From Rubripirellula sp. (lineage in GTDB: Bacteria; Planctomycetota; Planctomycetia; Pirellulales; Pirellulaceae): DNA of 64,000 bases. The notes beneath the pieces were generated by a model. It saw nothing but the letters and a program-made list of their open reading frames with translations, made no database searches and had not been told where the DNA came from. Positions 1 to 64,000 of the stretch are shown piece after piece. The DNA is taken from NCBI GenBank assembly GCA_965216875.1, contig OZ244207.1, forward strand, positions 3,488,001-3,552,000. Reading direction: 5' to 3'. Position 1 is the first letter of the stretch. Every line of letters starts with the position of its first letter. The position numbers were made by a program, and so were the translations under genes.

Positions 1-15
1 ATCCCAATTGACTCA

Positions 16-900
16 CTAAAGGTCAAGCACACGATCCATCTGTGCTGCAATCTCCGTCAAACGCGTTCGGTCGCCTCCTCTTACTTCGGCGGTCGCCCAA
101 CCTTCGTAACCGATTTTCGCGAGCTGCAATCGCACCTTTGCCCATTCGATGCTGCCTTCACCGAGCGGCTTGTCGAACGCCTTGCGCATGCCTTCGTTCA
201 TCGCAACGCTCAAGTCGTACTCTTTGATGTCCAGCTTCTTGACGCGGTCGCCAAGCACCTCCAGCCAATGCTCGGGCCAGCCCCAGCGAACCACATTGCC
301 AACATCGAAATAGGCCGCGACCATTGGGCTGTCGAGTTCGTCTAGGTAGCGAGCCATGCCCATTGGCTCAATCAAGAAACTCGCCCAAACGTTTTCGACC
401 AAGATCATCACACCGTGCTCTTCGGCGCGGTCGATGGCACGACGGATGATCTGCTGTGTTTGGGAGTAGTTGTCCGCGTAGGAGATCTTTTTGTTGTATC
501 GCACAACGTGCAGCACCGAGCTTGCGCCGAGCCGCTTTGCTTGATCAATCGCGCCAATCAAATCGGGATTGCTCGAATGGATCAAACCGTGAATGGGCAA
601 TCCCGTCTTCTGCGACGCCCGCTCATACGCATCGACGAGTGAGCCGTTCTTTTCCCCGAGCGCAGCGCGCGTTTCGATACCGTCGAAGCCCAGTTCCTTG
701 ACCAAGCGGAATTTTCGTTCCACAGTTCGGTCTGAAGCGGCGTCCGTCTCGCCTGCATCAACCATATGAAGCTTGACGGCCTTCTTGATCTTGCCGGTAA
801 ATTGCCCGGCCGACGCCTGTCGCGACTCCAATAATGCCGTCCCCATGGCCACGGACGTTCCAGCCAAGAATTCTCGTCGCCGCATCGACTTATGCCTCAC
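16..900 (-). CDS. Sugar phosphate isomerase/epimerase (xylose-isomerase-like TIM barrel), Tat-exported
   Basis: RRREFL Tat motif; GFDGIE, ILVENVW, YFDVGN, KLDIKEY and GWATAE metal-binding motifs. Confidence 0.85.
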   Translation of the reverse strand: MRHKSMRRREFLAGTSVAMGTALLESRQASAGQFTGKIKKAVKLHMVDAGETDAASDRTVERKFRLVKELGFDGIETRAALGEKNGSLVDAYERASQKTGLPIHGLIHSSNPDLIGAIDQAKRLGASSVLHVVRYNKKISYADNYSQTQQIIRRAIDRAEEHGVMILVENVWASFLIEPMGMARYLDELDSPMVAAYFDVGNVVRWGWPEHWLEVLGDRVKKLDIKEYDLSVAMNEGMRKAFDKPLGEGSIEWAKVRLQLAKIGYEGWATAEVRGGDRTRLTEIAAQMDRVLDL

Positions 901-1451
901 CTGGTCGGTTCATCGGTTTCGCTAGCGCCGGTTTGAACGACCGGGACGTCGTAGGTCGTCACCTCGCTGGCGAGCATTTGCTCGTCTTCGCCACCAGCAT
1001 GCTGGGAATTGCTCGCGTTTGCAGATATTCCGTGATCATCGTCGCGGAGATCATCTGACCTCTCATGTGTAAACTTCGAGTGCCGATAAAAAAAGTACTC
1101 TCCGCCGCCCCCTTCCCGGTACACCGCATACAGGTTGTGGGTGAGCGTGGGTAATCCTGACCGCCATTTGTAGACCTCGACCAGATCCGAACGGTCCCTG
1201 AACGTCTGCATCGGCTGGTGTCCAATCACCGTCGCAATATCCGCTTGGGTGAGCTGAGTCGCGGGATCACTTGCGCGTAACGCCGAAACTGCATCAAACG
1301 CCTGATTGACGCTTGGACGCGCAAACAAGAAGTCGTACGCCAGGCAAACCAGCGCGACGATGACCATTCCAAACAGAAACTGAAGGTACCGGCGGCGTCT
1401 TTCGCTGCGAGTGAGTTCACGCCAAAGGCTCGATTTGTACGAAGGAGCCAT
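897..1451 (-). CDS. Hypothetical membrane-anchored protein
   Basis: ORF from MAPSYKS with one TM segment; stop overlaps the downstream gene start. Confidence 0.65.
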   Translation of the reverse strand: MAPSYKSSLWRELTRSERRRRYLQFLFGMVIVALVCLAYDFLFARPSVNQAFDAVSALRASDPATQLTQADIATVIGHQPMQTFRDRSDLVEVYKWRSGLPTLTHNLYAVYREGGGGEYFFYRHSKFTHERSDDLRDDDHGISANASNSQHAGGEDEQMLASEVTTYDVPVVQTGASETDEPTR

Positions 1452-1726
1452 GTCCAGACAACTTATCGGGGGCAAGAGTAGGTGAAAATCAAGTCTAGCG
1501 CAATGAAGACGGCGACGTAGAGGCATCATGCAAAAGGAGATGCCCGGGGTCAAATCCCTTCGATAAGTTTTCCTATCATCCCCCGATCACGAGTGGTGTG
1601 CAGATGGACAGACCATGTGAAGCGTCCAACGGTCCGGTTCGCTCCGAAACACACTCAGCCTCGAACCGGGATCTGAAATACAGGCCAGTAGCGTCGCCGC
1701 AGAACACCCAATTTGATTTGTGCTAC

Positions 1727-2146
1727 TCACGCTGCTTCCCCAACATTGAACTTCCAGCAAACGCCAAATCGGTCGACAACGATCCCGTACATCGAGGTGA
1801 ACGTCGCTTCGGCGAGTGGGATCACGACCTTGCCCTGCTCGGCAAGTGCGTTGAACATTTCCCTGGCTCGGTCCGGCGAATCCAACCGCAGCGCGAGTGC
1901 AAAGCCGTCGAATTGCGGTGTCGTGTTTTCCTCTGCCACTCCGACGTCGCTAGCCATGATCACCGTTTCATCGATTCGAAACGTGGCGTGGAATACCAAG
2001 TCTTCCATCCCTGGAATGACGTGCGATTGATCTGGTGAATCACGGAATCGCATCAGGAACATCGTTTCCGCACCGAGAGCCTCACCGTAAAGCTTGAGAG
2101 CCGCTTCCGTTTGGCCTTTGAAGTTAAGCGTCGTGACAATGGGCAT
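1727..2146 (-). CDS. VOC/glyoxalase family protein (PhnB-like)
   Basis: LNFKGQTEAAL, VFHATF..IMASD, YGIVVDRFGVCW motifs. Confidence 0.85.
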   Translation of the reverse strand: MPIVTTLNFKGQTEAALKLYGEALGAETMFLMRFRDSPDQSHVIPGMEDLVFHATFRIDETVIMASDVGVAEENTTPQFDGFALALRLDSPDRAREMFNALAEQGKVVIPLAEATFTSMYGIVVDRFGVCWKFNVGEAA

Positions 2147-2198
2147 CTTGGTGCTCGATCTCTGCGTGTGCGATTGGAAGAAATAAGTGTGGCCCGTC

Positions 2199-2831
2199 TC
2201 ATGACAAGGACACCAAACGTTCGACGATCGCTTCTTCAGCTATTCGGAAATCGTTCAACGTGAGCTGAAACCCACGTCGCATCCCGCCGCGAGGATCCCA
2301 AGCGATCAGCCGCAACAGAGCGAGAATCGCAGGTCCGTCCGACTGACCGTCAAGCCGGCGAATGAGCCACTTGCCGTAGGCAACGTAGGCCGAATGTCTG
2401 CGCATCGCGTCATTGCGGACGACGCCTTCTGCCTCTTGCACGTCCAACTCCAACTGACGTTCGCTCGCCAATTCAAGAACCGATTCTACCATCAGGAACT
2501 CGGCGCGGCGTTTGTCGCGAGCGTAAAGCTTCTTGACCTGCAGGTGTGGCGCATTGACGATCCGCAAACAGATTTCGCATCGACAGCCAAAAGACGATAC
2601 CGGCCCTTCACCTCGCATACCGGGCCTCTCGATCACGTCGAACGAAGAGATGAGAAACGTGCTGAAGAACGACGCGAAGGCATCGACGTTACGTCGCGGA
2701 GGCCGAAGGTGCTCGGGAATCAAATCATAGTGCCGAGTCAGCCAGTCGATTGCGACGTTTGTGTCGCCGCTATGGTGCGCTGCCCGAGATGGCTGGATCA
2801 AACCGTCGCCAATGGCGTCGCTGATCCACAT
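2199..2831 (-). CDS. Hypothetical protein
   Basis: 210 aa ORF co-oriented with neighbours; the frame stays open upstream, so the start is uncertain. Confidence 0.6.
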   Translation of the reverse strand: MWISDAIGDGLIQPSRAAHHSGDTNVAIDWLTRHYDLIPEHLRPPRRNVDAFASFFSTFLISSFDVIERPGMRGEGPVSSFGCRCEICLRIVNAPHLQVKKLYARDKRRAEFLMVESVLELASERQLELDVQEAEGVVRNDAMRRHSAYVAYGKWLIRRLDGQSDGPAILALLRLIAWDPRGGMRRGFQLTLNDFRIAEEAIVERLVSLS

Positions 2832-2947
2832 CAGTAAACCATAGCTCTGATCGCGTGTTGCGATCGCTTCCGCGAGTCTTTTGTAGTCGAAGTTGAGAAT
2901 CCTCTTCGGTTTGCCCGCACGTCGAATGTGTATACGCGTGCGAGCGA

Positions 2948-3466
2948 TCAGTTCAAGCGAATCTTGAGCCCCATGTCCTTCATCTTCAAAAGGGCCTCAG
3001 CGTTACCACGAGCATCGTCAACGGGATCGTGCGTGTGTTTGGTCTCACGCAGATGTTTGAAATTGACGAACGTGTCCTGCTGCATCCCTCTGTAAAGCGA
3101 ACCTAAGTTGGTCGAACTAAACCCAAACGGATTGGCCCCGAGGAAGTGATGGAAATACCAATTGACGAACTGCCAATCAAACCCGTTGTTGTCAGAAACG
3201 AACATCAATCGGCCGCTCGAGTTGCTCGAAAGCCAGTCTCGAAACTTTGCCATCACCACCTGCGGCTCGTCAAACTCGAGGCATTCTTCGCGGGAGAATC
3301 CGCTCACTGCAAGTGCTTCGGGAACGAACGCCTCGGAGATTGGCTTCAGTTTGCCATAAAACGATCGCGACAATCCTGGTTCAACGATGATCGCGCCGAA
3401 ACAGATCATCGAATAGTCGCCGGGAATCGGACCGTCCGATTCAATATCAACCATGACATAGGGCAT
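2948..3466 (-). CDS. DEDDh 3'-5' exonuclease
   Basis: VDIESDG, NNGFDW, THDPVDDA Exo I-III motifs. Confidence 0.85.
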   Translation of the reverse strand: MPYVMVDIESDGPIPGDYSMICFGAIIVEPGLSRSFYGKLKPISEAFVPEALAVSGFSREECLEFDEPQVVMAKFRDWLSSNSSGRLMFVSDNNGFDWQFVNWYFHHFLGANPFGFSSTNLGSLYRGMQQDTFVNFKHLRETKHTHDPVDDARGNAEALLKMKDMGLKIRLN

Positions 3467-3571
3467 GAAACCATCTCACTGGTGGGTTGAGCCAAGATTG
3501 AGATATCAGAGGCAATCGAGAAAGAAAGGTTCGCTGAAACGTGCGCCGTACGCGCTGGTGGTTTCCACTTA

Positions 3572-3680
3572 TCACCCTCCCGCTTGCGGGAGGGTCGGGC
3601 GCTAAAGCCCGGGGAGGGAATGATTGTTGCAAAACGGCCCCTCTCCGGGTCTTAGAGCCCGACTCTCCCAAGGGAGAGTT
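3572..3680. repeat. Composite palindromic repeat (CCCTCCC..GGGAGGG type), copy 1
   Basis: Paired hairpins; reverse-complement copy at 37272-37380. Confidence 0.8.
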
Positions 3681-3728
3681 TTAGTGCGTTCCAACAATCA
3701 CCCTCCTCCTTCGTTGGCCTAGCCGTGA

Positions 3729-4685
3729 TCACTGCTGGACGCGTTTGAGGAACTTGAAGATGTCACTATCGGTGGTCATGATCATCGTGCTGTCGCGATC
3801 GAGCATCTCCTGATAGGTCTCCATGGTCTTCATGAACTCATAGAATTCGGCCGATTCTTCACTCTGGTTGTAGGCGGCGGCATAGATTTCGGTCGCCTTT
3901 GCGTCGGCGGCCCCCTGAATCTGTTGAACCTGCTTGTAGGCTTCCGACTCAATTTTCAGCAGATCGCGTTCCTTCTTACCAGTGATCTTGGCTGCTTCGC
4001 CAGCACCTTCGCTGCGAAATCGTTCGGCAATTTGCTCGCGTTCACTGATCATTCGTTCGTAGATACGACGGCGAACACTCTCGTTGTAGTTGATGCGTTT
4101 GAAACGGATATCGAGCAGTTCGATACCAAAGTCGTTCAACTTCCCGGCCGCTTTTTCAAAGATCTGTTGCTCGATCGCGGCGCGACCGTTGGTGATCGGA
4201 TAAAGCTGCCCCATCGTCGTCGGCGCTCCGGTCAGCGTAGCGTCCTGTGATGGCACACGATCTTTGGTCGTTCGAATCACTTCGATCAATTCGTTCTTGG
4301 CAATCGCATTGCGTGTTTCACTGCCGAGGATGTCATCAAGTCGTGACTGGGCGCTTCTTTCATCGCGAAGTCGCAGAAAGAATTGCTTCGCATCATTGAC
4401 TCGCCAGCGTCCAAAAGTGTCAACGACAATGTAAGTCTTGTCTTTAGTCGGCATTTCGTTGGGACGCCCGTCCCATTCAAGAATCCGCTTTTCGATGCGC
4501 GTCACTTCTTGAATGAACGGGACTTTGAAATGCAAACCAGCATCGACAACAGGATCGCCGACAGGCTTTCCAAATTGTGTCACGATGACCTGTTCGGTTT
4601 CATGAACCGTATAGGCGGCAGCATAAATGACAAAGGCCAATGCCAATCCACCAACGATCAACACGGGGGCAGGCAGTTTTTTCAT
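3729..4685 (-). CDS. hflC: Protease modulator HflC
   Basis: SPFH domain with TQFGKP..GLHFKVPFIQ and MISEREQIAERFRSEG; coupled to hflK. Confidence 0.93.
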   Translation of the reverse strand: MKKLPAPVLIVGGLALAFVIYAAAYTVHETEQVIVTQFGKPVGDPVVDAGLHFKVPFIQEVTRIEKRILEWDGRPNEMPTKDKTYIVVDTFGRWRVNDAKQFFLRLRDERSAQSRLDDILGSETRNAIAKNELIEVIRTTKDRVPSQDATLTGAPTTMGQLYPITNGRAAIEQQIFEKAAGKLNDFGIELLDIRFKRINYNESVRRRIYERMISEREQIAERFRSEGAGEAAKITGKKERDLLKIESEAYKQVQQIQGAADAKATEIYAAAYNQSEESAEFYEFMKTMETYQEMLDRDSTMIMTTDSDIFKFLKRVQQ

Positions 4686-5671
4686 CGTCCGCTCCTCGAG
4701 CTTTCGGGTGACAATTGCAAGAGAGGCAACACCGAACTGGCGTTGTCATCGAGAATGATTTTCTTTCCAAGGTTCGGCACCACTTGCCGCATCGTTTCGA
4801 TGTAGATGCGTTGCTTGGTGACCTCGGGCGCCTTCACGTACTCGGCCAAGACTGCATTGAAACGTGCCACATCCCCTTCCGCTTCGTTAACGCGTTTCAG
4901 TGCGTATCCTTCAGCAGCCTGCAGCTTTTGTTCTGCCTCACCGCTCGCTTTGGGAACGACCTTGTTGTATTCCCCGTTTGCGATGTTGATCAGTTTCTCG
5001 CGTTCTTGCTGAGCCTGGTTCACTTCGTTAAAGGACGGCTGAACAGGAATCGGTGGGTTTACGTTTTTGAGCTGCACCTGGTCGATGCACAGCCCAAGTT
5101 CATACTTCTTGACCAAGAACTGGAGCTGTGTCAGCGCATCGGCTTCGATTTCCTGTCGCCCAATCGTGATCACCTCGTCGACCGTTCGATCACCGACGAC
5201 CGTCCGCATCACCGACTCCGAAATGTCTCGGAGCGTCAAACCGGGTTCGCGAACTTTGAAAAGGTACGACTCAGGTTGTTCGATTCGGTACTGAATCACC
5301 CATTCGACCGTCGCAGTATTCAGGTCACCGGTGACCATGCTCTTTTCTTGCTCTTGCTCAGTCGACATTTGCGTCACGTTGGTGGCACCGGGAGTACCAA
5401 AACCAAACTCCTGCTTGAGCTGTCGACGCACAGGCACGATTTCGACGCTATCAATCCCAAAGGGAAGCTTGAACCTCAATCCAGGATCAACGGTTTTCAC
5501 GTACCGGCCAAACCGCAACACCACGCCCTGCGATTCTGCTTGGACGGTGTAGATCGAAGTGAACACGAGGATGGCCAAGGCGACCAGCGGAACGATCCAG
5601 ACCAGATAGCCTCGATAGCCCTCCCAGTCCTGCCAATCGACGGGCCGTCGGTTGTCGGAATCAAAACTCAT
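4682..5671 (-). CDS. hflK: FtsH protease modulator HflK
   Basis: GVVLRFG..PGLRFKLPFGID, MVTGDLN, EYVKAPEVTKQRIYIETM. Confidence 0.93.
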   Translation of the reverse strand: MSFDSDNRRPVDWQDWEGYRGYLVWIVPLVALAILVFTSIYTVQAESQGVVLRFGRYVKTVDPGLRFKLPFGIDSVEIVPVRRQLKQEFGFGTPGATNVTQMSTEQEQEKSMVTGDLNTATVEWVIQYRIEQPESYLFKVREPGLTLRDISESVMRTVVGDRTVDEVITIGRQEIEADALTQLQFLVKKYELGLCIDQVQLKNVNPPIPVQPSFNEVNQAQQEREKLINIANGEYNKVVPKASGEAEQKLQAAEGYALKRVNEAEGDVARFNAVLAEYVKAPEVTKQRIYIETMRQVVPNLGKKIILDDNASSVLPLLQLSPESSRSGR

Positions 5672-5780
5672 GACGATTTCAGCTCAGCTGGTGAATTCAA
5701 AATGAAGTGTGCACAGGTCGGGGTCTACTCCAACGAATGCCAAAAACTATAGGTCGCGAACCGTTGTTCGGAGGTTGGGA

Positions 5781-6767
5781 TCACGCATTGGTCTGGACGA
5801 CCGGTTGGGTGTGCCGGTCACTACAAAGGACAACCAGCAAATTTGATACAAGTGTTGCACGTTGATCATCCGAAAGCTCGACGATCCCATCGCGTTTTAG
5901 ATGATCCAGTGCCATTTCTACCATGCCGACAGCCCCGTCGACGATGCGAGTCCGTGCGGCAACCACGGCGCCGGCCTGTTGTCGCTGCAGCATCGCTGCC
6001 GCAATCTCCGGTGCGTACGCCAAGTGGCTGATCCGTGCTTCCAATACGGTGACACCTGCTTTCTCGAGACGTTCCTGGATGTCTTGACGAAGCTTGTCAC
6101 AGATTTCCTCGGTGCTACCGCGCAACGACTGCTCGTGGTCTTTGCTGTCGTAGGGATAACGAGTTGCCAAGCTTCTCAGTGCGGCTTCACTTTGGACTTC
6201 AACAAAGTGTTCGTAGTCGTCAACCTCGAACAAGGCTTCGGCGGTGTCGGTCACTTTCCAAACGACCACTGCCGAGATCTCGATCGGATTGCCATCGCGG
6301 TCATTCACTTTCGAAGGTCGACCGGAAGTGCGCGTCTTAGGTTTGACGATCGTCCCCTGGGCATCTTTTTGCTCAGGCGAAGATGAGGATCCCGTTTCGA
6401 AATTGCGTACCCGCAGGCTAACTTTCTTTTTCGAGTAAAACGGATTAACCCAGTAGAAGCCTGATTCTTTGATCGTTCCGCGGTATTCGCCAAACAACAG
6501 CAACACTCGGGAACTGTTCGGTTGGATCGCCATCAATCCGAATAGCCCAACAAATGCAATTGGGATCAAAGGCACGCCCATCAACACAAAAACCGCTCCC
6601 GCACCACCAATGACAGCGCCGGCGATCACCAGAAAAATCCCCAGGGGAAACATCGTCAGGCAGATCAAGAGCGGAAACCACCCCGAAACAGCTTGACCTT
6701 CTCGTTCGACTTCGACAGGTGCATCGGTCAGTGATGCAGGAACATTCGGGGTGGGTAGATCACTCAT
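5781..6767 (-). CDS. SPFH/band 7 domain membrane protein
   Basis: KVNDRDGNPIEI, ARISHLAYAPEIAAAMLQRQQA, VSNLLVVLC. Confidence 0.9.
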   Translation of the reverse strand: MSDLPTPNVPASLTDAPVEVEREGQAVSGWFPLLICLTMFPLGIFLVIAGAVIGGAGAVFVLMGVPLIPIAFVGLFGLMAIQPNSSRVLLLFGEYRGTIKESGFYWVNPFYSKKKVSLRVRNFETGSSSSPEQKDAQGTIVKPKTRTSGRPSKVNDRDGNPIEISAVVVWKVTDTAEALFEVDDYEHFVEVQSEAALRSLATRYPYDSKDHEQSLRGSTEEICDKLRQDIQERLEKAGVTVLEARISHLAYAPEIAAAMLQRQQAGAVVAARTRIVDGAVGMVEMALDHLKRDGIVELSDDQRATLVSNLLVVLCSDRHTQPVVQTNA

Positions 6768-7005
6768 GGTCAGCCCATCGGTTACGTGTTGGATCTTGGA
6801 ACTGCTTTGCTAGGTCCAAAAAGGTCCTTTCCCAGGGCGCGCGCGAGCCGACGTTTTCTCGCAAACACATGCATCAAGAGTGCCCCATCTCAGAAACCTG
6901 TGAATTTTTCGAAATCCGCCGTGGTCGCTGGCTCGTCTAGACCTTCGTGACGCCGCAACCTGTTTCCCCTCGCGGCAATCATCACCACGCCCAAAGGCAC
7001 CCTCG

Positions 7006-7413
7006 ATGTTTTACCGCGTCCTCGCCGACCTGACCGTCGTCGCCCACTTTGCCTACGTGCTGTTCGTCATTGGCGGGTTGTTCGTCACGTTGGTCGGCTG
7101 GGCTCGCCATTGGCAATGGGTTCGCAACCGGTGGTTTCGCGGTGTGCACTTGACGATGATCTTGATCGTCGTCGTCGAGGCCTGGCTTGGGATCACCTGT
7201 CCTCTGACAACGCTAGAACAAAACCTGCGACTTCAAGCGGGAGAACAAACCTATCAAGGCGACTTCATCGCCAATTGGGTGCACGACGCGTTGTTCTTTC
7301 AAGCATCGCCTTGGGTCTTTACAGTCGCCTACACCCTGTTTGGTGCCTGCGTGTTGGCAACGGTTCTTTTCGTGCCACCTCGATGGCGGCGACACGCGAT
7401 CGCCAAGGAGTAG
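7006..7413 (+). CDS. DUF2784-like membrane protein
   Basis: LADLTVVAHFAYVLFV...CPLTTLE...FI pattern. Confidence 0.8.
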   Translation: MFYRVLADLTVVAHFAYVLFVIGGLFVTLVGWARHWQWVRNRWFRGVHLTMILIVVVEAWLGITCPLTTLEQNLRLQAGEQTYQGDFIANWVHDALFFQASPWVFTVAYTLFGACVLATVLFVPPRWRRHAIAKE

Positions 7414-7602
7414 GTTCCGCTTTCGATTCTGGAGAGGCTCGAAACCTCGGGCTCGCGACGCAAGGCATAGAAAGTCACCCCTCGAGGTGAGCCCAATGAC
7501 CGCCGAACGGCTGATCTGTTGGTGTCACTTGGTTTACAATGCGATCGTTTGATCGGGGCGTTTGAGTTGCTCGCCCTCTTCCTGGTTCACGGTCTCTTTT
7601 CT

Positions 7603-10600
7603 ATGCCTCATCCCCGCAAACGACTGGGTCGACGACTGCGTCCCGAACTTCTCGAGCGCCGGATTCTTTTGGCCGCACGCCTTGGACCGTCGCCAACGAT
7701 TCTTCCTGAGTTTGATCCGTCCGCAGCCGTGTTGGTCACCACGCCTGCGATTCAATCGTCTGACGAAGCGGACCATGGTCACAACCCAGCTGGATTCCCG
7801 ATCCTAAACGACCCACTTGATGACGGCGATGTGTCCGACGCGCCTTTGACCAATGACGACACATTCAAGCTGCACAGCAAACCGGACGCCGACCACACGA
7901 TCTACCTCGATTTTGACGGAAGCATCACCGAGGGAACCAACTGGAACAACAGCACCGGCATCACGACGCTCATCGACATCGCCTACAACCGCGATGGAGA
8001 TCACACCACATTCAATAACAGCGAACTGAATCAGATTCGCGAAATCTGGAAACTCGTTGCCGAGGACTTTGCCCCGTTCAATGTGAATGTCACCACGGAA
8101 GACCCCGGTGTCGAGGCGCTTCGCAAATCGGGTTCCGGTGACACTCAGTGGGGAATCCGTTCGCTACACACCAGCAATACGAATGGAGTTTGTGGCGGTT
8201 GCGGCGGTGTCGCCTACATCGGTTCGTTCAGCTCATCGGTGGACCTGCCCGCCTATTCATTCAACAAAGGCGTCAGCGCGGGCGGCAACACACAGAGCCA
8301 CGAAGTCGGACACGCGGTCCGACTGGGACACGATGGCCTCACGACTGGAGCGACCTACTACAACGGACATGGTGGCGGAAATACAAGTTGGGGCCCGATC
8401 ATGGGCGGTCCCGGCGGTCGCAAGCTCAAGACTTGGTCCAACGGCGACTATTACAACGCCAACAATCAACAGGACGACCTCGACCGCATTTCATCACTCA
8501 ACGGTTTCTCGTATCGCGCCGACGATCATGGCAACACGTTTGCCGTCGCTTCGCCACTAAGCGTCACCTCGGCAAGCGAACTGAGTGGCTACGGCATTAT
8601 CAGCCAAAACCATGACGTTGATTTTTTTCAATTCGAATCCGAGGGTGGCAACGTCTCCTTCGACATCGTTCCGTTCATCACGCACCCCAACCTTGATGTG
8701 TGGGCCGGCATCTACGATTCCAACGGAACGCTGATCGCTGAATCGAACCCCTTTGACAATGTCTCCGCCACGTTCAGCGACGTCGCACTTTCGGCTGGCA
8801 CACACTTTCTAAAGATCGATGGCGTTGGATCGCATGGCCACTACAACGCTGCGTTGGACGCTGTGTTTGATCCGGGCGAAAACGACTACACAGGCTCCGA
8901 GACTGAGATCCCATGGGCGGTAAGCGGGCCGGTCGGCTATTCGGACTACGCCAGCATTGGGCAGTACTGGATCACAGGTACTCGTCAAATCACAGCAGGC
9001 GACCTGATCTCGATCACCGGCGATGAGAACCACAAGAAAGAAGACGCGGCCTCGGAGACCACTCCTTTTACGTTTACCGTTTCAAGGGCCGGATCGACCG
9101 CGGGTGATGTCGACGTGGCTTACTCCGTTTTGGCGGCCACGCCGACGGTCGACAACAACAATCATCCCTTCACGGTGGATGGAGACGATTTCGTCGGCGG
9201 CCACCTTCCAAACGGCACGGTGACCATTCCCGATGGCCAGTCGTCGGTAACGCTCACGCTCAATATCGCTGGTGATGACGACTATGAACGAGACGAACAC
9301 TTTTCGGTTTTGATTTCGAGCGAAACCAATGGCTGGCTGGTGTCCGAATCCACGGCCACGGGAACGATCTTGAGTGATGAATCGTCGGTCGGTGTTCAAT
9401 CACAGAACACCGCCGACGTGACACTTGACGAGGGTGGACCGGGTGGAGGCGCCGTCTTTACTTACACTCTGTTCCGTCGCGGCGACCTGTCCGTTTCAAC
9501 CACTGCCGATTGGCAGGTCAATTATGGGACGTTTGCCAACGCGGCCTCGGACGACGACTTTGTTGGCGGAACGCGGCCGGGCGGCCAAGTCGTCTTTGCA
9601 CCAGGGCAAACCGAAGTTGAAGTGCAAGTCGAGGTCAGTGGAGATTTTGACGTCGAAGCGGATGAGAGCTTCTGGTTAGAGGTGACCGGTGCAAGTGGAG
9701 ACAACACGGCGATCGTCGATCCTGCGACACCTCGACAACGCGGGATCATCCTCAATGACGAAGCGCCCATCACCATCATTGACGAGGTCCAATTTCGGTT
9801 GCGTCAAATCCGCAACGGCACAGGCACGCGCGACGCTTGGGCCATCGACAACGTTTCGCTCCCCGGGACGCCTCTTGTTGAAAACTTCGATCCAGACATT
9901 GATTCTGCGCTTTGGGCGGACCTACAAAACGCAACGGTCAACAATGACGCATCGATCTTTCCTGGCAGTAACGGCCGCGAACTGTTGATGCGAGGGACGG
10001 GCGACCGCATTGCCACGACGGTCGGAGTCAAACCAGCACTTGGCACGACCCTAAGCTTTGATCTGATTCTCGGAAACGGCGTCGGCAACAACGGTGCAGA
10101 CAACGTCGAAAACGGCAAGAACATTTGGCTCGAATACAGCGTCGATGGATCCAATTGGGAATTCCTTCGTGAGATGGAGCCCAACGACTATGAAACCTGG
10201 AGACGCGTCAACGTCGCCTTGCCTGATCGTGTTACCGTGCCTCCCGATGGCTATGCCGAAGGCAACAGCGGCGCGACTCCTTTTGACGTGAATCTTGTTC
10301 GCACGGGGAACCTGGACGCACCGGGATCGGCCGACTGGCAGGTCGTCGCCTCAGGCTCCGCGACTGAGGATGACTTTATTGCGAGCCCACTCCCAAGTGG
10401 CACGGTCACTTTTAGTCCGGGCGAAGGTCTCAAGACAATCACCATCGAAATCGCAGGCGACACCGACAAAGAACTGGACGAAACCTTTGATGTGGTCCTC
10501 ACCTCAGCAACAGGCGGTCCACCGACGGGTGGTCCACGCACGATCACAATCATCAACGACGAGGTTCCAGAAATCACCGGAGTCATCGTCAACAACGGTG

Positions 10601-11094
10601 AAGATCAGCGATCATCGCTGCATGACATCGCGATCGAATTTGATGGGCTTGTTGATGTCGATGGCAGTGCCGTCGTGCTGACCTACATTGGCTCAGACAA
10701 TTTCCCCGACTACCAACCCGTCAGCGCCGTGAGCATCACCGCCGCTGATGTCGACGGCAGAACCATCATCTCGGTCACACCGAATGCCAGTCACTCATTC
10801 TCGGACGGCAACTACTTGATCGATGTGTTTTCCAGCGGCATCACCGCCCGCGAAAGCGGTGAGAACATGGCCCAGGATTACCAGTTTGGTAACAACGCCA
10901 CGGACAGGTTGTTCCGCAAGTATGGCGATGACAATGGCAATCGTGTCGTCGACCTCTTTGACTTTGCCCAGTTCCGAGCTCGATACGACACCAACGATGG
11001 TGATGATGACTACGCCGCTTGGCTCGACGAGACGGGCGATGGTGCGATCAATCTTTTTGACTTCGCCCGCTTTCGTGCCAACTTTGGAAGCTAG
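7603..11094 (+). CDS. Large extracellular zinc metalloprotease with PPC, three Calx-beta domains, a reelin-like insert and a dockerin-like C-terminus
   Basis: Planctomycete leader RRLRPELLERRILLA; HEVGHAVRLGH metzincin motif; Calx-beta repeats (GTVTF..G....I.I.GD...E.DE.F); duplicated D..G...V.LFDFA.FR. Confidence 0.85.
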   Translation: MPHPRKRLGRRLRPELLERRILLAARLGPSPTILPEFDPSAAVLVTTPAIQSSDEADHGHNPAGFPILNDPLDDGDVSDAPLTNDDTFKLHSKPDADHTIYLDFDGSITEGTNWNNSTGITTLIDIAYNRDGDHTTFNNSELNQIREIWKLVAEDFAPFNVNVTTEDPGVEALRKSGSGDTQWGIRSLHTSNTNGVCGGCGGVAYIGSFSSSVDLPAYSFNKGVSAGGNTQSHEVGHAVRLGHDGLTTGATYYNGHGGGNTSWGPIMGGPGGRKLKTWSNGDYYNANNQQDDLDRISSLNGFSYRADDHGNTFAVASPLSVTSASELSGYGIISQNHDVDFFQFESEGGNVSFDIVPFITHPNLDVWAGIYDSNGTLIAESNPFDNVSATFSDVALSAGTHFLKIDGVGSHGHYNAALDAVFDPGENDYTGSETEIPWAVSGPVGYSDYASIGQYWITGTRQITAGDLISITGDENHKKEDAASETTPFTFTVSRAGSTAGDVDVAYSVLAATPTVDNNNHPFTVDGDDFVGGHLPNGTVTIPDGQSSVTLTLNIAGDDDYERDEHFSVLISSETNGWLVSESTATGTILSDESSVGVQSQNTADVTLDEGGPGGGAVFTYTLFRRGDLSVSTTADWQVNYGTFANAASDDDFVGGTRPGGQVVFAPGQTEVEVQVEVSGDFDVEADESFWLEVTGASGDNTAIVDPATPRQRGIILNDEAPITIIDEVQFRLRQIRNGTGTRDAWAIDNVSLPGTPLVENFDPDIDSALWADLQNATVNNDASIFPGSNGRELLMRGTGDRIATTVGVKPALGTTLSFDLILGNGVGNNGADNVENGKNIWLEYSVDGSNWEFLREMEPNDYETWRRVNVALPDRVTVPPDGYAEGNSGATPFDVNLVRTGNLDAPGSADWQVVASGSATEDDFIASPLPSGTVTFSPGEGLKTITIEIAGDTDKELDETFDVVLTSATGGPPTGGPRTITIINDEVPEITGVIVNNGEDQRSSLHDIAIEFDGLVDVDGSAVVLTYIGSDNFPDYQPVSAVSITAADVDGRTIISVTPNASHSFSDGNYLIDVFSSGITARESGENMAQDYQFGNNATDRLFRKYGDDNGNRVVDLFDFAQFRARYDTNDGDDDYAAWLDETGDGAINLFDFARFRANFGS

Positions 11095-11151
11095 TGCCGC
11101 CGGGCAAGGGCCTGAGGCCTCACGGCTCACGGGCACAGAAGCACACCCAAC

Positions 11152-11188
11152 AAAAAAACCGGCTGATAACCCGAGGGCTATCAGCCGG
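11152..11188 (-). terminator. Rho-independent terminator
   Basis: 10 bp perfect stem CCGGCTGATA/TATCAGCCGG followed by T7 on the minus strand. Confidence 0.75.
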
Positions 11189-11358
11189 CTATATCAGACG
11201 CTTCGGCCAGTCGGCGGCAAAATGGAGCCGCTGGGAGAAACGCGAAAGTCTCAGCGTGCTACTGCACAAGCCTTTTGGTGACTTAGGCGAACCCGGAAAA
11301 TGATCCCTCTGCCGAAAATTAAGTGACCGAAGCTATGCGGGCTTTATTCAAATCCCAC
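11152..11358 (-). ncRNA. Candidate structured ncRNA (long irregular hairpin, possibly 6S-like)
   Basis: Nested pairings GCTTCGGTCA/TGGCCGAAGC, CGGCAG/TTGCCG, AAGTC/GACTT, GTGC-AGTA-GCAC; flanked by a promoter and a terminator; no credible ORF. Confidence 0.45.
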
Positions 11359-11364
11359 GGTCCA

Positions 11365-11392
11365 ATTTTAGACTCGCATTAGCAGTCAGCAA
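11365..11392 (-). promoter_or_regulatory. Putative sigma70 promoter for the candidate ncRNA
   Basis: TTGCTG-16 nt-TAAAAT on the minus strand. Confidence 0.45.
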
Positions 11393-11466
11393 GGTGGATC
11401 GGCAGCTGAATGTGTCAGAGTTGACATGAAATTTGTCATGACCGGAAAAAACGCGCATCAAATCGG

Positions 11467-12030
11467 CTACACGCGCGAAAGGTATTCGCCCGTTCGCGTA
11501 TCAATTTTTAGACGCTCGCCCTCTTTGATGTACTCAGGGACTTGAACGATCAAGCCTGTTTCAAGTGTGGCTGGTTTCGTGCGTGATGTCGCAGAATTGC
11601 CCTTGACACCGGGATCACATTGGGTGATCGACAACTCGACCGAAGCGGGGATCTCCAAACCGACACAGGCATCGTTGTAGATCAGGGCGCGCATGCCTTC
11701 CAAGCCTTCGGTGATGTACGGCATTTGATCCGCAACGTCTTCAAGCGGTAACTCGTACTGCTGGTAGTCCTCCTGGTCCATCAGGAACATCGTGTCCTGG
11801 TCGCTGTACATCATCTGGACGTTGCGGCGAGAAAAGTCTGCCGCGTCGAGTGACTCGGTTCCCTTCAAAGTGATGTCCACTTTGTTGCGCGTGACCACGT
11901 TGCGAGCTTTGAATTTGTACAACGTCGCGGCACCACGAGCCGACGGTGATTGCACCGAGATTCCTTCGATAATCACCGGATTGCCCTCAAAGACAACAAC
12001 GGTACCGGTCTTGATTTCTTTCGCTAACAT
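11467..12030 (-). CDS. efpL: Elongation factor P-like protein (EfpL/YeiP type)
   Basis: EF-P fold (KPATLETG, VPEYIKEGE..IDTRTGEY); tip loop SPSARG instead of KPGKG. Confidence 0.85.
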   Translation of the reverse strand: MLAKEIKTGTVVVFEGNPVIIEGISVQSPSARGAATLYKFKARNVVTRNKVDITLKGTESLDAADFSRRNVQMMYSDQDTMFLMDQEDYQQYELPLEDVADQMPYITEGLEGMRALIYNDACVGLEIPASVELSITQCDPGVKGNSATSRTKPATLETGLIVQVPEYIKEGERLKIDTRTGEYLSRV

Positions 12031-12060
12031 CAGATCCAAAATGAATGAAATGTGATTGGA

Positions 12061-12729
12061 CTATCGCCAAAGCCACTCTCGAAAGCCCTGCACCACCAAC
12101 TCTTGGTCGCCCAAGGCTTGCCAGGTCACCAGTCCCCCGAGAGCGACAGCAAAGAGGAACATGACGACGCCGCGGCGCGGTGCCGGCGCTGGCGTGGGCT
12201 CGGTTTCGGCACGTAGATTCGCCAACAACATGTTCCAAAACTTCAACGACACATTCGGCTCGAACGCAAGAATCTGGGCATAGTCGACACCCCGTTGCCC
12301 ATCGACGCGCAAGTGAATGCTGGCGGCCGGCAAGGTGACGATCAACATGTTGGAATCGCCCGTCGCACTCTGATCGATCCGCCGAGCTGCTTGAAGCAGT
12401 GGCTCGTACAATTCTTCTGGCGTGCGTCCGTAAACGACAAGCTTGGGAGTGCTGGTCAACGCGATCAGCGTGACGCACAGCGAGTAAAAGGTGATCAACG
12501 CGACCCAAACGTAGGGCCCCAACACGATCACCGCCGCAGAAGGGAAAAAGAGTTCCGCCGGCCCGACGGCCAAGAACCCCGAAATCGCCATCGCCAAGGC
12601 GGCAATGTCGCGACCACCGGTGGTCACAAGCGCCTTGCCACTCAGTCGTATCAGACCAAGTACGGTCAAATACGCAATCAGCGGAAAAAAGGCGAGAATG
12701 ATCGTAAAGGGCGCGACTGTCATCGGCAC
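12061..12729 (-). CDS. Hypothetical integral membrane protein
   Basis: About 4 TM segments; directly upstream of efpL. Confidence 0.75.
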   Translation of the reverse strand: MPMTVAPFTIILAFFPLIAYLTVLGLIRLSGKALVTTGGRDIAALAMAISGFLAVGPAELFFPSAAVIVLGPYVWVALITFYSLCVTLIALTSTPKLVVYGRTPEELYEPLLQAARRIDQSATGDSNMLIVTLPAASIHLRVDGQRGVDYAQILAFEPNVSLKFWNMLLANLRAETEPTPAPAPRRGVVMFLFAVALGGLVTWQALGDQELVVQGFREWLWR

Positions 12730-13007
12730 GACATATCCGAGGCAAGCTTCGGTTCTTCTAAGTAGGTCAGTCTAGTAGCCGACCCCCATTCCTGGCAACG
12801 CGGGCATTCGATTCCCCACCCAATTGGAAATCGCGGTTGGGGGCAAACATCGTGCGAATCAGCTTCGCCGGAATAATCGTCACAGCCCGGCAAGTGGCCG
12901 GGTTGTTCTGCGCGATCTGCAACGAACCTGCGCGATCTTGATGTGGCACAGCGCATGGTTCCAGTTGAGGACTCTCCAGTACCACTCTTGCCGCCACCAG
13001 GATTCTC

Positions 13008-13841
13008 ATGTCCGCTGCTGAAACCGACCCAACGGAAATCGCCGAGGCACAAGCTTCCCTTTCCGATTTGGGCGCCACCAGCAACGAAGATGTTGCCCAG
13101 CGCATTCACCAGACGCTCGATCTGGTCACCGACGCAACCAACGCGGTCCTTGGCGTTCACACACTGAGTGAGTGCAACTTGACCGTCATTGTCCCGGTGT
13201 GCAACCAACGCACGTCGCTGCCGGTCGTTTTGGAACGCTTGGCCGATGTGATGCCACCCAAAACCGAAGTCATCGTTGTCGATGATGGCAGCATCGACGG
13301 AACCAGCGAATGGCTCGAAAACCTTGCACCGCGCGACGGATTGAAGGTCATTCGGCGACGCGGGCAACACGGCCGCGGCTCGGCCATTCGGCTTGCCATT
13401 CGCCACAGTCATGGTGACATCGTCGCCATACAAGACGCCGATCCTGGGCAAGACCCCGCCAACTTGTTGCGCGTGATTTGGCCGCTGCTCGAAGGCAAGG
13501 CTGACGTCGCCTACGGCCTCGAATCGCAAGAAGATCGATCGACACTTCACCGATTCGGCGACCACACGGCAACCAAACTTGGCAACTTCCTGACAGGTCT
13601 TAAATTGACCGAGCTCGAATCTTGCCACAAAGCCTTTGACGGTCAACTGATCCGCAGCATTCCTCTGCGTGAATGTGAACAAGGCTTCGAATCAGAAGTC
13701 ACTGCCAAGGTCGCCTCTCGAGGTGCTTGGGTCATGGAGGTCCCCACGGGTGAAAACCGCAAGACCGGTGACCTAAGGAAACACCACTGGCGTGACACCG
13801 TCGCGTCCCTAGCGCGCATCTGGAAATACCGCGGCGAATAA
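13008..13841 (+). CDS. Glycosyltransferase family 2 (DPM-synthase-like)
   Basis: VIVPVCN, VIVVDDGSIDGT, GRGSAIR, IQDAD. Confidence 0.85.
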   Translation: MSAAETDPTEIAEAQASLSDLGATSNEDVAQRIHQTLDLVTDATNAVLGVHTLSECNLTVIVPVCNQRTSLPVVLERLADVMPPKTEVIVVDDGSIDGTSEWLENLAPRDGLKVIRRRGQHGRGSAIRLAIRHSHGDIVAIQDADPGQDPANLLRVIWPLLEGKADVAYGLESQEDRSTLHRFGDHTATKLGNFLTGLKLTELESCHKAFDGQLIRSIPLRECEQGFESEVTAKVASRGAWVMEVPTGENRKTGDLRKHHWRDTVASLARIWKYRGE

Positions 13842-13954
13842 CTTGCCGTGAGCGTCCCGCGAGGCTACATCGTGTGGCGCAATGCCTGTGTGGCGTCCTT
13901 GTGTAGATGCCGGGGACGTTATCATAGGGGCCCAAATGACCCTTCGATCGCTGG

Positions 13955-15607
13955 TTGCGGTCGTCTCTTCGTGGCCCCACATTCAAATCCGGCTCGATGC
14001 ACGAGCTTCGCCAAGTCGCTCCCTGGAAAATCGTCGCTGCCAGCATTGCGGCATTGAGCGTCGTGATCGCCTGCCAGATCTGTCTGGGCTGGACCCCCAT
14101 AACCATTCGTAGCTCAGCCATCGCCGCAGACGGATCGGTTGCTGCAATTGTCAACCAGCCGAGTCGAACTGGACATGTCGTTCGTTCGACCTTGGTGCGA
14201 TTTGACCCCAGCCTGACCAATCACCAGGTGTTACGAGAACTCCGTCACCTAGGCCGAACGATGGAAATCTCAGGTGACGGAAAAACGATCTTTGTGCAAA
14301 CGGATGCTTTGCTGCAAAGTATCAACGCAATGACAGGAGCAATCCTCTGGGAAAAGCCCGCCGCGCCATCGACCACCCTGCACCTCGTGAGCGACGATCG
14401 CATCATCTTGCAAATCACTCGCTGGGGCAGCACCGTCACCTTTCTTAACGCCGAAGATGGCAGCGATATCGACAGCCTCACGCACGCCACGCGGACGTCC
14501 CGTGTCGGTTGGTCGGACGCGTACATCACGCTCGATCAAACCATCGATGGAACAGACCAAACCCTCTTCTACCATTTTGACGGCGAACGTCTTCGACAAG
14601 TGGATCGAATCGACGCTATTGAACAGGGTGCCTTTCGAACCAGCGTCCCCTCGATCCATCTGGGCGGATGGCAAAGAGAGAGGTGGGAGCCCGATCGTAT
14701 TCGAATGCCTGGCAATCCGAGCCTATCGTTGCGGACGTTTCATCGCCGAGACAGTCGAGCCGCGGCACTGGCCATCGTCTCGTCAGCCGAACCGTCGAAC
14801 GTCCACGCGCGATACCAATTCGGTCAATCCTATGCGGCGATGATCGTGTTGCTCTTGTTCGCCGGCAGTGTTGCGGCTTGCATCGTGGTGTGGATGCAAT
14901 ATGAATTGTGGTCGGACCCGTCGCGCGTGAGAGTCATTTTGCCCGCCACCGTGGTGCTCTTGATCGCTGCCTCGGTCGATTGGCGGCACTTCGAATTCAT
15001 CAACGCTTGGCCGCTTATTGCGGCCCCCATCGCAACATGCGCGTTACTGGCGTGCTGTGCGTTCAACCGACCGTTACACCTTTGGGGCCTCGCCTTCTTT
15101 TTCAGCGCCATTTCGTTCTTGCTCCCCATCGCAGCTGTGATCTTCGTCGCCAGGTTGCTTAATATGCAGCTACCAAACCTCAAGCCCAACGAGGCAAAAG
15201 AAAAAAACGAAGATGGCCCCGACGACGCTCAACGCCAAGTCAACCAACCCGCGTCGCCAACGACAAAGAAATTTCGGTTCGAGCTCTACCAGCTCATGCT
15301 GGCGACGGGCATCGTCGCAACCTTCATTGGCGTTGGCCTGCAGGGGATCTTTTTGATCAACATCGGCTTTGTCGTCGCTGTCGTGGCCGCGATCGGAGTC
15401 TTGATCAATGCCTGCCCGCCGATCGCCATAGGTTGCGTGCCGTTGATGGTTGGCGCAACACTTTTCTTGGCTGCTGGCTCACAGCTGCTTGGGGCTCAAG
15501 CCGCACCTTTCGCAGGCGGAGCGGCCGGCCTGATGACGTTGGCAATCTTGGGAGCCAACGGAGTAGGCCTCCGAATGAAAGGCCGAGAATATTGGGACGT
15601 GGTCTAG
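13955..15607 (+). CDS. Hypothetical multi-pass membrane protein with a propeller-like extracytoplasmic part
   Basis: 550 aa ORF, many C-terminal TM segments; start uncertain. Confidence 0.65.
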   Translation: MRSSLRGPTFKSGSMHELRQVAPWKIVAASIAALSVVIACQICLGWTPITIRSSAIAADGSVAAIVNQPSRTGHVVRSTLVRFDPSLTNHQVLRELRHLGRTMEISGDGKTIFVQTDALLQSINAMTGAILWEKPAAPSTTLHLVSDDRIILQITRWGSTVTFLNAEDGSDIDSLTHATRTSRVGWSDAYITLDQTIDGTDQTLFYHFDGERLRQVDRIDAIEQGAFRTSVPSIHLGGWQRERWEPDRIRMPGNPSLSLRTFHRRDSRAAALAIVSSAEPSNVHARYQFGQSYAAMIVLLLFAGSVAACIVVWMQYELWSDPSRVRVILPATVVLLIAASVDWRHFEFINAWPLIAAPIATCALLACCAFNRPLHLWGLAFFFSAISFLLPIAAVIFVARLLNMQLPNLKPNEAKEKNEDGPDDAQRQVNQPASPTTKKFRFELYQLMLATGIVATFIGVGLQGIFLINIGFVVAVVAAIGVLINACPPIAIGCVPLMVGATLFLAAGSQLLGAQAAPFAGGAAGLMTLAILGANGVGLRMKGREYWDVV

Positions 15608-15622
15608 CGACATCGAGTCGCC

Positions 15623-15843
15623 TCTTCGTAGTGGACGAGGCTACGAGTCCCGTTGATCTTCGTAGTGGACGAGGCTACGAGTCCCATCAATCTTCGTAGT
15701 GGACGAGGCTACGAGTCCCTCTCCGCTACTCTCTCTTCCCTTCCTCACACTCTCTCGAACGTTCTTCCCAGCCCCAACTCCAATCATGCCAGCGGAAACA
15801 AAACCAAGTCCAACGCTCAAGGACTCGTGGCCTCGTCCACTAC
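15623..15843. repeat. REP family A (GTAGTGGACGAGGCTACGAGTCC): three tandem copies plus one inverted copy
   Basis: 34 bp period at 15623/15657/15691; inverted copy at 15821-15843; also at 57218-57418. Confidence 0.85.
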
Positions 15844-15852
15844 CAACTCGCA

Positions 15853-16410
15853 TTAGCCAGGGAGGTCACGTCGATAGCGAGGCTTTTCACTCGCCGGCAG
15901 ATCGACATCTCTTTCTTCTTGGTAACGGCGGCGTTCGATCGCGTTGGCGTAGTAGCGAAGCCATGTGTCGTTGTCGTCGACGCAGTGCCATTCCAGGATC
16001 TTGGTAGGAATGTCGACCTTCTTTTCGCAACAGGGAAGGATGTCTCGGTAGATGATCTTGTAGAGTTCGCGATCGGAAAGATGATCGGTGAATCTCAACA
16101 CAACGCGATTCGAATAGAGACGATCGATGGTCTCTTTGAGCTTCGACTCGAGCTGCTTGTCATCAAGATCCTCGGGGGCCGGAATCTGCAGCGGTGGATT
16201 GAACCAGCTTGAAATCGGCAGGGCGGGGGCGCGTTCCCAGGCCAGCATCGATTCGAGGTATTCGTTCTCAGCACGCAGGGGCATTCGGTTGATCGAAGAG
16301 TCAATCGACTCATCGCGGTATGGCTCCAACTCGTCCCGCAATCGGGCGTTGGCCATCAGCAATTCGACTTCGTCAGTGCCATGACGGCTGGTGTCGCTCG
16401 CGTTGTCCAT
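15853..16410 (-). CDS. Hypothetical protein
   Basis: ORF from MDNASD; composition typical of a real globular protein (FTDHLSDRELY). Confidence 0.7.
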   Translation of the reverse strand: MDNASDTSRHGTDEVELLMANARLRDELEPYRDESIDSSINRMPLRAENEYLESMLAWERAPALPISSWFNPPLQIPAPEDLDDKQLESKLKETIDRLYSNRVVLRFTDHLSDRELYKIIYRDILPCCEKKVDIPTKILEWHCVDDNDTWLRYYANAIERRRYQEERDVDLPASEKPRYRRDLPG

Positions 16411-16761
16411 CAGATATTGAGCGTCTCGTTGAGAGGGAAGGAAGGAGCCGGGTGGGACCACCAAGCGTCCATTGGGCGCTGTAAATACCTCGACAAGGTC
16501 AAACCAGCCGCCATTAGGGCGGACAGGTGTGACCCCAGTCACGCTTCCGATCCTATCTGTCCCGGCGATTGACTCAACGAGGTTTTGAGTGAAAACGGCT
16601 GTTTGGTAAGAAATTCGTAGGACCGACCACCGACTGATCGTTACGAGCGGAACCTCTTACCACCTTTTGCCCGCAAATCCGGGGTTTTCGCCGCCCAGCA
16701 ATCCGCCTCCGTGCCGCATCAACAAGGGGTTTTCGAGCCGATTCTCGCCCTCGCAACGGCC

Positions 16762-17075
16762 GTAGCTTAGCTACGCTCGCCAGAGCGTGGGATGGTGGAG
16801 ACCGGTCTGGCATCGCAAACCACCTTCTGGCGAAGGTAGCTACGAACTGTGAGCCGAACGCACTAGCGTCGGGCCTTGCACTCTCGTAGCTACGCTCGCC
16901 AGAGCGTGGGATGGCGGAGTCCGGTCTGGCATGACAAACCACCTTCTGGCGAAGGTAGCTACGAATTGTGTGCCGAACGCGCTAGCGTCGGGCCTTGCGC
17001 TCTCGTCGCGCATCAACGGCCCGAGGCCTCACGCCAGCTGCTCACAGGATTCCGCCTGAAGGCGCGACTACGAAC
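16762..17075. repeat. REP/BIME-like cluster: two ~120 bp tandem units of family B doublets plus one family C element
   Basis: TAGCTACGCTCGCCAGAGCGTGG...CCACCTTCTGGCGAAGGTAGCTAC twice; GATTCCGCCTGAAGGCG.GACTACGAAC at ~17048. Confidence 0.85.
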
Positions 17076-17096
17076 GGAGCGTGATTCCGCCACGCC

Positions 17097-18191
17097 CTAT
17101 GCCCCATAAAGCTCACGGTGGCCTTGGATCATGGCCGCCACACTGAAATCGGACTCGATCCGTGTCCTGGCGGCTTCTGCAAGCTGCTGTGCCTTTTCGG
17201 GTGCCTCGAGCAACTCCTGGCTTTGGCGAGCGAAGTCGGCGGTGTCACCCAGCTTTACCAGCCGTCCCGTTCGATCGTGCACTACCAAATCTCGGTTTCC
17301 CGGGATGTCCGATGCCACCACAGGCACGCCCGCCTGCATCGCCTCGATCACCGCGTTGCTTTGGCCTTCGTACTCACTGCCAATCCAAAACAGATCGGCG
17401 TGTGGTAAAAGCCGAGTGACGTCCGTGCGGGCGCCAGCGAAACGGACTCGATCGGCAACCGTCACGGCATCGCGATGACGCAGCAGCTCACCTCGCTGCG
17501 GCCCATCACCAATGATCACCAAAGTGGTATCGCCTCGCAGCGTTCCCATCAGTTCCCCCGACCAAATCAAATCGCGATAACGTTTTTGTGGCCACAAACG
17601 CCCCACGGCAAGAATCAGTTTTCGCGCCGGATCGACTTGCAGCTCTTTGAACGCGTGCTCGCGATCCATCGGATCAAATTTGGCCGGTTCGATCCCGTTG
17701 GGAATGACGTGAAAGAGTTTTTCGGCGATACCGTTGTCGACGTAAAAGTCGCGCACGCCTTCGCTGTTGGTCGTGATCGCTTCGGTGTACTTGGCAAGTT
17801 GCCGATCGACCAAAAAGTGCTTCGACGTTTTCCACGGGTCAACACATCGTTCGCTCGCCATGATGCGTTTGACACGAGCCAGTCGCGCTGCGGCCCGCCC
17901 GAAACTGTTTGCCGCAAACAACCAAGTATGGACGATGTCGGGCTTGAGTCGGACGAGGTGTCGACGCAGTCGAATCAGTGCCGTCGGGTCTGCCTTCCAG
18001 CGTTTACCGATCAGGGTGACAGGAATCTCGGCATCGCGCAGGCGTTGACTGAGCGGACCATCGCGAGTCAGAAGGATAACGTGAACGTCGTATTGATCGC
18101 GTGGCAGGTTTTCGGCCAACAACGTGAGCTGCTTCTCTGCACCTCCGCGATCCATCGTCGGAATGATCAACGCAAGTCTTGCACGACTCAT
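17097..18191 (-). CDS. Glycosyltransferase family 4
   Basis: GGAEKQL, PDIVHTW, VIPNGI, VGRL, EGQSNAVIEAMQAGVPVVASD. Confidence 0.92.
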   Translation of the reverse strand: MSRARLALIIPTMDRGGAEKQLTLLAENLPRDQYDVHVILLTRDGPLSQRLRDAEIPVTLIGKRWKADPTALIRLRRHLVRLKPDIVHTWLFAANSFGRAAARLARVKRIMASERCVDPWKTSKHFLVDRQLAKYTEAITTNSEGVRDFYVDNGIAEKLFHVIPNGIEPAKFDPMDREHAFKELQVDPARKLILAVGRLWPQKRYRDLIWSGELMGTLRGDTTLVIIGDGPQRGELLRHRDAVTVADRVRFAGARTDVTRLLPHADLFWIGSEYEGQSNAVIEAMQAGVPVVASDIPGNRDLVVHDRTGRLVKLGDTADFARQSQELLEAPEKAQQLAEAARTRIESDFSVAAMIQGHRELYGA

Positions 18192-19420
18192 GATGCCGCC
18201 TCCACCGACGAATCAATCCCGGCTCGCCGCCCGCCCGTCAACCGCTGAGCCAGTTTGACGATCGAATCGAGCGTTTGATCTTGAGATTGAGATGTCATGC
18301 GCTGGCGGCGTAGCTGGGATGCGTTGGCTTTGTGCGTTTCAAAGTCCTCGACCACGCGTCGGATTGCTTGTCGCAACTCCTTCCCGCTTTCGGGCGAAAA
18401 CCATTCCACCAGCGGCTCGGCTGAATGCGGATTCGGTTTCCCTTCGATCACGGTTCGGCAGGCCGGCGTATCACACACCACTACCGGCAGCTCAGCCGAT
18501 ATGGCAGCGGGCAAGAAATGATCGAGCCCCTGTTGGTCCGCCTGAACAAAAACATCAGCTGCGGTCAGCAAGTCTTCGACATCCGAGAACGATCCGGGAA
18601 TCGCCGTAACACTTCGGATTCCCTCACTCCGCAGCCGTTGATGAATCGATTCCCGATTCGCGCCATCACCGATCAACCACAGTCGTAACTCCGAAAATCG
18701 TTCCATTGACGGAACGATTTCCCTGGCCAATTTTTCCAGCCCCGACCCCGAGGTCATTTCGCCAATCGCAAGCACCACCAAGTGTTCGTCTTCGGCATGC
18801 AAGTCGCGGTTCACACTGGCCAGTGCGGCACGCGCCGCCGAGCGAGAGGAGGGTGAGGCTGCCGGTGCGGCCGGATAGCCAACGTCGACTCGATGGATTC
18901 GCGACGACAAAAACCCTTCGGTCAACAACGCACGATGCGAATCAGGATCAAAACAAATCGCGGCGTCTGCCGAACGCCCAGCCGCGATGCACCGCCGCGC
19001 AGATCGCGATTGTTGCCACCACGCCGCGTCACTGTGAGGTCCCCAACCGGCACATCGAACGATCGTCTTGCAGTCGGTCTCTTTCGTCGCCTCGACCGCC
19101 GCAATCGCTTCGTCGCGAATCGAGTCGACAAGCATCACATCGAATGCCGGTGCTTGATCGCGCAGCCAATGAGTCATGTGCCGAACGTATCGCCCCATCG
19201 ACCAATCACTTCTCGGAGCCGCGGCCGGGCGATGCAACGTCATTTCGCGAAGCACGACCTCGTCAGGCCACGACGATGCATAGCGCGGTGAAAGAACTTC
19301 GACATGCACTCCCTTGCCACTTAGCCCAATCGCCAGCTGGTAAAGGAACGCTGCCGAGTCAATTGAACCGTGCGGCCAAAACCGACGTCCAACCAACAAC
19401 ATTCGCAAACGGGAATTCAC
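18188..19420 (-). CDS. Glycosyltransferase family 4-like (divergent)
   Basis: GT-B features (LWLIGDG, AADVFV, LPVVVCD) with a degenerate EX7E motif. Confidence 0.75.
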   Translation of the reverse strand: MNSRLRMLLVGRRFWPHGSIDSAAFLYQLAIGLSGKGVHVEVLSPRYASSWPDEVVLREMTLHRPAAAPRSDWSMGRYVRHMTHWLRDQAPAFDVMLVDSIRDEAIAAVEATKETDCKTIVRCAGWGPHSDAAWWQQSRSARRCIAAGRSADAAICFDPDSHRALLTEGFLSSRIHRVDVGYPAAPAASPSSRSAARAALASVNRDLHAEDEHLVVLAIGEMTSGSGLEKLAREIVPSMERFSELRLWLIGDGANRESIHQRLRSEGIRSVTAIPGSFSDVEDLLTAADVFVQADQQGLDHFLPAAISAELPVVVCDTPACRTVIEGKPNPHSAEPLVEWFSPESGKELRQAIRRVVEDFETHKANASQLRRQRMTSQSQDQTLDSIVKLAQRLTGGRRAGIDSSVEAAS

Positions 19421-19959
19421 GAGCTTTGTTCCGCCGCAGTGGCCTCGATCTCGGCCGGTTCCAACACCGCCAAGTACGGCAGGTTGCGATACATGTCCAA
19501 GTAGTCCAATCCGTAACCAACGACAAACTCGTCTGGGATTTCGAACGCGACGAAGTCGGGACGCAGCTGAACATCGTGTTCGCGTTGCTTGTGCAACAAC
19601 ACCGCCGTCTTGACCGACGCCGCGCCAAACTCTTCCATCATCCCCGAAAGTCGTTCGAGCGTTCGACCGGTGTCAAAAATATCGTCCACCAACATCACAT
19701 CGCGGCCCGTGACGTCGATCATCATCTCCGAATCGACACGCAATTCACCCGCACTCGTCCCGCCGCGATAACTCGACGCACGGATCACGCCGACTCGCTG
19801 AGGCATCGACAAGCGACGAATCAAGTCGGCGAACAAGACCAAACTTCCCGTCATCACTGCGATCACGGTGATCGGGCGGTCACCGTAGTGCTCGTCAATT
19901 TCTTGTGCCAGCCGCTCGACGCCTTCGGTCAGCTGAGATTCATCGAGAAGGGTACGCAT
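19417..19959 (-). CDS. hpt: Hypoxanthine phosphoribosyltransferase
   Basis: MLVDDIFDTGRTL PRPP motif; FVVGYGLDY..YRNLPY. Confidence 0.95.
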   Translation of the reverse strand: MRTLLDESQLTEGVERLAQEIDEHYGDRPITVIAVMTGSLVLFADLIRRLSMPQRVGVIRASSYRGGTSAGELRVDSEMMIDVTGRDVMLVDDIFDTGRTLERLSGMMEEFGAASVKTAVLLHKQREHDVQLRPDFVAFEIPDEFVVGYGLDYLDMYRNLPYLAVLEPAEIEATAAEQSS

Positions 19960-20242
19960 CTTTGTTTACACACGAGTTTGAACGAGACCGGTAGATGATT
20001 TGCTAGCGAATTCTAGACAGCTGTGCGAACTTGGGAAATCTGGGCGTTCATTACGATCCAAACGAGATCGACCGAATCCTCCACGACCAGATGGCCGAAG
20101 TAGAGCATGAATTGGCTCACTCTGTGGGCGAACCACAGCGAGCGAAGTGTACGCAAACATCATTTCGCCCAGCTCCACTGTCTCACCATCTTTGCCCGGA
20201 TCATCCGTTCCCGCAACGTGTTGACCCGGGCCGGAACGATTC

Positions 20243-20608
20243 ATGACGAATTCCCAGCGATTGGCTACCGTCCGACAGCGACTGATTCAGTGGCTCGCAG
20301 ACAATACCGACATCGACGGCGCGACCGACAGCCAATCCAAAGCGAGACCCATCCAATCGGAATCGATTCTGATTCGTGATGAATTCTACTGTGGACGCCG
20401 ATTCAACATGGGCTCGCACCGTGCGGTCTGGTTTATCGAAGAAGACGAACTGAAGGTCTACGACGAATCGGGCCAGCTGCTTGAAGTGATTTCGAGCCAA
20501 GAAATCGATGAGCCATCCGAAAAACCGGATGTCATCCGAATGCCAACGGCCGAAGAGCGAACGCAGCAAAGTAGCGATGACGACGGCGAAATCCGTCGCG
20601 CCGCCTAA
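20243..20608 (+). CDS. Hypothetical protein
   Basis: ESILIRDEFYCGRRF...AVWFIEEDELK; ends in RRAA. Confidence 0.7.
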   Translation: MTNSQRLATVRQRLIQWLADNTDIDGATDSQSKARPIQSESILIRDEFYCGRRFNMGSHRAVWFIEEDELKVYDESGQLLEVISSQEIDEPSEKPDVIRMPTAEERTQQSSDDDGEIRRAA

Positions 20609-20782
20609 ACACGCGTGTCATTCACTCCGTTTTGAGCCTCGTTTGGGGCCGGCCCCTGTGCGGCTGGACCTTTTTGGCCGACCTTCGCTTGCCTCTGGTT
20701 GTCATTGGCATGCATGATGGTGTCGAACTTGCGGCGGCGACCGCAAGCCGACAAACCACCCAGTCCGCTGGACAGAAGGTCT

Positions 20783-22393
20783 ATGCCGAAATTCCTTGAC
20801 TACATCGTCGACGCCGTGCGCAGTCCGCGCGAACAACTTTCGCGCGGGCAACACTTTGTGCGTTACTGCTGGGACCTGTGCATCCATTGCTACAGGCAAC
20901 TGGCACGGCATCGCGCCGAGGGCATGGCAGCCGAACTGACCTACCGGACGATCTTTTCTCTGATTCCCGTGGTCGTCCTTGGCCTGGTGATGTTTCGCGT
21001 CGTCGGTGGCCTTGAAGATGTTCAGGCCAAAGTCGAAAACCAGATCTTTGCCTTCTTTGGCATTCCCGAAGAGCTTCCCGAAGAATACTTCGTCGAGGAA
21101 ACTGAAGGCGAACCCAACTCAGCCAACGCCGATTTGGAACCCCGCGAACCTGACCCTCAAAGCGAGGACGAGAGCGACCAACAGGATTCCGCGAGCGCCG
21201 ACGAAGCCCAACTGGCCGGCCCCTCCAATGCCAACGGCCCCTCTAATGCCAACGGCGAAGCAAGTACGACGGACGGCAATGCCGACGATCCAGACAACGA
21301 TCAAACCGCCAATCAGTCGGAAACCTCTGAGGCTGCATCCGAAAACGGCGATGCTGCGATCGTTGCCGCCGCCAATGAAACGTTATCGAACATTCGCCAA
21401 ACCCTTTCCGATATCGCGTCCAAGGTCGCGTCGATCGATTTTGCGTCCATCGGCGTCTTTGGCTTGCTGTTGTTTTTGTACGCTGCCGTTGCGTTGGCCG
21501 ATTCGACCGAACACCTTTTCAATCGAATCTACGAAGCTCCCACGCAGCGACCGATTCACATTCGCATCGCGATTCATTGGTCAATCATTACCCTCGGCAG
21601 CGCTCTGTTGGCGATGAGCCTTTACATGTCTGGCCAGGTGGTGGACTGGTTCGGATCGATCGTCGAGGCGACCTATTTCCGTTGGGGGCTCAGCCACCTT
21701 GCCGCGATCCTTGCCAGCTGGGTGTTGCTGTTCTTGCTCTACGCATTGATGCCCAACACGCATGTGTCAGTCAAAGCAGCCGCGATTGGTGCCTTGGTGA
21801 GCGCGTTGCTTTGGGAGGCGGCAAAATTCGGGTTTCAAGTCTATGTGGCCAAAGCAGTTCCCTATTCTGCGGTTTATGGCTCGATTGGGCTGATCCCATT
21901 GTTCCTTTTTTGGGTCTATATCACGTGGTTGATCGTTCTGTTCGGCTTGATCCTGACGTACACGCTGCAAACGCTCAAAGGCAGTCGCGTGGTTCGCAGC
22001 GACGAAACGGGTCGATCACTGACAGGTGACCCCGATTGGATGTTGCCCATCATGAGCGAAGTGGCGCGTGCGTTTTCCGAAGGCGACGCGATCGACAACC
22101 AAGACTTGGCCGATCGCTTGGGACTGACGAGTCGTGCAACGCTCGAAATGGTTGGCAAGTTGATCAAAGCCGATCTGCTTCGACGGGTCTCTGCCGGCGC
22201 GGCGGACGATGCAGGCCTTACACTCGCAAAACCGGCCGAGAAGATCGAGGTCGCCGACATCCTGGCCCTCGCTCACCGCACGCGACGAACTGGCGACCAC
22301 CCCGCTTGGAAAGCACTCGAGAAACTCAAGAAAGCAGAACGCGAAGCGGCTGGCAAAATGACCCTTGCCGACATCACCTTTGAACAAGAGTAA
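20783..22393 (+). CDS. YihY/BrkB family membrane protein with an Rrf2-like wHTH C-terminus
   Basis: AAELTYRTIFSLIP, FNRIY, LYALMPN, YSAVYGS..IPLFLFWVY; C-terminal LAKPAEKI.VADI. Confidence 0.88.
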   Translation: MPKFLDYIVDAVRSPREQLSRGQHFVRYCWDLCIHCYRQLARHRAEGMAAELTYRTIFSLIPVVVLGLVMFRVVGGLEDVQAKVENQIFAFFGIPEELPEEYFVEETEGEPNSANADLEPREPDPQSEDESDQQDSASADEAQLAGPSNANGPSNANGEASTTDGNADDPDNDQTANQSETSEAASENGDAAIVAAANETLSNIRQTLSDIASKVASIDFASIGVFGLLLFLYAAVALADSTEHLFNRIYEAPTQRPIHIRIAIHWSIITLGSALLAMSLYMSGQVVDWFGSIVEATYFRWGLSHLAAILASWVLLFLLYALMPNTHVSVKAAAIGALVSALLWEAAKFGFQVYVAKAVPYSAVYGSIGLIPLFLFWVYITWLIVLFGLILTYTLQTLKGSRVVRSDETGRSLTGDPDWMLPIMSEVARAFSEGDAIDNQDLADRLGLTSRATLEMVGKLIKADLLRRVSAGAADDAGLTLAKPAEKIEVADILALAHRTRRTGDHPAWKALEKLKKAEREAAGKMTLADITFEQE

Positions 22394-22401
22394 CCCATTC
22401 C

Positions 22402-23085
22402 ATGTTTGACCTTCAGCACACGACAGCTTTGGCGATCGGCGTGCTTGATGGCGACGCGATGTCACACAAGATTCTGGCAGACCTGCTCGAGGAGATGGGG
22501 GATCGCCAGAATGCGGAATTCGCTCGGAGCGACAAAAAGAAACCGCGTAAGCGTTTGGACTTGGCCCTGGGACTGCTCCCGATGTTCGATTCGCTGCGGC
22601 TGTCATGCGACTTTTGCGAGCACGCTCAAAGCAGCAATCCCGCTCTCTTTGAGCGACTTGACGACCTCGTTGGCGATGTGATCCCGGCAGTCCGCCAGTG
22701 GTGTGATGCCCCCGAAAACACGCTTGCGATCCGGTGTGAACTCACGCGCGAACAACTCCAGCGGTTTCGAAACCGTCGCATGCCCCTGCGTCCCATGTCG
22801 CGAGATCAAGATCGCCGCAACATGGTCGCCAAACACTTTGAACTGCTGATCGACAACTACGAAGCGGTTCACGCAACGCTGGAAAAACGTCAAAAGGATG
22901 AGCTCGAAGAACGAGCACCGAGTCGACGTTGCGTTGACTACACACGGCGAATCGGCGACTCCGCTCGAACCATCGTTTCCCAACGCGGTCGCTACGCTTA
23001 TCGTGATCGCAACGCGTGGCGACTTGAACTCGAATGGCAGATCGATCGCACGCGCGAGCTACTCGAAGGAATCTCGAACGCCTGA
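22402..23085 (+). CDS. Hypothetical protein (N-terminal ILADLLEE.GD motif)
   Basis: 227 aa ORF 8 nt downstream of the YihY gene. Confidence 0.7.
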   Translation: MFDLQHTTALAIGVLDGDAMSHKILADLLEEMGDRQNAEFARSDKKKPRKRLDLALGLLPMFDSLRLSCDFCEHAQSSNPALFERLDDLVGDVIPAVRQWCDAPENTLAIRCELTREQLQRFRNRRMPLRPMSRDQDRRNMVAKHFELLIDNYEAVHATLEKRQKDELEERAPSRRCVDYTRRIGDSARTIVSQRGRYAYRDRNAWRLELEWQIDRTRELLEGISNA

Positions 23086-23134
23086 AGAGAGCGCATGCAG
23101 TGAACTCCTGCAGAGCTTGACGCCAATGGAGCGT

Positions 23135-24493
23135 CTATCGACTCTTCAGCTTCAAACACAATACGTGTTTGGTGCCGCGAACCAGGAGTTTGTCGCCAAC
23201 AACAATCGGCGCTGCCCAACAGGGATAGACCAAGCCGGGACGCTCTCCCGCCCCATCTTCCAACGCCCATTCGGCAACAATCTCCATCTCTTTCGAATTC
23301 GGTTTCATCACTTGCAACGGTCCGTCTTCTTCAAAGACCAGCAAGTGATCGCCAACTCGAGTGACCGAAGACCGCGTCCGACGGCGGTCCACCCATTGCA
23401 CTTCGCCTGTTGCAAAGTCGATACAGCGAAAGTCGCTGTCCGACGCATTGCGGCCGCTGCAGCCATAAAGAAAGCCGTCGACGACGACAGGTGTCGCCCA
23501 ATGCGCTCGCAACGCTTGTTCGCGGCGCCGCTTGGGCGGATCTTTCCAAACTTCTTTGACTTGTGTTGATGACACCTCCAACAACACGCTGCCCATTTCG
23601 TAGCATTCGCTAATCAACACTCGGTTGCCAACCACAACAGGAACCATTGCGTTAACACTCTCGTTGATCTTCGCACGGTGATAGTACGACCACTTCACCT
23701 CGCCCGCTTCGGGATCAACCAACAACAAGTGATCACGTGCAAAGACAAGCACAAAGGTCTTGCCGTCCAATTCAATCGGCCGGGGACTGCTGTAACTCGC
23801 TAGGTCATCGCCACAGCGCCAAACTTCCTTGCCCGTCATGCGGTCAAAGGCGACCACGGCCGATCCGTTAGGCGAGACGCGATTGAGTCTCATCGGCGCA
23901 ACCTCTTGGTCCTCGATCGGACTTCCGCCAATCATCGTGATGAGCCGATCGCCCAAGATGAGAGGTGATGATCCAACGCCAAAGAAGTTTTGGACGACGC
24001 CATACTTTTTGTTGGTTTCAACCGACCAATACTCTTGGCCGTCGTCGGTATTGCGACAGGCCAACCGCCCGGTCACGCCCATGCAGTAGAGCCGATCGCC
24101 GACAATCGTCGCGCTGCTCCGAGGTCCGTCTTCGTACCCAAGCAGGTCGGAGTAAACGATCTGATCGGATTTCGCCCAGACCGTTTTGCCCGTTTCCAAA
24201 TCAATGCCGCGCATCCGCTCGGACATCTCATAGTCGCCAGACTTTTCTGCATCAAAGTGAAAGTACTTGCCGCCTGCGACCGAGCCGATCCCGTAACCAT
24301 CACCCACTTCGAGGGACCAAACCAACTCGGGCTCGGCGGTCCAATCAAAGTCCCCCGCTTTTGCAACGCCATCAAAGGTATGCCCAAGGAACCGCGGCCA
24401 CGAATCCGAATGGGGTTCAGCCGCCTCTGACAACACGCTTGTGTTTGCAGCGCCAACAAAGATCGCGACCGCGACCAACAAAATGAATCTCAT
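23135..24493 (-). CDS. PQQ-like/BamB-type beta-propeller protein
   Basis: Signal peptide, WPRFLG, repeated D..TG...W motifs, SYSSP, WAAP. Confidence 0.88.
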   Translation of the reverse strand: MRFILLVAVAIFVGAANTSVLSEAAEPHSDSWPRFLGHTFDGVAKAGDFDWTAEPELVWSLEVGDGYGIGSVAGGKYFHFDAEKSGDYEMSERMRGIDLETGKTVWAKSDQIVYSDLLGYEDGPRSSATIVGDRLYCMGVTGRLACRNTDDGQEYWSVETNKKYGVVQNFFGVGSSPLILGDRLITMIGGSPIEDQEVAPMRLNRVSPNGSAVVAFDRMTGKEVWRCGDDLASYSSPRPIELDGKTFVLVFARDHLLLVDPEAGEVKWSYYHRAKINESVNAMVPVVVGNRVLISECYEMGSVLLEVSSTQVKEVWKDPPKRRREQALRAHWATPVVVDGFLYGCSGRNASDSDFRCIDFATGEVQWVDRRRTRSSVTRVGDHLLVFEEDGPLQVMKPNSKEMEIVAEWALEDGAGERPGLVYPCWAAPIVVGDKLLVRGTKHVLCLKLKSR

Positions 24494-24498
24494 CCCTG

Positions 24499-27400
24499 CT
24501 ATTTCAACTCATGAATCGTGTTGTGAATTCGTCGTTCGATGGTGCGCCCATCCGGTGATTCGACAAAACAGCGAATCTCCATTCCCCACGTTGGCTCGAG
24601 CTCGGGAATCGAAAGCGAAACGACTTTGCCATCGCGAGACAGCTTTGCTTCGGTGACTTTCCAATTCCGCTCGTTGTAGTGTTTCGATCCGTAACTCTTG
24701 TTCCGTTTCAAATCCCAAGCCGTGATGTGATAGTTTTCTGGCTTGGTTGCCGAGTCGGCGAGTGCGTCGGTGAAAGTGATTTTGACGTTCCCCGTCGAAG
24801 CCTCAAGCCCCACCGGCAGGTGCATTGGCTTGCCGGTTGCCCGAATACGATAGAAACCACCCGGTTGCTGTTGGTTACCTGCCCAGGCAAACATCCCGCA
24901 GGTGTAAAGATGCCCGTTGGTTGGATGAAAACGTCCGCGAATCAAGCCGGTTGGAAATTGTGGCAATGGAAGTTCGCACATTCCACCCTGCACACGATCA
25001 CCCACATGCTCGTGCGGAACAACAAAAACCTTTCCGTAGCCGTAGGACAAATTGAGCAGCGATTCTCCGAGCGGTCCCCAGCACCCCTTCGGCACCCAAA
25101 GCAACTCGGCGGGCGAACGGTCAAATTGATTGGTGATCCAACAGAGCGGCGGGTCCATCGCTTCGTCTGAGGAATCGGTCACGTCGTGATAGCCATACAT
25201 GTTGCCGTAGAAGCCACCTTCGCGAACCCAGTTGATACGGTTCTTTGGATTCCAGTGTCCTTCTTGGTCGGTCACGATGAACGTCCCGTCGGGATTCAGA
25301 CACACGCCGTTGGCTGCTCGAAAACCATTGGCAACGATATCGGTTCGCGAACCATCTTTGCTAACCCGAAGGAGCGTTCCGTGATGGGGAACAACGGCCG
25401 TCAACGCGTGCCGAGCCGACTTGGCGTAATAAAAATTGCCGTCGTCGTCCGTTTGCAGCCCCATCGCAAACTCGTGAAAGTGATCGGTCACTTGATGATC
25501 GCTGTTGAACGCTTCGTAATGATCCGTTTCGCCATCGCCGTTAACGTCATGAAGGATCACGATTTGATCGCGACAGGTCACGTAGATTTGGCCGTCGACG
25601 ATGCGGACGCCAAGGGGCTGAAACAACCCCGTCGCAATGCGTTGCCACGACAGCGATCCATCGAGGTTGTTGATTCCCGTCACCTTCCATACGTCGCCGT
25701 CCCAAGCACACACGGCAGCCGAATCGCCATCGGCAAAGAAATCGAAACCGGTCAAACGCACCTGTGCCAGCCACGGATTCGTTTCGGGACGCGTCAAAAC
25801 GTCGACGGCAAAAGGACCATCACCCTCACCAACGATCGGCTCGGTCAAGACGAGTTGCTTGGTTCGCGCGGGCGAACCTGCTTGCCAATCAGATGTGATC
25901 GCTGGACGTGCAAGGTGACTGACAAGTTCGTCGGTCTCGCTCGCTTGCTCGGGTGAATCGGCCGAAGCGAACCAAAGCGTCATCGCCAATGGCTGGTCGC
26001 CCGCGGGAAGGGTCGCTCGCAACGTGTCGTCCACCACTTCGAAAGTGAAGCCTTCAATGGGTTCTCGCAATCCGGCGACGAAGTAACTTGCCGAGTGGCT
26101 GACGGCTCCGGCGTCCCGTCGCACTTGGGCATGATCGCGATCCGCAGCTTGATTGAGCACGGTTCCCGTAGCACCGCGAAGGTCATAGTGTGCGACCGGA
26201 CGGAGATCTCCACCAAGATCCGCAGCACCAAGTTTCTTTGAATAGAAACGGACGTACTCGATGTCGCCCTGGAAATGCGACTGCGGTCCTGGGAAATCAG
26301 GAGCGCCAAATCCGAGCCGAACGACCTGAGAAGTTTGCTTGGACTTCGGTCGCAACCGACCACGTCCCGCAGGCTTGCCGTCCACAAACAGCCTCACTTC
26401 CGATGATTCGTGGTCCCAACTCATGGCAACATCATGCCACTTGCCGTCATTCACACGCACACTCGATTGAACGGCTCCGACCCAACCGATGTCGTAAACC
26501 AGCCGGCCGCCACGCACAAAAAAGACCTTCCCATCGGGCTGCCATCGATCGCCCTCGGCAGCTTTGGCAAAAATGCTGCCCCCTTTCTTTGTCTTGATAC
26601 GGGCGGTGATCGTGAAGTCCTTGCCCGTCATGTCAAACGAATCACCATCGTCGATTTGCGCATGGGTTCCACCATCAAAAACGAGTTTGGCATCCTTTGG
26701 TTCCTCGATCGTGTCCGGACCCAGCAGATGACTGCCGGAATCGAAACGGCGCAGGTGGCGCGAGCCCTCGGCGAGCGTCGCAACCTGGACCGTCATCGCT
26801 TGCCGTCGCGGTCCAACGTGAATCTGACGCGCAAAGACGGGCGTCGGCGACTCGGACAACAGCAGCGGGATTTCGGAAACCGATGTTTCACCAACCCGAT
26901 AGTCGATGACCGTTTGATCGTTGTGTTGCCACACGCCTTGATATTGCCCCCAGCTGCGAGGCAGCGGCCCGTAGCGTCGATCGTCACGACCGACCAAACG
27001 CACATCCTCGAAACCACCACCATCCGGGTCGGCCCAACCGGGACCGGTTTTGTTTTCGGCATGGACTTGGCCAGCGACGCGGGGGTGAATGTTGTGTTGG
27101 CCGTTAAAATGGATCCCTTTCCAATCGATAAAGCGGTCACCGCTCCACGCCGCCGCCATTCGCAACGTGTCGTGGTCAAAGATCATCCAATGGCGACCGC
27201 GTGACACCCCGCCGGGGCCCGCATCAAGACGAACGGCGATTCCCTTGTAGGCAAAATTCGAACCATCGTTGCCAATTTCGTAGGTGTTGATCAACGACCG
27301 TCCGTAGTCCATCGTCACCCACTTCTCGAGGTTCTGCGGACTCGGCCCACGCGACGTTCCCTTTGGTAAACCGGCCAGCCAATCGCTGCTGACAGCGTGG

Positions 27401-28389
27401 TACTGCGAAGGGTTGTTCTTTTTCAGATAGGCTTCGCGGATGTAGTGAATGACATCGTATTTCTGTTGCGGCACCATCCACGACTGAGGCTGCATCATCC
27501 CAAAGCCGCGTGTGAGCGTTTGGTACATCGTGAACGGGTCTGATCCGTTCTTGAATTTCCCTGATGCAAACTTCAACGATGTCGGCAGCGAACCCGGTTT
27601 GTCATGCGTGCCATGACAATTCACACACATCCGTGTGTAGATCGCTTCGCCTCGTTTGAAGTTGTCTCGACCAAGGTCCGAGATCATGCCGGCATGATCA
27701 ATCGTCTTTTCGTATTCCGGAATCGGACGCGCTGCGTACAGGTGAGCTGGTGGCTTCAAGTTCCGTGCAGTGATCGGCCCACCGTCTCGAATCTCGATCA
27801 AGTAGCGAACCAGATCCAAAAATTGCTGACGGCTGGAAAGCTGATTCACCAATGCGACCGGCATCAGCGAGTTTTTGTTTTGCCGAACGGCATCAAGCGT
27901 CTCGACGTCGAACGTCTCGGTACGCCCCGGACGCGACGGATCACGCAGCACAATTTCATCGTCGGTACGTTTGACGATCAAGCCAACAAAGGTGTCGCCA
28001 TCTTCGGTCAAGACCGACAGTGAATCGAACCCTTTGCGAATCTCTTTGGACGGTCGCAAGATCGCATCGACCAATTGAGCGTCGGTCGGCTTGGTTTGGT
28101 CCCATCGCGAAAGGTCTGGACCGAGTTGCAGGGTCGCGTCATCGGCATCATGACATTGGCGGCATGACATGTAGGGCTGATGAAAAACGATCGCGCCCCG
28201 TTTCGCATCGCCTGTCGTCGCCGCATCAATCGCTAGGCTCCCGGCCGATTCGGCTAGCAATTGATCTTCGAGAGTCTGGCCCTTCGAAGATTCAATCTGT
28301 TGGGATTGGGCCTTAGGCTGGGTCTGAAGAGCAGCAACAAAGCACAGGGTTACCAGGACGCTGGTCCAGTGACATGACGGTCGAATCAT
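24499..28389 (-). CDS. Large PVC-type multidomain protein: two c-type cytochromes, LamG domain and beta-propeller (DUF6797-like)
   Basis: CRQCH..LGPDLS and CVNCH heme motifs; VNDGKWHDV LamG motif; HEFAMGL/GFRAANG propeller. Confidence 0.85.
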   Translation of the reverse strand: MIRPSCHWTSVLVTLCFVAALQTQPKAQSQQIESSKGQTLEDQLLAESAGSLAIDAATTGDAKRGAIVFHQPYMSCRQCHDADDATLQLGPDLSRWDQTKPTDAQLVDAILRPSKEIRKGFDSLSVLTEDGDTFVGLIVKRTDDEIVLRDPSRPGRTETFDVETLDAVRQNKNSLMPVALVNQLSSRQQFLDLVRYLIEIRDGGPITARNLKPPAHLYAARPIPEYEKTIDHAGMISDLGRDNFKRGEAIYTRMCVNCHGTHDKPGSLPTSLKFASGKFKNGSDPFTMYQTLTRGFGMMQPQSWMVPQQKYDVIHYIREAYLKKNNPSQYHAVSSDWLAGLPKGTSRGPSPQNLEKWVTMDYGRSLINTYEIGNDGSNFAYKGIAVRLDAGPGGVSRGRHWMIFDHDTLRMAAAWSGDRFIDWKGIHFNGQHNIHPRVAGQVHAENKTGPGWADPDGGGFEDVRLVGRDDRRYGPLPRSWGQYQGVWQHNDQTVIDYRVGETSVSEIPLLLSESPTPVFARQIHVGPRRQAMTVQVATLAEGSRHLRRFDSGSHLLGPDTIEEPKDAKLVFDGGTHAQIDDGDSFDMTGKDFTITARIKTKKGGSIFAKAAEGDRWQPDGKVFFVRGGRLVYDIGWVGAVQSSVRVNDGKWHDVAMSWDHESSEVRLFVDGKPAGRGRLRPKSKQTSQVVRLGFGAPDFPGPQSHFQGDIEYVRFYSKKLGAADLGGDLRPVAHYDLRGATGTVLNQAADRDHAQVRRDAGAVSHSASYFVAGLREPIEGFTFEVVDDTLRATLPAGDQPLAMTLWFASADSPEQASETDELVSHLARPAITSDWQAGSPARTKQLVLTEPIVGEGDGPFAVDVLTRPETNPWLAQVRLTGFDFFADGDSAAVCAWDGDVWKVTGINNLDGSLSWQRIATGLFQPLGVRIVDGQIYVTCRDQIVILHDVNGDGETDHYEAFNSDHQVTDHFHEFAMGLQTDDDGNFYYAKSARHALTAVVPHHGTLLRVSKDGSRTDIVANGFRAANGVCLNPDGTFIVTDQEGHWNPKNRINWVREGGFYGNMYGYHDVTDSSDEAMDPPLCWITNQFDRSPAELLWVPKGCWGPLGESLLNLSYGYGKVFVVPHEHVGDRVQGGMCELPLPQFPTGLIRGRFHPTNGHLYTCGMFAWAGNQQQPGGFYRIRATGKPMHLPVGLEASTGNVKITFTDALADSATKPENYHITAWDLKRNKSYGSKHYNERNWKVTEAKLSRDGKVVSLSIPELEPTWGMEIRCFVESPDGRTIERRIHNTIHELK

Positions 28390-28580
28390 CGTGACGCTTG
28401 TCGAAGGGGGGAGGGCAGAGTGGTGGGATGCCTCCAGATTCTACAACGTCGCATAGTCGATTTCAGGCATGAAAACTTCTTTGATCATTCCTGCTACAAT
28501 GGCTATTCCTCTCCCCCTCCTATCTCCCCACCTATTGTTGGTCGACTCCGCTCTTGGCCGACAGCAGCCTTCGCAAAGCC

Positions 28581-31500
28581 ATGATGCACCGAAACCGTTT
28601 GCGTTGTCCGTACGTCCTCATCGTGTTCATTGCCCTTTCGTCAGTCGCGACACCAGACGCCGAGGCAGCCGAGAAGAAAAACATCTTGATGATGGCGGGC
28701 AAACCGTCACATCGCTACGGCGCCCACGAACACTACGCCGGCCTCAAGATTCTTGAGGAGGCGATCAACGCAAGCAGTGAACAAGTCGACGTGAAGGTCG
28801 TTCGCGAGTGGCCCAATGACGACTCCTTGGTCGAACAGGCCGACACGATCGTCATCTACTGCGACGGCGGCGGACGTCACCTCGCGATGAATCATCGCGA
28901 CCGGTTGAAAGAGAAACTGGCTGAAGGCTGCGGTCTGGTGTGCATCCACTACGCCGTCGAAATGGTTCCGGGCCAACCGGGTGACGACTGGGTCGAGATG
29001 CTTGGCGGCCACTTCGAAGTCAACTGGAGCGTCAACCCACACTGGGTCGCCGAATTCGAGACGCTTCCCGAACATCCGATCAGCAACGGCGTCAAACCGT
29101 TTGCGACCGATGACGAATGGTACTTTCACATGCGGTTTAGCGAACAGGGAAAGGTCACGCCGATCCTTGCCGCGGTCGCTCCCGAGCACACGATGTCCCG
29201 CAAGGACGGTGCCCACAGCGGCAACCCTCACGTTCGCAAAAGCGTTGCCCGTGGTGATGCACAAGTCGTTGCCTGGGCGTACGACCGCAAAGATGGTGGG
29301 CGTTCCTTCGGTTTCACCGGTGGACACAACCATTGGAATTGGGGACACGACGACATGCGGCGTCTGGTCGCCAATGCGATTCGCTGGACCGCGGGTGAGG
29401 ACATCGAGCCCAACGGTTCGTCACTTGGCAAACGCGAGGTTGGCGTCAAAGAACTGCTTGAAAACCAAGACTACGATCGCCCCAACAACTTTGACCTCGA
29501 CGGAACGATCAAGAAATTCAAGCTCAAAGGCGCGGCGCCCGCGGAACCTGCCAGCAATGCCAAAGCCCCAAGCAATGCCAAGGCCCGTCGATTGCATGCC
29601 ACTGGCATCGTGACCGCCCAAACCAAAGGCCACCGCGAAGCTCTCGAAGTCTCCATCAAAGGTGTGAAGGATCTTTTTCTAGTCGCGACCGATGGCGGCA
29701 ACGGATATGCGTGCGACTGGTGCACTTGGGTCGATCCGGTGATCTCAGGCCCCGCAGGGGAAAAGTCACTCGTTGACCTCGGTTGGAAATCGGCATCCTC
29801 GGACTACGGGCGAGTCAACAAGAACGCAAACTGCTCGGGCAAACCTTGCTCGATTGACGGACAAGTTGTCAACGACAAGTGCATTGGCGCACACGCCAAC
29901 AGCGTGATCCGATTCGAAATCCCGCGCGGCTACAACAAACTGCGTGTCACCGGCGCACTCGACAGTGGTGGAACGAGCCAATCGGGATGCGGCCAAGATG
30001 CCAGCGTTCAATTCCTCGTGTATGCCGATGCGTCACCTAAAATTGGCCGAAACGCGGGCGCAACCGATGGCTCACAACGCGAGCCTGAGAATGCGATCGC
30101 CGGATTGGCAGTGGCCCCCGGACTCGAGGCGACTCTGTCGGCCAGCGAACCGCAACTACGAAGCCTGACGAATCTTGACATCGATGATCGAGGCCGCGTG
30201 TGGGTGTGCGATGTCATGAACTATCGCCGCAATAACGGATCGCGGCCCGAAGGCGATCGCATTCTGATTCTTGAAGACACCACCGGCGACGGCGTGATGG
30301 ACAAGGTCAAAACGTTTTACCAAGGCCGCGACATCGACTCGGCGATGGGCATCTGCGTGTTGGGCAACGAAGTGATTGTCACCGCATCACCCTACGTTTG
30401 GCGTTTCATCGACGAAGATGGTGACGACAAACCCGATCGCAAAGAAGCGATGTTCACCGAAACGGGGATGCCCCAGCACGACCACTCAGGACACTCGTTC
30501 TTGTTCGGCCCCGATGGCAAGCTGTACTGGAATGTCGGAAACACCGGCAAGCAAGTAAAAGACAAAGATGGCAACACCGTCGTCGACATTCACGGTCGTG
30601 CGGTGGTCGACAACGGCAAACCGTTTTATGGCGGCATGCCCTTTCGTTGTGACCTGGACGGTTCAAACTTCGAAGTCCTCGCACACAACTTTCGCAACAA
30701 CTGGGAAACCACGGTCGATTCATTCGGAACGCTTTGGCAAAGTGACAACGACGACGACGGCAACCGTGGTACCCGCATCAACTTTGTGATGGAACATGGC
30801 AACTACGGCTATCGCGATGAACGCACCGGCGCCGGATGGCGCGACGCGCGGATCAACATGGAGGAGGAGATCCCGCTTCGACACTGGCACTTGAATGATC
30901 CCGGCGTGATTCCCAACATCCTGCAAACAGGTGCCGGATCGCCCTCCGGGATCTGTATGTACGAAGGGCGTTTGTTGCCAAAGCGTTTCTGGGACCAAGT
31001 GATCCATTGCGACCCAGGTCCCAACGTGGTCCGTGCCTATCCGACCAAACCCGATGGTGCCGGGTATTCGGCATCGATTGACCCGCTGCTAACAGGAACG
31101 ACCGACAAGTGGTTCCGCCCCGCCGACGTTTGCGTCGCTCCCGATGGATCGTTGTTTGTGACCGATTGGTACGACCCCGGTGTCGGCGGGCACCGTCAAG
31201 GTGACACCGATCGCGGACGGTTGTTCCGCATCGCGCCTCCGGGAACGAAATACACCGTTCCCAAGTTCGACTACAGCACAGTCGACGGCGCGATCGCCGC
31301 GCTGCGAAACCCAAACCTCGCCGTACGCTACAAAGCATGGATGGCGCTACACAAAATGGGCGGACAGGCTGAAGCCGCTCTGCTGGAACTTTTCCAAGAT
31401 TCCAATCCACGGATACGAGCACGTGCCCTGTGGCTGCTCGGCAAAATCGAACGTCGAGGTGGCCACTACGTCCAACTCGCGATCAAGGACGCCGATCCAA

Positions 31501-33014
31501 ACATTCGCATCACGGCGATTCGATTGACGCGACAAATTGGCCTGACACCGTCAGTTGCACTTGCCCCCCTCGCCAACGACAAATCATCGGCCGTTCGACG
31601 CGAACTGCTGGTAGCGCTACGATTTGACGAGTCGCCCTCGATGCCAAAGATCTGGGCGCAACTGGCGGAGGCTCACGATGGAAAAGACCGCTGGTATCTC
31701 GAGGCACTCGGGCTGGCGAGTGACCTACGCGCCGCGGAGTGTTACGACGAATGGCTTGCTGGTGGTGGGCGCGTTGAAACGGCCGCGGGCAGCGACATCG
31801 CTTGGCGAGTCCGCGCTCCGAAAGCGGCCGAGGCAATCGTCAAATTGATTGCCGCTTCAAGCCCCTCGGAGACGCCACGCTATTTCCGCAGCCTCGAATA
31901 CCATGACGCAGAAACTCGCACGGCGGCCCTCAAAAAACTCGTTGCTTTTGCGGCCCCCACCAAGTCCAAAGAAGGGGATGCATTGGTCGTACGTTCGATC
32001 GAACGGATGCAGGGCGTCGATCTTGCGAAAGAACCAGAAATCGCCGCCGCGCTCGAGCGACACTTGAAAGCCGTCGCCGGAACGTCCGAGTACTTTCAAC
32101 TCCTGAAACGCTTCCGACCCGCAGGAATGGAAGACCGATTGGAAGAAATCCTGGTCGCATCGGATAACGACTCGATGCGTGTCGAAGCGGCCGCAATGTT
32201 GGCGGAAACGGCTGACGGCCCCAAGCGTATCCGCACTCGGCTCTTCGGAAAAAACACTCAAGATGCCGCGAGTGTTGCCCGCGTCCTCGGACTGCTCGGC
32301 AATGGACGCTCCGTCCGGATGCTCAGCGACGTCGCAGGCGATGCCGAGCAACCGTTCGATGTTCGCAGTACCGCAGTGAGCGGTTTGGCTCGAAACAAAG
32401 CAGGCGAGAAATCGTTGCTCGAACTTGCGTCGAGCAAGAAGCTCGCAGCCGACACGCGTTTGCTTGCCGGCGGTTTGTTAGCACGTAGTCGGGATGAAGC
32501 GACGAGAAAACGCGCTGCGGAACTGTTGCCGCTGCCAAAACAAAAAGACCAAAAGCCACTCGCGCCACTCGATCAACTGGCCAAGATGAAAGGCAACGTC
32601 AAACACGGCCTCGAGCTTTTCCGTACCAAAGCGACCTGCGCTAACTGCCACAAGGTTGCTGGCGTCGGCAAAGAAGTCGGGCCCGACCTTTCGGAAATCG
32701 GCAGCAAATTGTCGCGTGAAGCGATGTTCACCGCGATCCTCGACCCAAGCGCCGGGATCAGCCACAACTACGAGAACTACCAAGTCCTTACTGACGCAGG
32801 CCAAATGATCAGCGGCCTCAAGATGAGCGAAACGAATGATGAGATTGTCATTCGCACCGCCGAGGCAATCGATCGCAAGATCCCTCGCGACGAAGTAGAA
32901 GGCATCAAAAAGAGCGACAAATCAATCATGCCCGACAACCTTCACCAGCTCGTCGATCAACAGGGCCTTGTCGACATCATTGAGTACATGGTGTCACTCA
33001 AGAAGAAGGGCTAG
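28581..33014 (+). CDS. PVC-type heme-binding (CxxCH) membrane dehydrogenase-like protein with ThuA, NPCBM, propeller and HEAT domains
   Basis: ThuA-like N-terminus, IGAHANS (NPCBM), DDRGRVWV/FRPADV propeller, HEAT repeats, CANCH..VGPDLS. Confidence 0.9.
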   Translation: MMHRNRLRCPYVLIVFIALSSVATPDAEAAEKKNILMMAGKPSHRYGAHEHYAGLKILEEAINASSEQVDVKVVREWPNDDSLVEQADTIVIYCDGGGRHLAMNHRDRLKEKLAEGCGLVCIHYAVEMVPGQPGDDWVEMLGGHFEVNWSVNPHWVAEFETLPEHPISNGVKPFATDDEWYFHMRFSEQGKVTPILAAVAPEHTMSRKDGAHSGNPHVRKSVARGDAQVVAWAYDRKDGGRSFGFTGGHNHWNWGHDDMRRLVANAIRWTAGEDIEPNGSSLGKREVGVKELLENQDYDRPNNFDLDGTIKKFKLKGAAPAEPASNAKAPSNAKARRLHATGIVTAQTKGHREALEVSIKGVKDLFLVATDGGNGYACDWCTWVDPVISGPAGEKSLVDLGWKSASSDYGRVNKNANCSGKPCSIDGQVVNDKCIGAHANSVIRFEIPRGYNKLRVTGALDSGGTSQSGCGQDASVQFLVYADASPKIGRNAGATDGSQREPENAIAGLAVAPGLEATLSASEPQLRSLTNLDIDDRGRVWVCDVMNYRRNNGSRPEGDRILILEDTTGDGVMDKVKTFYQGRDIDSAMGICVLGNEVIVTASPYVWRFIDEDGDDKPDRKEAMFTETGMPQHDHSGHSFLFGPDGKLYWNVGNTGKQVKDKDGNTVVDIHGRAVVDNGKPFYGGMPFRCDLDGSNFEVLAHNFRNNWETTVDSFGTLWQSDNDDDGNRGTRINFVMEHGNYGYRDERTGAGWRDARINMEEEIPLRHWHLNDPGVIPNILQTGAGSPSGICMYEGRLLPKRFWDQVIHCDPGPNVVRAYPTKPDGAGYSASIDPLLTGTTDKWFRPADVCVAPDGSLFVTDWYDPGVGGHRQGDTDRGRLFRIAPPGTKYTVPKFDYSTVDGAIAALRNPNLAVRYKAWMALHKMGGQAEAALLELFQDSNPRIRARALWLLGKIERRGGHYVQLAIKDADPNIRITAIRLTRQIGLTPSVALAPLANDKSSAVRRELLVALRFDESPSMPKIWAQLAEAHDGKDRWYLEALGLASDLRAAECYDEWLAGGGRVETAAGSDIAWRVRAPKAAEAIVKLIAASSPSETPRYFRSLEYHDAETRTAALKKLVAFAAPTKSKEGDALVVRSIERMQGVDLAKEPEIAAALERHLKAVAGTSEYFQLLKRFRPAGMEDRLEEILVASDNDSMRVEAAAMLAETADGPKRIRTRLFGKNTQDAASVARVLGLLGNGRSVRMLSDVAGDAEQPFDVRSTAVSGLARNKAGEKSLLELASSKKLAADTRLLAGGLLARSRDEATRKRAAELLPLPKQKDQKPLAPLDQLAKMKGNVKHGLELFRTKATCANCHKVAGVGKEVGPDLSEIGSKLSREAMFTAILDPSAGISHNYENYQVLTDAGQMISGLKMSETNDEIVIRTAEAIDRKIPRDEVEGIKKSDKSIMPDNLHQLVDQQGLVDIIEYMVSLKKKG

Positions 33015-33132
33015 GACGCGTTTGCGCAACTCGGGCAATGCCCGTGAGCCGCCGGCCGTTAAGCCTCGGGCCCTTGCCGACTCCCAACGAGGGTGAAGGC
33101 AAGTAAGGGCCGGCGGCTGACGCGATCGCGGC

Positions 33133-33870
33133 TCAGTTGTGTGATTGGCCGACAGCGACGGGTGGTTCAACTACTTGAAAGCCCTCGGGCACTTTCATTT
33201 CAAATCGATCTTCATTGAATTCGACCCCGTACTCGATGTCTTTGTAGACGCGTCCAAGGCTTTTTCCCGGCATGAATCTCGTTGGTGTCTTGCTCAGATC
33301 CGAGAGGCGAGTCCTGAACTCTGGATCCGAAATTGGCACCGAAAGCCCAACAAGATCTTTGGATTCGCTGTCGAACCATAGATCGACGTGCGTCGACTCG
33401 AAAACATCCGCCTTCCCACGACTGGTTTCTCGCTGCCCCGTGGCCTTCGTTGGCATGTCCTTGATAAAGTTTGCCATCCACTTGAGCATGCTTACGTCGC
33501 CATAGACGTGTATCGGATGCTCGAGCCAGGTCGCTGTCTTCGACTTCATGTCCAAATACAGCTGTTTCTTTCCCTTGTTGTCAACGATGTGCACCGACTT
33601 TACTTTCCCTTGTTCATCCAGAGCCGTGTGTCGCCAAAAACTCGGAGTACGATGCTCCACGTGATCGACGTGACCGACATCCATTGAATCGTCGTCGGCT
33701 TTTTGGAAAGACATCAGCGTGTACTTGAGAGTTTTCGAATCCTCGATGGCTTGACGAGTTCCCAGGTAGGCAATGTCATGTTTCGCTGGTTCTTCTTGGG
33801 CGTTTGAGACGTCGGAACAAAGAGCAATCGCCAGCAGAGACAACAAGCTGATCATTCGATGCGTCGCCAT
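33133..33870 (-). CDS. Cassette gene: secreted LolA-like-fold hypothetical protein
   Basis: Signal peptide from MATHRM; C-terminal FEMKVPEGF. Confidence 0.65.
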   Translation of the reverse strand: MATHRMISLLSLLAIALCSDVSNAQEEPAKHDIAYLGTRQAIEDSKTLKYTLMSFQKADDDSMDVGHVDHVEHRTPSFWRHTALDEQGKVKSVHIVDNKGKKQLYLDMKSKTATWLEHPIHVYGDVSMLKWMANFIKDMPTKATGQRETSRGKADVFESTHVDLWFDSESKDLVGLSVPISDPEFRTRLSDLSKTPTRFMPGKSLGRVYKDIEYGVEFNEDRFEMKVPEGFQVVEPPVAVGQSHN

Positions 33871-33911
33871 AAGAGACTCGACTTGAGGATGGTCAAAACC
33901 ACGATTTGCTT

Positions 33912-33975
33912 CCAGAACGCCGAACATCACTGGGCCAGGAAGGTTGAGTGTCCGGCACACATCGCTTGCTCGACG
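33912..33975 (-). repeat. Half attC (degenerate)
   Basis: GAACGCCGAACATCACTGGGCC matches one arm of the family; the other arm is missing. Confidence 0.45.
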
Positions 33976-33980
33976 CCTGC

Positions 33981-34487
33981 CTACTGGAAGATTGGGTAGT
34001 CAGGGAACTCAAAATACCGAGGCACATCAGGTTTTTGAGCGTCATTGTGCTTCACAGCAACGACCGAGTCGAACCTTTCGATAGAGTCAACGTGCAAATA
34101 GATCGTGGGGCGAGCTTGACGATGTATCGAGGGTGCAAGGAGGGCTCCCGCTTGGCCCCGAACAGTCACGCGTTTCCCCTCAAAGTGCTGACGAATATCG
34201 GCAATACCAACCCGTTTTAGCGAGGCGACCACGGAAGGGACAAGCAAGACTCGAAAGCGAGCGTCCTCGGCCGCATCAAGCCAACAGTCGGGTTGCCCTG
34301 ACAGCGAGGACAATGTGACCTGACTGACTGTGAAACAAACAGCTTGTTGACTTGTGTCCAACGACTCTGCGTTTCCCTCGCACCACTGCGTCGGATTCAT
34401 GGCCCGACTTGGCGAATCAGCCTTTGAACGATGCAAAGGATGCGAGACGAGGGATGCGAGAAGCAGCGAAAAAGCGATTCGATTCAT
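33981..34487 (-). CDS. Cassette gene: secreted OB-fold-like protein
   Basis: HFEGKRVTVRG; N-terminal signal-like sequence. Confidence 0.55.
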   Translation of the reverse strand: MNRIAFSLLLASLVSHPLHRSKADSPSRAMNPTQWCEGNAESLDTSQQAVCFTVSQVTLSSLSGQPDCWLDAAEDARFRVLLVPSVVASLKRVGIADIRQHFEGKRVTVRGQAGALLAPSIHRQARPTIYLHVDSIERFDSVVAVKHNDAQKPDVPRYFEFPDYPIFQ

Positions 34488-34747
34488 GGCAGATCCCGCC
34501 GGTTAGGTTTTACAGATGCAGAGCAGTTCAATTCACACTCGACGGCCTGACAACTTATCTCCGATGACGGCTACGTTTGAGCTCGTTGGAACACCAATCC
34601 AAACGTCATCAGGCACGTTAACGTCAACGTCACCAGCAAGGTCAATAGGTACTGTCGCCGACGCGAGACGGCGCCTCCATCGTACCGGTTTGCCGATACA
34701 ACGCCGAGAGCGAACCCACTCGATCCCAGGCAGCAACGTCGATCTCT

Positions 34748-35323
34748 TCATCGCGTGCCGATTTCAGGATCAGGCTTTGCATAATAGAACAGGAAGTAAG
34801 ACGATTCGCCCTCGGAAATGACAGCTAGCTTGGACGAACTGCTACCGGAGTCATCGTTCGCTCGCGTGTCGATCGCCAGCATGGATTCGACGTTCTGGTC
34901 TGAATATCGATAGTGGTCTCCATCGGTGAGTGGTTCAAACGAGTGGTTGGTGATGTGCGATTCGCCGGCCCTGAGTGTGCCAAGATTGACTTCTAAGAAT
35001 CGCTTCTTAAGCCCGTCGTCAATGTCACCGCGAAATACAGCCATTTGTTCCATCGCAGTGATGTCCCCACCATCAAACGCCAGTTGATATGCCTTGGCGA
35101 GGTTTTCTTTGCTCGTGGCGGGGAGCATTGTGCGGGCCTCTTCAACGACAATCTTGCGTTTCGCAGCCTGCTCGGCATCACTCTTGGCGTTGACGCGAGC
35201 CCACATTGCATCGCGTTTGGACTGGAATGAATCTTCGGCGGATTTTTGATCGCAACCGAGAGCTAGCAGGAAAAGGGCAACGATAGAAGCGAGTGCTGGA
35301 AGCTGAGTGATTCGTGATTTCAT
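34748..35323 (-). CDS. Cassette gene: lipoprotein
   Basis: Lipobox LALGC after a hydrophobic stretch. Confidence 0.7.
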   Translation of the reverse strand: MKSRITQLPALASIVALFLLALGCDQKSAEDSFQSKRDAMWARVNAKSDAEQAAKRKIVVEEARTMLPATSKENLAKAYQLAFDGGDITAMEQMAVFRGDIDDGLKKRFLEVNLGTLRAGESHITNHSFEPLTDGDHYRYSDQNVESMLAIDTRANDDSGSSSSKLAVISEGESSYFLFYYAKPDPEIGTR

Positions 35324-35364
35324 GAGGCAAGCGAAACTCAAGTTGGATTGCTCAGAATGAGGCC

Positions 35365-35454
35365 AGGTAACGATGCTAGGCATCGGGCGTGCGTGGTGGA
35401 TTGTTGATCAACAAAGAGCGAAACCGTGTACTCCGGCCTACGCGATGGTCAGTG
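35365..35454 (-). repeat. attC (moderately degenerate)
   Basis: GTAAC..TAGGC....GCCTA.GCGATGGTCAG, 90 bp; overlaps the stop of the upstream ORF. Confidence 0.65.
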
Positions 35455-36027
35455 TTCTTCGACGCTCGAAGAATCTGCCACCAAGTATACGATCTCGATG
35501 AGGTACGAACCGACACCGAAGACCAACAGATGCGAGAGCCCGATCAATACAACAGAAGCCTGCGTCGGAATGGCGAATTGAACGATGGCCGCACAAAGAC
35601 CGCAGAAGCACGACAGGAATGCGATGATCACTACGAAGAACGTCACTAACTGCGATCGTGCATGAGGAAGCTGCTTGAGGTAATTGCGCGACCCCACATA
35701 TGCGAGCTGAGCAGTTGCGAGAAGGTAGAAAGATGCGCCCACTAGTAGCAACGCCCAAAAGCTGGGGAGTCCCGTGCTGTAGGCGACAACAGACGCGACA
35801 AACAACGTTGCCGATAGTGCGACATAGAGGCGAGCGTAGAATCGGAATCCCCGTGCCAGTATCAATCTCGCTTCCAGTTCACTCGAATCAGCGGACACGG
35901 GCTTGCCATGCAGCGCCAGAATCAAACGCCACCAGAGCGAGTACGCACCTGTATCACGAAATGCATCTCGGACTTGAGGAGGACTTCGGACTATCTCAGC
36001 GAATTTCATTATTCCAAACACCCTCAC
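35449..36027 (-). CDS. Cassette gene: membrane protein
   Basis: 4 TM segments. Confidence 0.65.
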   Translation of the reverse strand: MRVFGIMKFAEIVRSPPQVRDAFRDTGAYSLWWRLILALHGKPVSADSSELEARLILARGFRFYARLYVALSATLFVASVVAYSTGLPSFWALLLVGASFYLLATAQLAYVGSRNYLKQLPHARSQLVTFFVVIIAFLSCFCGLCAAIVQFAIPTQASVVLIGLSHLLVFGVGSYLIEIVYLVADSSSVEEH

Positions 36028-36069
36028 GGATTACGTGGACGCCACAAGCGAAAGTCCCTGACAGGTCAG

Positions 36070-36156
36070 TTGTACTGGGAGCGTAGGGGTCCATCATTTA
36101 GCATTCATTGTCGAGGTAAGAAGACTCGCGTCCTTCGCTGCAAGTCGTTGTTACCG
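36070..36156 (-). repeat. attC (degenerate)
   Basis: Arm CCTTCGCTGCAAGTCGTTGTTACC retained; the other arm is eroded. Confidence 0.45.
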
Positions 36157-36182
36157 GCATTCTTCGTTGCATCAAGTAGCAA

Positions 36183-37085
36183 TCACTCAAGTGCGTTCGC
36201 AAAAGTACTCTTCAACCGCCGGTTAATGATTCGCAGGGGAATTCCGTACGATACATTTTGACGCTCGGCGAGGGCAAGCAAGTCGTTGAACGTCACACGA
36301 ATGCTCCCGTCATCCGCCTCCCAGATCAACAGTTTTTGGCAAAAGGCATCAAGACCCAGTGTTGGTGCATTCGCCATTGCCTTGCCGCCTGGACCAGGAC
36401 CACCAAATAGAATCATTCGCGATGGTCGAGTGACGGAAACATGCTCTTTCGACCGTTCGGCGAAATCAATCGTGCCAAAGATCACGGTATCGCCCTGTGC
36501 GTTGATCGCCGATGTAACGCGCTGCAATGTTTCGTCGAAGTTGTACGGACTCTCAAGCGTGACAAGTCCTGAATCGGGCATTGCATCGGAACGAAATTCA
36601 GCGATCTCCTCAGCTGGAACGCCTTTCATCGCCAATGCGATCGAATCGCTATATCGTGATCGAAGAGCTTCATCGTCTGGCAATGAATGGCGTCTCGACA
36701 AGAATTCGTAGCGATTGGCGAGAACTCGGGCACTGCCGGACTCTTGGTCCTCGTACACCAGAACCCTAAACGGAAGGTCGATTGCCGCGATCGGATTCTT
36801 CTCGATGATGGCGGCGTCAAAGGACGGATCGGAAAAGATCAAGACATGCGAAGGAGGCATCGGTGATCTTGCTTCGGCCCCGAGTCGAGAATGATCAATG
36901 TCTACGATCACATCCAGTTCGCTACGACTGCGGACGTTGGCTTGGACGACACCGAAAATGCGGTCCGTTTCGAGATAACGTTCGGCCGAAACGGCTTCCG
37001 ATTTGCGCAAAACAAGCCACAGCGTCGTCGCGATGAACACGGCCAGCACAATGACAATCAGATTGCGCAGTGCTTTGCGACTCAT
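36183..37085 (-). CDS. Cassette gene: tandem DUF302-like protein
   Basis: Two IDH/IDF..LIF..P repeats; AIDLPFRVLVYED. Confidence 0.75.
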   Translation of the reverse strand: MSRKALRNLIVIVLAVFIATTLWLVLRKSEAVSAERYLETDRIFGVVQANVRSRSELDVIVDIDHSRLGAEARSPMPPSHVLIFSDPSFDAAIIEKNPIAAIDLPFRVLVYEDQESGSARVLANRYEFLSRRHSLPDDEALRSRYSDSIALAMKGVPAEEIAEFRSDAMPDSGLVTLESPYNFDETLQRVTSAINAQGDTVIFGTIDFAERSKEHVSVTRPSRMILFGGPGPGGKAMANAPTLGLDAFCQKLLIWEADDGSIRVTFNDLLALAERQNVSYGIPLRIINRRLKSTFANALE

Positions 37086-37086
37086 T

Positions 37087-37124
37087 GTTCCTTGCTCACG
37101 TAAATGGTTCCTTGCTCACGTAAA
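37087..37124 (+). repeat. 18 bp direct duplication
   Basis: GTTCCTTGCTCACGTAAA twice, duplicating the RBS region of the DUF302-like gene. Confidence 0.8.
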
Positions 37125-37135
37125 GCCCTCAAAGA

Positions 37136-37226
37136 GACAAACGGCGGCGTTGACTGAGGACCGTCAATGCGGCAGCCATCTGGCTGAACGCGACACGCCG
37201 TCCTTCGATCGATGTCATGGTTCGCT
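37136..37226 (-). repeat. attC
   Basis: AAACGGCGGCGTTGACTGAGGACC...GTCCTTCGATCGATGTCATGGTTCG. Confidence 0.7.
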
Positions 37227-37271
37227 GGTGGTAGCGGTGCGTCTAGCTCTAAGTGTCATGCATCCGGCTGC

Positions 37272-37380
37272 CACTCTCCCTTGGGCCCTTGGGAGAGTCG
37301 GGCTCTCAGGCCCGGAGAGGGGCACCGCGAATGGCCCTCCCCGGGCTTTAGGCCCGACCCTCCCACAAGTGAGAGGGTAA
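37272..37380. repeat. Composite palindromic repeat, copy 2 (inside the array)
   Basis: Reverse complement of 3572-3680. Confidence 0.8.
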
Positions 37381-37784
37381 TTCCTGTTGAAACAATGTGT
37401 GACATTTAGAGCGAGATCAAGCAGTAGCAGACCGAAGCACCGATTGCTTCGCAACGTTCATCAACCCTATCGAACGCATCGTCGCGCGCCAAATCCGACC
37501 GCGCACTCGAATCCGAAGAGCACGTGTTTCGCTCGTTTCGAGTATTTCGCGATTGCCCAACTGTCACCACATCGATTTGTGTTGTGCGGAATGAATGGAA
37601 CCGCGAAAGATGCGAAATTGGCGAAAAAGCTGCTTTGATGGGCGGCTTAAGACGGGAGCGACCAGGTTTTCCATCACCGTCAACGGAGGACGCTGGCAAA
37701 CGAGCATCGCGATTAATTCCGAGCGCATCATCAGTGTCGATTAGCGTGAATCAGTGTTCCGTTCGCGCGCATCGCAAGGAACAC

Positions 37785-37872
37785 TGATCGACGACGTCAC
37801 CGAGGACCGCCAATTTGGTTGCCGGTCGTAAGCGCGCCCCGCGCGGCGCTTCGGCGCACGACATTGTCACCT
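37785..37872 (-). repeat. attC (degenerate)
   Basis: GTCACCGAGGACCGCCAAT...TTCGGCGCACGACATTGTCAC; overlaps the ORF stop. Confidence 0.6.
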
Positions 37873-38712
37873 GTGCTTTGAAGCGTGGATTGACTCCGCC
37901 ACAGCCGAAACGGCGCAAACAACAACATCTTTGTCACAGCCATAGAGACTCGCGAAACTAAAACCGCCTACCTCGAGCAAACGATATTCGCTGTCGGCAG
38001 TTCGGCAAACATCAACTACCCAGACCGGGTCGGGTTGATAACCTGCGGTCGCAACAGACCGGGCAAATTCCAGTGCAGCCGGATCCTCAGACGGTAGCGC
38101 AACCTCTTCTCCATCATCGACATACTTGGAGCCAGTGACGACCTCGCCATTTGCAACGACATATCGCCACTCCGCGACGATCCGCTTGGGAGAGCTAACG
38201 ACGACCAACGAATCGGTGGGAAATTCGTAGAACCCCATGTACTCGAAGTCCTTGTCGAAAGTCTCGCGAGATATCGTCAATCCAGTAAAGATCTTCAGCG
38301 GTGAATCCGGGCGCACGAACAGCTGGCCGTCTGAACCGAGCGCGTCAAAAAGGAAGCCACGGCAACGTGGAAGTTCGGCGTCTGGCAACATGATGCAGTC
38401 GCGATTCAATAGAAACCGACCAAAGTGTTCGTAGTAGTGCGAGCAGAAGAAACGGGGCACGGTCGCGAACGCCCCCGGCGTCCAGAGGTTGTCATTCCTA
38501 ACACGTGAAACCAAGTCGATGTCAGCGTGTGCGACGACACAGGCGCCTCGGGGAAACGCTTTGCGATACGAAGAACGAACGTCGTCCCATTCGTAAGGAG
38601 GGTTAGGTCGATTAACCGAAGCGACCTCGTGCCCGTTGCGTGTAACAGCTGCGGCAAGTTCGTCATGGTACGAATCAAAGACACCCGCATCGATAAGCCA
38701 GCCAACCATCAT
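37867..38712 (-). CDS. Cassette gene: ATP-grasp protein (DUF4343/R2K-like)
   Basis: FVRPDSPLKIFTG, EWRYVV..G.VV.GS.Y, VVDVC, LLEV..FS.ASLY. Confidence 0.8.
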   Translation of the reverse strand: MMVGWLIDAGVFDSYHDELAAAVTRNGHEVASVNRPNPPYEWDDVRSSYRKAFPRGACVVAHADIDLVSRVRNDNLWTPGAFATVPRFFCSHYYEHFGRFLLNRDCIMLPDAELPRCRGFLFDALGSDGQLFVRPDSPLKIFTGLTISRETFDKDFEYMGFYEFPTDSLVVVSSPKRIVAEWRYVVANGEVVTGSKYVDDGEEVALPSEDPAALEFARSVATAGYQPDPVWVVDVCRTADSEYRLLEVGGFSFASLYGCDKDVVVCAVSAVAESIHASKHR

Positions 38713-38724
38713 TCAATCTTCATC

Positions 38725-38920
38725 GAGTAACGACCGCGATCACCGGGCCGCGGCAATCGACCTGCCTAGGCGAAAGACACCAATAGCAATCGCGAGCAAG
38801 AGCCAACGTCGAGCAGTCCGCCGAGAGTGACCACTTGTCATCAGATTTGACGACGTGATGAGGACATTTGCTCGTTTGCCGAAGCGCCCGGCAGCCCTTC
38901 GGAGAATGTCATGGTTCGCT
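38725..38920 (-). repeat. Two partial attC remnants
   Basis: GTAACGACCGCGATCACCGGGCCG (one arm) and TTCGGAGAATGTCATGGTTCG (other arm). Confidence 0.55.
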
Positions 38921-39073
38921 GATAGAGAGAAGCAACCGTCGCCCCCAAACGTGCGACAGCATCGAAAAACAAATCGATCGCCTCCATCAGTGTCGAATAG
39001 CGTCGATCAGTGTTCCGACAGCGCTCATTACATCAAGACGGTGTGTGCTTCGCGTCAATTGCAACCTCCTTAA

Positions 39074-39205
39074 TCGTAACCTTTCGAATCACGGGGTCGC
39101 CACGAGCAATCCTCGACTTCAACAACCACGATTCGCCAATCGTCAACCGGCCATTTGCATTCAGTACATCGCGGGGTACGCAATCATTCATCCGACGGTG
39201 GTTGT
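39074..39205 (-). repeat. Fused attC remnant
   Basis: GTAACCTTTCGAATCACGGGGTCGCCACGAGCAATCCTCGACTTCAA closely resembles the attC at 45912. Confidence 0.65.
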
Positions 39206-39213
39206 GTTTGTGG

Positions 39214-39420
39214 TTAGATGCCCGACAGGAAATCGATCAGCGACTCAACGGGCGATTGCCCGGGTGCCCAAGTCCACCCGAAGTGTATCCGGACTGCGCG
39301 GATGCCGGCCGGAAGTAGAATGAAAAATGCAATCAGAAGAAGCCAGAACCAGCGTCGCTTGCGCCCTCGATCTCTGCCGGGCGTGTCGCTCGTTTCGTTG
39401 TGTGCCGTTAGTTTCGACAT
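39214..39420 (-). CDS. Cassette gene: small membrane protein
   Basis: MSKLTAH...RKRRWFWLLLIAFFILL; ATG about 10 nt from an ATAAC core. Confidence 0.5.
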   Translation of the reverse strand: MSKLTAHNETSDTPGRDRGRKRRWFWLLLIAFFILLPAGIRAVRIHFGWTWAPGQSPVESLIDFLSGI

Positions 39421-39484
39421 GAGTGTACCAATAACGCGTGCAGTCACATCAAAATCGCAGCCTGCGGAACGTTCCAGCCCGACA

Positions 39485-39572
39485 AATCGTAACAATCACC
39501 CGGCCGCGGCGTGCGACCCAATCACAGAGTAGCCTCGACTCCGTGTGTTCGTGTGCATCGGTAGTTTCGCCG
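39485..39572 (-). repeat. attC (degenerate)
   Basis: AATCACCCGGCCG...GTGTGCATCGGTAGTTTCG. Confidence 0.55.
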
Positions 39573-39676
39573 CTCTGTTCCGAAGGGCCGTCGACCATCG
39601 CCGATGACAGTTCCTTGCTTGTTTCGCCGGCGGGAAACTCGGCCGCTGCGAAAAAGGCGACCACCGCCGCTCCCTA

Positions 39677-40135
39677 TCACCGCTGTTTCGGCCCATCGCC
39701 GCGTTCCGATGGTAGTGTGGTTGGGACCGACGCCCCAAAAGCCTCGTTCCATACCGAACGAATGAAAGGAGTAATCATGAAGTACTCCTCGGCGTTGGAG
39801 GCGTCGAAGCAGCACCAGCGGTACAGCAAGTGGGCAAGTGTATCAGAATCGATAATCAGGATGCGGCGGAGCTGCTCGAGTGTAGCGTCACCAACCGAGC
39901 CGAGTGCGAGGCCCTCGTCCACCGAGCCAATGGTTATCGCAGCCAATGCAAAACGGAAGTTGGAGTCCGGATCGTTGACGTCGTACCCAGCGATAAAGTC
40001 GTTGGCGCGAGCAGGGTCGGCGAGAATGTGCTCCCAGTCCTGATCATGCACACCGTAGGGAAGATCGAATTGACGTTCAACGCGACGGCACGCATCGGGA
40101 ACGGTAAAGCGATCCGAAGGCTCACGAATGGTCAT
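39677..40135 (-). CDS. Cassette gene: hypothetical protein (immunity-like)
   Basis: QDWEHILADP.R...F...Y; acidic alpha-helical protein. Confidence 0.65.
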   Translation of the reverse strand: MTIREPSDRFTVPDACRRVERQFDLPYGVHDQDWEHILADPARANDFIAGYDVNDPDSNFRFALAAITIGSVDEGLALGSVGDATLEQLRRILIIDSDTLAHLLYRWCCFDASNAEEYFMITPFIRSVWNEAFGASVPTTLPSERGDGPKQR

Positions 40136-40205
40136 GAAGTAGCAAGCATGTCAGTCGAGTAACAGAATCATCCCTCTCCGCTTGATTCAATCTGCGCAAT
40201 TACGT

Positions 40206-40439
40206 TCAAGGACTCTTGCGATCTGAGAGGACGTCTACAATGATCGATGGTGAACTTCCTTGCCGCTCGTATTCTCCGATTGCCATCTGGACAGCTTCTA
40301 CATCCCCGTCTTGGAGAGCCTCGCCAATAAGCCGAAATGCTGCATTGCTATGGGCGTCTCGCAATTTGATCTCCACGGCATACGCGTAAATCACGGCAAT
40401 CAGGAACAGAATCAATCCTGCGATTAATAAGATTCGCAT
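40206..40439 (-). CDS. Cassette gene: small membrane-anchored protein
   Basis: MRILLIAGLILFLIAVIYAY; followed by a short GTAAC...GTTC remnant at ~40157-40210. Confidence 0.55.
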   Translation of the reverse strand: MRILLIAGLILFLIAVIYAYAVEIKLRDAHSNAAFRLIGEALQDGDVEAVQMAIGEYERQGSSPSIIVDVLSDRKSP

Positions 40440-40508
40440 CGAGATATTAAAGATCCTTCTCCCGTTTCCAGGCAAAGGGAGGTTGTCCTCTTGTGCTCCA
40501 CTTCTGTC

Positions 40509-40597
40509 GGGTAACGACCGCGATGACCGAGTCTCAGAATTGTGGTGTCCCAGTAAAAAGTCCCTACCCGCGACTTCGGTCCATCGCTTGGTTCTGC
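40509..40597 (-). repeat. attC
   Basis: GGGTAAC GACCGC GATGACCGAGTC...GACTTCGGTCCATC GCTTG GTTCTGC, 89 bp. Confidence 0.88.
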
Positions 40598-41166
40598 CTT
40601 CTTTTGCGGCTTGCCTCAAGCAACGGCAAGCATATGTCTTCCTCAAGCCAGAAACAATCACGTCGTGCTCGGTCATGCTTCCACCCGCGATCAATGGCAG
40701 CGTCGATGAACGCCTTCGCCAGATCCTCCGTGCAATCGTCGCGGGTGATGGTGCAGTAGGTGGCCAATAGTTGGCCCTTGGGATGCCCCACATTCTTGAT
40801 CTTCAAATGAAGTCCACCCTTTGCGTCCGGGTACCAAGAGAATTGATCGCCCCTGTAATCAAGGATGCGTGGGAATCCGTAAAAGCAATCAAGGACGCGT
40901 TCATCGGTGAGTCCCGTATCTTGATCATCGTTCCCGTGCGGATCCCAGCCGTGCTCCAACGCGACATCGATCAGACGCCGAACGATTGCGGGCGTTACGT
41001 CGCCGTCGTAGTCGCAGCGAGCAAACAGTGATGGTCCGTTGGGATTGTCATCGGCAACAACGGTCACGGTCCGCGTCCATGGACAGTCCATGTCGTAGTG
41101 GAAGCGCCAGCGGAACACTTGCTCGCGGACCGTAATGCGATTCGAGTTTCGTTTTGGAGAAGCCAT
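40564..41166 (-). CDS. Cassette gene: hypothetical protein with an internally duplicated domain
   Basis: VTPAIVRRLIDVALEHGWDP and CTEDLAKAFIDAAIDRGWKH repeats; reads into attC. Confidence 0.7.
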   Translation of the reverse strand: MASPKRNSNRITVREQVFRWRFHYDMDCPWTRTVTVVADDNPNGPSLFARCDYDGDVTPAIVRRLIDVALEHGWDPHGNDDQDTGLTDERVLDCFYGFPRILDYRGDQFSWYPDAKGGLHLKIKNVGHPKGQLLATYCTITRDDCTEDLAKAFIDAAIDRGWKHDRARRDCFWLEEDICLPLLEASRKRRQNQAMDRSRG

Positions 41167-41176
41167 CAACGCTTGG

Positions 41177-41734
41177 CTATTCGTTCGGCCCAAACAGGTC
41201 TGCAGATCGTATGATCCAACGGTCGCCCTCAAGGCGTGCAATGTAGCAATGCAAGCCAGATGCACACCAATCCGAGCACCGATCCCCAGCAATCAATTGA
41301 ACCGTTCGCTTATCAATCTGTACCATCGCATGAATGCGCGGATCAATCGAAGCCTTGGCAACAATCGCTGCGACGAGTTGTTTCTTGGTCAAATCGCCAA
41401 CCTCCGGAAACTCCTGTGTTTTGAGTTTCCGGTATGCGGCGGTCCGTTCGCTATCGCTCAGACCGACATGCGGACGCGTCATTCGTGCCCGAATACCCGC
41501 AATTGCTTCACGCAACGTTTTTGCAATCGCGGAGTATTCTTCGGGCGTCGCGGCCCCGAAGTCTATGTGCGCGAATGGCGATTCATCACCTCGGTTTTTG
41601 TCGGGCACACTTTCCAGCCAGAGCTGATGATGCACACGGAGTAACTTAGCGACGACCTCATGGGATTCGCCACGTGCGGCCATGCAAAGTGAGACGAAGA
41701 CGATGAGCAGAAGTGCGTATCTCAAGGAATTCAT
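41177..41734 (-). CDS. Cassette gene: secreted hypothetical protein
   Basis: Signal peptide MNSLRYALLL; ATG next to the core site. Confidence 0.7.
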   Translation of the reverse strand: MNSLRYALLLIVFVSLCMAARGESHEVVAKLLRVHHQLWLESVPDKNRGDESPFAHIDFGAATPEEYSAIAKTLREAIAGIRARMTRPHVGLSDSERTAAYRKLKTQEFPEVGDLTKKQLVAAIVAKASIDPRIHAMVQIDKRTVQLIAGDRCSDWCASGLHCYIARLEGDRWIIRSADLFGPNE

Positions 41735-41736
41735 AG

Positions 41737-41825
41737 CGATAACGGAGGTCGTAAGCGAGGACCGCCAATGTGGCTTCCAGATATAAACGCGACATGCGGC
41801 CCTTCGATTCACAACCTAGTTATGC
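41737..41825 (-). repeat. attC
   Basis: GATAAC...GTAAGCGAGGACCGC...GCGGCCCTTCGATTCAC...GTTATGC, 89 bp. Confidence 0.8.
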
Positions 41826-42293
41826 CAAGATCGCGTCTCGTATCCTGGCAAGCCACGGTGATGGCGACGAACCTGCATTCCCCATTTGTGCGATGCATCG
41901 AATACCTTGCGCTTCGCACTCCAATTCGCGAATGAGCCGAATCAGACCGCTTGATCCGTCGGCACCCGATACTGCAAACACGTAATACGCGTGTTCGATC
42001 GCCCAGCGGACATTATCCCTGTTCGATCTTACGAGTTGTCTCCAAGCGTGGGAAGAGAAATTCGAGCAACCCAAGATTTCGATGAATACGTGCGCTAGTT
42101 GTTGCGATTCCGTTTTGCGAGGAATTAGGTCGCCAACACGGATCATGATCTCGCAGTCGCGACCCGTGAACTCAGATTCAGGAACGGTCGAAATGGCGAC
42201 AAGCGTGTCCAACGACCTCAAGCGGCCGTACGTTATTCGATAGCCTATCTGCACGCTTCGTAACGTAGTCAATGAATGAGGATCTCGATTCAA
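41820..42293 (-). CDS. Cassette gene: hypothetical protein
   Basis: 157 aa; TAA stop inside the attC core. Confidence 0.6.
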   Translation of the reverse strand: MNRDPHSLTTLRSVQIGYRITYGRLRSLDTLVAISTVPESEFTGRDCEIMIRVGDLIPRKTESQQLAHVFIEILGCSNFSSHAWRQLVRSNRDNVRWAIEHAYYVFAVSGADGSSGLIRLIRELECEAQGIRCIAQMGNAGSSPSPWLARIRDAILA

Positions 42294-42311
42294 TCAAAGT
42301 GAGCATCCACT

Positions 42312-42418
42312 AGTTAACCGACATCTTCGTCACCGATCCCCCGGCGGCAGCGAACGCCTCAGAAACGAAAACCAAAAAACCTGCACTCTGCCACTCCGTG
42401 TGCATCGGCTGGCTATGG
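42312..42418 (-). repeat. attC (degenerate)
   Basis: CCACTCCGTGTGCATCGGCTGGCTATGG arm. Confidence 0.55.
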
Positions 42419-43105
42419 AAGCCCTGATTTGAGACGGAAGGTTCGTGTATCCCCAGATTGATTCGACTGCCATACCGTTTCCGAATCAATATCCATGCAA
42501 GTCAACCATCGTCCCTTGCACACGCCGGTATCAACGCAGATCGCGTGTCCGTTGGTAGCAGGAAGGCCTGAATCCTGTGACTTGTGACCGCAGATGACAA
42601 TCTTCCCGGAAACATGGCCCGGGAACCCGTTCCAGTAATTCCCCCAATACAACGATGAGTCCGGTTGGGCCGACATCGGCTGTGCATGCGACACAATCCC
42701 ATGAACGAAAATGTGGGTATCGGTCTCGAAGTAGGGCAACAGACGTTTGGAAAGAAACTGCCAATGCTCTGGAGTCACATCGTCAAGCGAGCCAATTCCA
42801 TCGGCATCATCTGTGTATGAAGCCAGTGTTTCGGCCCCCCCAAATTTGTACCATCGTTGCAATTCAGTAACTGACGTTCGTGCATTCAGCATCATCACTT
42901 CGTGGTTACCGCGCAAAGGTGTCAGTCGGCATCGTTGTGACTGATCGATCAACCATTGGATGACCCGCTCGGAATCCGGTCCACGATCAACGTAGTCACC
43001 CAACATCACCAGATGGTCATCAGACGAAACCTCAACAAATGCCACCAAATCAAGCAGCGATTGATAACATCCGTGAACATCTCCGATTGCCAGAATCCGT
43101 CCCAC
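42413..43105 (-). CDS. Cassette gene: metallophosphoesterase (PphA-like Ser/Thr phosphatase)
   Basis: GDVHG, LGDYVDRG, LRGNHE, FVHG, ICGH, VDTG. Confidence 0.92.
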   Translation of the reverse strand: MGRILAIGDVHGCYQSLLDLVAFVEVSSDDHLVMLGDYVDRGPDSERVIQWLIDQSQRCRLTPLRGNHEVMMLNARTSVTELQRWYKFGGAETLASYTDDADGIGSLDDVTPEHWQFLSKRLLPYFETDTHIFVHGIVSHAQPMSAQPDSSLYWGNYWNGFPGHVSGKIVICGHKSQDSGLPATNGHAICVDTGVCKGRWLTCMDIDSETVWQSNQSGDTRTFRLKSGLP

Positions 43106-43116
43106 TTCAATTCATT

Positions 43117-43188
43117 CCCTAACGGTAGCAGTCACCAATCTCAGCAAAACGCCCGGCTGCGCGCCCCTGGTGCACTTTCTCGTTATGT
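43117..43188 (-). repeat. attC (short, 72 bp)
   Basis: CCCTAAC..AGTCACCA...TGGTGCACT..GTTATGT. Confidence 0.8.
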
Positions 43189-43656
43189 GCTGCTTGGTAG
43201 CCTCCGCTCCGTCGCGCACAACTGCGTGTAGTCACCGAACGTTGGAATGTCGGTCCAATTCTCTGCAACGGATGCCACGGTCTCTTTTTCAATCGCTTTG
43301 CCCGCTCCTTCCTCCACCATCAGAATCTCACCATTGGTCGAGAATGAGAAGGTAACAGATTTCGCAATTCGCGAAGTACATTTTTTGTAAACACGATGTA
43401 TCGCCATTGACAGAAAAATTCGGTCATCCAGGACCTTAAAGTCGTAGTTCAAATACGGCCTTGATTCCTTGTCAAAAAAGTCAACGCTGAACCAACCCTG
43501 GGCAACACTCACAACATGGGTTGGGGAGTCAAGTCCGCCGATTACTGCTGAATAGGGAAGACCTTCTATATGGCGATCATTCGCCTCTTGCGTCGCCAGC
43601 GGCTTGATCGGTTGATTCCGTGCAAAGAACCATTTTTCGCTGTAGGCGAGATTCAT
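43183..43656 (-). CDS. Cassette gene: hypothetical protein (immunity-like)
   Basis: Aromatic-rich beta protein: KWF...A..RH..G.PY; NW..IPTFGDY. Confidence 0.7.
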   Translation of the reverse strand: MNLAYSEKWFFARNQPIKPLATQEANDRHIEGLPYSAVIGGLDSPTHVVSVAQGWFSVDFFDKESRPYLNYDFKVLDDRIFLSMAIHRVYKKCTSRIAKSVTFSFSTNGEILMVEEGAGKAIEKETVASVAENWTDIPTFGDYTQLCATERRLPSST

Positions 43657-43681
43657 ACAGGCAATCCCTCACTGCCACGCA

Positions 43682-43770
43682 CAGAACTCGCAAAATCACC
43701 GGGTCCGAGCGGAACGGCAACCACTGCCCGACGGACACGCAAGGACTCCGGTGGATATCTTGCTTGTGCC
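43682..43770 (-). repeat. attC
   Basis: GAAC..AATCACCGGGTCCGAGCGGAA.GGCAACCA..GACTCCGGTG; sister of the site at 49249. Confidence 0.75.
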
Positions 43771-43780
43771 ATCGTTGGTA

Positions 43781-44233
43781 CTAGTCATACGAAGCGCCGT
43801 AATCTCGATCGGGCGCGATTGCATCTAATAGCGGCACATCCGGTGGCAACGTTTGCGGGGCGCTCGGAAATGCGGTCTTGATCGCAGAAATCACCGCCCT
43901 CTCGGCGCGCGATTGCTTGTCGGAGCCGTCGAGACAAGAATGCACCGCGTTGACGAGGTGGTCAACGGTCATGTGCTCCCAAGGACATGAGTCCAGTGTC
44001 ACCGATTCGGGTATTTCAATGCCGAGGTCATCCTCGATCTGCATCATGATTTCGACAGCATTGAAGTATGTCGCGGTCTGGTCGCAGTTCGCCCTCATCG
44101 CAATTCCGATGTCGCGAAGAGACGCTTGGCACTCGGGACAAGTCGCCTCCAACCGAAGAAATGACCGCACAGGCACGGCGGTTGTTGCGCCACACGCGTC
44201 GCAACAGATATGGAGTGGGTCCTGATATCGCAT
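43781..44233 (-). CDS. Cassette gene: zinc ribbon plus acyl-carrier-like domain
   Basis: CDAC/CPEC; AVEIMMQIEDDLGIEIPE. Confidence 0.65.
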   Translation of the reverse strand: MRYQDPLHICCDACGATTAVPVRSFLRLEATCPECQASLRDIGIAMRANCDQTATYFNAVEIMMQIEDDLGIEIPESVTLDSCPWEHMTVDHLVNAVHSCLDGSDKQSRAERAVISAIKTAFPSAPQTLPPDVPLLDAIAPDRDYGASYD

Positions 44234-44242
44234 CAGTCTATG

Positions 44243-44409
44243 GTGTAACGTCCGAAATCACGGGGATCGCTCCGGAGACGACTCATTTGCAAGCGCGCCA
44301 TGGCGATCTCGCGCATTTCGACGAACATTGCGAATCACATGGCGGCTACGGGCACGGTGAATTCAAAACAGCCCCAAGTTCGCCGCTCATGTGCATTCGA
44401 TGGTTATCC
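44243..44409 (-). repeat. Two adjacent attC (truncated 44243-44320 plus intact 44320-44409)
   Basis: GAACATTGCGAATCACATGGCGG...CCGCTCATGTGCATTCGATGGTTATCC. Confidence 0.85.
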
Positions 44410-44435
44410 GCCGGGCCAAAGCATTTCGGCCGCAT

Positions 44436-44798
44436 TCAGATCCACTGGATGTTGTCAGGGAGTGTATCGTTGTTTGCAATTGAGATGAACGCAGCAAGTG
44501 CGTCGTCATAGGCAATGCACTTCTGTAGATAAAATGCGTCCAATTGTCCATTTTCAAGTCGGATGAGCGTTGTTTCATCATCCGGTGCATTCGGGTTGAA
44601 TGGTTCGGCACCATCCGAACAGCGAAAAACGGTTGCGTGCTCTCCGTTGTAAAGGAAACCCGCGATTGCTTCGTCTTCATGGTGTAGCCAATACGCGGCA
44701 TCCCCAGTCGTTGCAAGCAGTTCCTCAACGATCGCCCCCAGCTTAGAGATGTCGGGTACGGGATATGCCCCAGACTCACATACGATCTGATGTGCCAT
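44436..44798 (-). CDS. Cassette gene: Imm1-like immunity protein
   Basis: LENGQLD.F....CI..DDALAAF......LPDNIQW pattern. Confidence 0.6.
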   Translation of the reverse strand: MAHQIVCESGAYPVPDISKLGAIVEELLATTGDAAYWLHHEDEAIAGFLYNGEHATVFRCSDGAEPFNPNAPDDETTLIRLENGQLDAFYLQKCIAYDDALAAFISIANNDTLPDNIQWI

Positions 44799-45004
44799 GA
44801 GTATCTTGCGAGAGGTTTCTCATTTGGAGAGCGGCAGACACCAAGGGGCACGGAGAGTCGACTATCCACTGCGAGATCGCCGCAAGCCGTGCTCCCGAGC
44901 ATGTCAACATTCCCCGTCCTTTTGATGCACTGGAGAACGCCAGTCAACAAGAACCAGCTGCCCCGCAAATTGTAGCAAATGATCAGCGAGATATAGGCAA
45001 TCGT

Positions 45005-45337
45005 TCAAACCGAAGCACGATGTCTGCGACGGGCGCGACGGATGAGGTCCCCGAACATCAGAATATTTGGCGTGACAAAGTAAGTAATGAATGGCCAAAT
45101 TGGCCCACTGAATCCTAAGAACTCAGTTTCGTAAACGATTGGACCGTCGGTGAAGAACTCGGATTCACGCCGTAGTTCAAGCTGCAATGAGACGTACGCG
45201 AAACCGATCGCTGAAGCAGGAACCGCAATCAGGATGCCGTTGAGAATCACGATTGGCCGAATCCACCGTCCACGACGGAGGGAATCAGCGGAAGTTGTCG
45301 TGGCTGGTTCGTACGGATTAGGGTTTGCAGCTGGCAA
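45005..45337 (-). CDS. Cassette gene: membrane protein
   Basis: N-terminal NPYEP motif, 2 TM segments; start uncertain. Confidence 0.55.
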   Translation of the reverse strand: MPAANPNPYEPATTTSADSLRRGRWIRPIVILNGILIAVPASAIGFAYVSLQLELRRESEFFTDGPIVYETEFLGFSGPIWPFITYFVTPNILMFGDLIRRARRRHRASV

Positions 45338-45369
45338 GTTCGTCAGTCGTTGCAGCAAGTAGTTTTGTC

Positions 45370-45459
45370 GGATAACGCCACGGATCAGCGGGGACCGGGG
45401 ATTGAGGATCCATCGGTGAAAACGGACCACCGGCCCAACGTTGCATCCGATCGTCGCAG
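45370..45459 (-). repeat. attC
   Basis: GGATAAC GCCACG GATCAGCG...CGTTGCATC CGATC; sister of the site at 52857. Confidence 0.8.
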
Positions 45460-45472
45460 GCATGATGACGTG

Positions 45473-45901
45473 TCAAAGTGCGTCCCGAAGCAGCATGAGT
45501 TTCTTGTCGATGTTCTCGTCGAACCAAGCTCCGTCATCGGCATGAATTGTACCAAAGTGAGTCGCACTCTCTCCGGTCGTGTCGAATAGCCAACCACCGG
45601 CATAGAGCAGTTGGTGTAGTTCAACGCCCTCCGACATGAGTGTGACTGCTTCGGCCTGTGCCGGCATGGTCGCTGTATAAGGAGCCCATCTTGCGTTGCG
45701 GCAAGTCTCGATGAAGCGTTTGACATCCCGGCGTTTGTCGAGTGTCAGTTCATCAATTTGTATCGTGTCGATGGTGTCCAACTCCGCGAGAAACCTCGGT
45801 TGCGAAGTTGAGCCGATGGCAGATTTAGACATTGTACTCGTCGAGATGCAACCACCAACCAATGGCACGAAGCAGACAAGTATGAATCGAAGACGTGACA
45901 T
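45473..45901 (-). CDS. Cassette gene: lipoprotein
   Basis: Lipobox LVGGC; GAGGGA RBS. Confidence 0.7.
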   Translation of the reverse strand: MSRLRFILVCFVPLVGGCISTSTMSKSAIGSTSQPRFLAELDTIDTIQIDELTLDKRRDVKRFIETCRNARWAPYTATMPAQAEAVTLMSEGVELHQLLYAGGWLFDTTGESATHFGTIHADDGAWFDENIDKKLMLLRDAL

Positions 45902-45911
45902 TCCCTCGTCC

Positions 45912-46002
45912 ATCCAACGCGACGGATCACGCGGTCGCCGCGAGCGATCCTCAACTTCAAAAACCACGACTCGGCGACTCGTCGTGCATCCGATGATTAT
46001 TC
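45912..46002 (-). repeat. attC
   Basis: AAC..GGATCACG.GGTCGCCG...CGGCGACT..CGTGCATCC..ATTAT. Confidence 0.82.
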
Positions 46003-46419
46003 TCCCTCGTCAGCAAAAAAGTGTGCCATTTGCGATTCGTCCCATTCGTGGGTTGTTGATGCGTCGGCGGGTGGCGGGAAGCCAGTGCGACAGCAACCCA
46101 CGCTGTCAGCGAAATTGTAAACCGCATGGGGGTAGGAATTGATAAAGAGCGCAGCCTTCATTCCATCACCGGACCAAATGATATGCATCTCTGAAGGCTT
46201 GTCTCGATCGGCGACAGATTGAACGTTGTAAATGTGAAGTGCATCAACGATGGGATTGTCTACCTTCTCCCTATCGAGAGCGTAGAAGTACCCGGTCTCG
46301 CCATCGTCTTCGAAAACGGCTTGATACCGTCCGATTGAAGAATCCGATTGCACGACGCTCTCGACGCCGACAGAGAGCGTTTCATTGGTTACGACACTGG
46401 CGGCGAGTCGAGGTGGCAT
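45997..46419 (-). CDS. Cassette gene: DUF2251-like protein
   Basis: VFEDDGETGYFYALD, IVDALHIYNV, WSGDG.KA.L.IN.YPHA, CRTGFP. Confidence 0.8.
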   Translation of the reverse strand: MPPRLAASVVTNETLSVGVESVVQSDSSIGRYQAVFEDDGETGYFYALDREKVDNPIVDALHIYNVQSVADRDKPSEMHIIWSGDGMKAALFINSYPHAVYNFADSVGCCRTGFPPPADASTTHEWDESQMAHFFADEGE

Positions 46420-46489
46420 ATCATTTATCCGCGAAGGTTGAGTGTGTGATGAAGGCGACGGGACATTGGCTAAATCCGGTAGAAACCAT

Positions 46490-46563
46490 GCGGAACGGGC
46501 GAATGACCTGCAAGCAGAGCAATAACCCTCACTCCCGTCCTCGTGTGGAATTCATTGTTCTGT
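46490..46563 (-). repeat. attC (degenerate)
   Basis: GAACGGGCGAATGAC...GTGGAATTCATTGTTCTG. Confidence 0.55.
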
Positions 46564-46937
46564 GCGGTTTGTTCGTTTGGTTCCTGGAGCGAAACAAAGC
46601 TGCGATCCGTGAAACCAATGACGGTCTCCGAGGCCACAATGAGCGAAACGCCAGGCGGTCGGTCTTGCGATCACAGAAGTCTTCGAATCTACCAATCTTA
46701 TTGATCACGTCCATGAGCTCGAAAATTTCAGTGTGCGTTCGGCCAAAGCAACACGTCAAAGAATGTGGCTGCGTGGCGAGCATCCGCGTATAGAGCAACG
46801 GAGGCAAATACGGTTGCCACCAGATCACATCCCCGGTGGTCGTGAACGAACCTTGCCACAAGGCGATCCGCCACATCGTTGTCGGATCGGGAATCCGGTT
46901 CGATCAATTCGTAGATTCGTTCGATCAGACAAGTCAT
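46529..46937 (-). pseudogene. Probable frameshifted cassette gene
   Basis: Overlapping ORFs 46728-46937 and 46529-46876 fill one cassette slot. Confidence 0.45.
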
Positions 46938-46967
46938 CGGTCAAACAAAAGGCAAGGGATTCCTAAC

Positions 46968-47151
46968 CCACAACGGTACAGTCCGCGAGTTTCCACTTTC
47001 CATTGTAGAACACCCGGCTATCGCGACTTGGGTGCACCGCGTGGTTCGCGGATTAACAATTCGCTCGTGCAGCGGATAGGAAACGATCCAGCGATCATCC
47101 ATTTCAAAATCACGCACAAGACGGACTTCGCATGCATCGCATTGGTTATCC
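46968..47151 (-). repeat. Two tandem attC with no gene between
   Basis: CGCGACTTGGGTGCACCGCGTGGTTCG (ends ~47049) and CTTCGCATGCATCGCATTGGTTATCC (ends 47151). Confidence 0.7.
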
Positions 47152-47793
47152 CGCGTTCGCAAAAAGTTCGTTCACAACGGAGAGCTGTTTGGGTTGAGGA
47201 GCGAGCTGACGATTCCCATCAAAAAAGGGTTCCAATATCCAATGCTCAGGTCCAATGTATCCAATTTGAGACCAAGCCTCAAAAAAACTATTCAATGGCA
47301 TGTTGAACGTGAACGAATCCGCGTCGTGCGATAGGTAATTCACCGAGGCAGTCTCTAAGTCCAGCCCAAGATAGTCACCATTGCGAAGCGCCATGAATGG
47401 AAGGGTGTTAAGCCAAAACGCCTGATCTTGCCGAAATTCATCATCATTGAGCCATGATGATACCGCGAAGTTTCGGCATTGCTTCAAGTTACCTGTTAGT
47501 AAATCGACATCAATCACGACACCGCCATGAATAAAGTCTCCGAGTCCGATTTGGCCCGCAACTTCAACCAATGGTTCTGGCAGTTCCCATCCGTAGTTGA
47601 AGGAAAGTGCGGCAGTCTTTGTGAGAAGTTCTTTTAAGCCCGTCGGAATTTCAAAACCTAGATCAGTTTCAACTGAGGCTAGGCGTTCCATGGTAGCAGC
47701 AGGGGATTGGCGGAGTGCGAGAGAGTCAAACTCGCCGGGAAGTTCGCCAAGTTTGCCGTGGAATGCTTCGATGTTGTCGGGGATTGGTTTCAT
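47146..47793 (-). CDS. Cassette gene: SMI1/KNR4 (SUKH) family protein
   Basis: PAAT.E.L..VE..LGFEIP..LKE; F....NGDYLGLD; V.YLSHD. Confidence 0.85.
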   Translation of the reverse strand: MKPIPDNIEAFHGKLGELPGEFDSLALRQSPAATMERLASVETDLGFEIPTGLKELLTKTAALSFNYGWELPEPLVEVAGQIGLGDFIHGGVVIDVDLLTGNLKQCRNFAVSSWLNDDEFRQDQAFWLNTLPFMALRNGDYLGLDLETASVNYLSHDADSFTFNMPLNSFFEAWSQIGYIGPEHWILEPFFDGNRQLAPQPKQLSVVNELFANAG

Positions 47794-47798
47794 GAGCG

Positions 47799-47887
47799 GG
47801 ATAACGGCGGCGTTGACCGGGCGACGCCATGGTGGTGTCCATTTCAATCCGTCTCATGCATCGCTCCGGTCCAACACATGGTTCCCT
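47799..47887 (-). repeat. attC
   Basis: GGATAAC..GTTGACCGGGCGA...TCGCTCCGGTCCAAC..GTTCCCT, 89 bp. Confidence 0.88.
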
Positions 47888-48082
47888 GCTACATCGACCG
47901 TGCCAGCATCGCTCAGATAGTAAATCGGGTGACAAGCTTGCGGTGTAATCCGTAGATGAGCTCATGAAGCACAAGGGGCGATTACATAGCGCAAAGATCC
48001 TCAGCACACAGTCAACAAGGAAACGCCAATAACTCGGGGAACGGAGGACATCACGGGGGACGATGAGTTTGGCCTTCATTCT

Positions 48083-48126
48083 AGCAAACGCCGGGAGGCC
48101 TCCTCCCGCGCATGTCATGGTTCAGC
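48083..48126 (-). repeat. Internally deleted mini-attC
   Basis: AAACGCCGGGAGGCCTCCTCCCGCGCATGTCATGGTTCAG, about 44 bp. Confidence 0.55.
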
Positions 48127-48792
48127 CTCGGTGTTAACGATTGCATTCAGTTTGCCTTGATACTCTGCGGCCAGAGCATCATCCCCCTTTTTGTTGGCAA
48201 TCAGGATGCCCGCCTCGTATGCGCTGGGATCGTTGGGAAATCCGGTGAGTAGTTTCTGCACGTCCGACTCTGCGTCCGCAATTCTGTCCAGTTTCACCAT
48301 CGCCTCCACGCGAAATCGCAGATTCTGTGCATGAACAGAAGTGTCCGCACAAGCGTCATTTGCCGCATCGAGATACGGGATCGCGTCCTGGTACTTTTTC
48401 AAGAGCACAGCATCTCGGCCCAATGCATGGTTCGCACCACAGTGTTTTGGATCAACCGCTAAGGCTTCACGATAGTGGACGTCCGCCTGTTCCAATTCTC
48501 GCTGTTTCCAGTAGCAATCGCCCAAAGAAGCGTAATTGGTCGCCGTTGGAGATCGATCAACCAACTGCTGAAACAGTTTTACTGCTTCGTCATACTGCTC
48601 GGCGTCGAGACGCTCCTCAGCCAATTCAAGTAGTTGGCCCGCGCTAAGTTCAGCGACAACATCGAGAGACGCAGTTTCTCCCGGTGCAACGCCGTTGGCA
48701 GTACGACTTGAATCGCCACTACAGCCACAGCAGAGGGATAGGGTGGCGATCAAACAGACTTCGGATATGCGTGTGCGTCGAGCAGGATGCAT
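48115..48792 (-). CDS. Cassette gene: TPR lipoprotein
   Basis: Lipobox CCGC; multiple TPR repeats. Confidence 0.85.
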   Translation of the reverse strand: MHPARRTRISEVCLIATLSLCCGCSGDSSRTANGVAPGETASLDVVAELSAGQLLELAEERLDAEQYDEAVKLFQQLVDRSPTATNYASLGDCYWKQRELEQADVHYREALAVDPKHCGANHALGRDAVLLKKYQDAIPYLDAANDACADTSVHAQNLRFRVEAMVKLDRIADAESDVQKLLTGFPNDPSAYEAGILIANKKGDDALAAEYQGKLNAIVNTEAEP

Positions 48793-48827
48793 GATGCTGT
48801 CCTAAAAGTGTTGACAAAGTTTCTTTG

Positions 48828-48918
48828 GCCGAACGACCCGAGTCACCGGGCCCCGTAAGGTGAGCATCCATTCGTGAAAACGATCCCACGGGCCTCCGTG
48901 TACACGCGATGGTTATGC
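48828..48918 (-). repeat. attC
   Basis: GCCGAAC..GTCACCGGGCCCCGT..CATCCATT..ACGGGCCTCCGTG..GTTATGC; sister of the site at 51036. Confidence 0.85.
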
Positions 48919-48926
48919 CTCAGTCT

Positions 48927-49184
48927 TCATCCTTGCGTTGTCAGGTAACAGTGCGACAAATTCGCCCCAGTTCTTACACAACACGTTCGCGTGATCGCTA
49001 ACGTAGGGAAACGCAGATGCCCATATCGCGCCCGATTCAACCGTTTCGCTTCGGTGAGAAACACACCACAGGAGTCGATGATCGTTTTAATGGCGGCCAA
49101 ACGCTCTCCAGCAATGATGAGAGCGTCTATCTCATCTCGCTGCGATTGCATGAGCGCATCAAATTCAGGTGTCGTGCTTGACAT
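48927..49184 (-). CDS. Cassette gene: small hypothetical protein (possibly truncated)
   Basis: EIDALIIAGERLAAIKTI....GV.LTEAK, resembling ribosomal L7/L12 C-terminal-like helices. Confidence 0.5.
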   Translation of the reverse strand: MSSTTPEFDALMQSQRDEIDALIIAGERLAAIKTIIDSCGVFLTEAKRLNRARYGHLRFPTLAITRTCCVRTGANLSHCYLTTQG

Positions 49185-49248
49185 AGCGTGATCGAGTTAT
49201 AACCCATTCGAGAATCTCGAAAGGCGAGTTAATAGGATCGTAGTAGTC

Positions 49249-49442
49249 GCAGAACGGCAATGTTTACCGGGTCCGAGCGGAAAGGCAACCATTACCCAAC
49301 AGCAACTCGAGACTCCGGTACGTCACATGGTCATACCGCCATTCAGTGGTGGGATAACCTTCCGCATCAGCGGGCGGCGGGAGTCGAGTCACCGTTTATT
49401 CAAACGTCTCCACTGCCATTCCGTTGCATGCGATGGTCCGCC
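49249..49442 (-). repeat. Two tandem attC (49249-49336 and 49352-49442)
   Basis: Both have AAC...GT(T/C) ends and L boxes; only about 15 bp apart. Confidence 0.8.
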
Positions 49443-49850
49443 GCGATTTCTGCGTCTAGGGTTGCATTCGGTTCAACACCGGCTGACCGAAGCCCTGACT
49501 TCCATGCAGCGTGCACCAAGTAGAGCATTGCGATTTGCGGGGCCCAGCAACAGGCAGTCCCAGGCACAACAGCGAACGCTGACCTTGGAGAGTCGAAAAT
49601 AGCCGAAACTGAATACGCGATGCATATCATGCCGGCCAAAACAACAACAGCTATGCGGTATCGGATTAGACGCGTGCGGCCGTAACGAGAAAGCCCGAAA
49701 GCAATCGCAGGTCCGAAAAAATAGGTGAATGCAAGTGTTATTAAAGTCCCGGGCAATCCAAGCATTCGGGCAAACGCGAGAACGCATGCCAGAACCGTAG
49801 TGGCAACGATCAGGTGCCAAATACGGAATTGGGTCGGTTCAAGGCGTACG
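49400..49850 (-). CDS. Cassette gene: membrane protein
   Basis: Frame is open upstream of the listed ATG (QFRIWHLIVATTVLAC...); 4 TM segments; start uncertain. Confidence 0.6.
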
Positions 49851-49870
49851 TTCAGTTGGCTACTCCAGTC

Positions 49871-49962
49871 GGCGAACGACCGCGATAACCGAGTCGCGGG
49901 AGTTGATTGTCCATTGCGAAGTCGCCCGACTACCGCGACTTCGGTTCATCGCTTGGTTCGCC
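49871..49962 (-). repeat. attC
   Basis: GGCGAAC..GATAACCGAGTCGCGG...CCGCGACTTCGGTTCATC..GTTCGCC, 92 bp. Confidence 0.92.
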
Positions 49963-50496
49963 GCGATTTTCAAAATAGGTGCGAGTGACGTAGTCCGATT
50001 CTCGATAGTCAACATGGCACTCGATGCACGATCCGATTTTACCAGACGCGAATACCCGCCTCGATGTGCCATCGACAATCGAGTATTCCCAGTCGCCATG
50101 CTCGCGATCGTATCCAGTCGGCATTTTTCGCATCACGGTATAAATTTCAATCTTTGGTTTGTCCTTGTCAGGTAGCTTTGCTTTTACGATTAGCGAGTCG
50201 ACAGGATATACGCCACTTCCACTGATCATTGTTTTCTTTGCAGTTTCGTTGACGTAGACGTTGCAATATGCGGTCCGGATGAAACCTTCGTGCAAATTGT
50301 GAGGAAGTTCGATTGGCGGGCGGCAAAGAGCGGCCGTTGAATCAAACATTGGATGCGGCTCTTCGGTGACAAGGTGCAACGATTTCAGATTCGTAATGAC
50401 TGAAACGAGTGCAGAATCATGGGTGCTGTTCTCTGCGGCCAATGCATGGATCGCTGCGATGAAAAGCAAACCAGTAAAGATGAGTAGGTATCTCAT
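49930..50496 (-). CDS. Cassette gene: cytochrome P460-family c-type cytochrome
   Basis: Signal peptide; YPVDSLIVK, VMRK...GDWEY, C-terminal CIECH. Confidence 0.78.
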   Translation of the reverse strand: MRYLLIFTGLLFIAAIHALAAENSTHDSALVSVITNLKSLHLVTEEPHPMFDSTAALCRPPIELPHNLHEGFIRTAYCNVYVNETAKKTMISGSGVYPVDSLIVKAKLPDKDKPKIEIYTVMRKMPTGYDREHGDWEYSIVDGTSRRVFASGKIGSCIECHVDYRESDYVTRTYFENRGEPSDEPKSR

Positions 50497-50512
50497 TGGA
50501 TCTTTCCCCGTC

Positions 50513-50602
50513 GGCGAACGACTGGGATAACCGGGCCGCCGAGGTTGATGCTCCATTTGAAAACGCGATGTCGGCGGCTACGTGTGCATGCCTTGGTTAT
50601 CT
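50513..50602 (-). repeat. attC
   Basis: GGCGAAC...GCCGCCGA...TCGGCGGC...GTTATCT, 90 bp. Confidence 0.85.
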
Positions 50603-50655
50603 GGCCTCAGTGCGATCGAAACGAACTGAAGCCGACGTCCAAGCTGGGCAACCAA

Positions 50656-50943
50656 TTACTCGGTTGTTGACGTTGGGCCGTGCGATCCGCCATCAACGAA
50701 CATGTGTGTTGATTGCCAATAGTATCGACAGTCCTTGTCTTCGTTCAAACTGTTCAACCTCATGACTTCGTTTTGAGCCTCCCTAGCATCGAAAACGATT
50801 TCTTTGACCTTTACGTTTGCGGGACCCGGTGCAGGCAATGTCTCGCCATCAATTGTGTATTCGTCAACGTGGCCTTCATTTCCCCAGTTGTCGACGCGAA
50901 TGACCGCATAGCCCTGTTTGTAGGTTGGTTGTTGTTCTGACAT
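50656..50943 (-). CDS. Cassette gene: hypothetical protein
   Basis: YAVIRVD...VKEIV.....A..EV.RLN.LN.DK...YYWQ.T. Confidence 0.65.
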   Translation of the reverse strand: MSEQQPTYKQGYAVIRVDNWGNEGHVDEYTIDGETLPAPGPANVKVKEIVFDAREAQNEVMRLNSLNEDKDCRYYWQSTHMFVDGGSHGPTSTTE

Positions 50944-51035
50944 AAGAGCAAGGCGATTTGCGGCAGCGCGGCAAGGGAATCGTAGGCCGCCAAATCGCAT
51001 CTGCGTTGCGTAAACGGAGAATTGAAACCTGGGCC

Positions 51036-51126
51036 AAATAGCGTCACGCGTCACCGGGGCCCGTGAGTTGAGCATCCATTGGAGAAAACCAACCAACGGG
51101 CCTCCGCGTGCACGCGATGGTTACCC
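51036..51126 (-). repeat. attC
   Basis: CGCGTCACCGGGGCCCGT...ACGGGCCTCCGCGTGCACGCG..GTTACCC. Confidence 0.82.
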
Positions 51127-51585
51127 CTTCGGTTTTTTGCGGTGCACGCCAATTTTCTCATGTATTTGATTGGGGTCTTCACCAGTCTGAATGTAATCAT
51201 AAATCAACTTGTCTGGATCGCCGGCGTAACTCCATGTGCGACCGCTGGTCAGACGGACGTAGTCCAAAGGTACGTCTGAGTCTTGAATTTCAGCAATGGT
51301 GACCTCCCAGTCGACGATGATAAACGATTGCAGCTGCTCGAATGTCCAAGCGTAGTGTTCGGGAACGGCGAGACGATCATATTCGTCACGCAGATCGTGC
51401 CATCCAGTTGGCCATTCACCCGAAGTGCGTATGTGATCAATGATGAATATTGCAGTCCAGTCTGAAGCGTATGCTTCACGCGGGTTAGGAAGCACTTGCT
51501 TGACGAACGACAACGCTTTTGCAATTCCGAATGCGGCAATCGCACATGTAGTCAACGCCACGACAGTAATCAAGACGGGTCGCAT
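51121..51585 (-). CDS. Cassette gene: membrane-anchored hypothetical protein
   Basis: N-terminal TM; GEWPTGWHDL; stop inside the attC core. Confidence 0.72.
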   Translation of the reverse strand: MRPVLITVVALTTCAIAAFGIAKALSFVKQVLPNPREAYASDWTAIFIIDHIRTSGEWPTGWHDLRDEYDRLAVPEHYAWTFEQLQSFIIVDWEVTIAEIQDSDVPLDYVRLTSGRTWSYAGDPDKLIYDYIQTGEDPNQIHEKIGVHRKKPKG

Positions 51586-51613
51586 GGAATGTCAGCTCGG
51601 GTGCTCCTAGTTG

Positions 51614-51703
51614 GGGTAACGGCCGCCATCACCGAGCCCGGCCAATGTGGTTTCGATTTGTAATCGCCCCATGCCTTGCTCCGGTGCATGACATGGTTAT
51701 CCG
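51614..51703 (-). repeat. attC
   Basis: GGGTAAC..CATCACCG...CCGGTGCATG..GTTATCC, 90 bp. Confidence 0.88.
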
Positions 51704-51705
51704 CG

Positions 51706-52269
51706 TCATGATTCGAGTATGCGTTCAAGTTCTTCTCTGCGGTCAAGCAACGGAAGAACGCGTTTGCGAAAGTAACGCAAAGTGCGATCATCCAGCTTAA
51801 ACGATCCGCGCAGCATATTACATAACGTCTCGGAATGCTCGTTAATGTACGAAAGCGCGGCCTGGCCATGATCTTTCCGTTGCTCACGATGAAGCCGGAT
51901 TGCGACGTTCAACACGCCTGGACAACATGTGTAGGATCGAGGGAATGCCAATCCACACTTCTCGCACCAATTTACGCCGGCGGGTAAGTATGCGACGCAG
52001 AATACGCCGAGCGCCTCATCACTCGGAATGCTCGGAACAATGTCGTGGAATTCGTGACCAACGCGATCGGAACTGTGGCGAAACAATTCCGTCCCGCATT
52101 GGGAACAACGACCGCCGTTAGAAGTGTACTCGGCAGATTGGAACGATCCGCCACAGACCGAACAGATCGAGCAGACAGGGTAAAGCGCTTCGTACTCGCG
52201 ACGCTCGTCGAGTGTGGCTGTCCCGTCCAAGAGTCTGGTCGCGAGTTGAGTGGCCCGTTCAGTCGGCAT
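51706..52269 (-). CDS. Cassette gene: Cys-rich zinc-finger protein
   Basis: CSVC, CSQC, CEKC, CCP motifs. Confidence 0.68.
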   Translation of the reverse strand: MPTERATQLATRLLDGTATLDERREYEALYPVCSICSVCGGSFQSAEYTSNGGRCSQCGTELFRHSSDRVGHEFHDIVPSIPSDEALGVFCVAYLPAGVNWCEKCGLAFPRSYTCCPGVLNVAIRLHREQRKDHGQAALSYINEHSETLCNMLRGSFKLDDRTLRYFRKRVLPLLDRREELERILES

Positions 52270-52280
52270 CTATCTTGTTC

Positions 52281-52370
52281 GCATAACGTCACAAATCACA
52301 CGGCGGCGACGAAAATCGTGATTTCAAAACAGACTCGGCTTCGCCGCTCGTGTGCATTCGATGGTTATCC
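52281..52370 (-). repeat. attC
   Basis: Minus strand: GGATAAC-5-AATGCACAC...GTGTGATT-6-GTTATGC, 90 bp. Confidence 0.92.
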
Positions 52371-52760
52371 GTCTTTGTCCGAGTTGATGCACGTCTGTTC
52401 CTGCGGTCGACCGAAGCGCACACCAAAAACCACAGTAACAACGCCGAGAGGAATAGCCAATCCGAATAATGGTGAGAGGGCTGGGATCGAAACCCCAAGC
52501 CCAAGCGCGGCACAAAGATGTGCACTAGGACTGCGAAACAATTGTACCGAGCCGATGATGGTAGCTGCACTCAGTAGGACGCCGGCGAGATGTACGAATA
52601 GTCCAATTGCGTGGGCTCCTTGAGTCGAGACAATTTCGATGTTGCGGAGGGCGACAGCGAAGCCAGCCGTGTTTCGAGAGTAAACGACCCAGAAGCCGCC
52701 AAGATGAGCCAACAGACCAAGCACGGCAGTCATCAAAATCGCAACGGAAATAATCCTCAT
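52365..52760 (-). CDS. Cassette gene: membrane protein
   Basis: 3-4 TM segments; stop inside the attC core. Confidence 0.65.
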   Translation of the reverse strand: MRIISVAILMTAVLGLLAHLGGFWVVYSRNTAGFAVALRNIEIVSTQGAHAIGLFVHLAGVLLSAATIIGSVQLFRSPSAHLCAALGLGVSIPALSPLFGLAIPLGVVTVVFGVRFGRPQEQTCINSDKDG

Positions 52761-52856
52761 GACGATCAGGCGGTAAGTGGAATCGAGCGTACTATTCTGA
52801 CCATGTCACGAACGGAGCTTGGAAAACGATGAGCCGTTCAATACTCACGCGCGAAC

Positions 52857-52946
52857 GGATAACGACTAGGATCAGCGGTGACCGGGAGTTCAGCATCCAT
52901 TCGTGAAAGCTGGCCACCGGTCCTCAGGTGCATCCGAGGGTTATCC
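52857..52946 (-). repeat. attC
   Basis: GGATAAC..GGATCA..GACCGG...CCGGTC..TGCATCC..GTTATCC, 90 bp. Confidence 0.88.
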
Positions 52947-53540
52947 AATATGCCCAACGCACTCCTCGAACAAATTGCAATACTCAGGGATCAGCGAGAC
53001 AGTTCGATCGTTCCATTCTTCAGCAAAGCTCGCCGTGAAAGTATGCCAAAGACTGTCGTCTTCAAACTTTTTGTAATACGCGGGACGCCAGTACTCAACG
53101 GGCGATGCCTCGACGAATAGTGATTGCGTCACTGCAAAACGGAAAAAGTCAAATCGAAAGGAGGCAGTACTGCGAGCCGCAACGCTCGGAGTGTAAAAAT
53201 CGTATCGAATGACGCCCAGGATCTCGGGTTCCGAATCATGAAGATGACGTTGTTGCTCGATTGCACTCTTCAAATCGGGGTTTGCATCCAGCACTTGTGG
53301 CGGGCGGATGGACAACTTCGTCGTTGCGAAGTGACCGTCGCCATGCCACTGTAGTTTTTTGCCGAACCCCAATGCGAATCTCTCGACTTCGGAAACGACC
53401 TGGGAGTCAATCGGGTATTCCAACCTGTCCCATATTCGACGCACGCAAGCAACCGCGAAAAGGCGTAGCGGGTTATCGGGAACTGTCCCATGTACCGCAT
53501 CGAGCAGTTGTCCAAGCGGAGAAGACGAAATGGGAAGCAT
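52941..53540 (-). CDS. Cassette gene: hypothetical protein (LRLFAVAC.RR.W type)
   Basis: 199 aa; stop inside the attC core. Confidence 0.68.
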   Translation of the reverse strand: MLPISSSPLGQLLDAVHGTVPDNPLRLFAVACVRRIWDRLEYPIDSQVVSEVERFALGFGKKLQWHGDGHFATTKLSIRPPQVLDANPDLKSAIEQQRHLHDSEPEILGVIRYDFYTPSVAARSTASFRFDFFRFAVTQSLFVEASPVEYWRPAYYKKFEDDSLWHTFTASFAEEWNDRTVSLIPEYCNLFEECVGHIG

Positions 53541-53596
53541 GTGAGTACTCTTGTTTACCGCAAACCCAGATTTCAGCGACGAGCACGACTCTCATC

Positions 53597-53688
53597 GGAT
53601 AACGGCCCGGCATCACGGGGCACGAAGAGTTGACTATCCATTGGGAATAACGACGCAAGCCGTGCTCCCGTGCATGTCATTGTTCTGC
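53597..53688 (-). repeat. attC (head-proximal)
   Basis: GGATAAC..GCATCACGGGGCACG...CGTGCTCCCGTGCATG..GTTCTGC, 92 bp. Confidence 0.92.
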
Positions 53689-54168
53689 TCGTTCTTCTGA
53701 CCGGATGAGCTTCGCAAGTCGGTCAATCGTAGATCGAGACGAAAATGTGGCCAGGAAATCGTCTAAGAGCGTCGGGGCAACGTCCGCGTCAATTGTAGTG
53801 TAGTCGCCATCCGAAATTTGAATCAATTTCTGGGAGGCGGGCAGCTCGACAATGCGATCCTTCAGTTCGATCGTTGCAGAGGATTCGTAGTCACTGCCGG
53901 ACGAGGTGACAGTGAAAAGAGACGTCAGTTCCCGTCGTACAGAAAGTCGTTCTATGACAACAAAGTCAACGGTGTCCAAGGTTGGGTCATGCTTGTGCCG
54001 CCTAATCCCGGTGTGAATCATTGCAATCCCGTTTGCATCGCTTGTGGATCGCGTAGTGATGTCTCGCGGGTGGAACGGTTGATACGGATTGTTTGCGATG
54101 TAGATCGCAGCAACTGCGGTCAACATTAGCAGTGAAGCAATCGAGAACCGGAACCGATGCAATTTCAT
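53677..54168 (-). CDS. First cassette gene: membrane-anchored hypothetical protein
   Basis: RFRFSIASLLMLT leader; ATG 5 nt from the boundary core. Confidence 0.72.
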   Translation of the reverse strand: MKLHRFRFSIASLLMLTAVAAIYIANNPYQPFHPRDITTRSTSDANGIAMIHTGIRRHKHDPTLDTVDFVVIERLSVRRELTSLFTVTSSGSDYESSATIELKDRIVELPASQKLIQISDGDYTTIDADVAPTLLDDFLATFSSRSTIDRLAKLIRSEERAEQ

Positions 54169-54173
54169 TGCGT

Positions 54174-54343
54174 AGCAGAATTTATCTATTAGCTGTTGAA
54201 CGGGTGAGAATACGGCGTGCTGGCTGTTCTCACTGGGTGGACCTTCGGTACGGTCGGTGACACGCGCCTTGATCCTCGTATTCTCACTTGTCGCTCCAGT
54301 ATTCTCACCGGTTAGGTGGCAACCACTCTGGGGGCATTCTCAC
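54174..54343 (-). promoter_or_regulatory. Putative attI region with five (GT)ATTCTCAC motifs
   Basis: Boundary core AGCAGAAT at 54174-54181; motif at 54204 (inverted), 54226, 54278, 54299 and 54334. Confidence 0.55.
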
Positions 54344-54364
54344 CGTCGGCCTTTGGGTTGTCAA
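54336..54364 (-). promoter_or_regulatory. Putative cassette promoter Pc
   Basis: TTGACA-17 nt-GAGAAT on the minus strand, pointing into the array. Confidence 0.6.
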
Positions 54365-54544
54365 ATTTTGAATCGCTTCCTGTGAATAGGGGTGTCGCGG
54401 TATCGGAGTCAATCACCGCGAATGGGGCATGTTCTTATGCCGCTTTTTGAGCGAGAGGGACGCAAGGATCGCGACTCAAAATGGGCGAAGATTTGGTTTG
54501 GCAAGCTCGCGAGATGCCACAACAAGGAAGAGTGTCCTGGGGAA

Positions 54545-55510
54545 TGATTGGCCACGAAAACGCAAGAAGACACAAAAGGAAGAACGTCGCGATTCGTGTG
54601 CTGGGCTTCTTGTGCTTTTTTGTGTTTCTTGTGGCTAACTCATTGGGCAAAAAAGAGAAACCACGAATTGAACGAATGACACGAATGGGGTTAGCGGGAG
54701 GACGAGGCTCCTGCAGAGATTCCTGGGGAATGGGTGGCCACGAAAAACGCAAGAAGACACAAAAGGGAAGGGTGGGGCCCGGCCGCATAGGCGTTCGCGG
54801 ATCACTGAGGTTCGACCACCTTCTGGCGAAGGTAGCTACGGATGCGCGAGTGTATTTAGGGCTCAGGGATTGTGCCGGATCGGTGTCGCTTTCGCTCCTT
54901 GATGCCGGCCTACAACTACGGATAGGTGAGTAAGAATAGGGCCCGCGGCTAGCGCCGTCGGCTCAGGGGTTGGGTGCCGAGATTCTTGTGGGAAGACTGG
55001 CCACGAGATACACGAGGAGACACAGGTATTCTTGCGATGGGCTTTTTGTGCTTTTTCGTGTTTCTTGTGGCTAACTCATTGGGCAAAAAAGAGAAACCAC
55101 GAATCGAACGAATGACACGAATGGGGTTAGCGGGAGAGCGAGGCTCCTGTAGAGAGTCCTGGGGATTGGGTGGCCACGAAAAACACGAGAAGACACAAAA
55201 GGGAAGGGTGGGGCCCGGCCGCTTATGCGTTCGCGGCTCACTGGGATTCGACCACCTTCTGGCGAAGGTAGCTACGGGTGCGCGAGGAGAAGCAAGGCCC
55301 GCGGCTAGCGCCGTCGGCTCAGGAGGGTGGGTAAAGAGAGGATAGGGTCCGGCCGCTTACGCGTTCGCGGCTCACTGGGATTCGACCACCTTCTGGCGAA
55401 GGTAGCTACGGATGCGCGAGGAAATGTAGGGCCCGCGGCTAGCGCCGTCGGCTCAGGAGCGTGGGCAGAGAGGGGGTAGGGCCCGCGGCTAGCGCCTTCG
55501 GCTCAGGTGT
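54545..55510. repeat. Repeat mosaic: ~250 bp block duplicated at ~435 bp offset, CCACGAA..CACGAA-type repeats, REP families B and D
   Basis: 54603-54850 matches 55038-55285; CACCTTCTGGCGAAGGTAGCTACG x3; GGCCCGCGGCTAGCGCC.TCGGCTCAG x4. Confidence 0.85.
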
Positions 55511-55537
55511 GTGGGTGATGCGCTTGGTCGTGCCGGC

Positions 55538-55657
55538 CTACGCCTTGCTCTCGGATTTCTTGACGATGAAGACGACGATCGCCGCGATCGCCACTGGTAC
55601 TGCGACGAATGAAATCGCCACCGCGGCGATGATCACCAATTCTAGCGGTCCAGGCAT
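55538..55657 (-). CDS. Small membrane protein (39 aa), not in the ORF track
   Basis: MPGPLELVIIAAVAISFVAVPVAIAAIVVFIVKKSESKA; GGAG RBS upstream. Confidence 0.65.
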   Translation of the reverse strand: MPGPLELVIIAAVAISFVAVPVAIAAIVVFIVKKSESKA

Positions 55658-55749
55658 GACATACTCCAAGTAGTTCGTAGGGAAGTCGACCCGTCTGTAG
55701 CTACATTCGCTCGAAGGTAGCTACTCTTGTGTTGGGTGAGTCAGAAACC

Positions 55750-55820
55750 GGAAGATTCCGGCGAAAGCTCGGTACCACGAACAGTCAGAAGATTCCGGCT
55801 AAAGCTCGGTACTACAAACG
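55750..55820. repeat. Two tandem REP family C-like elements
   Basis: GAAGATTCCGGC(G/T)AAAGCTCGGTAC(C/T)AC(G/A)AAC twice. Confidence 0.7.
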
Positions 55821-55821
55821 G

Positions 55822-57081
55822 CTATTCTTCGTCCGATGCGGCCTCTTCGGCATCGCCTTCGGATTCACCAGCGTCCGCTGTCTCTTCTTCCTTCTCTTCG
55901 ATTGGCGGCCCAAGCTGCTCCTCGAGCAATTCATCAAGGGCACGTCCTCGCGCGCGGAGCGAAAGCACTTTGCCGTCTTTGTCGACGAGGATCGCCGTTG
56001 GGATTCCCGAAACGCCATAGTAGGTTGCCAGTGGATGATCCCATCCCTTCTCGCCATCCTTTTCGGACCGCAGATTCACCCAATCAATTTCGCGATCTTT
56101 GACCAGCTTCTGGTAAGCGCCTTCACGATCATCCAGGTTGACGCCGACGATCGCGAACCCTTTTTCGCCATAGCCCTTCAAGGCGCGTTTCATGTTCGGG
56201 ATCTCTGCCAAACAAGGACCGCACCAGCTTGCCCAAAAGTCCACCAGGACCACCTTGCCACGGTAAGCACTCCAATCAAACTCATCGCCATCGGCGGTGG
56301 TGCCCATGACTTCCATGAAGTTGCCGGGCAGACGCAAACGCCGCGCGGCGCCAAGCATCTTGGGTGCACGGGTCTTGATTTGTTTGTCTTCCGAAGCTTC
56401 CATCCACGACGACATTTCTTCGTAAAGCTCGGCAGCGATTTCGGTGTTGTCGGTGTAACCGATCGAGCGAGCCAAACCTGCCGCCAGCCCATAGCCGTCG
56501 CGATCCAATTTGCCGTCGACCAATTCACGCAGTTCCGAAACGAGCTCTCTTTGACCATCGGCATCGAGCTGTGCGACCGTCATCACCTTTGCTTCGAAGA
56601 GAACAAACTTGGCCCGACGCGCGATCGCCTCTTTTGGATGCTCGAGCAGTTCCTTGGCGAGGTCCTGCAGTTTTTGTCGCGACTCTCTCTCGTAACGCGA
56701 CAACATTTTGAGTGCGCCGAGCTGATCGGTGATCGCCTGCTCTTCCTGTTCGTCGGTCAAACCATCCGCACCACGCATCGCGACCGCACCCTCAATGATC
56801 GCATTTTGCATCTTCTTGAAATCGGGAAGCGACCGAGGACGCATCTTCTTGATGCCAGAGATAAACTCACCCAACTCTTCAACCGAGGCACCCTCGGGCA
56901 CCTTGTAAGGATCCACCTCTTCCTCAGGCTTCTCGTCTTTGGCTTCGGCTGCTGCCTCTTCGCCGGCGTCGGTCGCCTCCTGGCTCCATACAGACATAGG
57001 CGTCAAAGAGAAAACGAACACTGCTGCTGAAAGCACCAGCAGACAGCGCATGGTGTGATGGAACGAAAGGAGGGATTTCAT
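55822..57081 (-). CDS. TlpA/ResA-like thiol-disulfide oxidoreductase
   Basis: GKVVLVDFWASWCGPC, YGVSGIPTAILVDKDG; signal peptide. Confidence 0.9.
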   Translation of the reverse strand: MKSLLSFHHTMRCLLVLSAAVFVFSLTPMSVWSQEATDAGEEAAAEAKDEKPEEEVDPYKVPEGASVEELGEFISGIKKMRPRSLPDFKKMQNAIIEGAVAMRGADGLTDEQEEQAITDQLGALKMLSRYERESRQKLQDLAKELLEHPKEAIARRAKFVLFEAKVMTVAQLDADGQRELVSELRELVDGKLDRDGYGLAAGLARSIGYTDNTEIAAELYEEMSSWMEASEDKQIKTRAPKMLGAARRLRLPGNFMEVMGTTADGDEFDWSAYRGKVVLVDFWASWCGPCLAEIPNMKRALKGYGEKGFAIVGVNLDDREGAYQKLVKDREIDWVNLRSEKDGEKGWDHPLATYYGVSGIPTAILVDKDGKVLSLRARGRALDELLEEQLGPPIEEKEEETADAGESEGDAEEAASDEE

Positions 57082-57217
57082 CGACAAAACCTTGGAGAGT
57101 GTTTTGGAGCCAAACGATTTAGGTGGGTTTGTACCGCCAGAGCGATTTTGCAATTTACCACCCGCGAGAACCGGCCGCAAATTTCAGCATCAAAGGCGCC
57201 GTGGCCGAGTGTTTTTT

Positions 57218-57418
57218 GTAGTGGACGAGGCTACGAGTCCTCAGTTTTTAGTCGAGGACGTTGCATGTTTCGCGATTGGCGGCGAATCGAGAGGTGCGAA
57301 TGGCCTCGTAAGGATGCCGGGAAGAGGTAGAGGTAGAGTGAGGAAGAGGGACTCGTGGCCTCGTCCACTACGGAGATGGAGGAACGGATGAGGAGGGACT
57401 CGTGGCCTCGTCCACTGC
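57218..57418. repeat. REP family A cluster (one forward, two inverted)
   Basis: Copies at 57218, 57349 and 57396. Confidence 0.85.
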
Positions 57419-57428
57419 GGAGGATGCG

Positions 57429-58049
57429 TTACTTTTCGCTGGCGTTGTAGATTGCTGGATTGAGCGAGGGGTCGTTGTACATCTTCATTTGCCGGTAGGT
57501 CTTGTGCTGTTTCTTTCCGGCAAAGATGGCGTCGATCAATTCCTGCAGCGATTGTGACAAGTCAGCATGTTGCTGCTGGCAAAGCGCAATACGATCGGCA
57601 ACCTTTTGCCTATGCTCGGCGTCGGCGTCAGCGCGATCGTGCTGTTCTTGGTAGTGATAAAGGCGAAGCGACATGATCGACAGGCGATCGATGGCACTAC
57701 CAGGAGTCTCGGTGTTGATCGGTGCGCCGTCGGCAGGGGTGATCCCGCCCGCATCAAGAACTTCGGTCAACGCATCATCGACCTTTTCGATCATGTCATT
57801 GCGTTGCTGATTGAGCTTGTCGATCGCGCGCTTGACATTGGCGATCTCTTCGTCCGTTGCCGAAGGACTGCGCGCCGTATCCTCTTCGTGCCAAAGACGG
57901 TAATTGAACTCGTGCTGCTTACAAACGAGTTGCTTGAAGCCGTCGTACTCGTTAGCGATCGGTTGCTGATGCCACAACGCGACGGTATCGATTTGCAGCT
58001 GGGTCAATTCGCTGACGGGTGGGATACTGGATGCCGCCGACATCATCAA
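57429..58049 (-). CDS. DUF4254-like protein
   Basis: LWHEED.AR, KRAIDKLNQQRND, TETPGSAIDRLSI, YRQMKMYNDP.LNP. Confidence 0.85.
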   Translation of the reverse strand: MMMSAASSIPPVSELTQLQIDTVALWHQQPIANEYDGFKQLVCKQHEFNYRLWHEEDTARSPSATDEEIANVKRAIDKLNQQRNDMIEKVDDALTEVLDAGGITPADGAPINTETPGSAIDRLSIMSLRLYHYQEQHDRADADAEHRQKVADRIALCQQQHADLSQSLQELIDAIFAGKKQHKTYRQMKMYNDPSLNPAIYNASEK

Positions 58050-58197
58050 ACTCCGTTTTGGATGGGAAAGCTGATCGCCTACTTGGGCAGCCAGATCATC
58101 AAGCGGCCCAAAGCGTTACCCGTAAAAGTATATCGGCGGCCGAGGGCCGCCGATACAAGTCATTCAAATGGGGGCCACCAAGTGGCCAGAGCCGGAT

Positions 58198-59205
<1,008 letters not shown>

Positions 59206-59344
59206 GAATGAAGTATCTTTGTTTGAGTGTTGAGAGGGACGTGAGAGGCCGAGCGATCAGGCCTCTCGATGGAGCGTGTTTGGTCAGATCGATCGATGTC
59301 GACCGGCAGCGGGACTGCCGTCGTATTCCCGAGATGACAGCAGC

Positions 59345-59884
59345 TTAGGAGACGGCGCGGACGACCGCTTCACCAGCTGTTGATGGGGCGGCGGCACCTC
59401 GGACCATTGCAATCCGGCCAGTACGAACCAGCTCGGTGATGCCATAGGGGCGCATCCGTTCGATGAAGGCTTGGACCTTGTTTTCGCGGCCCGAGATTTC
59501 GATCATCACTTCCTCGGGACCAACATCAACAATGCGGCCACGGAAGATCTCGACAAGCTCACGGATCTCGCTGCGTGAGTTGCCAGCCGGAGCCTTCACT
59601 TTCATGAGCAATAGATCTCGCTCGACAAAATCACGGCTGCTGACGTCCAACACGCGAACCACCGTGACAATCTTTTCCAACTGTTTGCCGACTTGTTCCA
59701 AGACACTGTCGTCACCGACGACGACAAAGGTCATCCGAGAGAGATGGGGATCCTCGGTTTCACCGACCGCGAGCGAGTCGATGTTGAAGCCTCGCGAGGC
59801 AAGCATGCCGGAAATATGAGCCAGCACACCCGGCACGTTCTGGACGAGGGCCGAGAGAACGTGTCGTTGGTTGGGGTTGGACAT
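59345..59884 (-). CDS. ilvN: Acetolactate synthase small subunit
   Basis: ACT domain N.PGVL..ISG....RGFNIDSL.VGETED; ELVRTG. Confidence 0.95.
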   Translation of the reverse strand: MSNPNQRHVLSALVQNVPGVLAHISGMLASRGFNIDSLAVGETEDPHLSRMTFVVVGDDSVLEQVGKQLEKIVTVVRVLDVSSRDFVERDLLLMKVKAPAGNSRSEIRELVEIFRGRIVDVGPEEVMIEISGRENKVQAFIERMRPYGITELVRTGRIAMVRGAAAPSTAGEAVVRAVS

Positions 59885-60362
59885 TAGTGGGCTTGTCAGA
59901 AATCAGTTTGAGGGAAAGTTCGAAGAACGTCGCGAAGCATGATAATTTTGGGACCCAAATCCAACAAGGTGCAGCCTTTAGGGCCAACCGGATTTGAGCC
60001 GATCGTCATGTCGCGCCGACGCGATTAGGGAGTCTGGAGAAGCCGAAAGGTTCGCTCCCGCCGAGCACCATGACGTCCCGAATCGGACAGGTGAAAACCG
60101 ACCTGCCGCAGCTTGATCCCACGGCCTGGCAGAGGCTGGACCCTGGATCACCCCGTTGCAAGTAGGGCAAGGTGGCCAGAGCCACCGTTAGGCCGGCCGA
60201 CCCGGCGAAGCAGTCGCACGGAGAGGTCGCCCGCTTTTGCTGTCGTGTCTTGCCGGGGCCTCCGCCGACCGCTCCCGGATCCCAATTCCGCTGACAATTT
60301 CCAGCCCCAGCGCCTAGAATGGTCGTCATCCTGTTTTTTTCTGATCCCGTCCTAGGAACTCC

Positions 60363-61172
60363 ATGTCGGCCTTTCGAATCGAGCTGCCAGCCTACCGCGG
60401 CCCCATGGACCTGTTGCTCTACCTGGTCCGGCGTCACGAGGTCAGTTTGGGCGAAATGCCGATCGCCAAGATCGTCGACCAGTACGTCGAATACATCGAT
60501 GTCCTGCAAGAACTCGACCTCGGTGATGTGGCCGATTTCATCGACCTCGCCACAACGCTTGTCGAACTCAAGAGCCAGGCGGTCTTGCCCAAAGTGGTCG
60601 ACCCGTCCGAAGAGGAAGAGCAGATCGTCGACCCTCAGGACGAACTGGTCGAACGGCTGCTACAGTACCGCGAGATTCGCGACGCCGCCGCGGTGCTCGA
60701 CGAGATGGGTTCGCGTTGGCAACAGCGTTATGAGCGAATGTCCGACGACCTGCCCAAACGCCGTGTCGATATGGGTGACCAACCGATCGTCGATCTCGAG
60801 ATCTGGGACTTGGTCAGTGCCTTTGGCCGGATCATGCGTGAAGCGGCCGGCCCGCCGCAAACCGAAGTGATCTACGACGACACTCCGATCCACGTTTACA
60901 TGCAACGGATTCACACGCGTCTGGCCGACACCGATCGTTTCCCGTTGATCGACCTGATCGAAGGGGGCATCCACAAGTCGTCGCTGATTGGATGGTTCCT
61001 AGCCACACTCGAACTGACCCGTCACCACGGCGCCGTGGTCGAACAGAACGAACATGGTGACATCTTTGTCGTGCGTCCGCAAAACTATTCGGCCGACCTC
61101 GATGTGAACGAGGTCGACAATTACGGCACCGAAGAGTTTGACAAGGTCAACATGCCAGGTCGGCCAAGGTAG
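60363..61172 (+). CDS. scpA: Segregation and condensation protein A
   Basis: Y.GPMDLLLYLV, LVELKS..VLP, FLATLEL kleisin motifs. Confidence 0.9.
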   Translation: MSAFRIELPAYRGPMDLLLYLVRRHEVSLGEMPIAKIVDQYVEYIDVLQELDLGDVADFIDLATTLVELKSQAVLPKVVDPSEEEEQIVDPQDELVERLLQYREIRDAAAVLDEMGSRWQQRYERMSDDLPKRRVDMGDQPIVDLEIWDLVSAFGRIMREAAGPPQTEVIYDDTPIHVYMQRIHTRLADTDRFPLIDLIEGGIHKSSLIGWFLATLELTRHHGAVVEQNEHGDIFVVRPQNYSADLDVNEVDNYGTEEFDKVNMPGRPR

Positions 61173-61182
61173 GTACGACGAA

Positions 61183-61502
61183 CGTAGCTACCTTCGCCAG
61201 AAGGTGGATCAAATGGGTGACCGCGCCCGCAGCACCACCACGCTCTAGCTTGGGGCCCGACGCTAGCGCGTGCGGCTCACGGGTGTGGTGCCATGTCGAA
61301 GATTCCGCCTGAAGGCGGTACTACGAACGTAGCTACCTTCGCCAGAAGGTGGAACAAATGGGTGACCGCGCCCGCAGCAGCACCACGCTCTGGCGAGCGT
61401 AGCTACAGTGACTCTTGAGCTTGGGGCCCGAGGCTAACGCGCTCGGCTCGCGGGTGGTGGCGTCATGTCGAAGATTCCGCCTGAAGGCGGTACTACGAAC
61501 GT
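61183..61502. repeat. REP/BIME-like cluster (families B, C and D) between convergent genes
   Basis: GTAGCTACCTTCGCCAGAAGGTGG x2; GATTCCGCCTGAAGGCGGTACTACGAAC x2; GGGCCCGA.GCTA.CGCG...GGCTC x2. Confidence 0.85.
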
Positions 61503-61542
61503 GCTAGTGGGTTCGGCTCGCGGGTGTCATGCACAGCATGAC

Positions 61543-62982
61543 CTACGAGGTTGCTGCGACAGGCATGTCGGCGACTTGGTACGCTCGCGAGCGGAACAGG
61601 AAGTCGATGATGTTGCCTTCGTGCGGCTGCAACCAATTCAATCGATTGGTTGGAATGGGTCCAATGTTTAATCGATCGATCTCAATGCACGCACCGGCTG
61701 CATCGATCAACGATTGATCTTGCGTCAGCACCGTGCCCACCAAGGTCGGGCCGATACGCCGCAACATCTCGGCTTGCGGGCACTCGACGACACTGACAAA
61801 TGGGAACATGTATTCTTTCGATGCCACTTGGCGATCGGGCGAATCGGCATGAACCACCATTGGCCGCAAGTACGCACAATGCTCGCGTTCGATCAGCTTT
61901 TCGCCGTACTCGGCCGTCATGTCGGTCACTCCAGCTTCAGCCAAATCCTGCTGGACCATGGCGTGAGTTCCCGTGGCCATCGCTGGAACGGTGAACGCAG
62001 CAAGCTGAGCTTCCGGATCACTCGGCGGCGTGACATCGACAGGACCAATTTTTTCGGCAATCGCCTGGGCGATCTCGCGTGTGTGTCGGCTTGCCCAGAT
62101 GCCGCTGCAGTTGATGCAACTGCGTCCCGAGTTGGACAGAACACTCTCGACCATCAAGTCGAGGTAGTCTTGCCAATCGTCGACGATGTCGTCGCCGAGA
62201 AGGATTTTTGAAAAGCCGGGGCCGTGAGCCTGGACCTTGGGGTTGCCAGCGTGTTGGGCAACCGTTTGAGCACTGCCAAAGATCATGCTTCGCGACGCCT
62301 TGGTCATGATCGCGCCACCGGCATCGTGGCCACCTGGATAAAGCCCAAAGGCTTCGGCGGGAATGCCCGCTTCGATGAAGGCCGAAACCATGCGGTAGGG
62401 CGTCCAAGGTTCTTGCGAACCGGGCTTGAGTGCCAAGCCGACTTGCAATGGAATCGCTGGCAGCCAAAGCGTGTGCACGCCGGGTGAGTTGTTCGGCAGC
62501 ACTGCGCCCAGGATTGGCGTTTGACACTGGTAGCTGACAATGACGCCGCGACCTTCTTCACCAAATCCCCGTGAGAGGATCGAGAGGTCTAGGCCGCGAG
62601 TTAGACACTCGAGAATCTGATCGATGTTACTAAGAACAAAACTGTTCTTGGCCATGTTCGAGCGGCACATGTGCTCGGGCAAGCCGGTGCTAGCCGATTG
62701 CTGGTGCACAAAGTCATCGACCGATTGAATCGAATCACCGACCTTCAAATCCGACGACTCGAACAGGACGGCCGCGCGTTTGCAACGTTCGACAAGTTCG
62801 TCGACCGACAATTGCAGCAAAGCATCGCGTGCCGACTGAGCCTTTCGCATGTCGCGACCCACGATGCCACCACCAACCGAGCCGACCTTTGCAATCGGCT
62901 CGCCAGTGTCAAAGTGAACAACGTCATTAACCTCAAGCGACTCGTACGGCTTGCCCCAACGTAGCGGACTAAGAGTGATCAT
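61543..62982 (-). CDS. Aldehyde-dehydrogenase-fold reductase (GriD/EhpG/LuxC-like)
   Basis: VLPNNSPG, LKPG, NSGRSCINCS, EYMFPF; HGPG replaces ELGG. Confidence 0.8.
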   Translation of the reverse strand: MITLSPLRWGKPYESLEVNDVVHFDTGEPIAKVGSVGGGIVGRDMRKAQSARDALLQLSVDELVERCKRAAVLFESSDLKVGDSIQSVDDFVHQQSASTGLPEHMCRSNMAKNSFVLSNIDQILECLTRGLDLSILSRGFGEEGRGVIVSYQCQTPILGAVLPNNSPGVHTLWLPAIPLQVGLALKPGSQEPWTPYRMVSAFIEAGIPAEAFGLYPGGHDAGGAIMTKASRSMIFGSAQTVAQHAGNPKVQAHGPGFSKILLGDDIVDDWQDYLDLMVESVLSNSGRSCINCSGIWASRHTREIAQAIAEKIGPVDVTPPSDPEAQLAAFTVPAMATGTHAMVQQDLAEAGVTDMTAEYGEKLIEREHCAYLRPMVVHADSPDRQVASKEYMFPFVSVVECPQAEMLRRIGPTLVGTVLTQDQSLIDAAGACIEIDRLNIGPIPTNRLNWLQPHEGNIIDFLFRSRAYQVADMPVAATS

Positions 62983-63054
62983 ATTTCTTGAACGATTTAT
63001 CTTCGGGATGATTGTGTTGATGTGCCAGTAAGAACGCGAGCGTGGCCACTCGGC

Positions 63055-64000
63055 CTAGTAAACACCGACCGTGGTGGCACTCGCTAACTCGTGGAAGGGT
63101 CGAACACCGCTGACACCATCCCAGGGATAGGTATCGAAGGGGGCTTCGCGTTCACCTTCATCACGTTCCATGAATCCAGGCACAAAGAACTCGTCGGTCA
63201 ACGTGTAAAGTTTGACGCGTCCTGTTTCGCCGTAGCCAACGACTTGGTTGTAGTCATCGAACGAAACCACTTCCGTTGCGGCACGCGGCTGCGGCGCGTA
63301 GTAGCTGATCTTGTAACCATCCGCCGCGTTGATCGGCTTGCTGCAAGCGAGCCCCATGAGTGTGTTGCCGTAGGTTGGCGTCATGTAAACACCGCTCTCT
63401 TCGACAGGCCCACCGAGCAATTCGTCGACACAAAACCGAGTCCACTGGGGCGTGAATTCGGTACCACCTGAAAAGATACCGGTGATGCCAACTTCGGCGA
63501 TGCTCGTGCCGCGTTCTTCCAACGCTTCGCCAAGCGACTCAATCAACTTTGGCGTACCGAACATGCACTTGATGTCGTGGCCCGCGGTCAGCACGGTGAC
63601 CGCTTGGTCGATGCAGTGCTTTTTGTACTCTTCGAGATGTTCCATCCATCCCTTCTTGATCAACTTCACGACCCAGCGGGGGTCGAGATCGATACAGAAG
63701 CAGATGCCGTCTCGATGCTGGGCCAAATGTTCGACGGCCAACCGCAAACGCCGAGGGCCACTTGGGCCAAGCATCAACCAGTTGGCGCCGCGCGGAAAGT
63801 ACTGGTCAGGCAAGGTATCGCTGAACAGCTCGTAGTCCTTCCAATGGTCTTCGATCACGACCCGACTTTTGGGAACGCCCGTGGTGCCCCCGGTTTCGAA
63901 CACGTAGGTCGGCTTGCCGGCATGCCCCTTGGGAACCCAACGGCGAACAGGACCGCCGCGCAACCAATCGTCTTCAAAGAGTGGAAACTTCTTCAAGTCA
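63055..64000 (-). CDS. ANL-superfamily adenylating protein (EhpF/GriC/LuxE-like), 5'-truncated by the window edge
   Basis: FETGGTTGVPK P-loop, IDLDPRWV, YGNT, ERD motifs. Confidence 0.75.
   Translation of the reverse strand, partial: DLKKFPLFEDDWLRGGPVRRWVPKGHAGKPTYVFETGGTTGVPKSRVVIEDHWKDYELFSDTLPDQYFPRGANWLMLGPSGPRRLRLAVEHLAQHRDGICFCIDLDPRWVVKLIKKGWMEHLEEYKKHCIDQAVTVLTAGHDIKCMFGTPKLIESLGEALEERGTSIAEVGITGIFSGGTEFTPQWTRFCVDELLGGPVEESGVYMTPTYGNTLMGLACSKPINAADGYKISYYAPQPRAATEVVSFDDYNQVVGYGETGRVKLYTLTDEFFVPGFMERDEGEREAPFDTYPWDGVSGVRPFHELASATTVGVY

Follow-up and report, generated by a model that had tools for sequence, protein, structure and literature searches.

The window analysed here is a stretch of 64,000 nucleotides from a Rubripirellula sp. 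genome, and it carries a long array of gene cassettes on the minus strand. The array and its tail, from head to tail, comprise the following features.

35365..54181, minus strand: cassette array whose units, about 30, run leftwards from attI and pass from intact near the head to decayed towards the tail
53597..53688, minus strand: attC 1, 68 bits, with an R'' complementary at 6/7 positions to the 7 nt that follow attI
52857..52946, minus strand: attC 2, 70 bits
52281..52370, minus strand: attC 3, 72 bits
51614..51702, minus strand: attC 4, 70 bits
51036..51126, minus strand: attC 5, 81 bits, R' core now GCT
50513..50602, minus strand: attC 6, 72 bits
49871..49962, minus strand: attC 7, 80 bits, zero broken pairs, behind a cassette that weakly matches cytochrome P460
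47799..49442, minus strand: attC 8-12 (at 49352, 49249, 48828, 48036 and 47799), 37-71 bits, with two short ORF-less units and a TPR cassette
47146-47847, minus strand: SUKH cassette, middle array
44254..47150, minus strand: middle attC sites, half of them truncated, 16-68 bits
45997-46419, minus strand: DUF2251 cassette, middle array
35365..43768, minus strand: distal attC sites, mostly decayed, with at least 50 bits only at 40509 and 41737; metallophosphoesterase, ATP-grasp R2K and DUF302 ORFs
about 37235-37427: one inserted REP-like repeat, distal array
33133..35364, minus strand: three co-oriented tail ORFs, probably old cassettes, with zero covariance-model matches

The 31 longest ORFs of 33133-54168 all lay on the minus strand, and no resemblance was detected between the main ORFs of the 32 units, no two being alike, which agrees with the preliminary description of about 30 unrelated minus-strand ORFs. 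The cassettes are co-oriented, mostly contain a single ORF and are unrelated, a pattern that weakens in the distal third. Their genes are mostly of unknown function: Pfam matches were obtained for 7 of the 31 array ORFs, NCBIfam gave none above its cut-off, and PADLOC gave one weak match (PDC-S10, E 2e-4).

An in-house attC covariance model, whose training set included 14 of the window sites, located 29 attC sites at 35365-53688, all on the minus strand, with no match over the remaining length of the 64 kb window. The R'', L'', L' and R' boxes, the AAC and GTT cores, the bottom-strand hairpin and the extrahelical bases are features of this site family; the site at 52281-52370, offered earlier as the example of the family, reads exactly as described, with an extra base at position 4 of L''. 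In an alignment of 14 window sites with 18 sites from the complete integron of the same genome (see below), the bottom strand forms 21 pairs with 95.1% of cells paired, as compared with 29-41% in slid controls, and compensatory changes were found at 16 of the 21 stem pairs. None of 500 shuffles reached the observed paired fraction or covariation score. Two columns remain unpaired as extrahelical bases, and the AAC and GTT cores are kept while the stems covary. In addition, when the 7 nt that open a cassette are set against the R'' of the same cassette's attC, 10 of the 12 units nearest the head show complementarity at 6-7 positions and the other two at 5, which reads as the trace of circular integration. 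The bottom strand of these sites, as inferred from GC skew, is the leading-strand template, the orientation given as the rule for attC sites in the part of PMC11023631 dealing with it.

We considered whether the palindromes might instead be REP-like or terminator repeats within a variable gene cluster of the ordinary kind. Palindromic repeats abound in the genome (three repeat queries gave 106-257 BLAST matches), and the folding of a single site is often no stronger than that of its shuffles, with z weaker than -2 in 27 of the 32 window sites, so that the attC assignment is carried by covariation across sites and not by single-site folding. Since a simple box pattern has 905 matches genome-wide, it is unspecific and too loose to serve as evidence. 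However, the 80 nhmmer matches in the genome at E<0.01 all fall in four strand-uniform clusters, one of them headed by IntI, and this distribution, together with the conserved cores, the two extrahelical bases, the covarying stems and the core-site rule, refutes the repeat explanation, to which we assign a negligible probability. Rfam gave zero matches in the window. Two lone attC-like matches elsewhere, at C1:1203000 and C1:3900290, were discarded as they lie inside ordinary genes. Taken together, the data indicate that the array was assembled by IntI-type attC x attI integration, and both the attC architecture and the sedentary cassette array proposed in the preliminary description stand.

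The proposed uniformity of the family, with a palindrome between nearly all ORFs, did not hold. Only 16 of the 29 covariance-model matches reach at least 50 bits, and the attC score drops along the array towards its tail (32 nhmmer matches, from 33913; Spearman rho -0.74, p 1e-6). Below 36 kb mere traces are left, one at 35365-35453 with E 0.11 and one at 33913-33979 with E 0.8 in nhmmer, and no attC follows the tail ORF at 33133-33960.

The head of the array, overlooked in the preliminary description, which had noted no integrase in view, is composed as follows.

54175..54195, minus strand: attI, damaged, CAGCTAATAGATAA-ATTCTGC, where the genome's other three arrays have CAGCTGATAAATAA-GTT
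54178..54367, minus strand: platform leader, common to the genome's four arrays, 88-93% alike over 189 columns
54203-12, minus strand: one inverted GTGAGAA box
54337-43, 54302-08, 54281-87 and 54227-33, minus strand: four direct GTGAGAA boxes, resembling the attI L box
54336..54364, minus strand: candidate Pc promoter, TTGACA-17-GAGAAT, matching the consensus at 10/12
54437..54547, plus strand: intI remnant, the first 34 codons (36 aa to the stop), divergent from the array like the intI of the complete integron
54530..54538, plus strand: deletion junction with 9-nt microhomology, joining intI codons 32-34 to DNA about 45 nt beyond the intI stop
54529..55464, plus strand: copy of the complete integron's DNA downstream of intI, duplicated in part and passing into REP-like palindromes

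The remnant is 88% identical over 143 nt to C1:1815004-1815146, and the copy of the intI 3' flank is 84-85% identical over 340 and 510 nt to C1:1816582-1817091, its REP-like part having 257 BLAST matches genome-wide. By these alignments the array adjoins a duplicate of the genome's integron platform in which a deletion at the microhomology removed nearly all of intI, and which retains the promoter candidate, the leader and attI. The remnant lies within the N-terminal extension of the integrase, outside TIGR02249, PF13495 and PF00589, and a search for intI pseudogenes by C-terminal domain would therefore miss it. Its codons carry nine non-synonymous changes and one synonymous change in 102 nt, suggesting that this copy of intI became nonfunctional soon after its split from the active gene.

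As stated earlier, the window itself contains no tyrosine-recombinase match. The genome search proposed at that stage found a single intact IntI, 1.7 Mb from the window, with about 414 bits to TIGR02249 against a cut-off of 265; by alignment it has the tyrosine-recombinase catalytic motifs and the integron-specific insert, and its best fold match is the V. cholerae IntI structure 2a3v (E 2e-23). The protein has 497 aa; its N-terminal extension, about 115 aa long, is helical and common across relatives. Planctomycetota is the commonest taxon of the top Atlas cluster for the N-terminus, which agrees with the planctomycete origin suggested earlier, and the Atlas places the extension among SAM-like domains. 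An internal duplication or SAM domain in the extension was rejected, as the sequence score was 23 versus 24 +/- 4 in shuffles. A search with the leader returned exactly four copies in the genome, one heading each attC cluster, and clusters of the GTGAGAA motif likewise occur genome-wide only at the four array heads; these boxes are probably accessory IntI sites. The four-way conservation starts at the candidate Pc and stops at GTT, and the first cassette follows the core rule at all four arrays, at 7/7 in three and 6/7 in the window. One integrase-less array (array A) and the complete integron have in common a 598-nt cassette, 99.7% identical and exact in its boundaries, which starts at the crossover and occupies position 2 in both, while their leaders are 88% alike. 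These findings make it very likely, in our view, that the four attI-headed arrays form a dispersed system, in which a single IntI gene serves all of them in trans and cassettes are exchanged. The window array has zero cassettes in common with the other three, and the traffic is therefore demonstrated for its sister array and not for the window array itself.

An alternative without a platform, namely repeated insertion at an off-target genomic attG site or separation from the main integron by rearrangement, draws on two described routes (10.1101/2022.09.11.507474 and PMC4889954, as far as their accounts of such arrays go). In the relative G002 the flanking genes are separated, with the two flanks 0.5 Mb apart, and the region has thus undergone rearrangement; in none of the three stretches fetched from G001 and G002 does an attC adjoin the orthologues of these genes, so that no empty site can be defined. 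Against this alternative, the array head carries a 92.6% identical leader copy, an intI stump and the intI 3' flank, and the complete integron retains its own leader and 40 attC matches. For the array head it is refuted, and we regard it as highly improbable overall.

The attI of the window has A at 54181 in place of the G of GTT, the crossover being between 54181 and 54180, and three of the six private changes of this leader copy fall within its last 12 columns. Contigs of sequencing run X4 match 34600-54243 without difference, indicating that the variant is no assembly slip, although X4 may be the source sample and thus dependent; low-depth identical fragments in runs X5-X7 were left out, and there is no RNA data set among the runs listed. 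Joints in the sequence runs, considered as excision products, were rejected since they derive from paralogous attC and leader copies. A first-base mismatch cuts attC x attI1 recombination 1,000-10,000-fold in the experiments of PMC2811028 that bear on this point. The effect of the G-to-A change is taken over here from the class 1 integrase IntI1. Lacking the G of GTT, the array is probably closed to new cassettes. We infer that with the loss of this base the array became a decaying store closed to ordinary cassettes, a step we hold to be reasonably likely; broken pairs are more frequent in its head attC sites (16 of 147) than in the complete integron (about 3%, p 0.015). The head cassettes may still be transcribed from the candidate Pc, and the intact attC sites may yet undergo excision and donation.

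The main competitor is a plain dead integron, whose own intI built the whole array and was then deleted, with decay since and no service in trans; intI loss is mechanism iii of Cury et al. 2016 (PMC4889954), in the passage on CALIN origins. The intI remnant with its junction, the damaged attI and the zero common cassettes all fit such a history, the three attI-core changes fit the 10% drift of the remnant, and the window attC scores fall below those of the complete integron (p 0.0003). However, the intI copy appears to have lost function early, and the decay of the head attC sites falls short of what the remnant clock predicts: about 4% per site is implied, as against 10% in the remnant (binomial p 0.0006 against 10%). 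This clock is weak: the 10/102 changes of the remnant have a 95% interval of 5-17%, a rate of 4% fits the attC data exactly (p 0.6), the model was trained with these attC sites, and selection may act on the stems. Furthermore, the sister arrays without any intI have intact attI sites and fresh cassettes. We consider the dead-integron explanation unlikely. It departs from our preferred explanation only in the in-trans steps, and it may hold for the window array. The preferred explanation includes continued cassette gain in trans for some time after intI loss and before the attI lost its G, which we favour by a small margin of confidence; as a whole, the explanation of the window array as a satellite integron, drawn from comparison of sequences, is the best available and a likely one. 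The preliminary description had left the choice between an orphaned array and one served in trans. An integrase does exist 1.7 Mb away, and the array is no featureless orphan but one of four attI-headed arrays with its own attI, leader and deleted intI.

Relatives share parts of this layout. In the complete genome of G012, which has zero IntI, all seven fetched array heads have one GTT core after a GGTGAGAA-like box (the GTT core by itself would occur by chance with a probability of 0.01-0.2 per head), and 4/4 array heads of G015 have the same kind of attI. G001 has ten leader copies, four of them adjoined by IntI sequence, and the core rule fails in two of its eight readable copies; no shared leader was found at 3/6 heads of G020 and 3/5 heads of G006. 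A prediction recorded beforehand for four further complete genomes was borne out in seven of nine integrase-less clusters, which have attI at the head; of the two failing clusters, one has an IS at its head and one is decayed. One of the seven passing clusters (L137) was assigned by motif likeness only. The congeners G012 and G122 share four orthologous integrase-less attI loci, where upstream homology of 75-98% stops at GTT and the first cassettes differ. Differing first cassettes at orthologous loci could also arise by excision alone, without capture. The window leader DNA was found in 0 of 40 relatives, and the leaders appear to be species-specific. This shared layout points to a satellite nature, with service from afar, for many 'orphan' arrays.

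By the definition of a CALIN, in the part of PMC4889954 that sets it out, the window array belongs to this class, having two or more attC sites and an IntI elsewhere on the replicon but no intact intI close by; what adjoins its attC sites reads as a 34-codon intI stump. It is not a complete integron, the intact intI being 1.7 Mb away, and the homologous attI and platform also argue that it is no attG-derived cluster. That definition is made irrespective of attI, whereas the window array retains a leader and attI. The same account lists intI loss in one of several integrons as an origin of CALINs, treats attI as not searchable outside classes 1-3, discusses mobilisation as excision from CALINs, and reports intI pseudogenes, detected by C-terminal domain, beside 15 of 279 CALINs. 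In Xanthomonas, the portions of 10.1101/2025.06.18.660453 concerned describe intI as often truncated or deleted and CALINs as residing at other, fixed loci and open to mobilisation in trans, as here; unlike the window array, attI or a duplicated platform is not reported for them there. The attG insertions and SALINs (Loot et al., 10.1101/2022.09.11.507474, in its treatment of attG) similarly have cassettes far from intI, placed by an integrase in trans, but attG sites are unrelated to attI, whereas the window site is homologous to the cognate attI and comes with the entire leader.

Sedentary chromosomal integrons of the Vibrio superintegron type resemble the present system in the long array, the homogeneous attC family of about 90 bp, the mostly unknown genes, the divergent intI (in the complete copy) and the attC bottom strand lying on the template of the leading strand. 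The textbook form has one platform per genome, whereas this genome has four platforms and one integrase, a 497-aa IntI with an N-terminal extension. Class 2 and truncated class 1 integrons have a broken intI beside a working attI, complemented in trans; they are mobile, with few cassettes and one platform, in contrast to the chromosomal network of paralogous platforms here. A literature search, which covered few subscription papers, found no description of attI-headed integrase-less arrays in planctomycetes. IntegronFinder tables may list arrays of such genomes. What appears to be new is the organisation, that is, satellite attI platforms served in trans; the array class itself, the CALIN, is known.

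CALINs occur as often as complete integrons do, and where they come from is an open question because attI is not searchable outside the clinical classes. In the window an origin can be read directly, with a platform duplicated and its intI deleted, and the comparative evidence suggests that such arrays still exchange cassettes. The findings also provide a simple rule for locating attI at other CALINs, together with a ready test set for a single integrase, consisting of four naturally occurring attI alleles of which one has an altered crossover base.

Extended to this bacterial family, the findings would be explained if an integrase-less platform, consisting of Pc, a box-rich leader and attI, were a non-autonomous unit copied around the chromosome and still capturing cassettes, with most so-called CALINs being working or retired satellite integrons. 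The attI grammar would be an inverted box, about 10 nt, a GGTGAGAA-like box, 4-6 nt and GTT; the N-terminal helical domain of the long integrases may read the repeated boxes, and the single-base loss of G may be the usual lock of an array. We lean only slightly towards this extended reading as a whole. Under it, one IntI gene would run a genome-wide set of first-position expression sites. Several attI/Pc platforms would allow a cell to keep more than one cassette at a time in first position, where expression is strong, something beyond the reach of a single integron.

Our analysis shows that the window (C1:3488001-3552000 of a one-contig 8.26 Mb genome, G000) holds a cassette array, here called W; the example attC site and the run of short minus-strand ORFs in the preliminary description were found as described. 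A plain box pattern, with 905 matches across the genome, was discarded as evidence for attC. Starting from 8 window sites, an nhmmer search was iterated to convergence and gave 80 matches at E<0.01 in the genome, every one inside one of four clusters, namely W and the following three.

C1:237985-245872, cluster of nhmmer attC matches, array A (integrase-less)
C1:1143162-1147077, cluster of nhmmer attC matches, array B (integrase-less)
C1:1791111-1814307, cluster of nhmmer attC matches, the complete integron INT

A covariance model built here, trained on 14 window and 18 INT sites, gave 29 matches in window 35365-53688, 16 of them with at least 50 bits, and no match in the remainder of the 64-kb window. 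In the alignment of these 14 and 18 sites, the attC bottom strand folds as an attC hairpin with two unpaired columns; paired cells made up 95.1%, 16 of 21 pairs covaried, and the covariation score was equalled by none of 500 shuffles. The sites had been described as a uniform family, but their scores drop along the array from 54 kb toward 34 kb (rho -0.74), and below 36 kb the signs of a tail are no more than suggestive. The first 7 nt of 10 of the 12 head-most units of W complement their own R'' at 6-7 positions (the core rule). Such 5' core/R'' complementarity is what IntI leaves behind when it integrates circular cassettes. Seven of the 31 ORFs of W had a Pfam match (TPR, SUKH, DUF2251, metallophosphoesterase, ATP-grasp R2K, DUF302 and, weakly, P460). 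REP-like palindromic repeats lie at window 54500-55700, 37235-37427 and 33022-33144 (106-257 BLAST matches each in the genome), and one copy has entered the array. The right flank (window 55822-62982: a thioredoxin-domain gene, DUF4254, ilvC, ilvN, scpA and aldehyde dehydrogenase) is also found in the related genome G002, in a different order and without an array.

The lack of an integrase in the window was borne out by the genome search: the single integron integrase lies elsewhere, at C1:1815045-1816538, where it stands at the head of INT and points away from its array, and V. cholerae IntI is the best match of its predicted fold. Its N-terminal extension of about 115 aa (G000:C1:1815045-1815390; L013:12046-12390), modelled as four helices with pLDDT mostly 79-93, is covered by no Pfam or NCBIfam model; it is common to the integrases of at least six relatives, and the Atlas places it among SAM-like integrase domains. 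Two cassettes duplicated within INT (C1:1813182-1813727/1801429-1801971, 95% in DNA; C1:1793985-1794537/1791151-1791703, 97%) are signs of its own shuffling. GC skew places the origin near 6.26 Mb and the terminus near 2.11 Mb; by this measure, INT and B have the excision-prone orientation, their attC bottom strands lying on the lagging-strand template, and W and A have the stable one, as large chromosomal integrons usually do.

The same leader opens all four arrays of the genome, with 88-93% identity across 189 columns. Since its four-way conservation stops at GTT, and the following bases complement R'' of each array's first attC, the end of the leader is attI. The conserved block starts with a consensus match (TTGACA-17-GAGAAT) to a candidate Pc, which may be active, and clusters of GTGAGAA boxes, putative accessory IntI sites, are confined in the genome to the four array heads. 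In W, the leader continues into a stump of intI, its 34 opening codons (88% over 143 nt), and this stump is joined, at a 9-nt microhomology, to sequence lying past the intI stop codon in INT. This fusion of leader and stump to intI 3' sequence shows that W is a duplicated integron platform from which intI has been deleted. The stump carries nine non-synonymous changes and one synonymous change, the pattern of a dead copy. In A and B the stump is gone too, and their upstream regions are 72% alike over 654 nt. No intact integrase is present in W, as noted earlier, but the preliminary choice between an orphaned array and one served in trans missed the leader, attI and stump. Because all three satellites (A, B and W) adjoin a copy of the repeat-rich DNA found after intI, recombination via REP-like repeats may be one route of platform copying, and aberrant IntI excision and reinsertion may be another. 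An ORF-less unit of A (C1:243250-243560) contains the repeat found after intI and before the satellite leaders, and its terminal attC resembles that of ORF-less INT unit 13.

The arrays are probably served in trans as a system, with IntI presumably acting on the satellite attI sites. Service in trans, one of two options in the preliminary description, is probable for the system given a 598-nt cassette common to A and INT, but the evidence for W is indirect. The common cassette is 99.7% identical, at position 2 in each and starting at the crossover, despite a 12% difference between the two leaders; A, without intI, has no decay gradient (rho -0.15). No cassette of W was shared with A, B or INT. 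The attI of W has three private changes in its last 12 columns, one of them G to A at GTT, and no such change occurs in the last 17 columns of the remaining three. For class 1 integrons, recombination is reported to fall 1,000-10,000-fold when one partner has a mismatch at the first base (PMC2811028). Broken or wobble pairs amount to 16 of 147 in seven head attC sites of W versus about 3% in the 20 head-most sites of INT (p 0.015); the implied decay of about 4% per site is below the stump's 10% (interval 5-17%), the head sites having been in the model training set. In our reading, W would have lost intI, continued capture, and then lost attI, so that it is probably now closed to capture, a decaying cassette store. 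In sequencing run X5, under another organism label, a contig matching at window 54178 has an INT-type leader with another cassette in first position (depth about 6, loose end).

IntI matches were found in 66 of the 121 family genomes searched, and the attC model gave several clusters in each of 11 other genomes run, fewest in G023, among the matches listed. G001 (84% complete) has 10 leader copies with a common end point, four of them adjoined by IntI sequence, and six of the eight readable copies keep the core rule. In G012, a complete genome without IntI, attI was found at 7/7 array heads examined (one weak single match left out), where the core 7-mer is single-copy within 150-1200 nt, each time 5 nt after a GGTGAGAA-like box. 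Heads with attI numbered 4/4 in G015, 3/6 in G020 and 2/5 in G006, and G002 has one further array with a truncated intI and its own short leader. The prediction of attI at integrase-less heads was noted after this discovery set (G001, G012, G015, G020, G006, G002) and before a test set (G042, G073, G078, G122) was examined. In the latter, attI was clear at six of nine integrase-less clusters (motif likeness only at one, none at two) and at four of seven single sites (probable at one, none at two), counts that come from kin and are not independent. A large intact integrase-less array of the test set (G078 C1:3921754-3952481) is headed by a 94% leader copy. Four orthologous integrase-less loci of the congeners G012 and G122 are homologous up to GTT and then carry different cassettes (in one example, 97.9% over the 2.5 kb flank and 93.8% over the leader), a difference that excision alone could also cause; at L144, one of these four, the G of GTT is lost, as in W. 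Near-complete G012, G020 and G006 each have 23-46 attC matches in several arrays and no IntI, and the attC sites of G012 are very well preserved, scoring up to 90 bits. Many G001 arrays (L054-L071) contain a family of units of about 320 nt without an obvious long ORF, often first after attI, and copies of an element that codes for another tyrosine recombinase are strewn through the arrays. An 86-kb integron in G042 (C1:229174-314983) has more than 100 attC matches; its intI match has an internal stop, the open frame ending near residue 300.

W is not a complete integron and falls within the definition of a CALIN. Cury et al. list intI loss among CALIN origins, report pseudogenes at 15/279 CALINs, detected with a C-terminal domain, and state that the attI of most integrons is unknown (PMC4889954). 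CALINs are regarded as donors mobilised in trans by Ghaly et al. (PMC9668308, PMC8618304) and in a Xanthomonas preprint (10.1101/2025.06.18.660453), and Loot et al. derive small CALINs from attG insertion (10.1101/2022.09.11.507474); the accessible text of PMC3108266 and 10.64898/2026.03.17.712381 held nothing further on this question. A covariance model for planctomycete attC sites already exists (PMC8352920). In the literature searched, which took in few subscription papers, paralogous satellites headed by attI were not described for this lineage. By itself, W consists of ordinary, known parts, and the novelty is in the organisation: a dispersed layout of one integrase and many attI sites, with comparative signs of activity.

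Follow-up and report, generated by a model that had tools for sequence, protein, structure and literature searches.

Cassette arrays with two or more attC sites and no intact intI nearby are known as CALINs (Cury et al. 2016, PMC4889954). Their origin was left open in the IntegronFinder paper (PMC4889954), in whose account, as far as it goes, loss of intI is one of four routes. In the same study pseudogenes of intI were reported near 15 of 279 CALINs, and attI was not searchable in most integrons. It has been proposed there and in PMC9668308 that CALINs are used in trans as cassette donors. One published CALIN, located inside a 40-kb cryptic prophage, lacks an integrase and has a separate attI copy (Qi 2023, PMC9892861). 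In Xanthomonas, with integrons whose intI is deleted or inactivated, the gene was lost by a large deletion and the array then remained stable, and the integron platform is described at one locus (ilvD; bioRxiv 2025.06.18.660453).

The array under study, designated array A, lies in a window of 64,000 nucleotides from Rubripirellula sp. (contig OZ244207.1, positions 3,488,001 to 3,552,000). Like a sedentary chromosomal integron it shows AAC/GTT crossovers, attC hairpins in which R boxes, L boxes and unpaired bases are recognizable, one ORF per cassette, and an attI with a candidate Pc at the array head, and a TIGR02249 IntI is encoded in the genome; unlike such an integron it has no adjoining intI. 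Since only a stump of intI stands beside its attC sites, array A is a CALIN. All three CALINs found in this genome carry an attI and a Pc-like promoter, however, and sister arrays appear to have recombined recently at or next to an orphan attI, which sets them apart from the CALINs as portrayed in PMC4889954. As in the case of Qi 2023 a second array lacks an integrase and is headed by a separate attI copy. In contrast to that account, which in its accessible description mentions no cassette exchange, four chromosomal arrays lie megabases apart here and the pattern recurs in several genera. The state of array A resembles that of the Xanthomonas integrons after loss of intI, whose additional CALINs, in the text of that preprint, are not described as attI-headed, unlike those found here. 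The arrays also differ from the Planctomycetes attC class as it is described by Ghaly et al. 2021 (PMC8352920): the cores mostly read GTT, then A or C, then a pyrimidine-rich stretch, they pair over 8 nt, and the unpaired L-box base is a C on the presumed bottom strand.

We consider it likely that this chromosomal array sits on a paralogue of the intact integron's platform and that the remaining IntI works in trans on several attI sites. The whole platform (attI, Pc, intI and 3' repeats) would have been copied to several places, and three of these four copies would then have lost intI by deletion, with Pc and attI staying in place. The remaining IntI would act in trans, releasing cassettes when two attC sites recombine on the folded bottom strand (attC x attC). 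The resulting circles would be inserted at the G^TT of any intact attI, after which each gene would be flanked by cores complementary over 8 nt. The one IntI may still serve arrays B and D, and probably C as well, and array A would have been filled in the same way and now be largely frozen and decaying. The DNA itself contains the cores, the attC structure, the four heads, the intI stump and identical cassettes with exact ends; beyond these we infer the order of events, the activity of the recombinase and of Pc, and the inactivity of array A.

The genome contains four attI-headed arrays (A, B, C and D) and one intact intI, located at genome positions 1815045-1816535, 1.73 Mb from array A. Only one IntI scored above the TIGR02249 cut-off, and its R-H-R-H-Y residues are present. 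All 75 covariance-model matches at E<0.003 fell inside the four arrays, each of which starts at its head copy; as the genome scan scored 150 of 1765 first-look candidates, headless diverged arrays may be missed. Over 186 nt the four heads share 88-93% identity, and heads C and D have one junction in common.

The attI simple site of array A was found at 54179..54212 on the minus strand, with the crossover between 54181 and 54180. This crossover reads A^TT, whereas the other three copies have G^TT; the homologue of cassette 1 in the relative G116 begins at the equivalent of 54180 and is preceded by G. The simple site has an inverted arm made up of a 9-nt motif, of which four more copies lie on the plus strand (54225..54343). 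By analogy with DR1/DR2 of attI1, these are candidate accessory integrase-binding repeats. The motif also adjoins intI in three relatives (G057, G113 and G100), and one repeat overlaps the -10 box of the Pc-like promoter. This putative promoter (TTGACA-17-GAGAAT; 54336..54364, minus strand), recognized by consensus match only (10 of 12 positions), is directed into the array and has a counterpart at the same site of the intact integron. Codons 1-34 of intI persist as a stump at 54437..54538 on the plus strand (76% identity with the intact IntI). Deletions have removed about 60 nt upstream of intI and roughly 1.44 kb of the gene itself, and codon 34 is fused at a microhomology of 9/10 nt to the repeats found 3' of intI. 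The tract of short palindromic repeats (54529..55560) is 84-94% like the one 3' of the intact intI; a tract of this kind is found behind heads C and D as well (71-76%). Overall, the head of array A (223 nt) is 91% like that of the intact integron, its attI and the one next to the intact intI agree to 93% over 186 nt, and the first cassette abuts this attI paralogue, not another genomic site. Regarding selection, head A and the stump did not differ significantly (13/186 versus 14/140 differences, p=0.42). The window's head as DNA query gave no match in 40 relatives, and the relatives were searched each with their own or a congener's head.

Array A comprises about 25 attC-like sites between single minus-strand ORFs (37136..53688, minus strand). 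Counted from 37136 rightward, 20 sites were found at E<1e-5, 15 of which had trained the model, and 5 were weak or partly deleted. All attC sites are given here on the plus strand, the presumed recombining bottom strand, an assignment based on gene direction and on the unpaired C and T of the 3' arm. The attC of cassette 1 lies at 53597..53688. The covariance model placed those of cassettes 2, 3, 4 and 6 at 52857..52946, 52281..52370, 51614..51702 and 50513..50602, and a further site at 48828..48918. At cassette 5 (51036..51126) the crossover triplet is mutated, reading GCT on the gene strand versus GTT in the homologue of relative G331. The ORF of cassette 7 (attC at 49871..49962) has a weak Cytochrome_P460 match. 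Two adjoining attC sites at 49249..49442 have mutated R'' triplets and crossovers only 103 nt apart, the ORF being lost. Farther along are the attC sites after a TPR-protein cassette (48115-48792; attC at 48036..48126) and at the close of a 237-nt unit (47799..47887). Of two partly deleted sites at 46961..47151, the right one closes an SMI1/KNR4 cassette with a 10-nt core pair (47145/47796).

The hallmarks of attC, i.e. AAC...GTT cores, L boxes, unpaired bases and a covarying stem, are present in array A. With a structure hand-drawn from these very sequences, 84.5% of cells were paired versus 65.3% after shuffling and 31-41% after sliding, and both sides change in 16 of 23 pairs. Brute-force folding of every AAC...GTT span was too unspecific and was replaced by the covariance model. 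The canonical core GTTRRRY is not matched, in that GTT is kept and positions 4-7 are rarely RRRY; this holds for the intact integron B as well. Such cores are a lineage trait and no mark against use by IntI. No functional theme of the cassettes was established, with Pfam naming 7 of 31 ORFs between 33133 and 54168. PADLOC gave 1 weak match on 30 proteins of the array region, and an Rfam scan of window positions 33000-58000 a single chance-level match.

Complementary cores are a textbook mark of integron cassettes and ordinary in themselves. They had been noticed in an earlier sequence-only reading, and all ten cores quoted there lie exactly where it placed them. The pairs it called 'one-mismatch' (cassettes 48115, 43183 and 51706) each depart from full pairing at one of the first 8 nt. 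At core positions 4-8 its 8 quoted pairs match in 36 of 40 cases versus 22.4 after shuffling (exact p = 6/40320); these pairs were hand-picked, and the valid test is that on unselected covariance-model sites. The proposal that complementarity within cassettes exceeds that of shuffled pairings held in this test too, with 2.93 of 4 positions matching in array A versus 1.96 (n=14 cassettes, p=5e-5). For all four arrays the values were 3.47 versus 1.89 (n=68, p<1e-5), with 68 of 76 units included and 8 outside 250-1100 nt dropped, 6 of them from array A. Core positions 4-8 match in 81-91% of units versus 39-61% expected. Pairing indeed often extends beyond 7 bp, as had been suggested (position 9: 37% versus 20%; position 10: 37% versus 26%), and positions 11-15 match at chance level. 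The extent of 47145..54181 given by that reading was too short: the real span is 37136 to 54181, with the head at 54179-54540. It had also missed the attI head, the deletion of intI, the three further arrays and the distant integrase. Its view that cassettes were mobilized one by one at G^TT gains support from homologues in the attC arrays of other genera. Cassettes 51040-51620 and 53601-54180 have homologues in G331 (84% alike) and G116 (70% alike), respectively; the likeness begins and stops at G^TT crossovers, and the neighbours are different. Core complementarity proves past mobility only, and the evidence from array A points to present inactivity.

Cassette B02 of the intact integron and cassette D02 of array D, whose head lacks intI, are identical over 580/580 nt at a distance of 1.58 Mb. 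Their likeness stops at both G^TT crossovers, their neighbours differ, and heads B and D differ by 12%. In G068, cassette 4 of the intI array recurs as the first cassette behind a head without intI (490/490 nt identical; heads 94% alike), and perfect 8-nt cores were present in 23/23 cassettes examined of this orphan array. In G133 the cassette next to an intI-less head has an identical copy deeper in its array (598/598 nt), with intI more than 3 Mb away, and G057 contains a two-cassette block 99.4% alike between an intI array and an intI-less one. Identical cassettes in first or second position at intI-less heads suggest that orphan attI sites are used in trans. At the level of sequence comparison these cases show apparently recent recombination of orphan attI docks in three genomes and two IntI clades only 38% alike. 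The new element here is this evidence that integrase-less attI sites may still recombine. A visiting integrase or separate uptake are other possible sources of identical cassettes. Both G075 and G120 have 4 paralogous intI platforms among the loci fetched (84-96% alike), the earlier stage expected if platforms are copied. Two of seven relatives tested (G100 and G063) have a single head. G012 gave one weak head match with no attC beside it and no intI match, and one head of G113 (L068) has no attC within 1.5 kb. Heads inside an array of G133 were at one time regarded as attI cassettes docked by IntI, a reading dropped in favour of tandem docks on a mobile element.

Array A, with its mutated crossover, degraded cores, non-attC deletions and no shared cassette, would fit a view in which every integrase-less array is a dead remnant, a CALIN formed by intI loss (a recognized origin according to PMC4889954), and shared cassettes predate the deletion or result from homologous recombination or segmental duplication. 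This is unlikely, because the shared cassettes are 100% identical though the heads differ by 12% (B/D) or 6% (G068), because the likeness ends at G^TT crossovers with different neighbours, and because the cores of the G068 orphan array are perfect in 23 of 23 cases. Slightly less probable still is a spread of orphan Pc-attI heads by mobile elements or by IntI itself, never via an intI-bearing copy. Three related elements of G133 with an HTH_36 ORF do carry attI heads and cassettes without intI, a serine-recombinase-like ORF was seen beside one copy, and the junction common to heads C and D could mean that an already intI-less head was copied. However, the stump and 3' repeats kept by head A argue for its derivation from a complete platform, array A is not flanked by genes of such elements, and the G133 block has just two short weak matches in this genome.

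That the array never had a platform to itself, having been seeded at a secondary (attG) site or separated from the main integron through a rearrangement, appears highly improbable. Both routes have been published (bioRxiv 2022.09.11.507474; PMC4889954, as described there), array A is situated where synteny with G001 and G002 breaks off, and these two genomes have no attC match in the 48 kb beside the orthologous flanking genes. Yet array A opens with its 223-nt head (91% like the intact one), behind which come the intI stump and 3' repeats, and the intact integron retains its own head. Contradicted by head and stump, such an origin could hold only for the distal part of array A.

Beyond a shared IntI acting on paralogous platforms, we see an about even chance that integrons of this bacterial family are distributed, with one integrase serving several Pc-attI docks that lie about the chromosome and on integrase-less mobile elements, and that many CALINs are live acceptors. 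Extra docks would then multiply promoter-proximal slots, so that simultaneous expression of more cassettes would be possible, and arrays now classed as inert CALINs would accept cassettes via an attI nobody had looked for. CALINs are usually treated as remnants or donors, whereas all those found in this genome have their own attI and Pc-like promoter. An attI is thereby defined for a lineage whose literature, in its portions on these sites, describes attC only. Our searches, which may miss such cases, found no description of a single integrase acting on more than one attI site. The genome's own four attI variants, including the one whose crossover is mutated, provide a ready-made test of integration in trans.

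Array A itself looks largely frozen and decaying, judging by its A^TT crossover, its few perfect cores and the non-attC deletions in a sister strain. Among the first 8 cassettes, perfect cores were found in 3/8 in array A versus 8/8 in B and 8/8 in D (Fisher p=0.0013). No cassette is common to array A and arrays B, C or D, and there is thus no direct sign that its cassettes were ever supplied in trans and not by the adjoining intI while that gene was still complete. Parts of array A without cover in run X7 were left out of the interpretation; runs X5, X6 and X8 consisted of short pieces, with no differing letters in those listed, and were excluded as independent support. The sister-strain contig joins 38962 to 46590 at a 5-nt microhomology, part of array A being missing, and 48288 to 48336 at a 3-nt microhomology. 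These breakpoints are located outside attC.

Integrons and attC sites are already known from Planctomycetes (PMC4889954, PMC8352920, PMC3108266), and the units in the window are integron cassettes. PVC-type protein families encoded in the window point to a probable planctomycete host. IntI is described as excising cassettes by attC x attC and inserting them by attC x attI recombination on the folded bottom strand (PMC8352920, PMC4889954), hence complementary cores are expected around each gene. The sequence-only reading had claimed such complementarity as the footprint of circular-cassette integration at G^TT. Its ten quoted cores are all present in place, the three pairs reported with one mismatch were confirmed, and of the 40 core positions in its eight hand-picked pairs 36 match, compared to 22.4 after shuffling (exact p = 6/40320). 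Since these pairs were hand-picked, a hairpin alignment and model-called sites were used in addition. The alignment took in 15 intergenic hairpins of the window plus one of the intact integron, 16 in total, with a hand-drawn structure. Covariation was strong, with 84.5% paired cells versus 65.3% after shuffling and 31-41% when slid, the structure being derived from the same sequences. In the window, the covariance model gave 28 matches: 25 on the plus strand at 37136-53688, two reverse-strand echoes and one weak match outside.

For the pairing test on model-called sites 68 of 76 units (250-1100 nt) were retained. Cores paired better within than between cassettes, with p=5e-5 for the window array (n=14) and p<1e-5 for all arrays pooled (n=68). 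Pairing spans 8 nt and declines at positions 9-10, in agreement with the claimed extension past 7 bp. When units of the window array were circularised and folded in silico, the re-circularised attC was better than the in-array hybrid in 6 of 13 cases, worse in 2 and equal in 5 (p=0.039). In array B, that of the intact integron, re-circularised sites folded better in 33 of 35 units. Site-specific mobilisation is further supported by window-cassette homologues that sit in other genera's attC arrays and whose similarity is bounded by G^TT at both ends (cassette 5, 84% in G331; cassette 1, 70% in G116). The observation of complementary cores is confirmed and its interpretation supported.

The window itself encodes no integrase. 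The single IntI of the genome above the TIGR02249 cut-off, with catalytic residues present, is encoded at genome positions 1815045-1816535, 1.73 Mb distant from the window array. It comprises 497 aa (L001 1144-2637): about 120 extra N-terminal residues precede the part matching TIGR02249, and there is a tail of 60 residues. Many IntI hits in the family likewise have long open frames. Window positions 54178-54400 share 91% identity with the DNA upstream of the intact intI, and this head (attI plus Pc-like promoter) recurs twice more, at 1147836 and 237361 of the genome. The four heads, named A (window), B (intact integron), C and D (integrase-less arrays), share 88-93% identity across the 186 nt that separate the crossover from the far end of a TTGACA-17-GAGAAT promoter match directed towards the cassettes. 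In the genome scan, which scored 150 of 1765 first-look candidates, all 75 model matches at E<0.003 fell within four arrays, each starting at one of these heads. Every head carries an inverted pair and four further copies of a 9-nt motif, of which 12 of 18 exact genomic copies lie within heads; by analogy to attI1 these are read as candidate integrase-binding sites. At window 54335-54343 the -10 box overlaps the final motif copy, and one may speculate that integrase bound there might damp cassette transcription. Head A runs into intI codons 1-34 (76% identical) and then jumps via a microhomology of 9 of 10 nt to a repeat tract found 3' of the intact intI. Heads C and D are devoid of intI and have a common junction.

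CALINs (attC arrays without nearby intI), the deletion of intI and use in trans as donors have already been published, as has a single CALIN with its own attI (PMC9892861). A set of chromosomal attI docks under a single integrase was not described in the papers that our literature search brought up, but the search also overlooked the latter case. This locus contributes sequence evidence for recent recombination at orphan docks. Cassettes B02 and D02 are identical (580/580 nt) despite a 12% difference between heads B and D; similarity stops at both crossovers and the neighbours differ. Within array B, B03 and B23 are likewise identical (457/457 nt; genome 1813181/1801428), and a second ORF pair with a shared N-terminus lies at its distal end (1794013-1794447/1791179-1791613).

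Of the 121 genomes in the family sample, 72 encode an IntI above the cut-off. Seven relatives, picked for IntI and mostly complete assemblies, were each searched with a head of their own or of a congener. Head places numbered 5 in G057 and G113, 3 in G141, 3 in G133 (later more), 2 in G068 and 1 each in G100 and G063. The extra heads mostly had attC on their cassette side and lacked intI within the 3-18 kb examined; exceptions were a G057 head with an internally deleted intI and a G113 head without nearby attC. G068 has a single IntI, just 38% like that of the Rubripirellula genome; at its integrase-less head the first cassette is identical to cassette 4 of the array with intI (490/490 nt), and cores were perfect in all 23 cassettes examined at this head. 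The first cassette of an integrase-less head in G133 recurs deeper in the same array (598/598 nt). In G057 a block of two cassettes is 99.4% alike between the intI array and an intI-less one, but this genome has a second full IntI. G075 and G120 carry four paralogous platforms with intI each, among the loci fetched.

The locus also provides a live-to-frozen array series inside a single genome. Array A has A^TT at its attI crossover, heads B, C and D have G^TT, and in G116 a G precedes the homologue of cassette 1. Of the first 8 cassettes in A, 3 have perfect 8-nt cores; in B the initial 26 cassettes all have them, in D the initial 8 and in C the initial 2 (A versus B+D, p=0.0013). Several attC sites of array A are mutated or truncated. 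Among sister-strain contigs from a single metagenome (run X7, about 97-99% alike), one joins 38962 to 46590 and 48288 to 48336 at short microhomologies and not at attC sites, and a second contig covers the same intI stump. No cassettes common to A and B, C or D were found, and conservation of head A did not exceed that of the stump (p=0.42). Because of this crossover, the imperfect cores, damaged attC sites, non-attC deletions, lack of a shared cassette and a head no better kept than the stump, the most plausible reading is that array A is frozen and decaying within the four-array set.

From the observed sites, heads, stump and identical cassettes with exact ends it is inferred that entire platforms were duplicated, that surplus intI copies were deleted, and that the remaining IntI serves intact docks in trans. 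In G075, a second IntI clade occurs in two copies >99% identical with 3-kb flanking repeats (L087 4857-10585, L088 5021-10951), which is a very recent platform duplication. G133 harbors three elements related to one another, which combine tandem attI heads with short runs of cassettes and an HTH_36 ORF and lack intI (L093 3698-15986, L094 4835-11233, L137 8120-20000, L139 3331-4594); a Mrr_cat nuclease is found in one cassette run and a serine-recombinase-like ORF adjoins one copy. They look like mobile elements borrowing the host integrase and offer one possible route for platform movement.

Short palindromic repeat tracts with many genomic copies occupy window 54529-55560, 55770-55821 and 57210-57420; we take them to resemble REP-type repeats. 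A piece of the head-associated tract inside array D (genome 243250-243436) may mark a lost second head. In the distal window array, a repeat present in dozens of genomic copies, about 100-190 nt long, lies at 37215-37420. Array A is located at a synteny break relative to G002: window 55822-58070, from a thioredoxin-like gene through the genes up to ilvC, is inverted in comparison to L131, and in G002 the thioredoxin-like gene adjoins an aldehyde dehydrogenase gene. In G057, a 1.77-kb block, 97-99% alike in three separate arrays (L049 3238-5030, L095 9936-11726, L096 7388-9153), is possibly an IS targeting cassette arrays.
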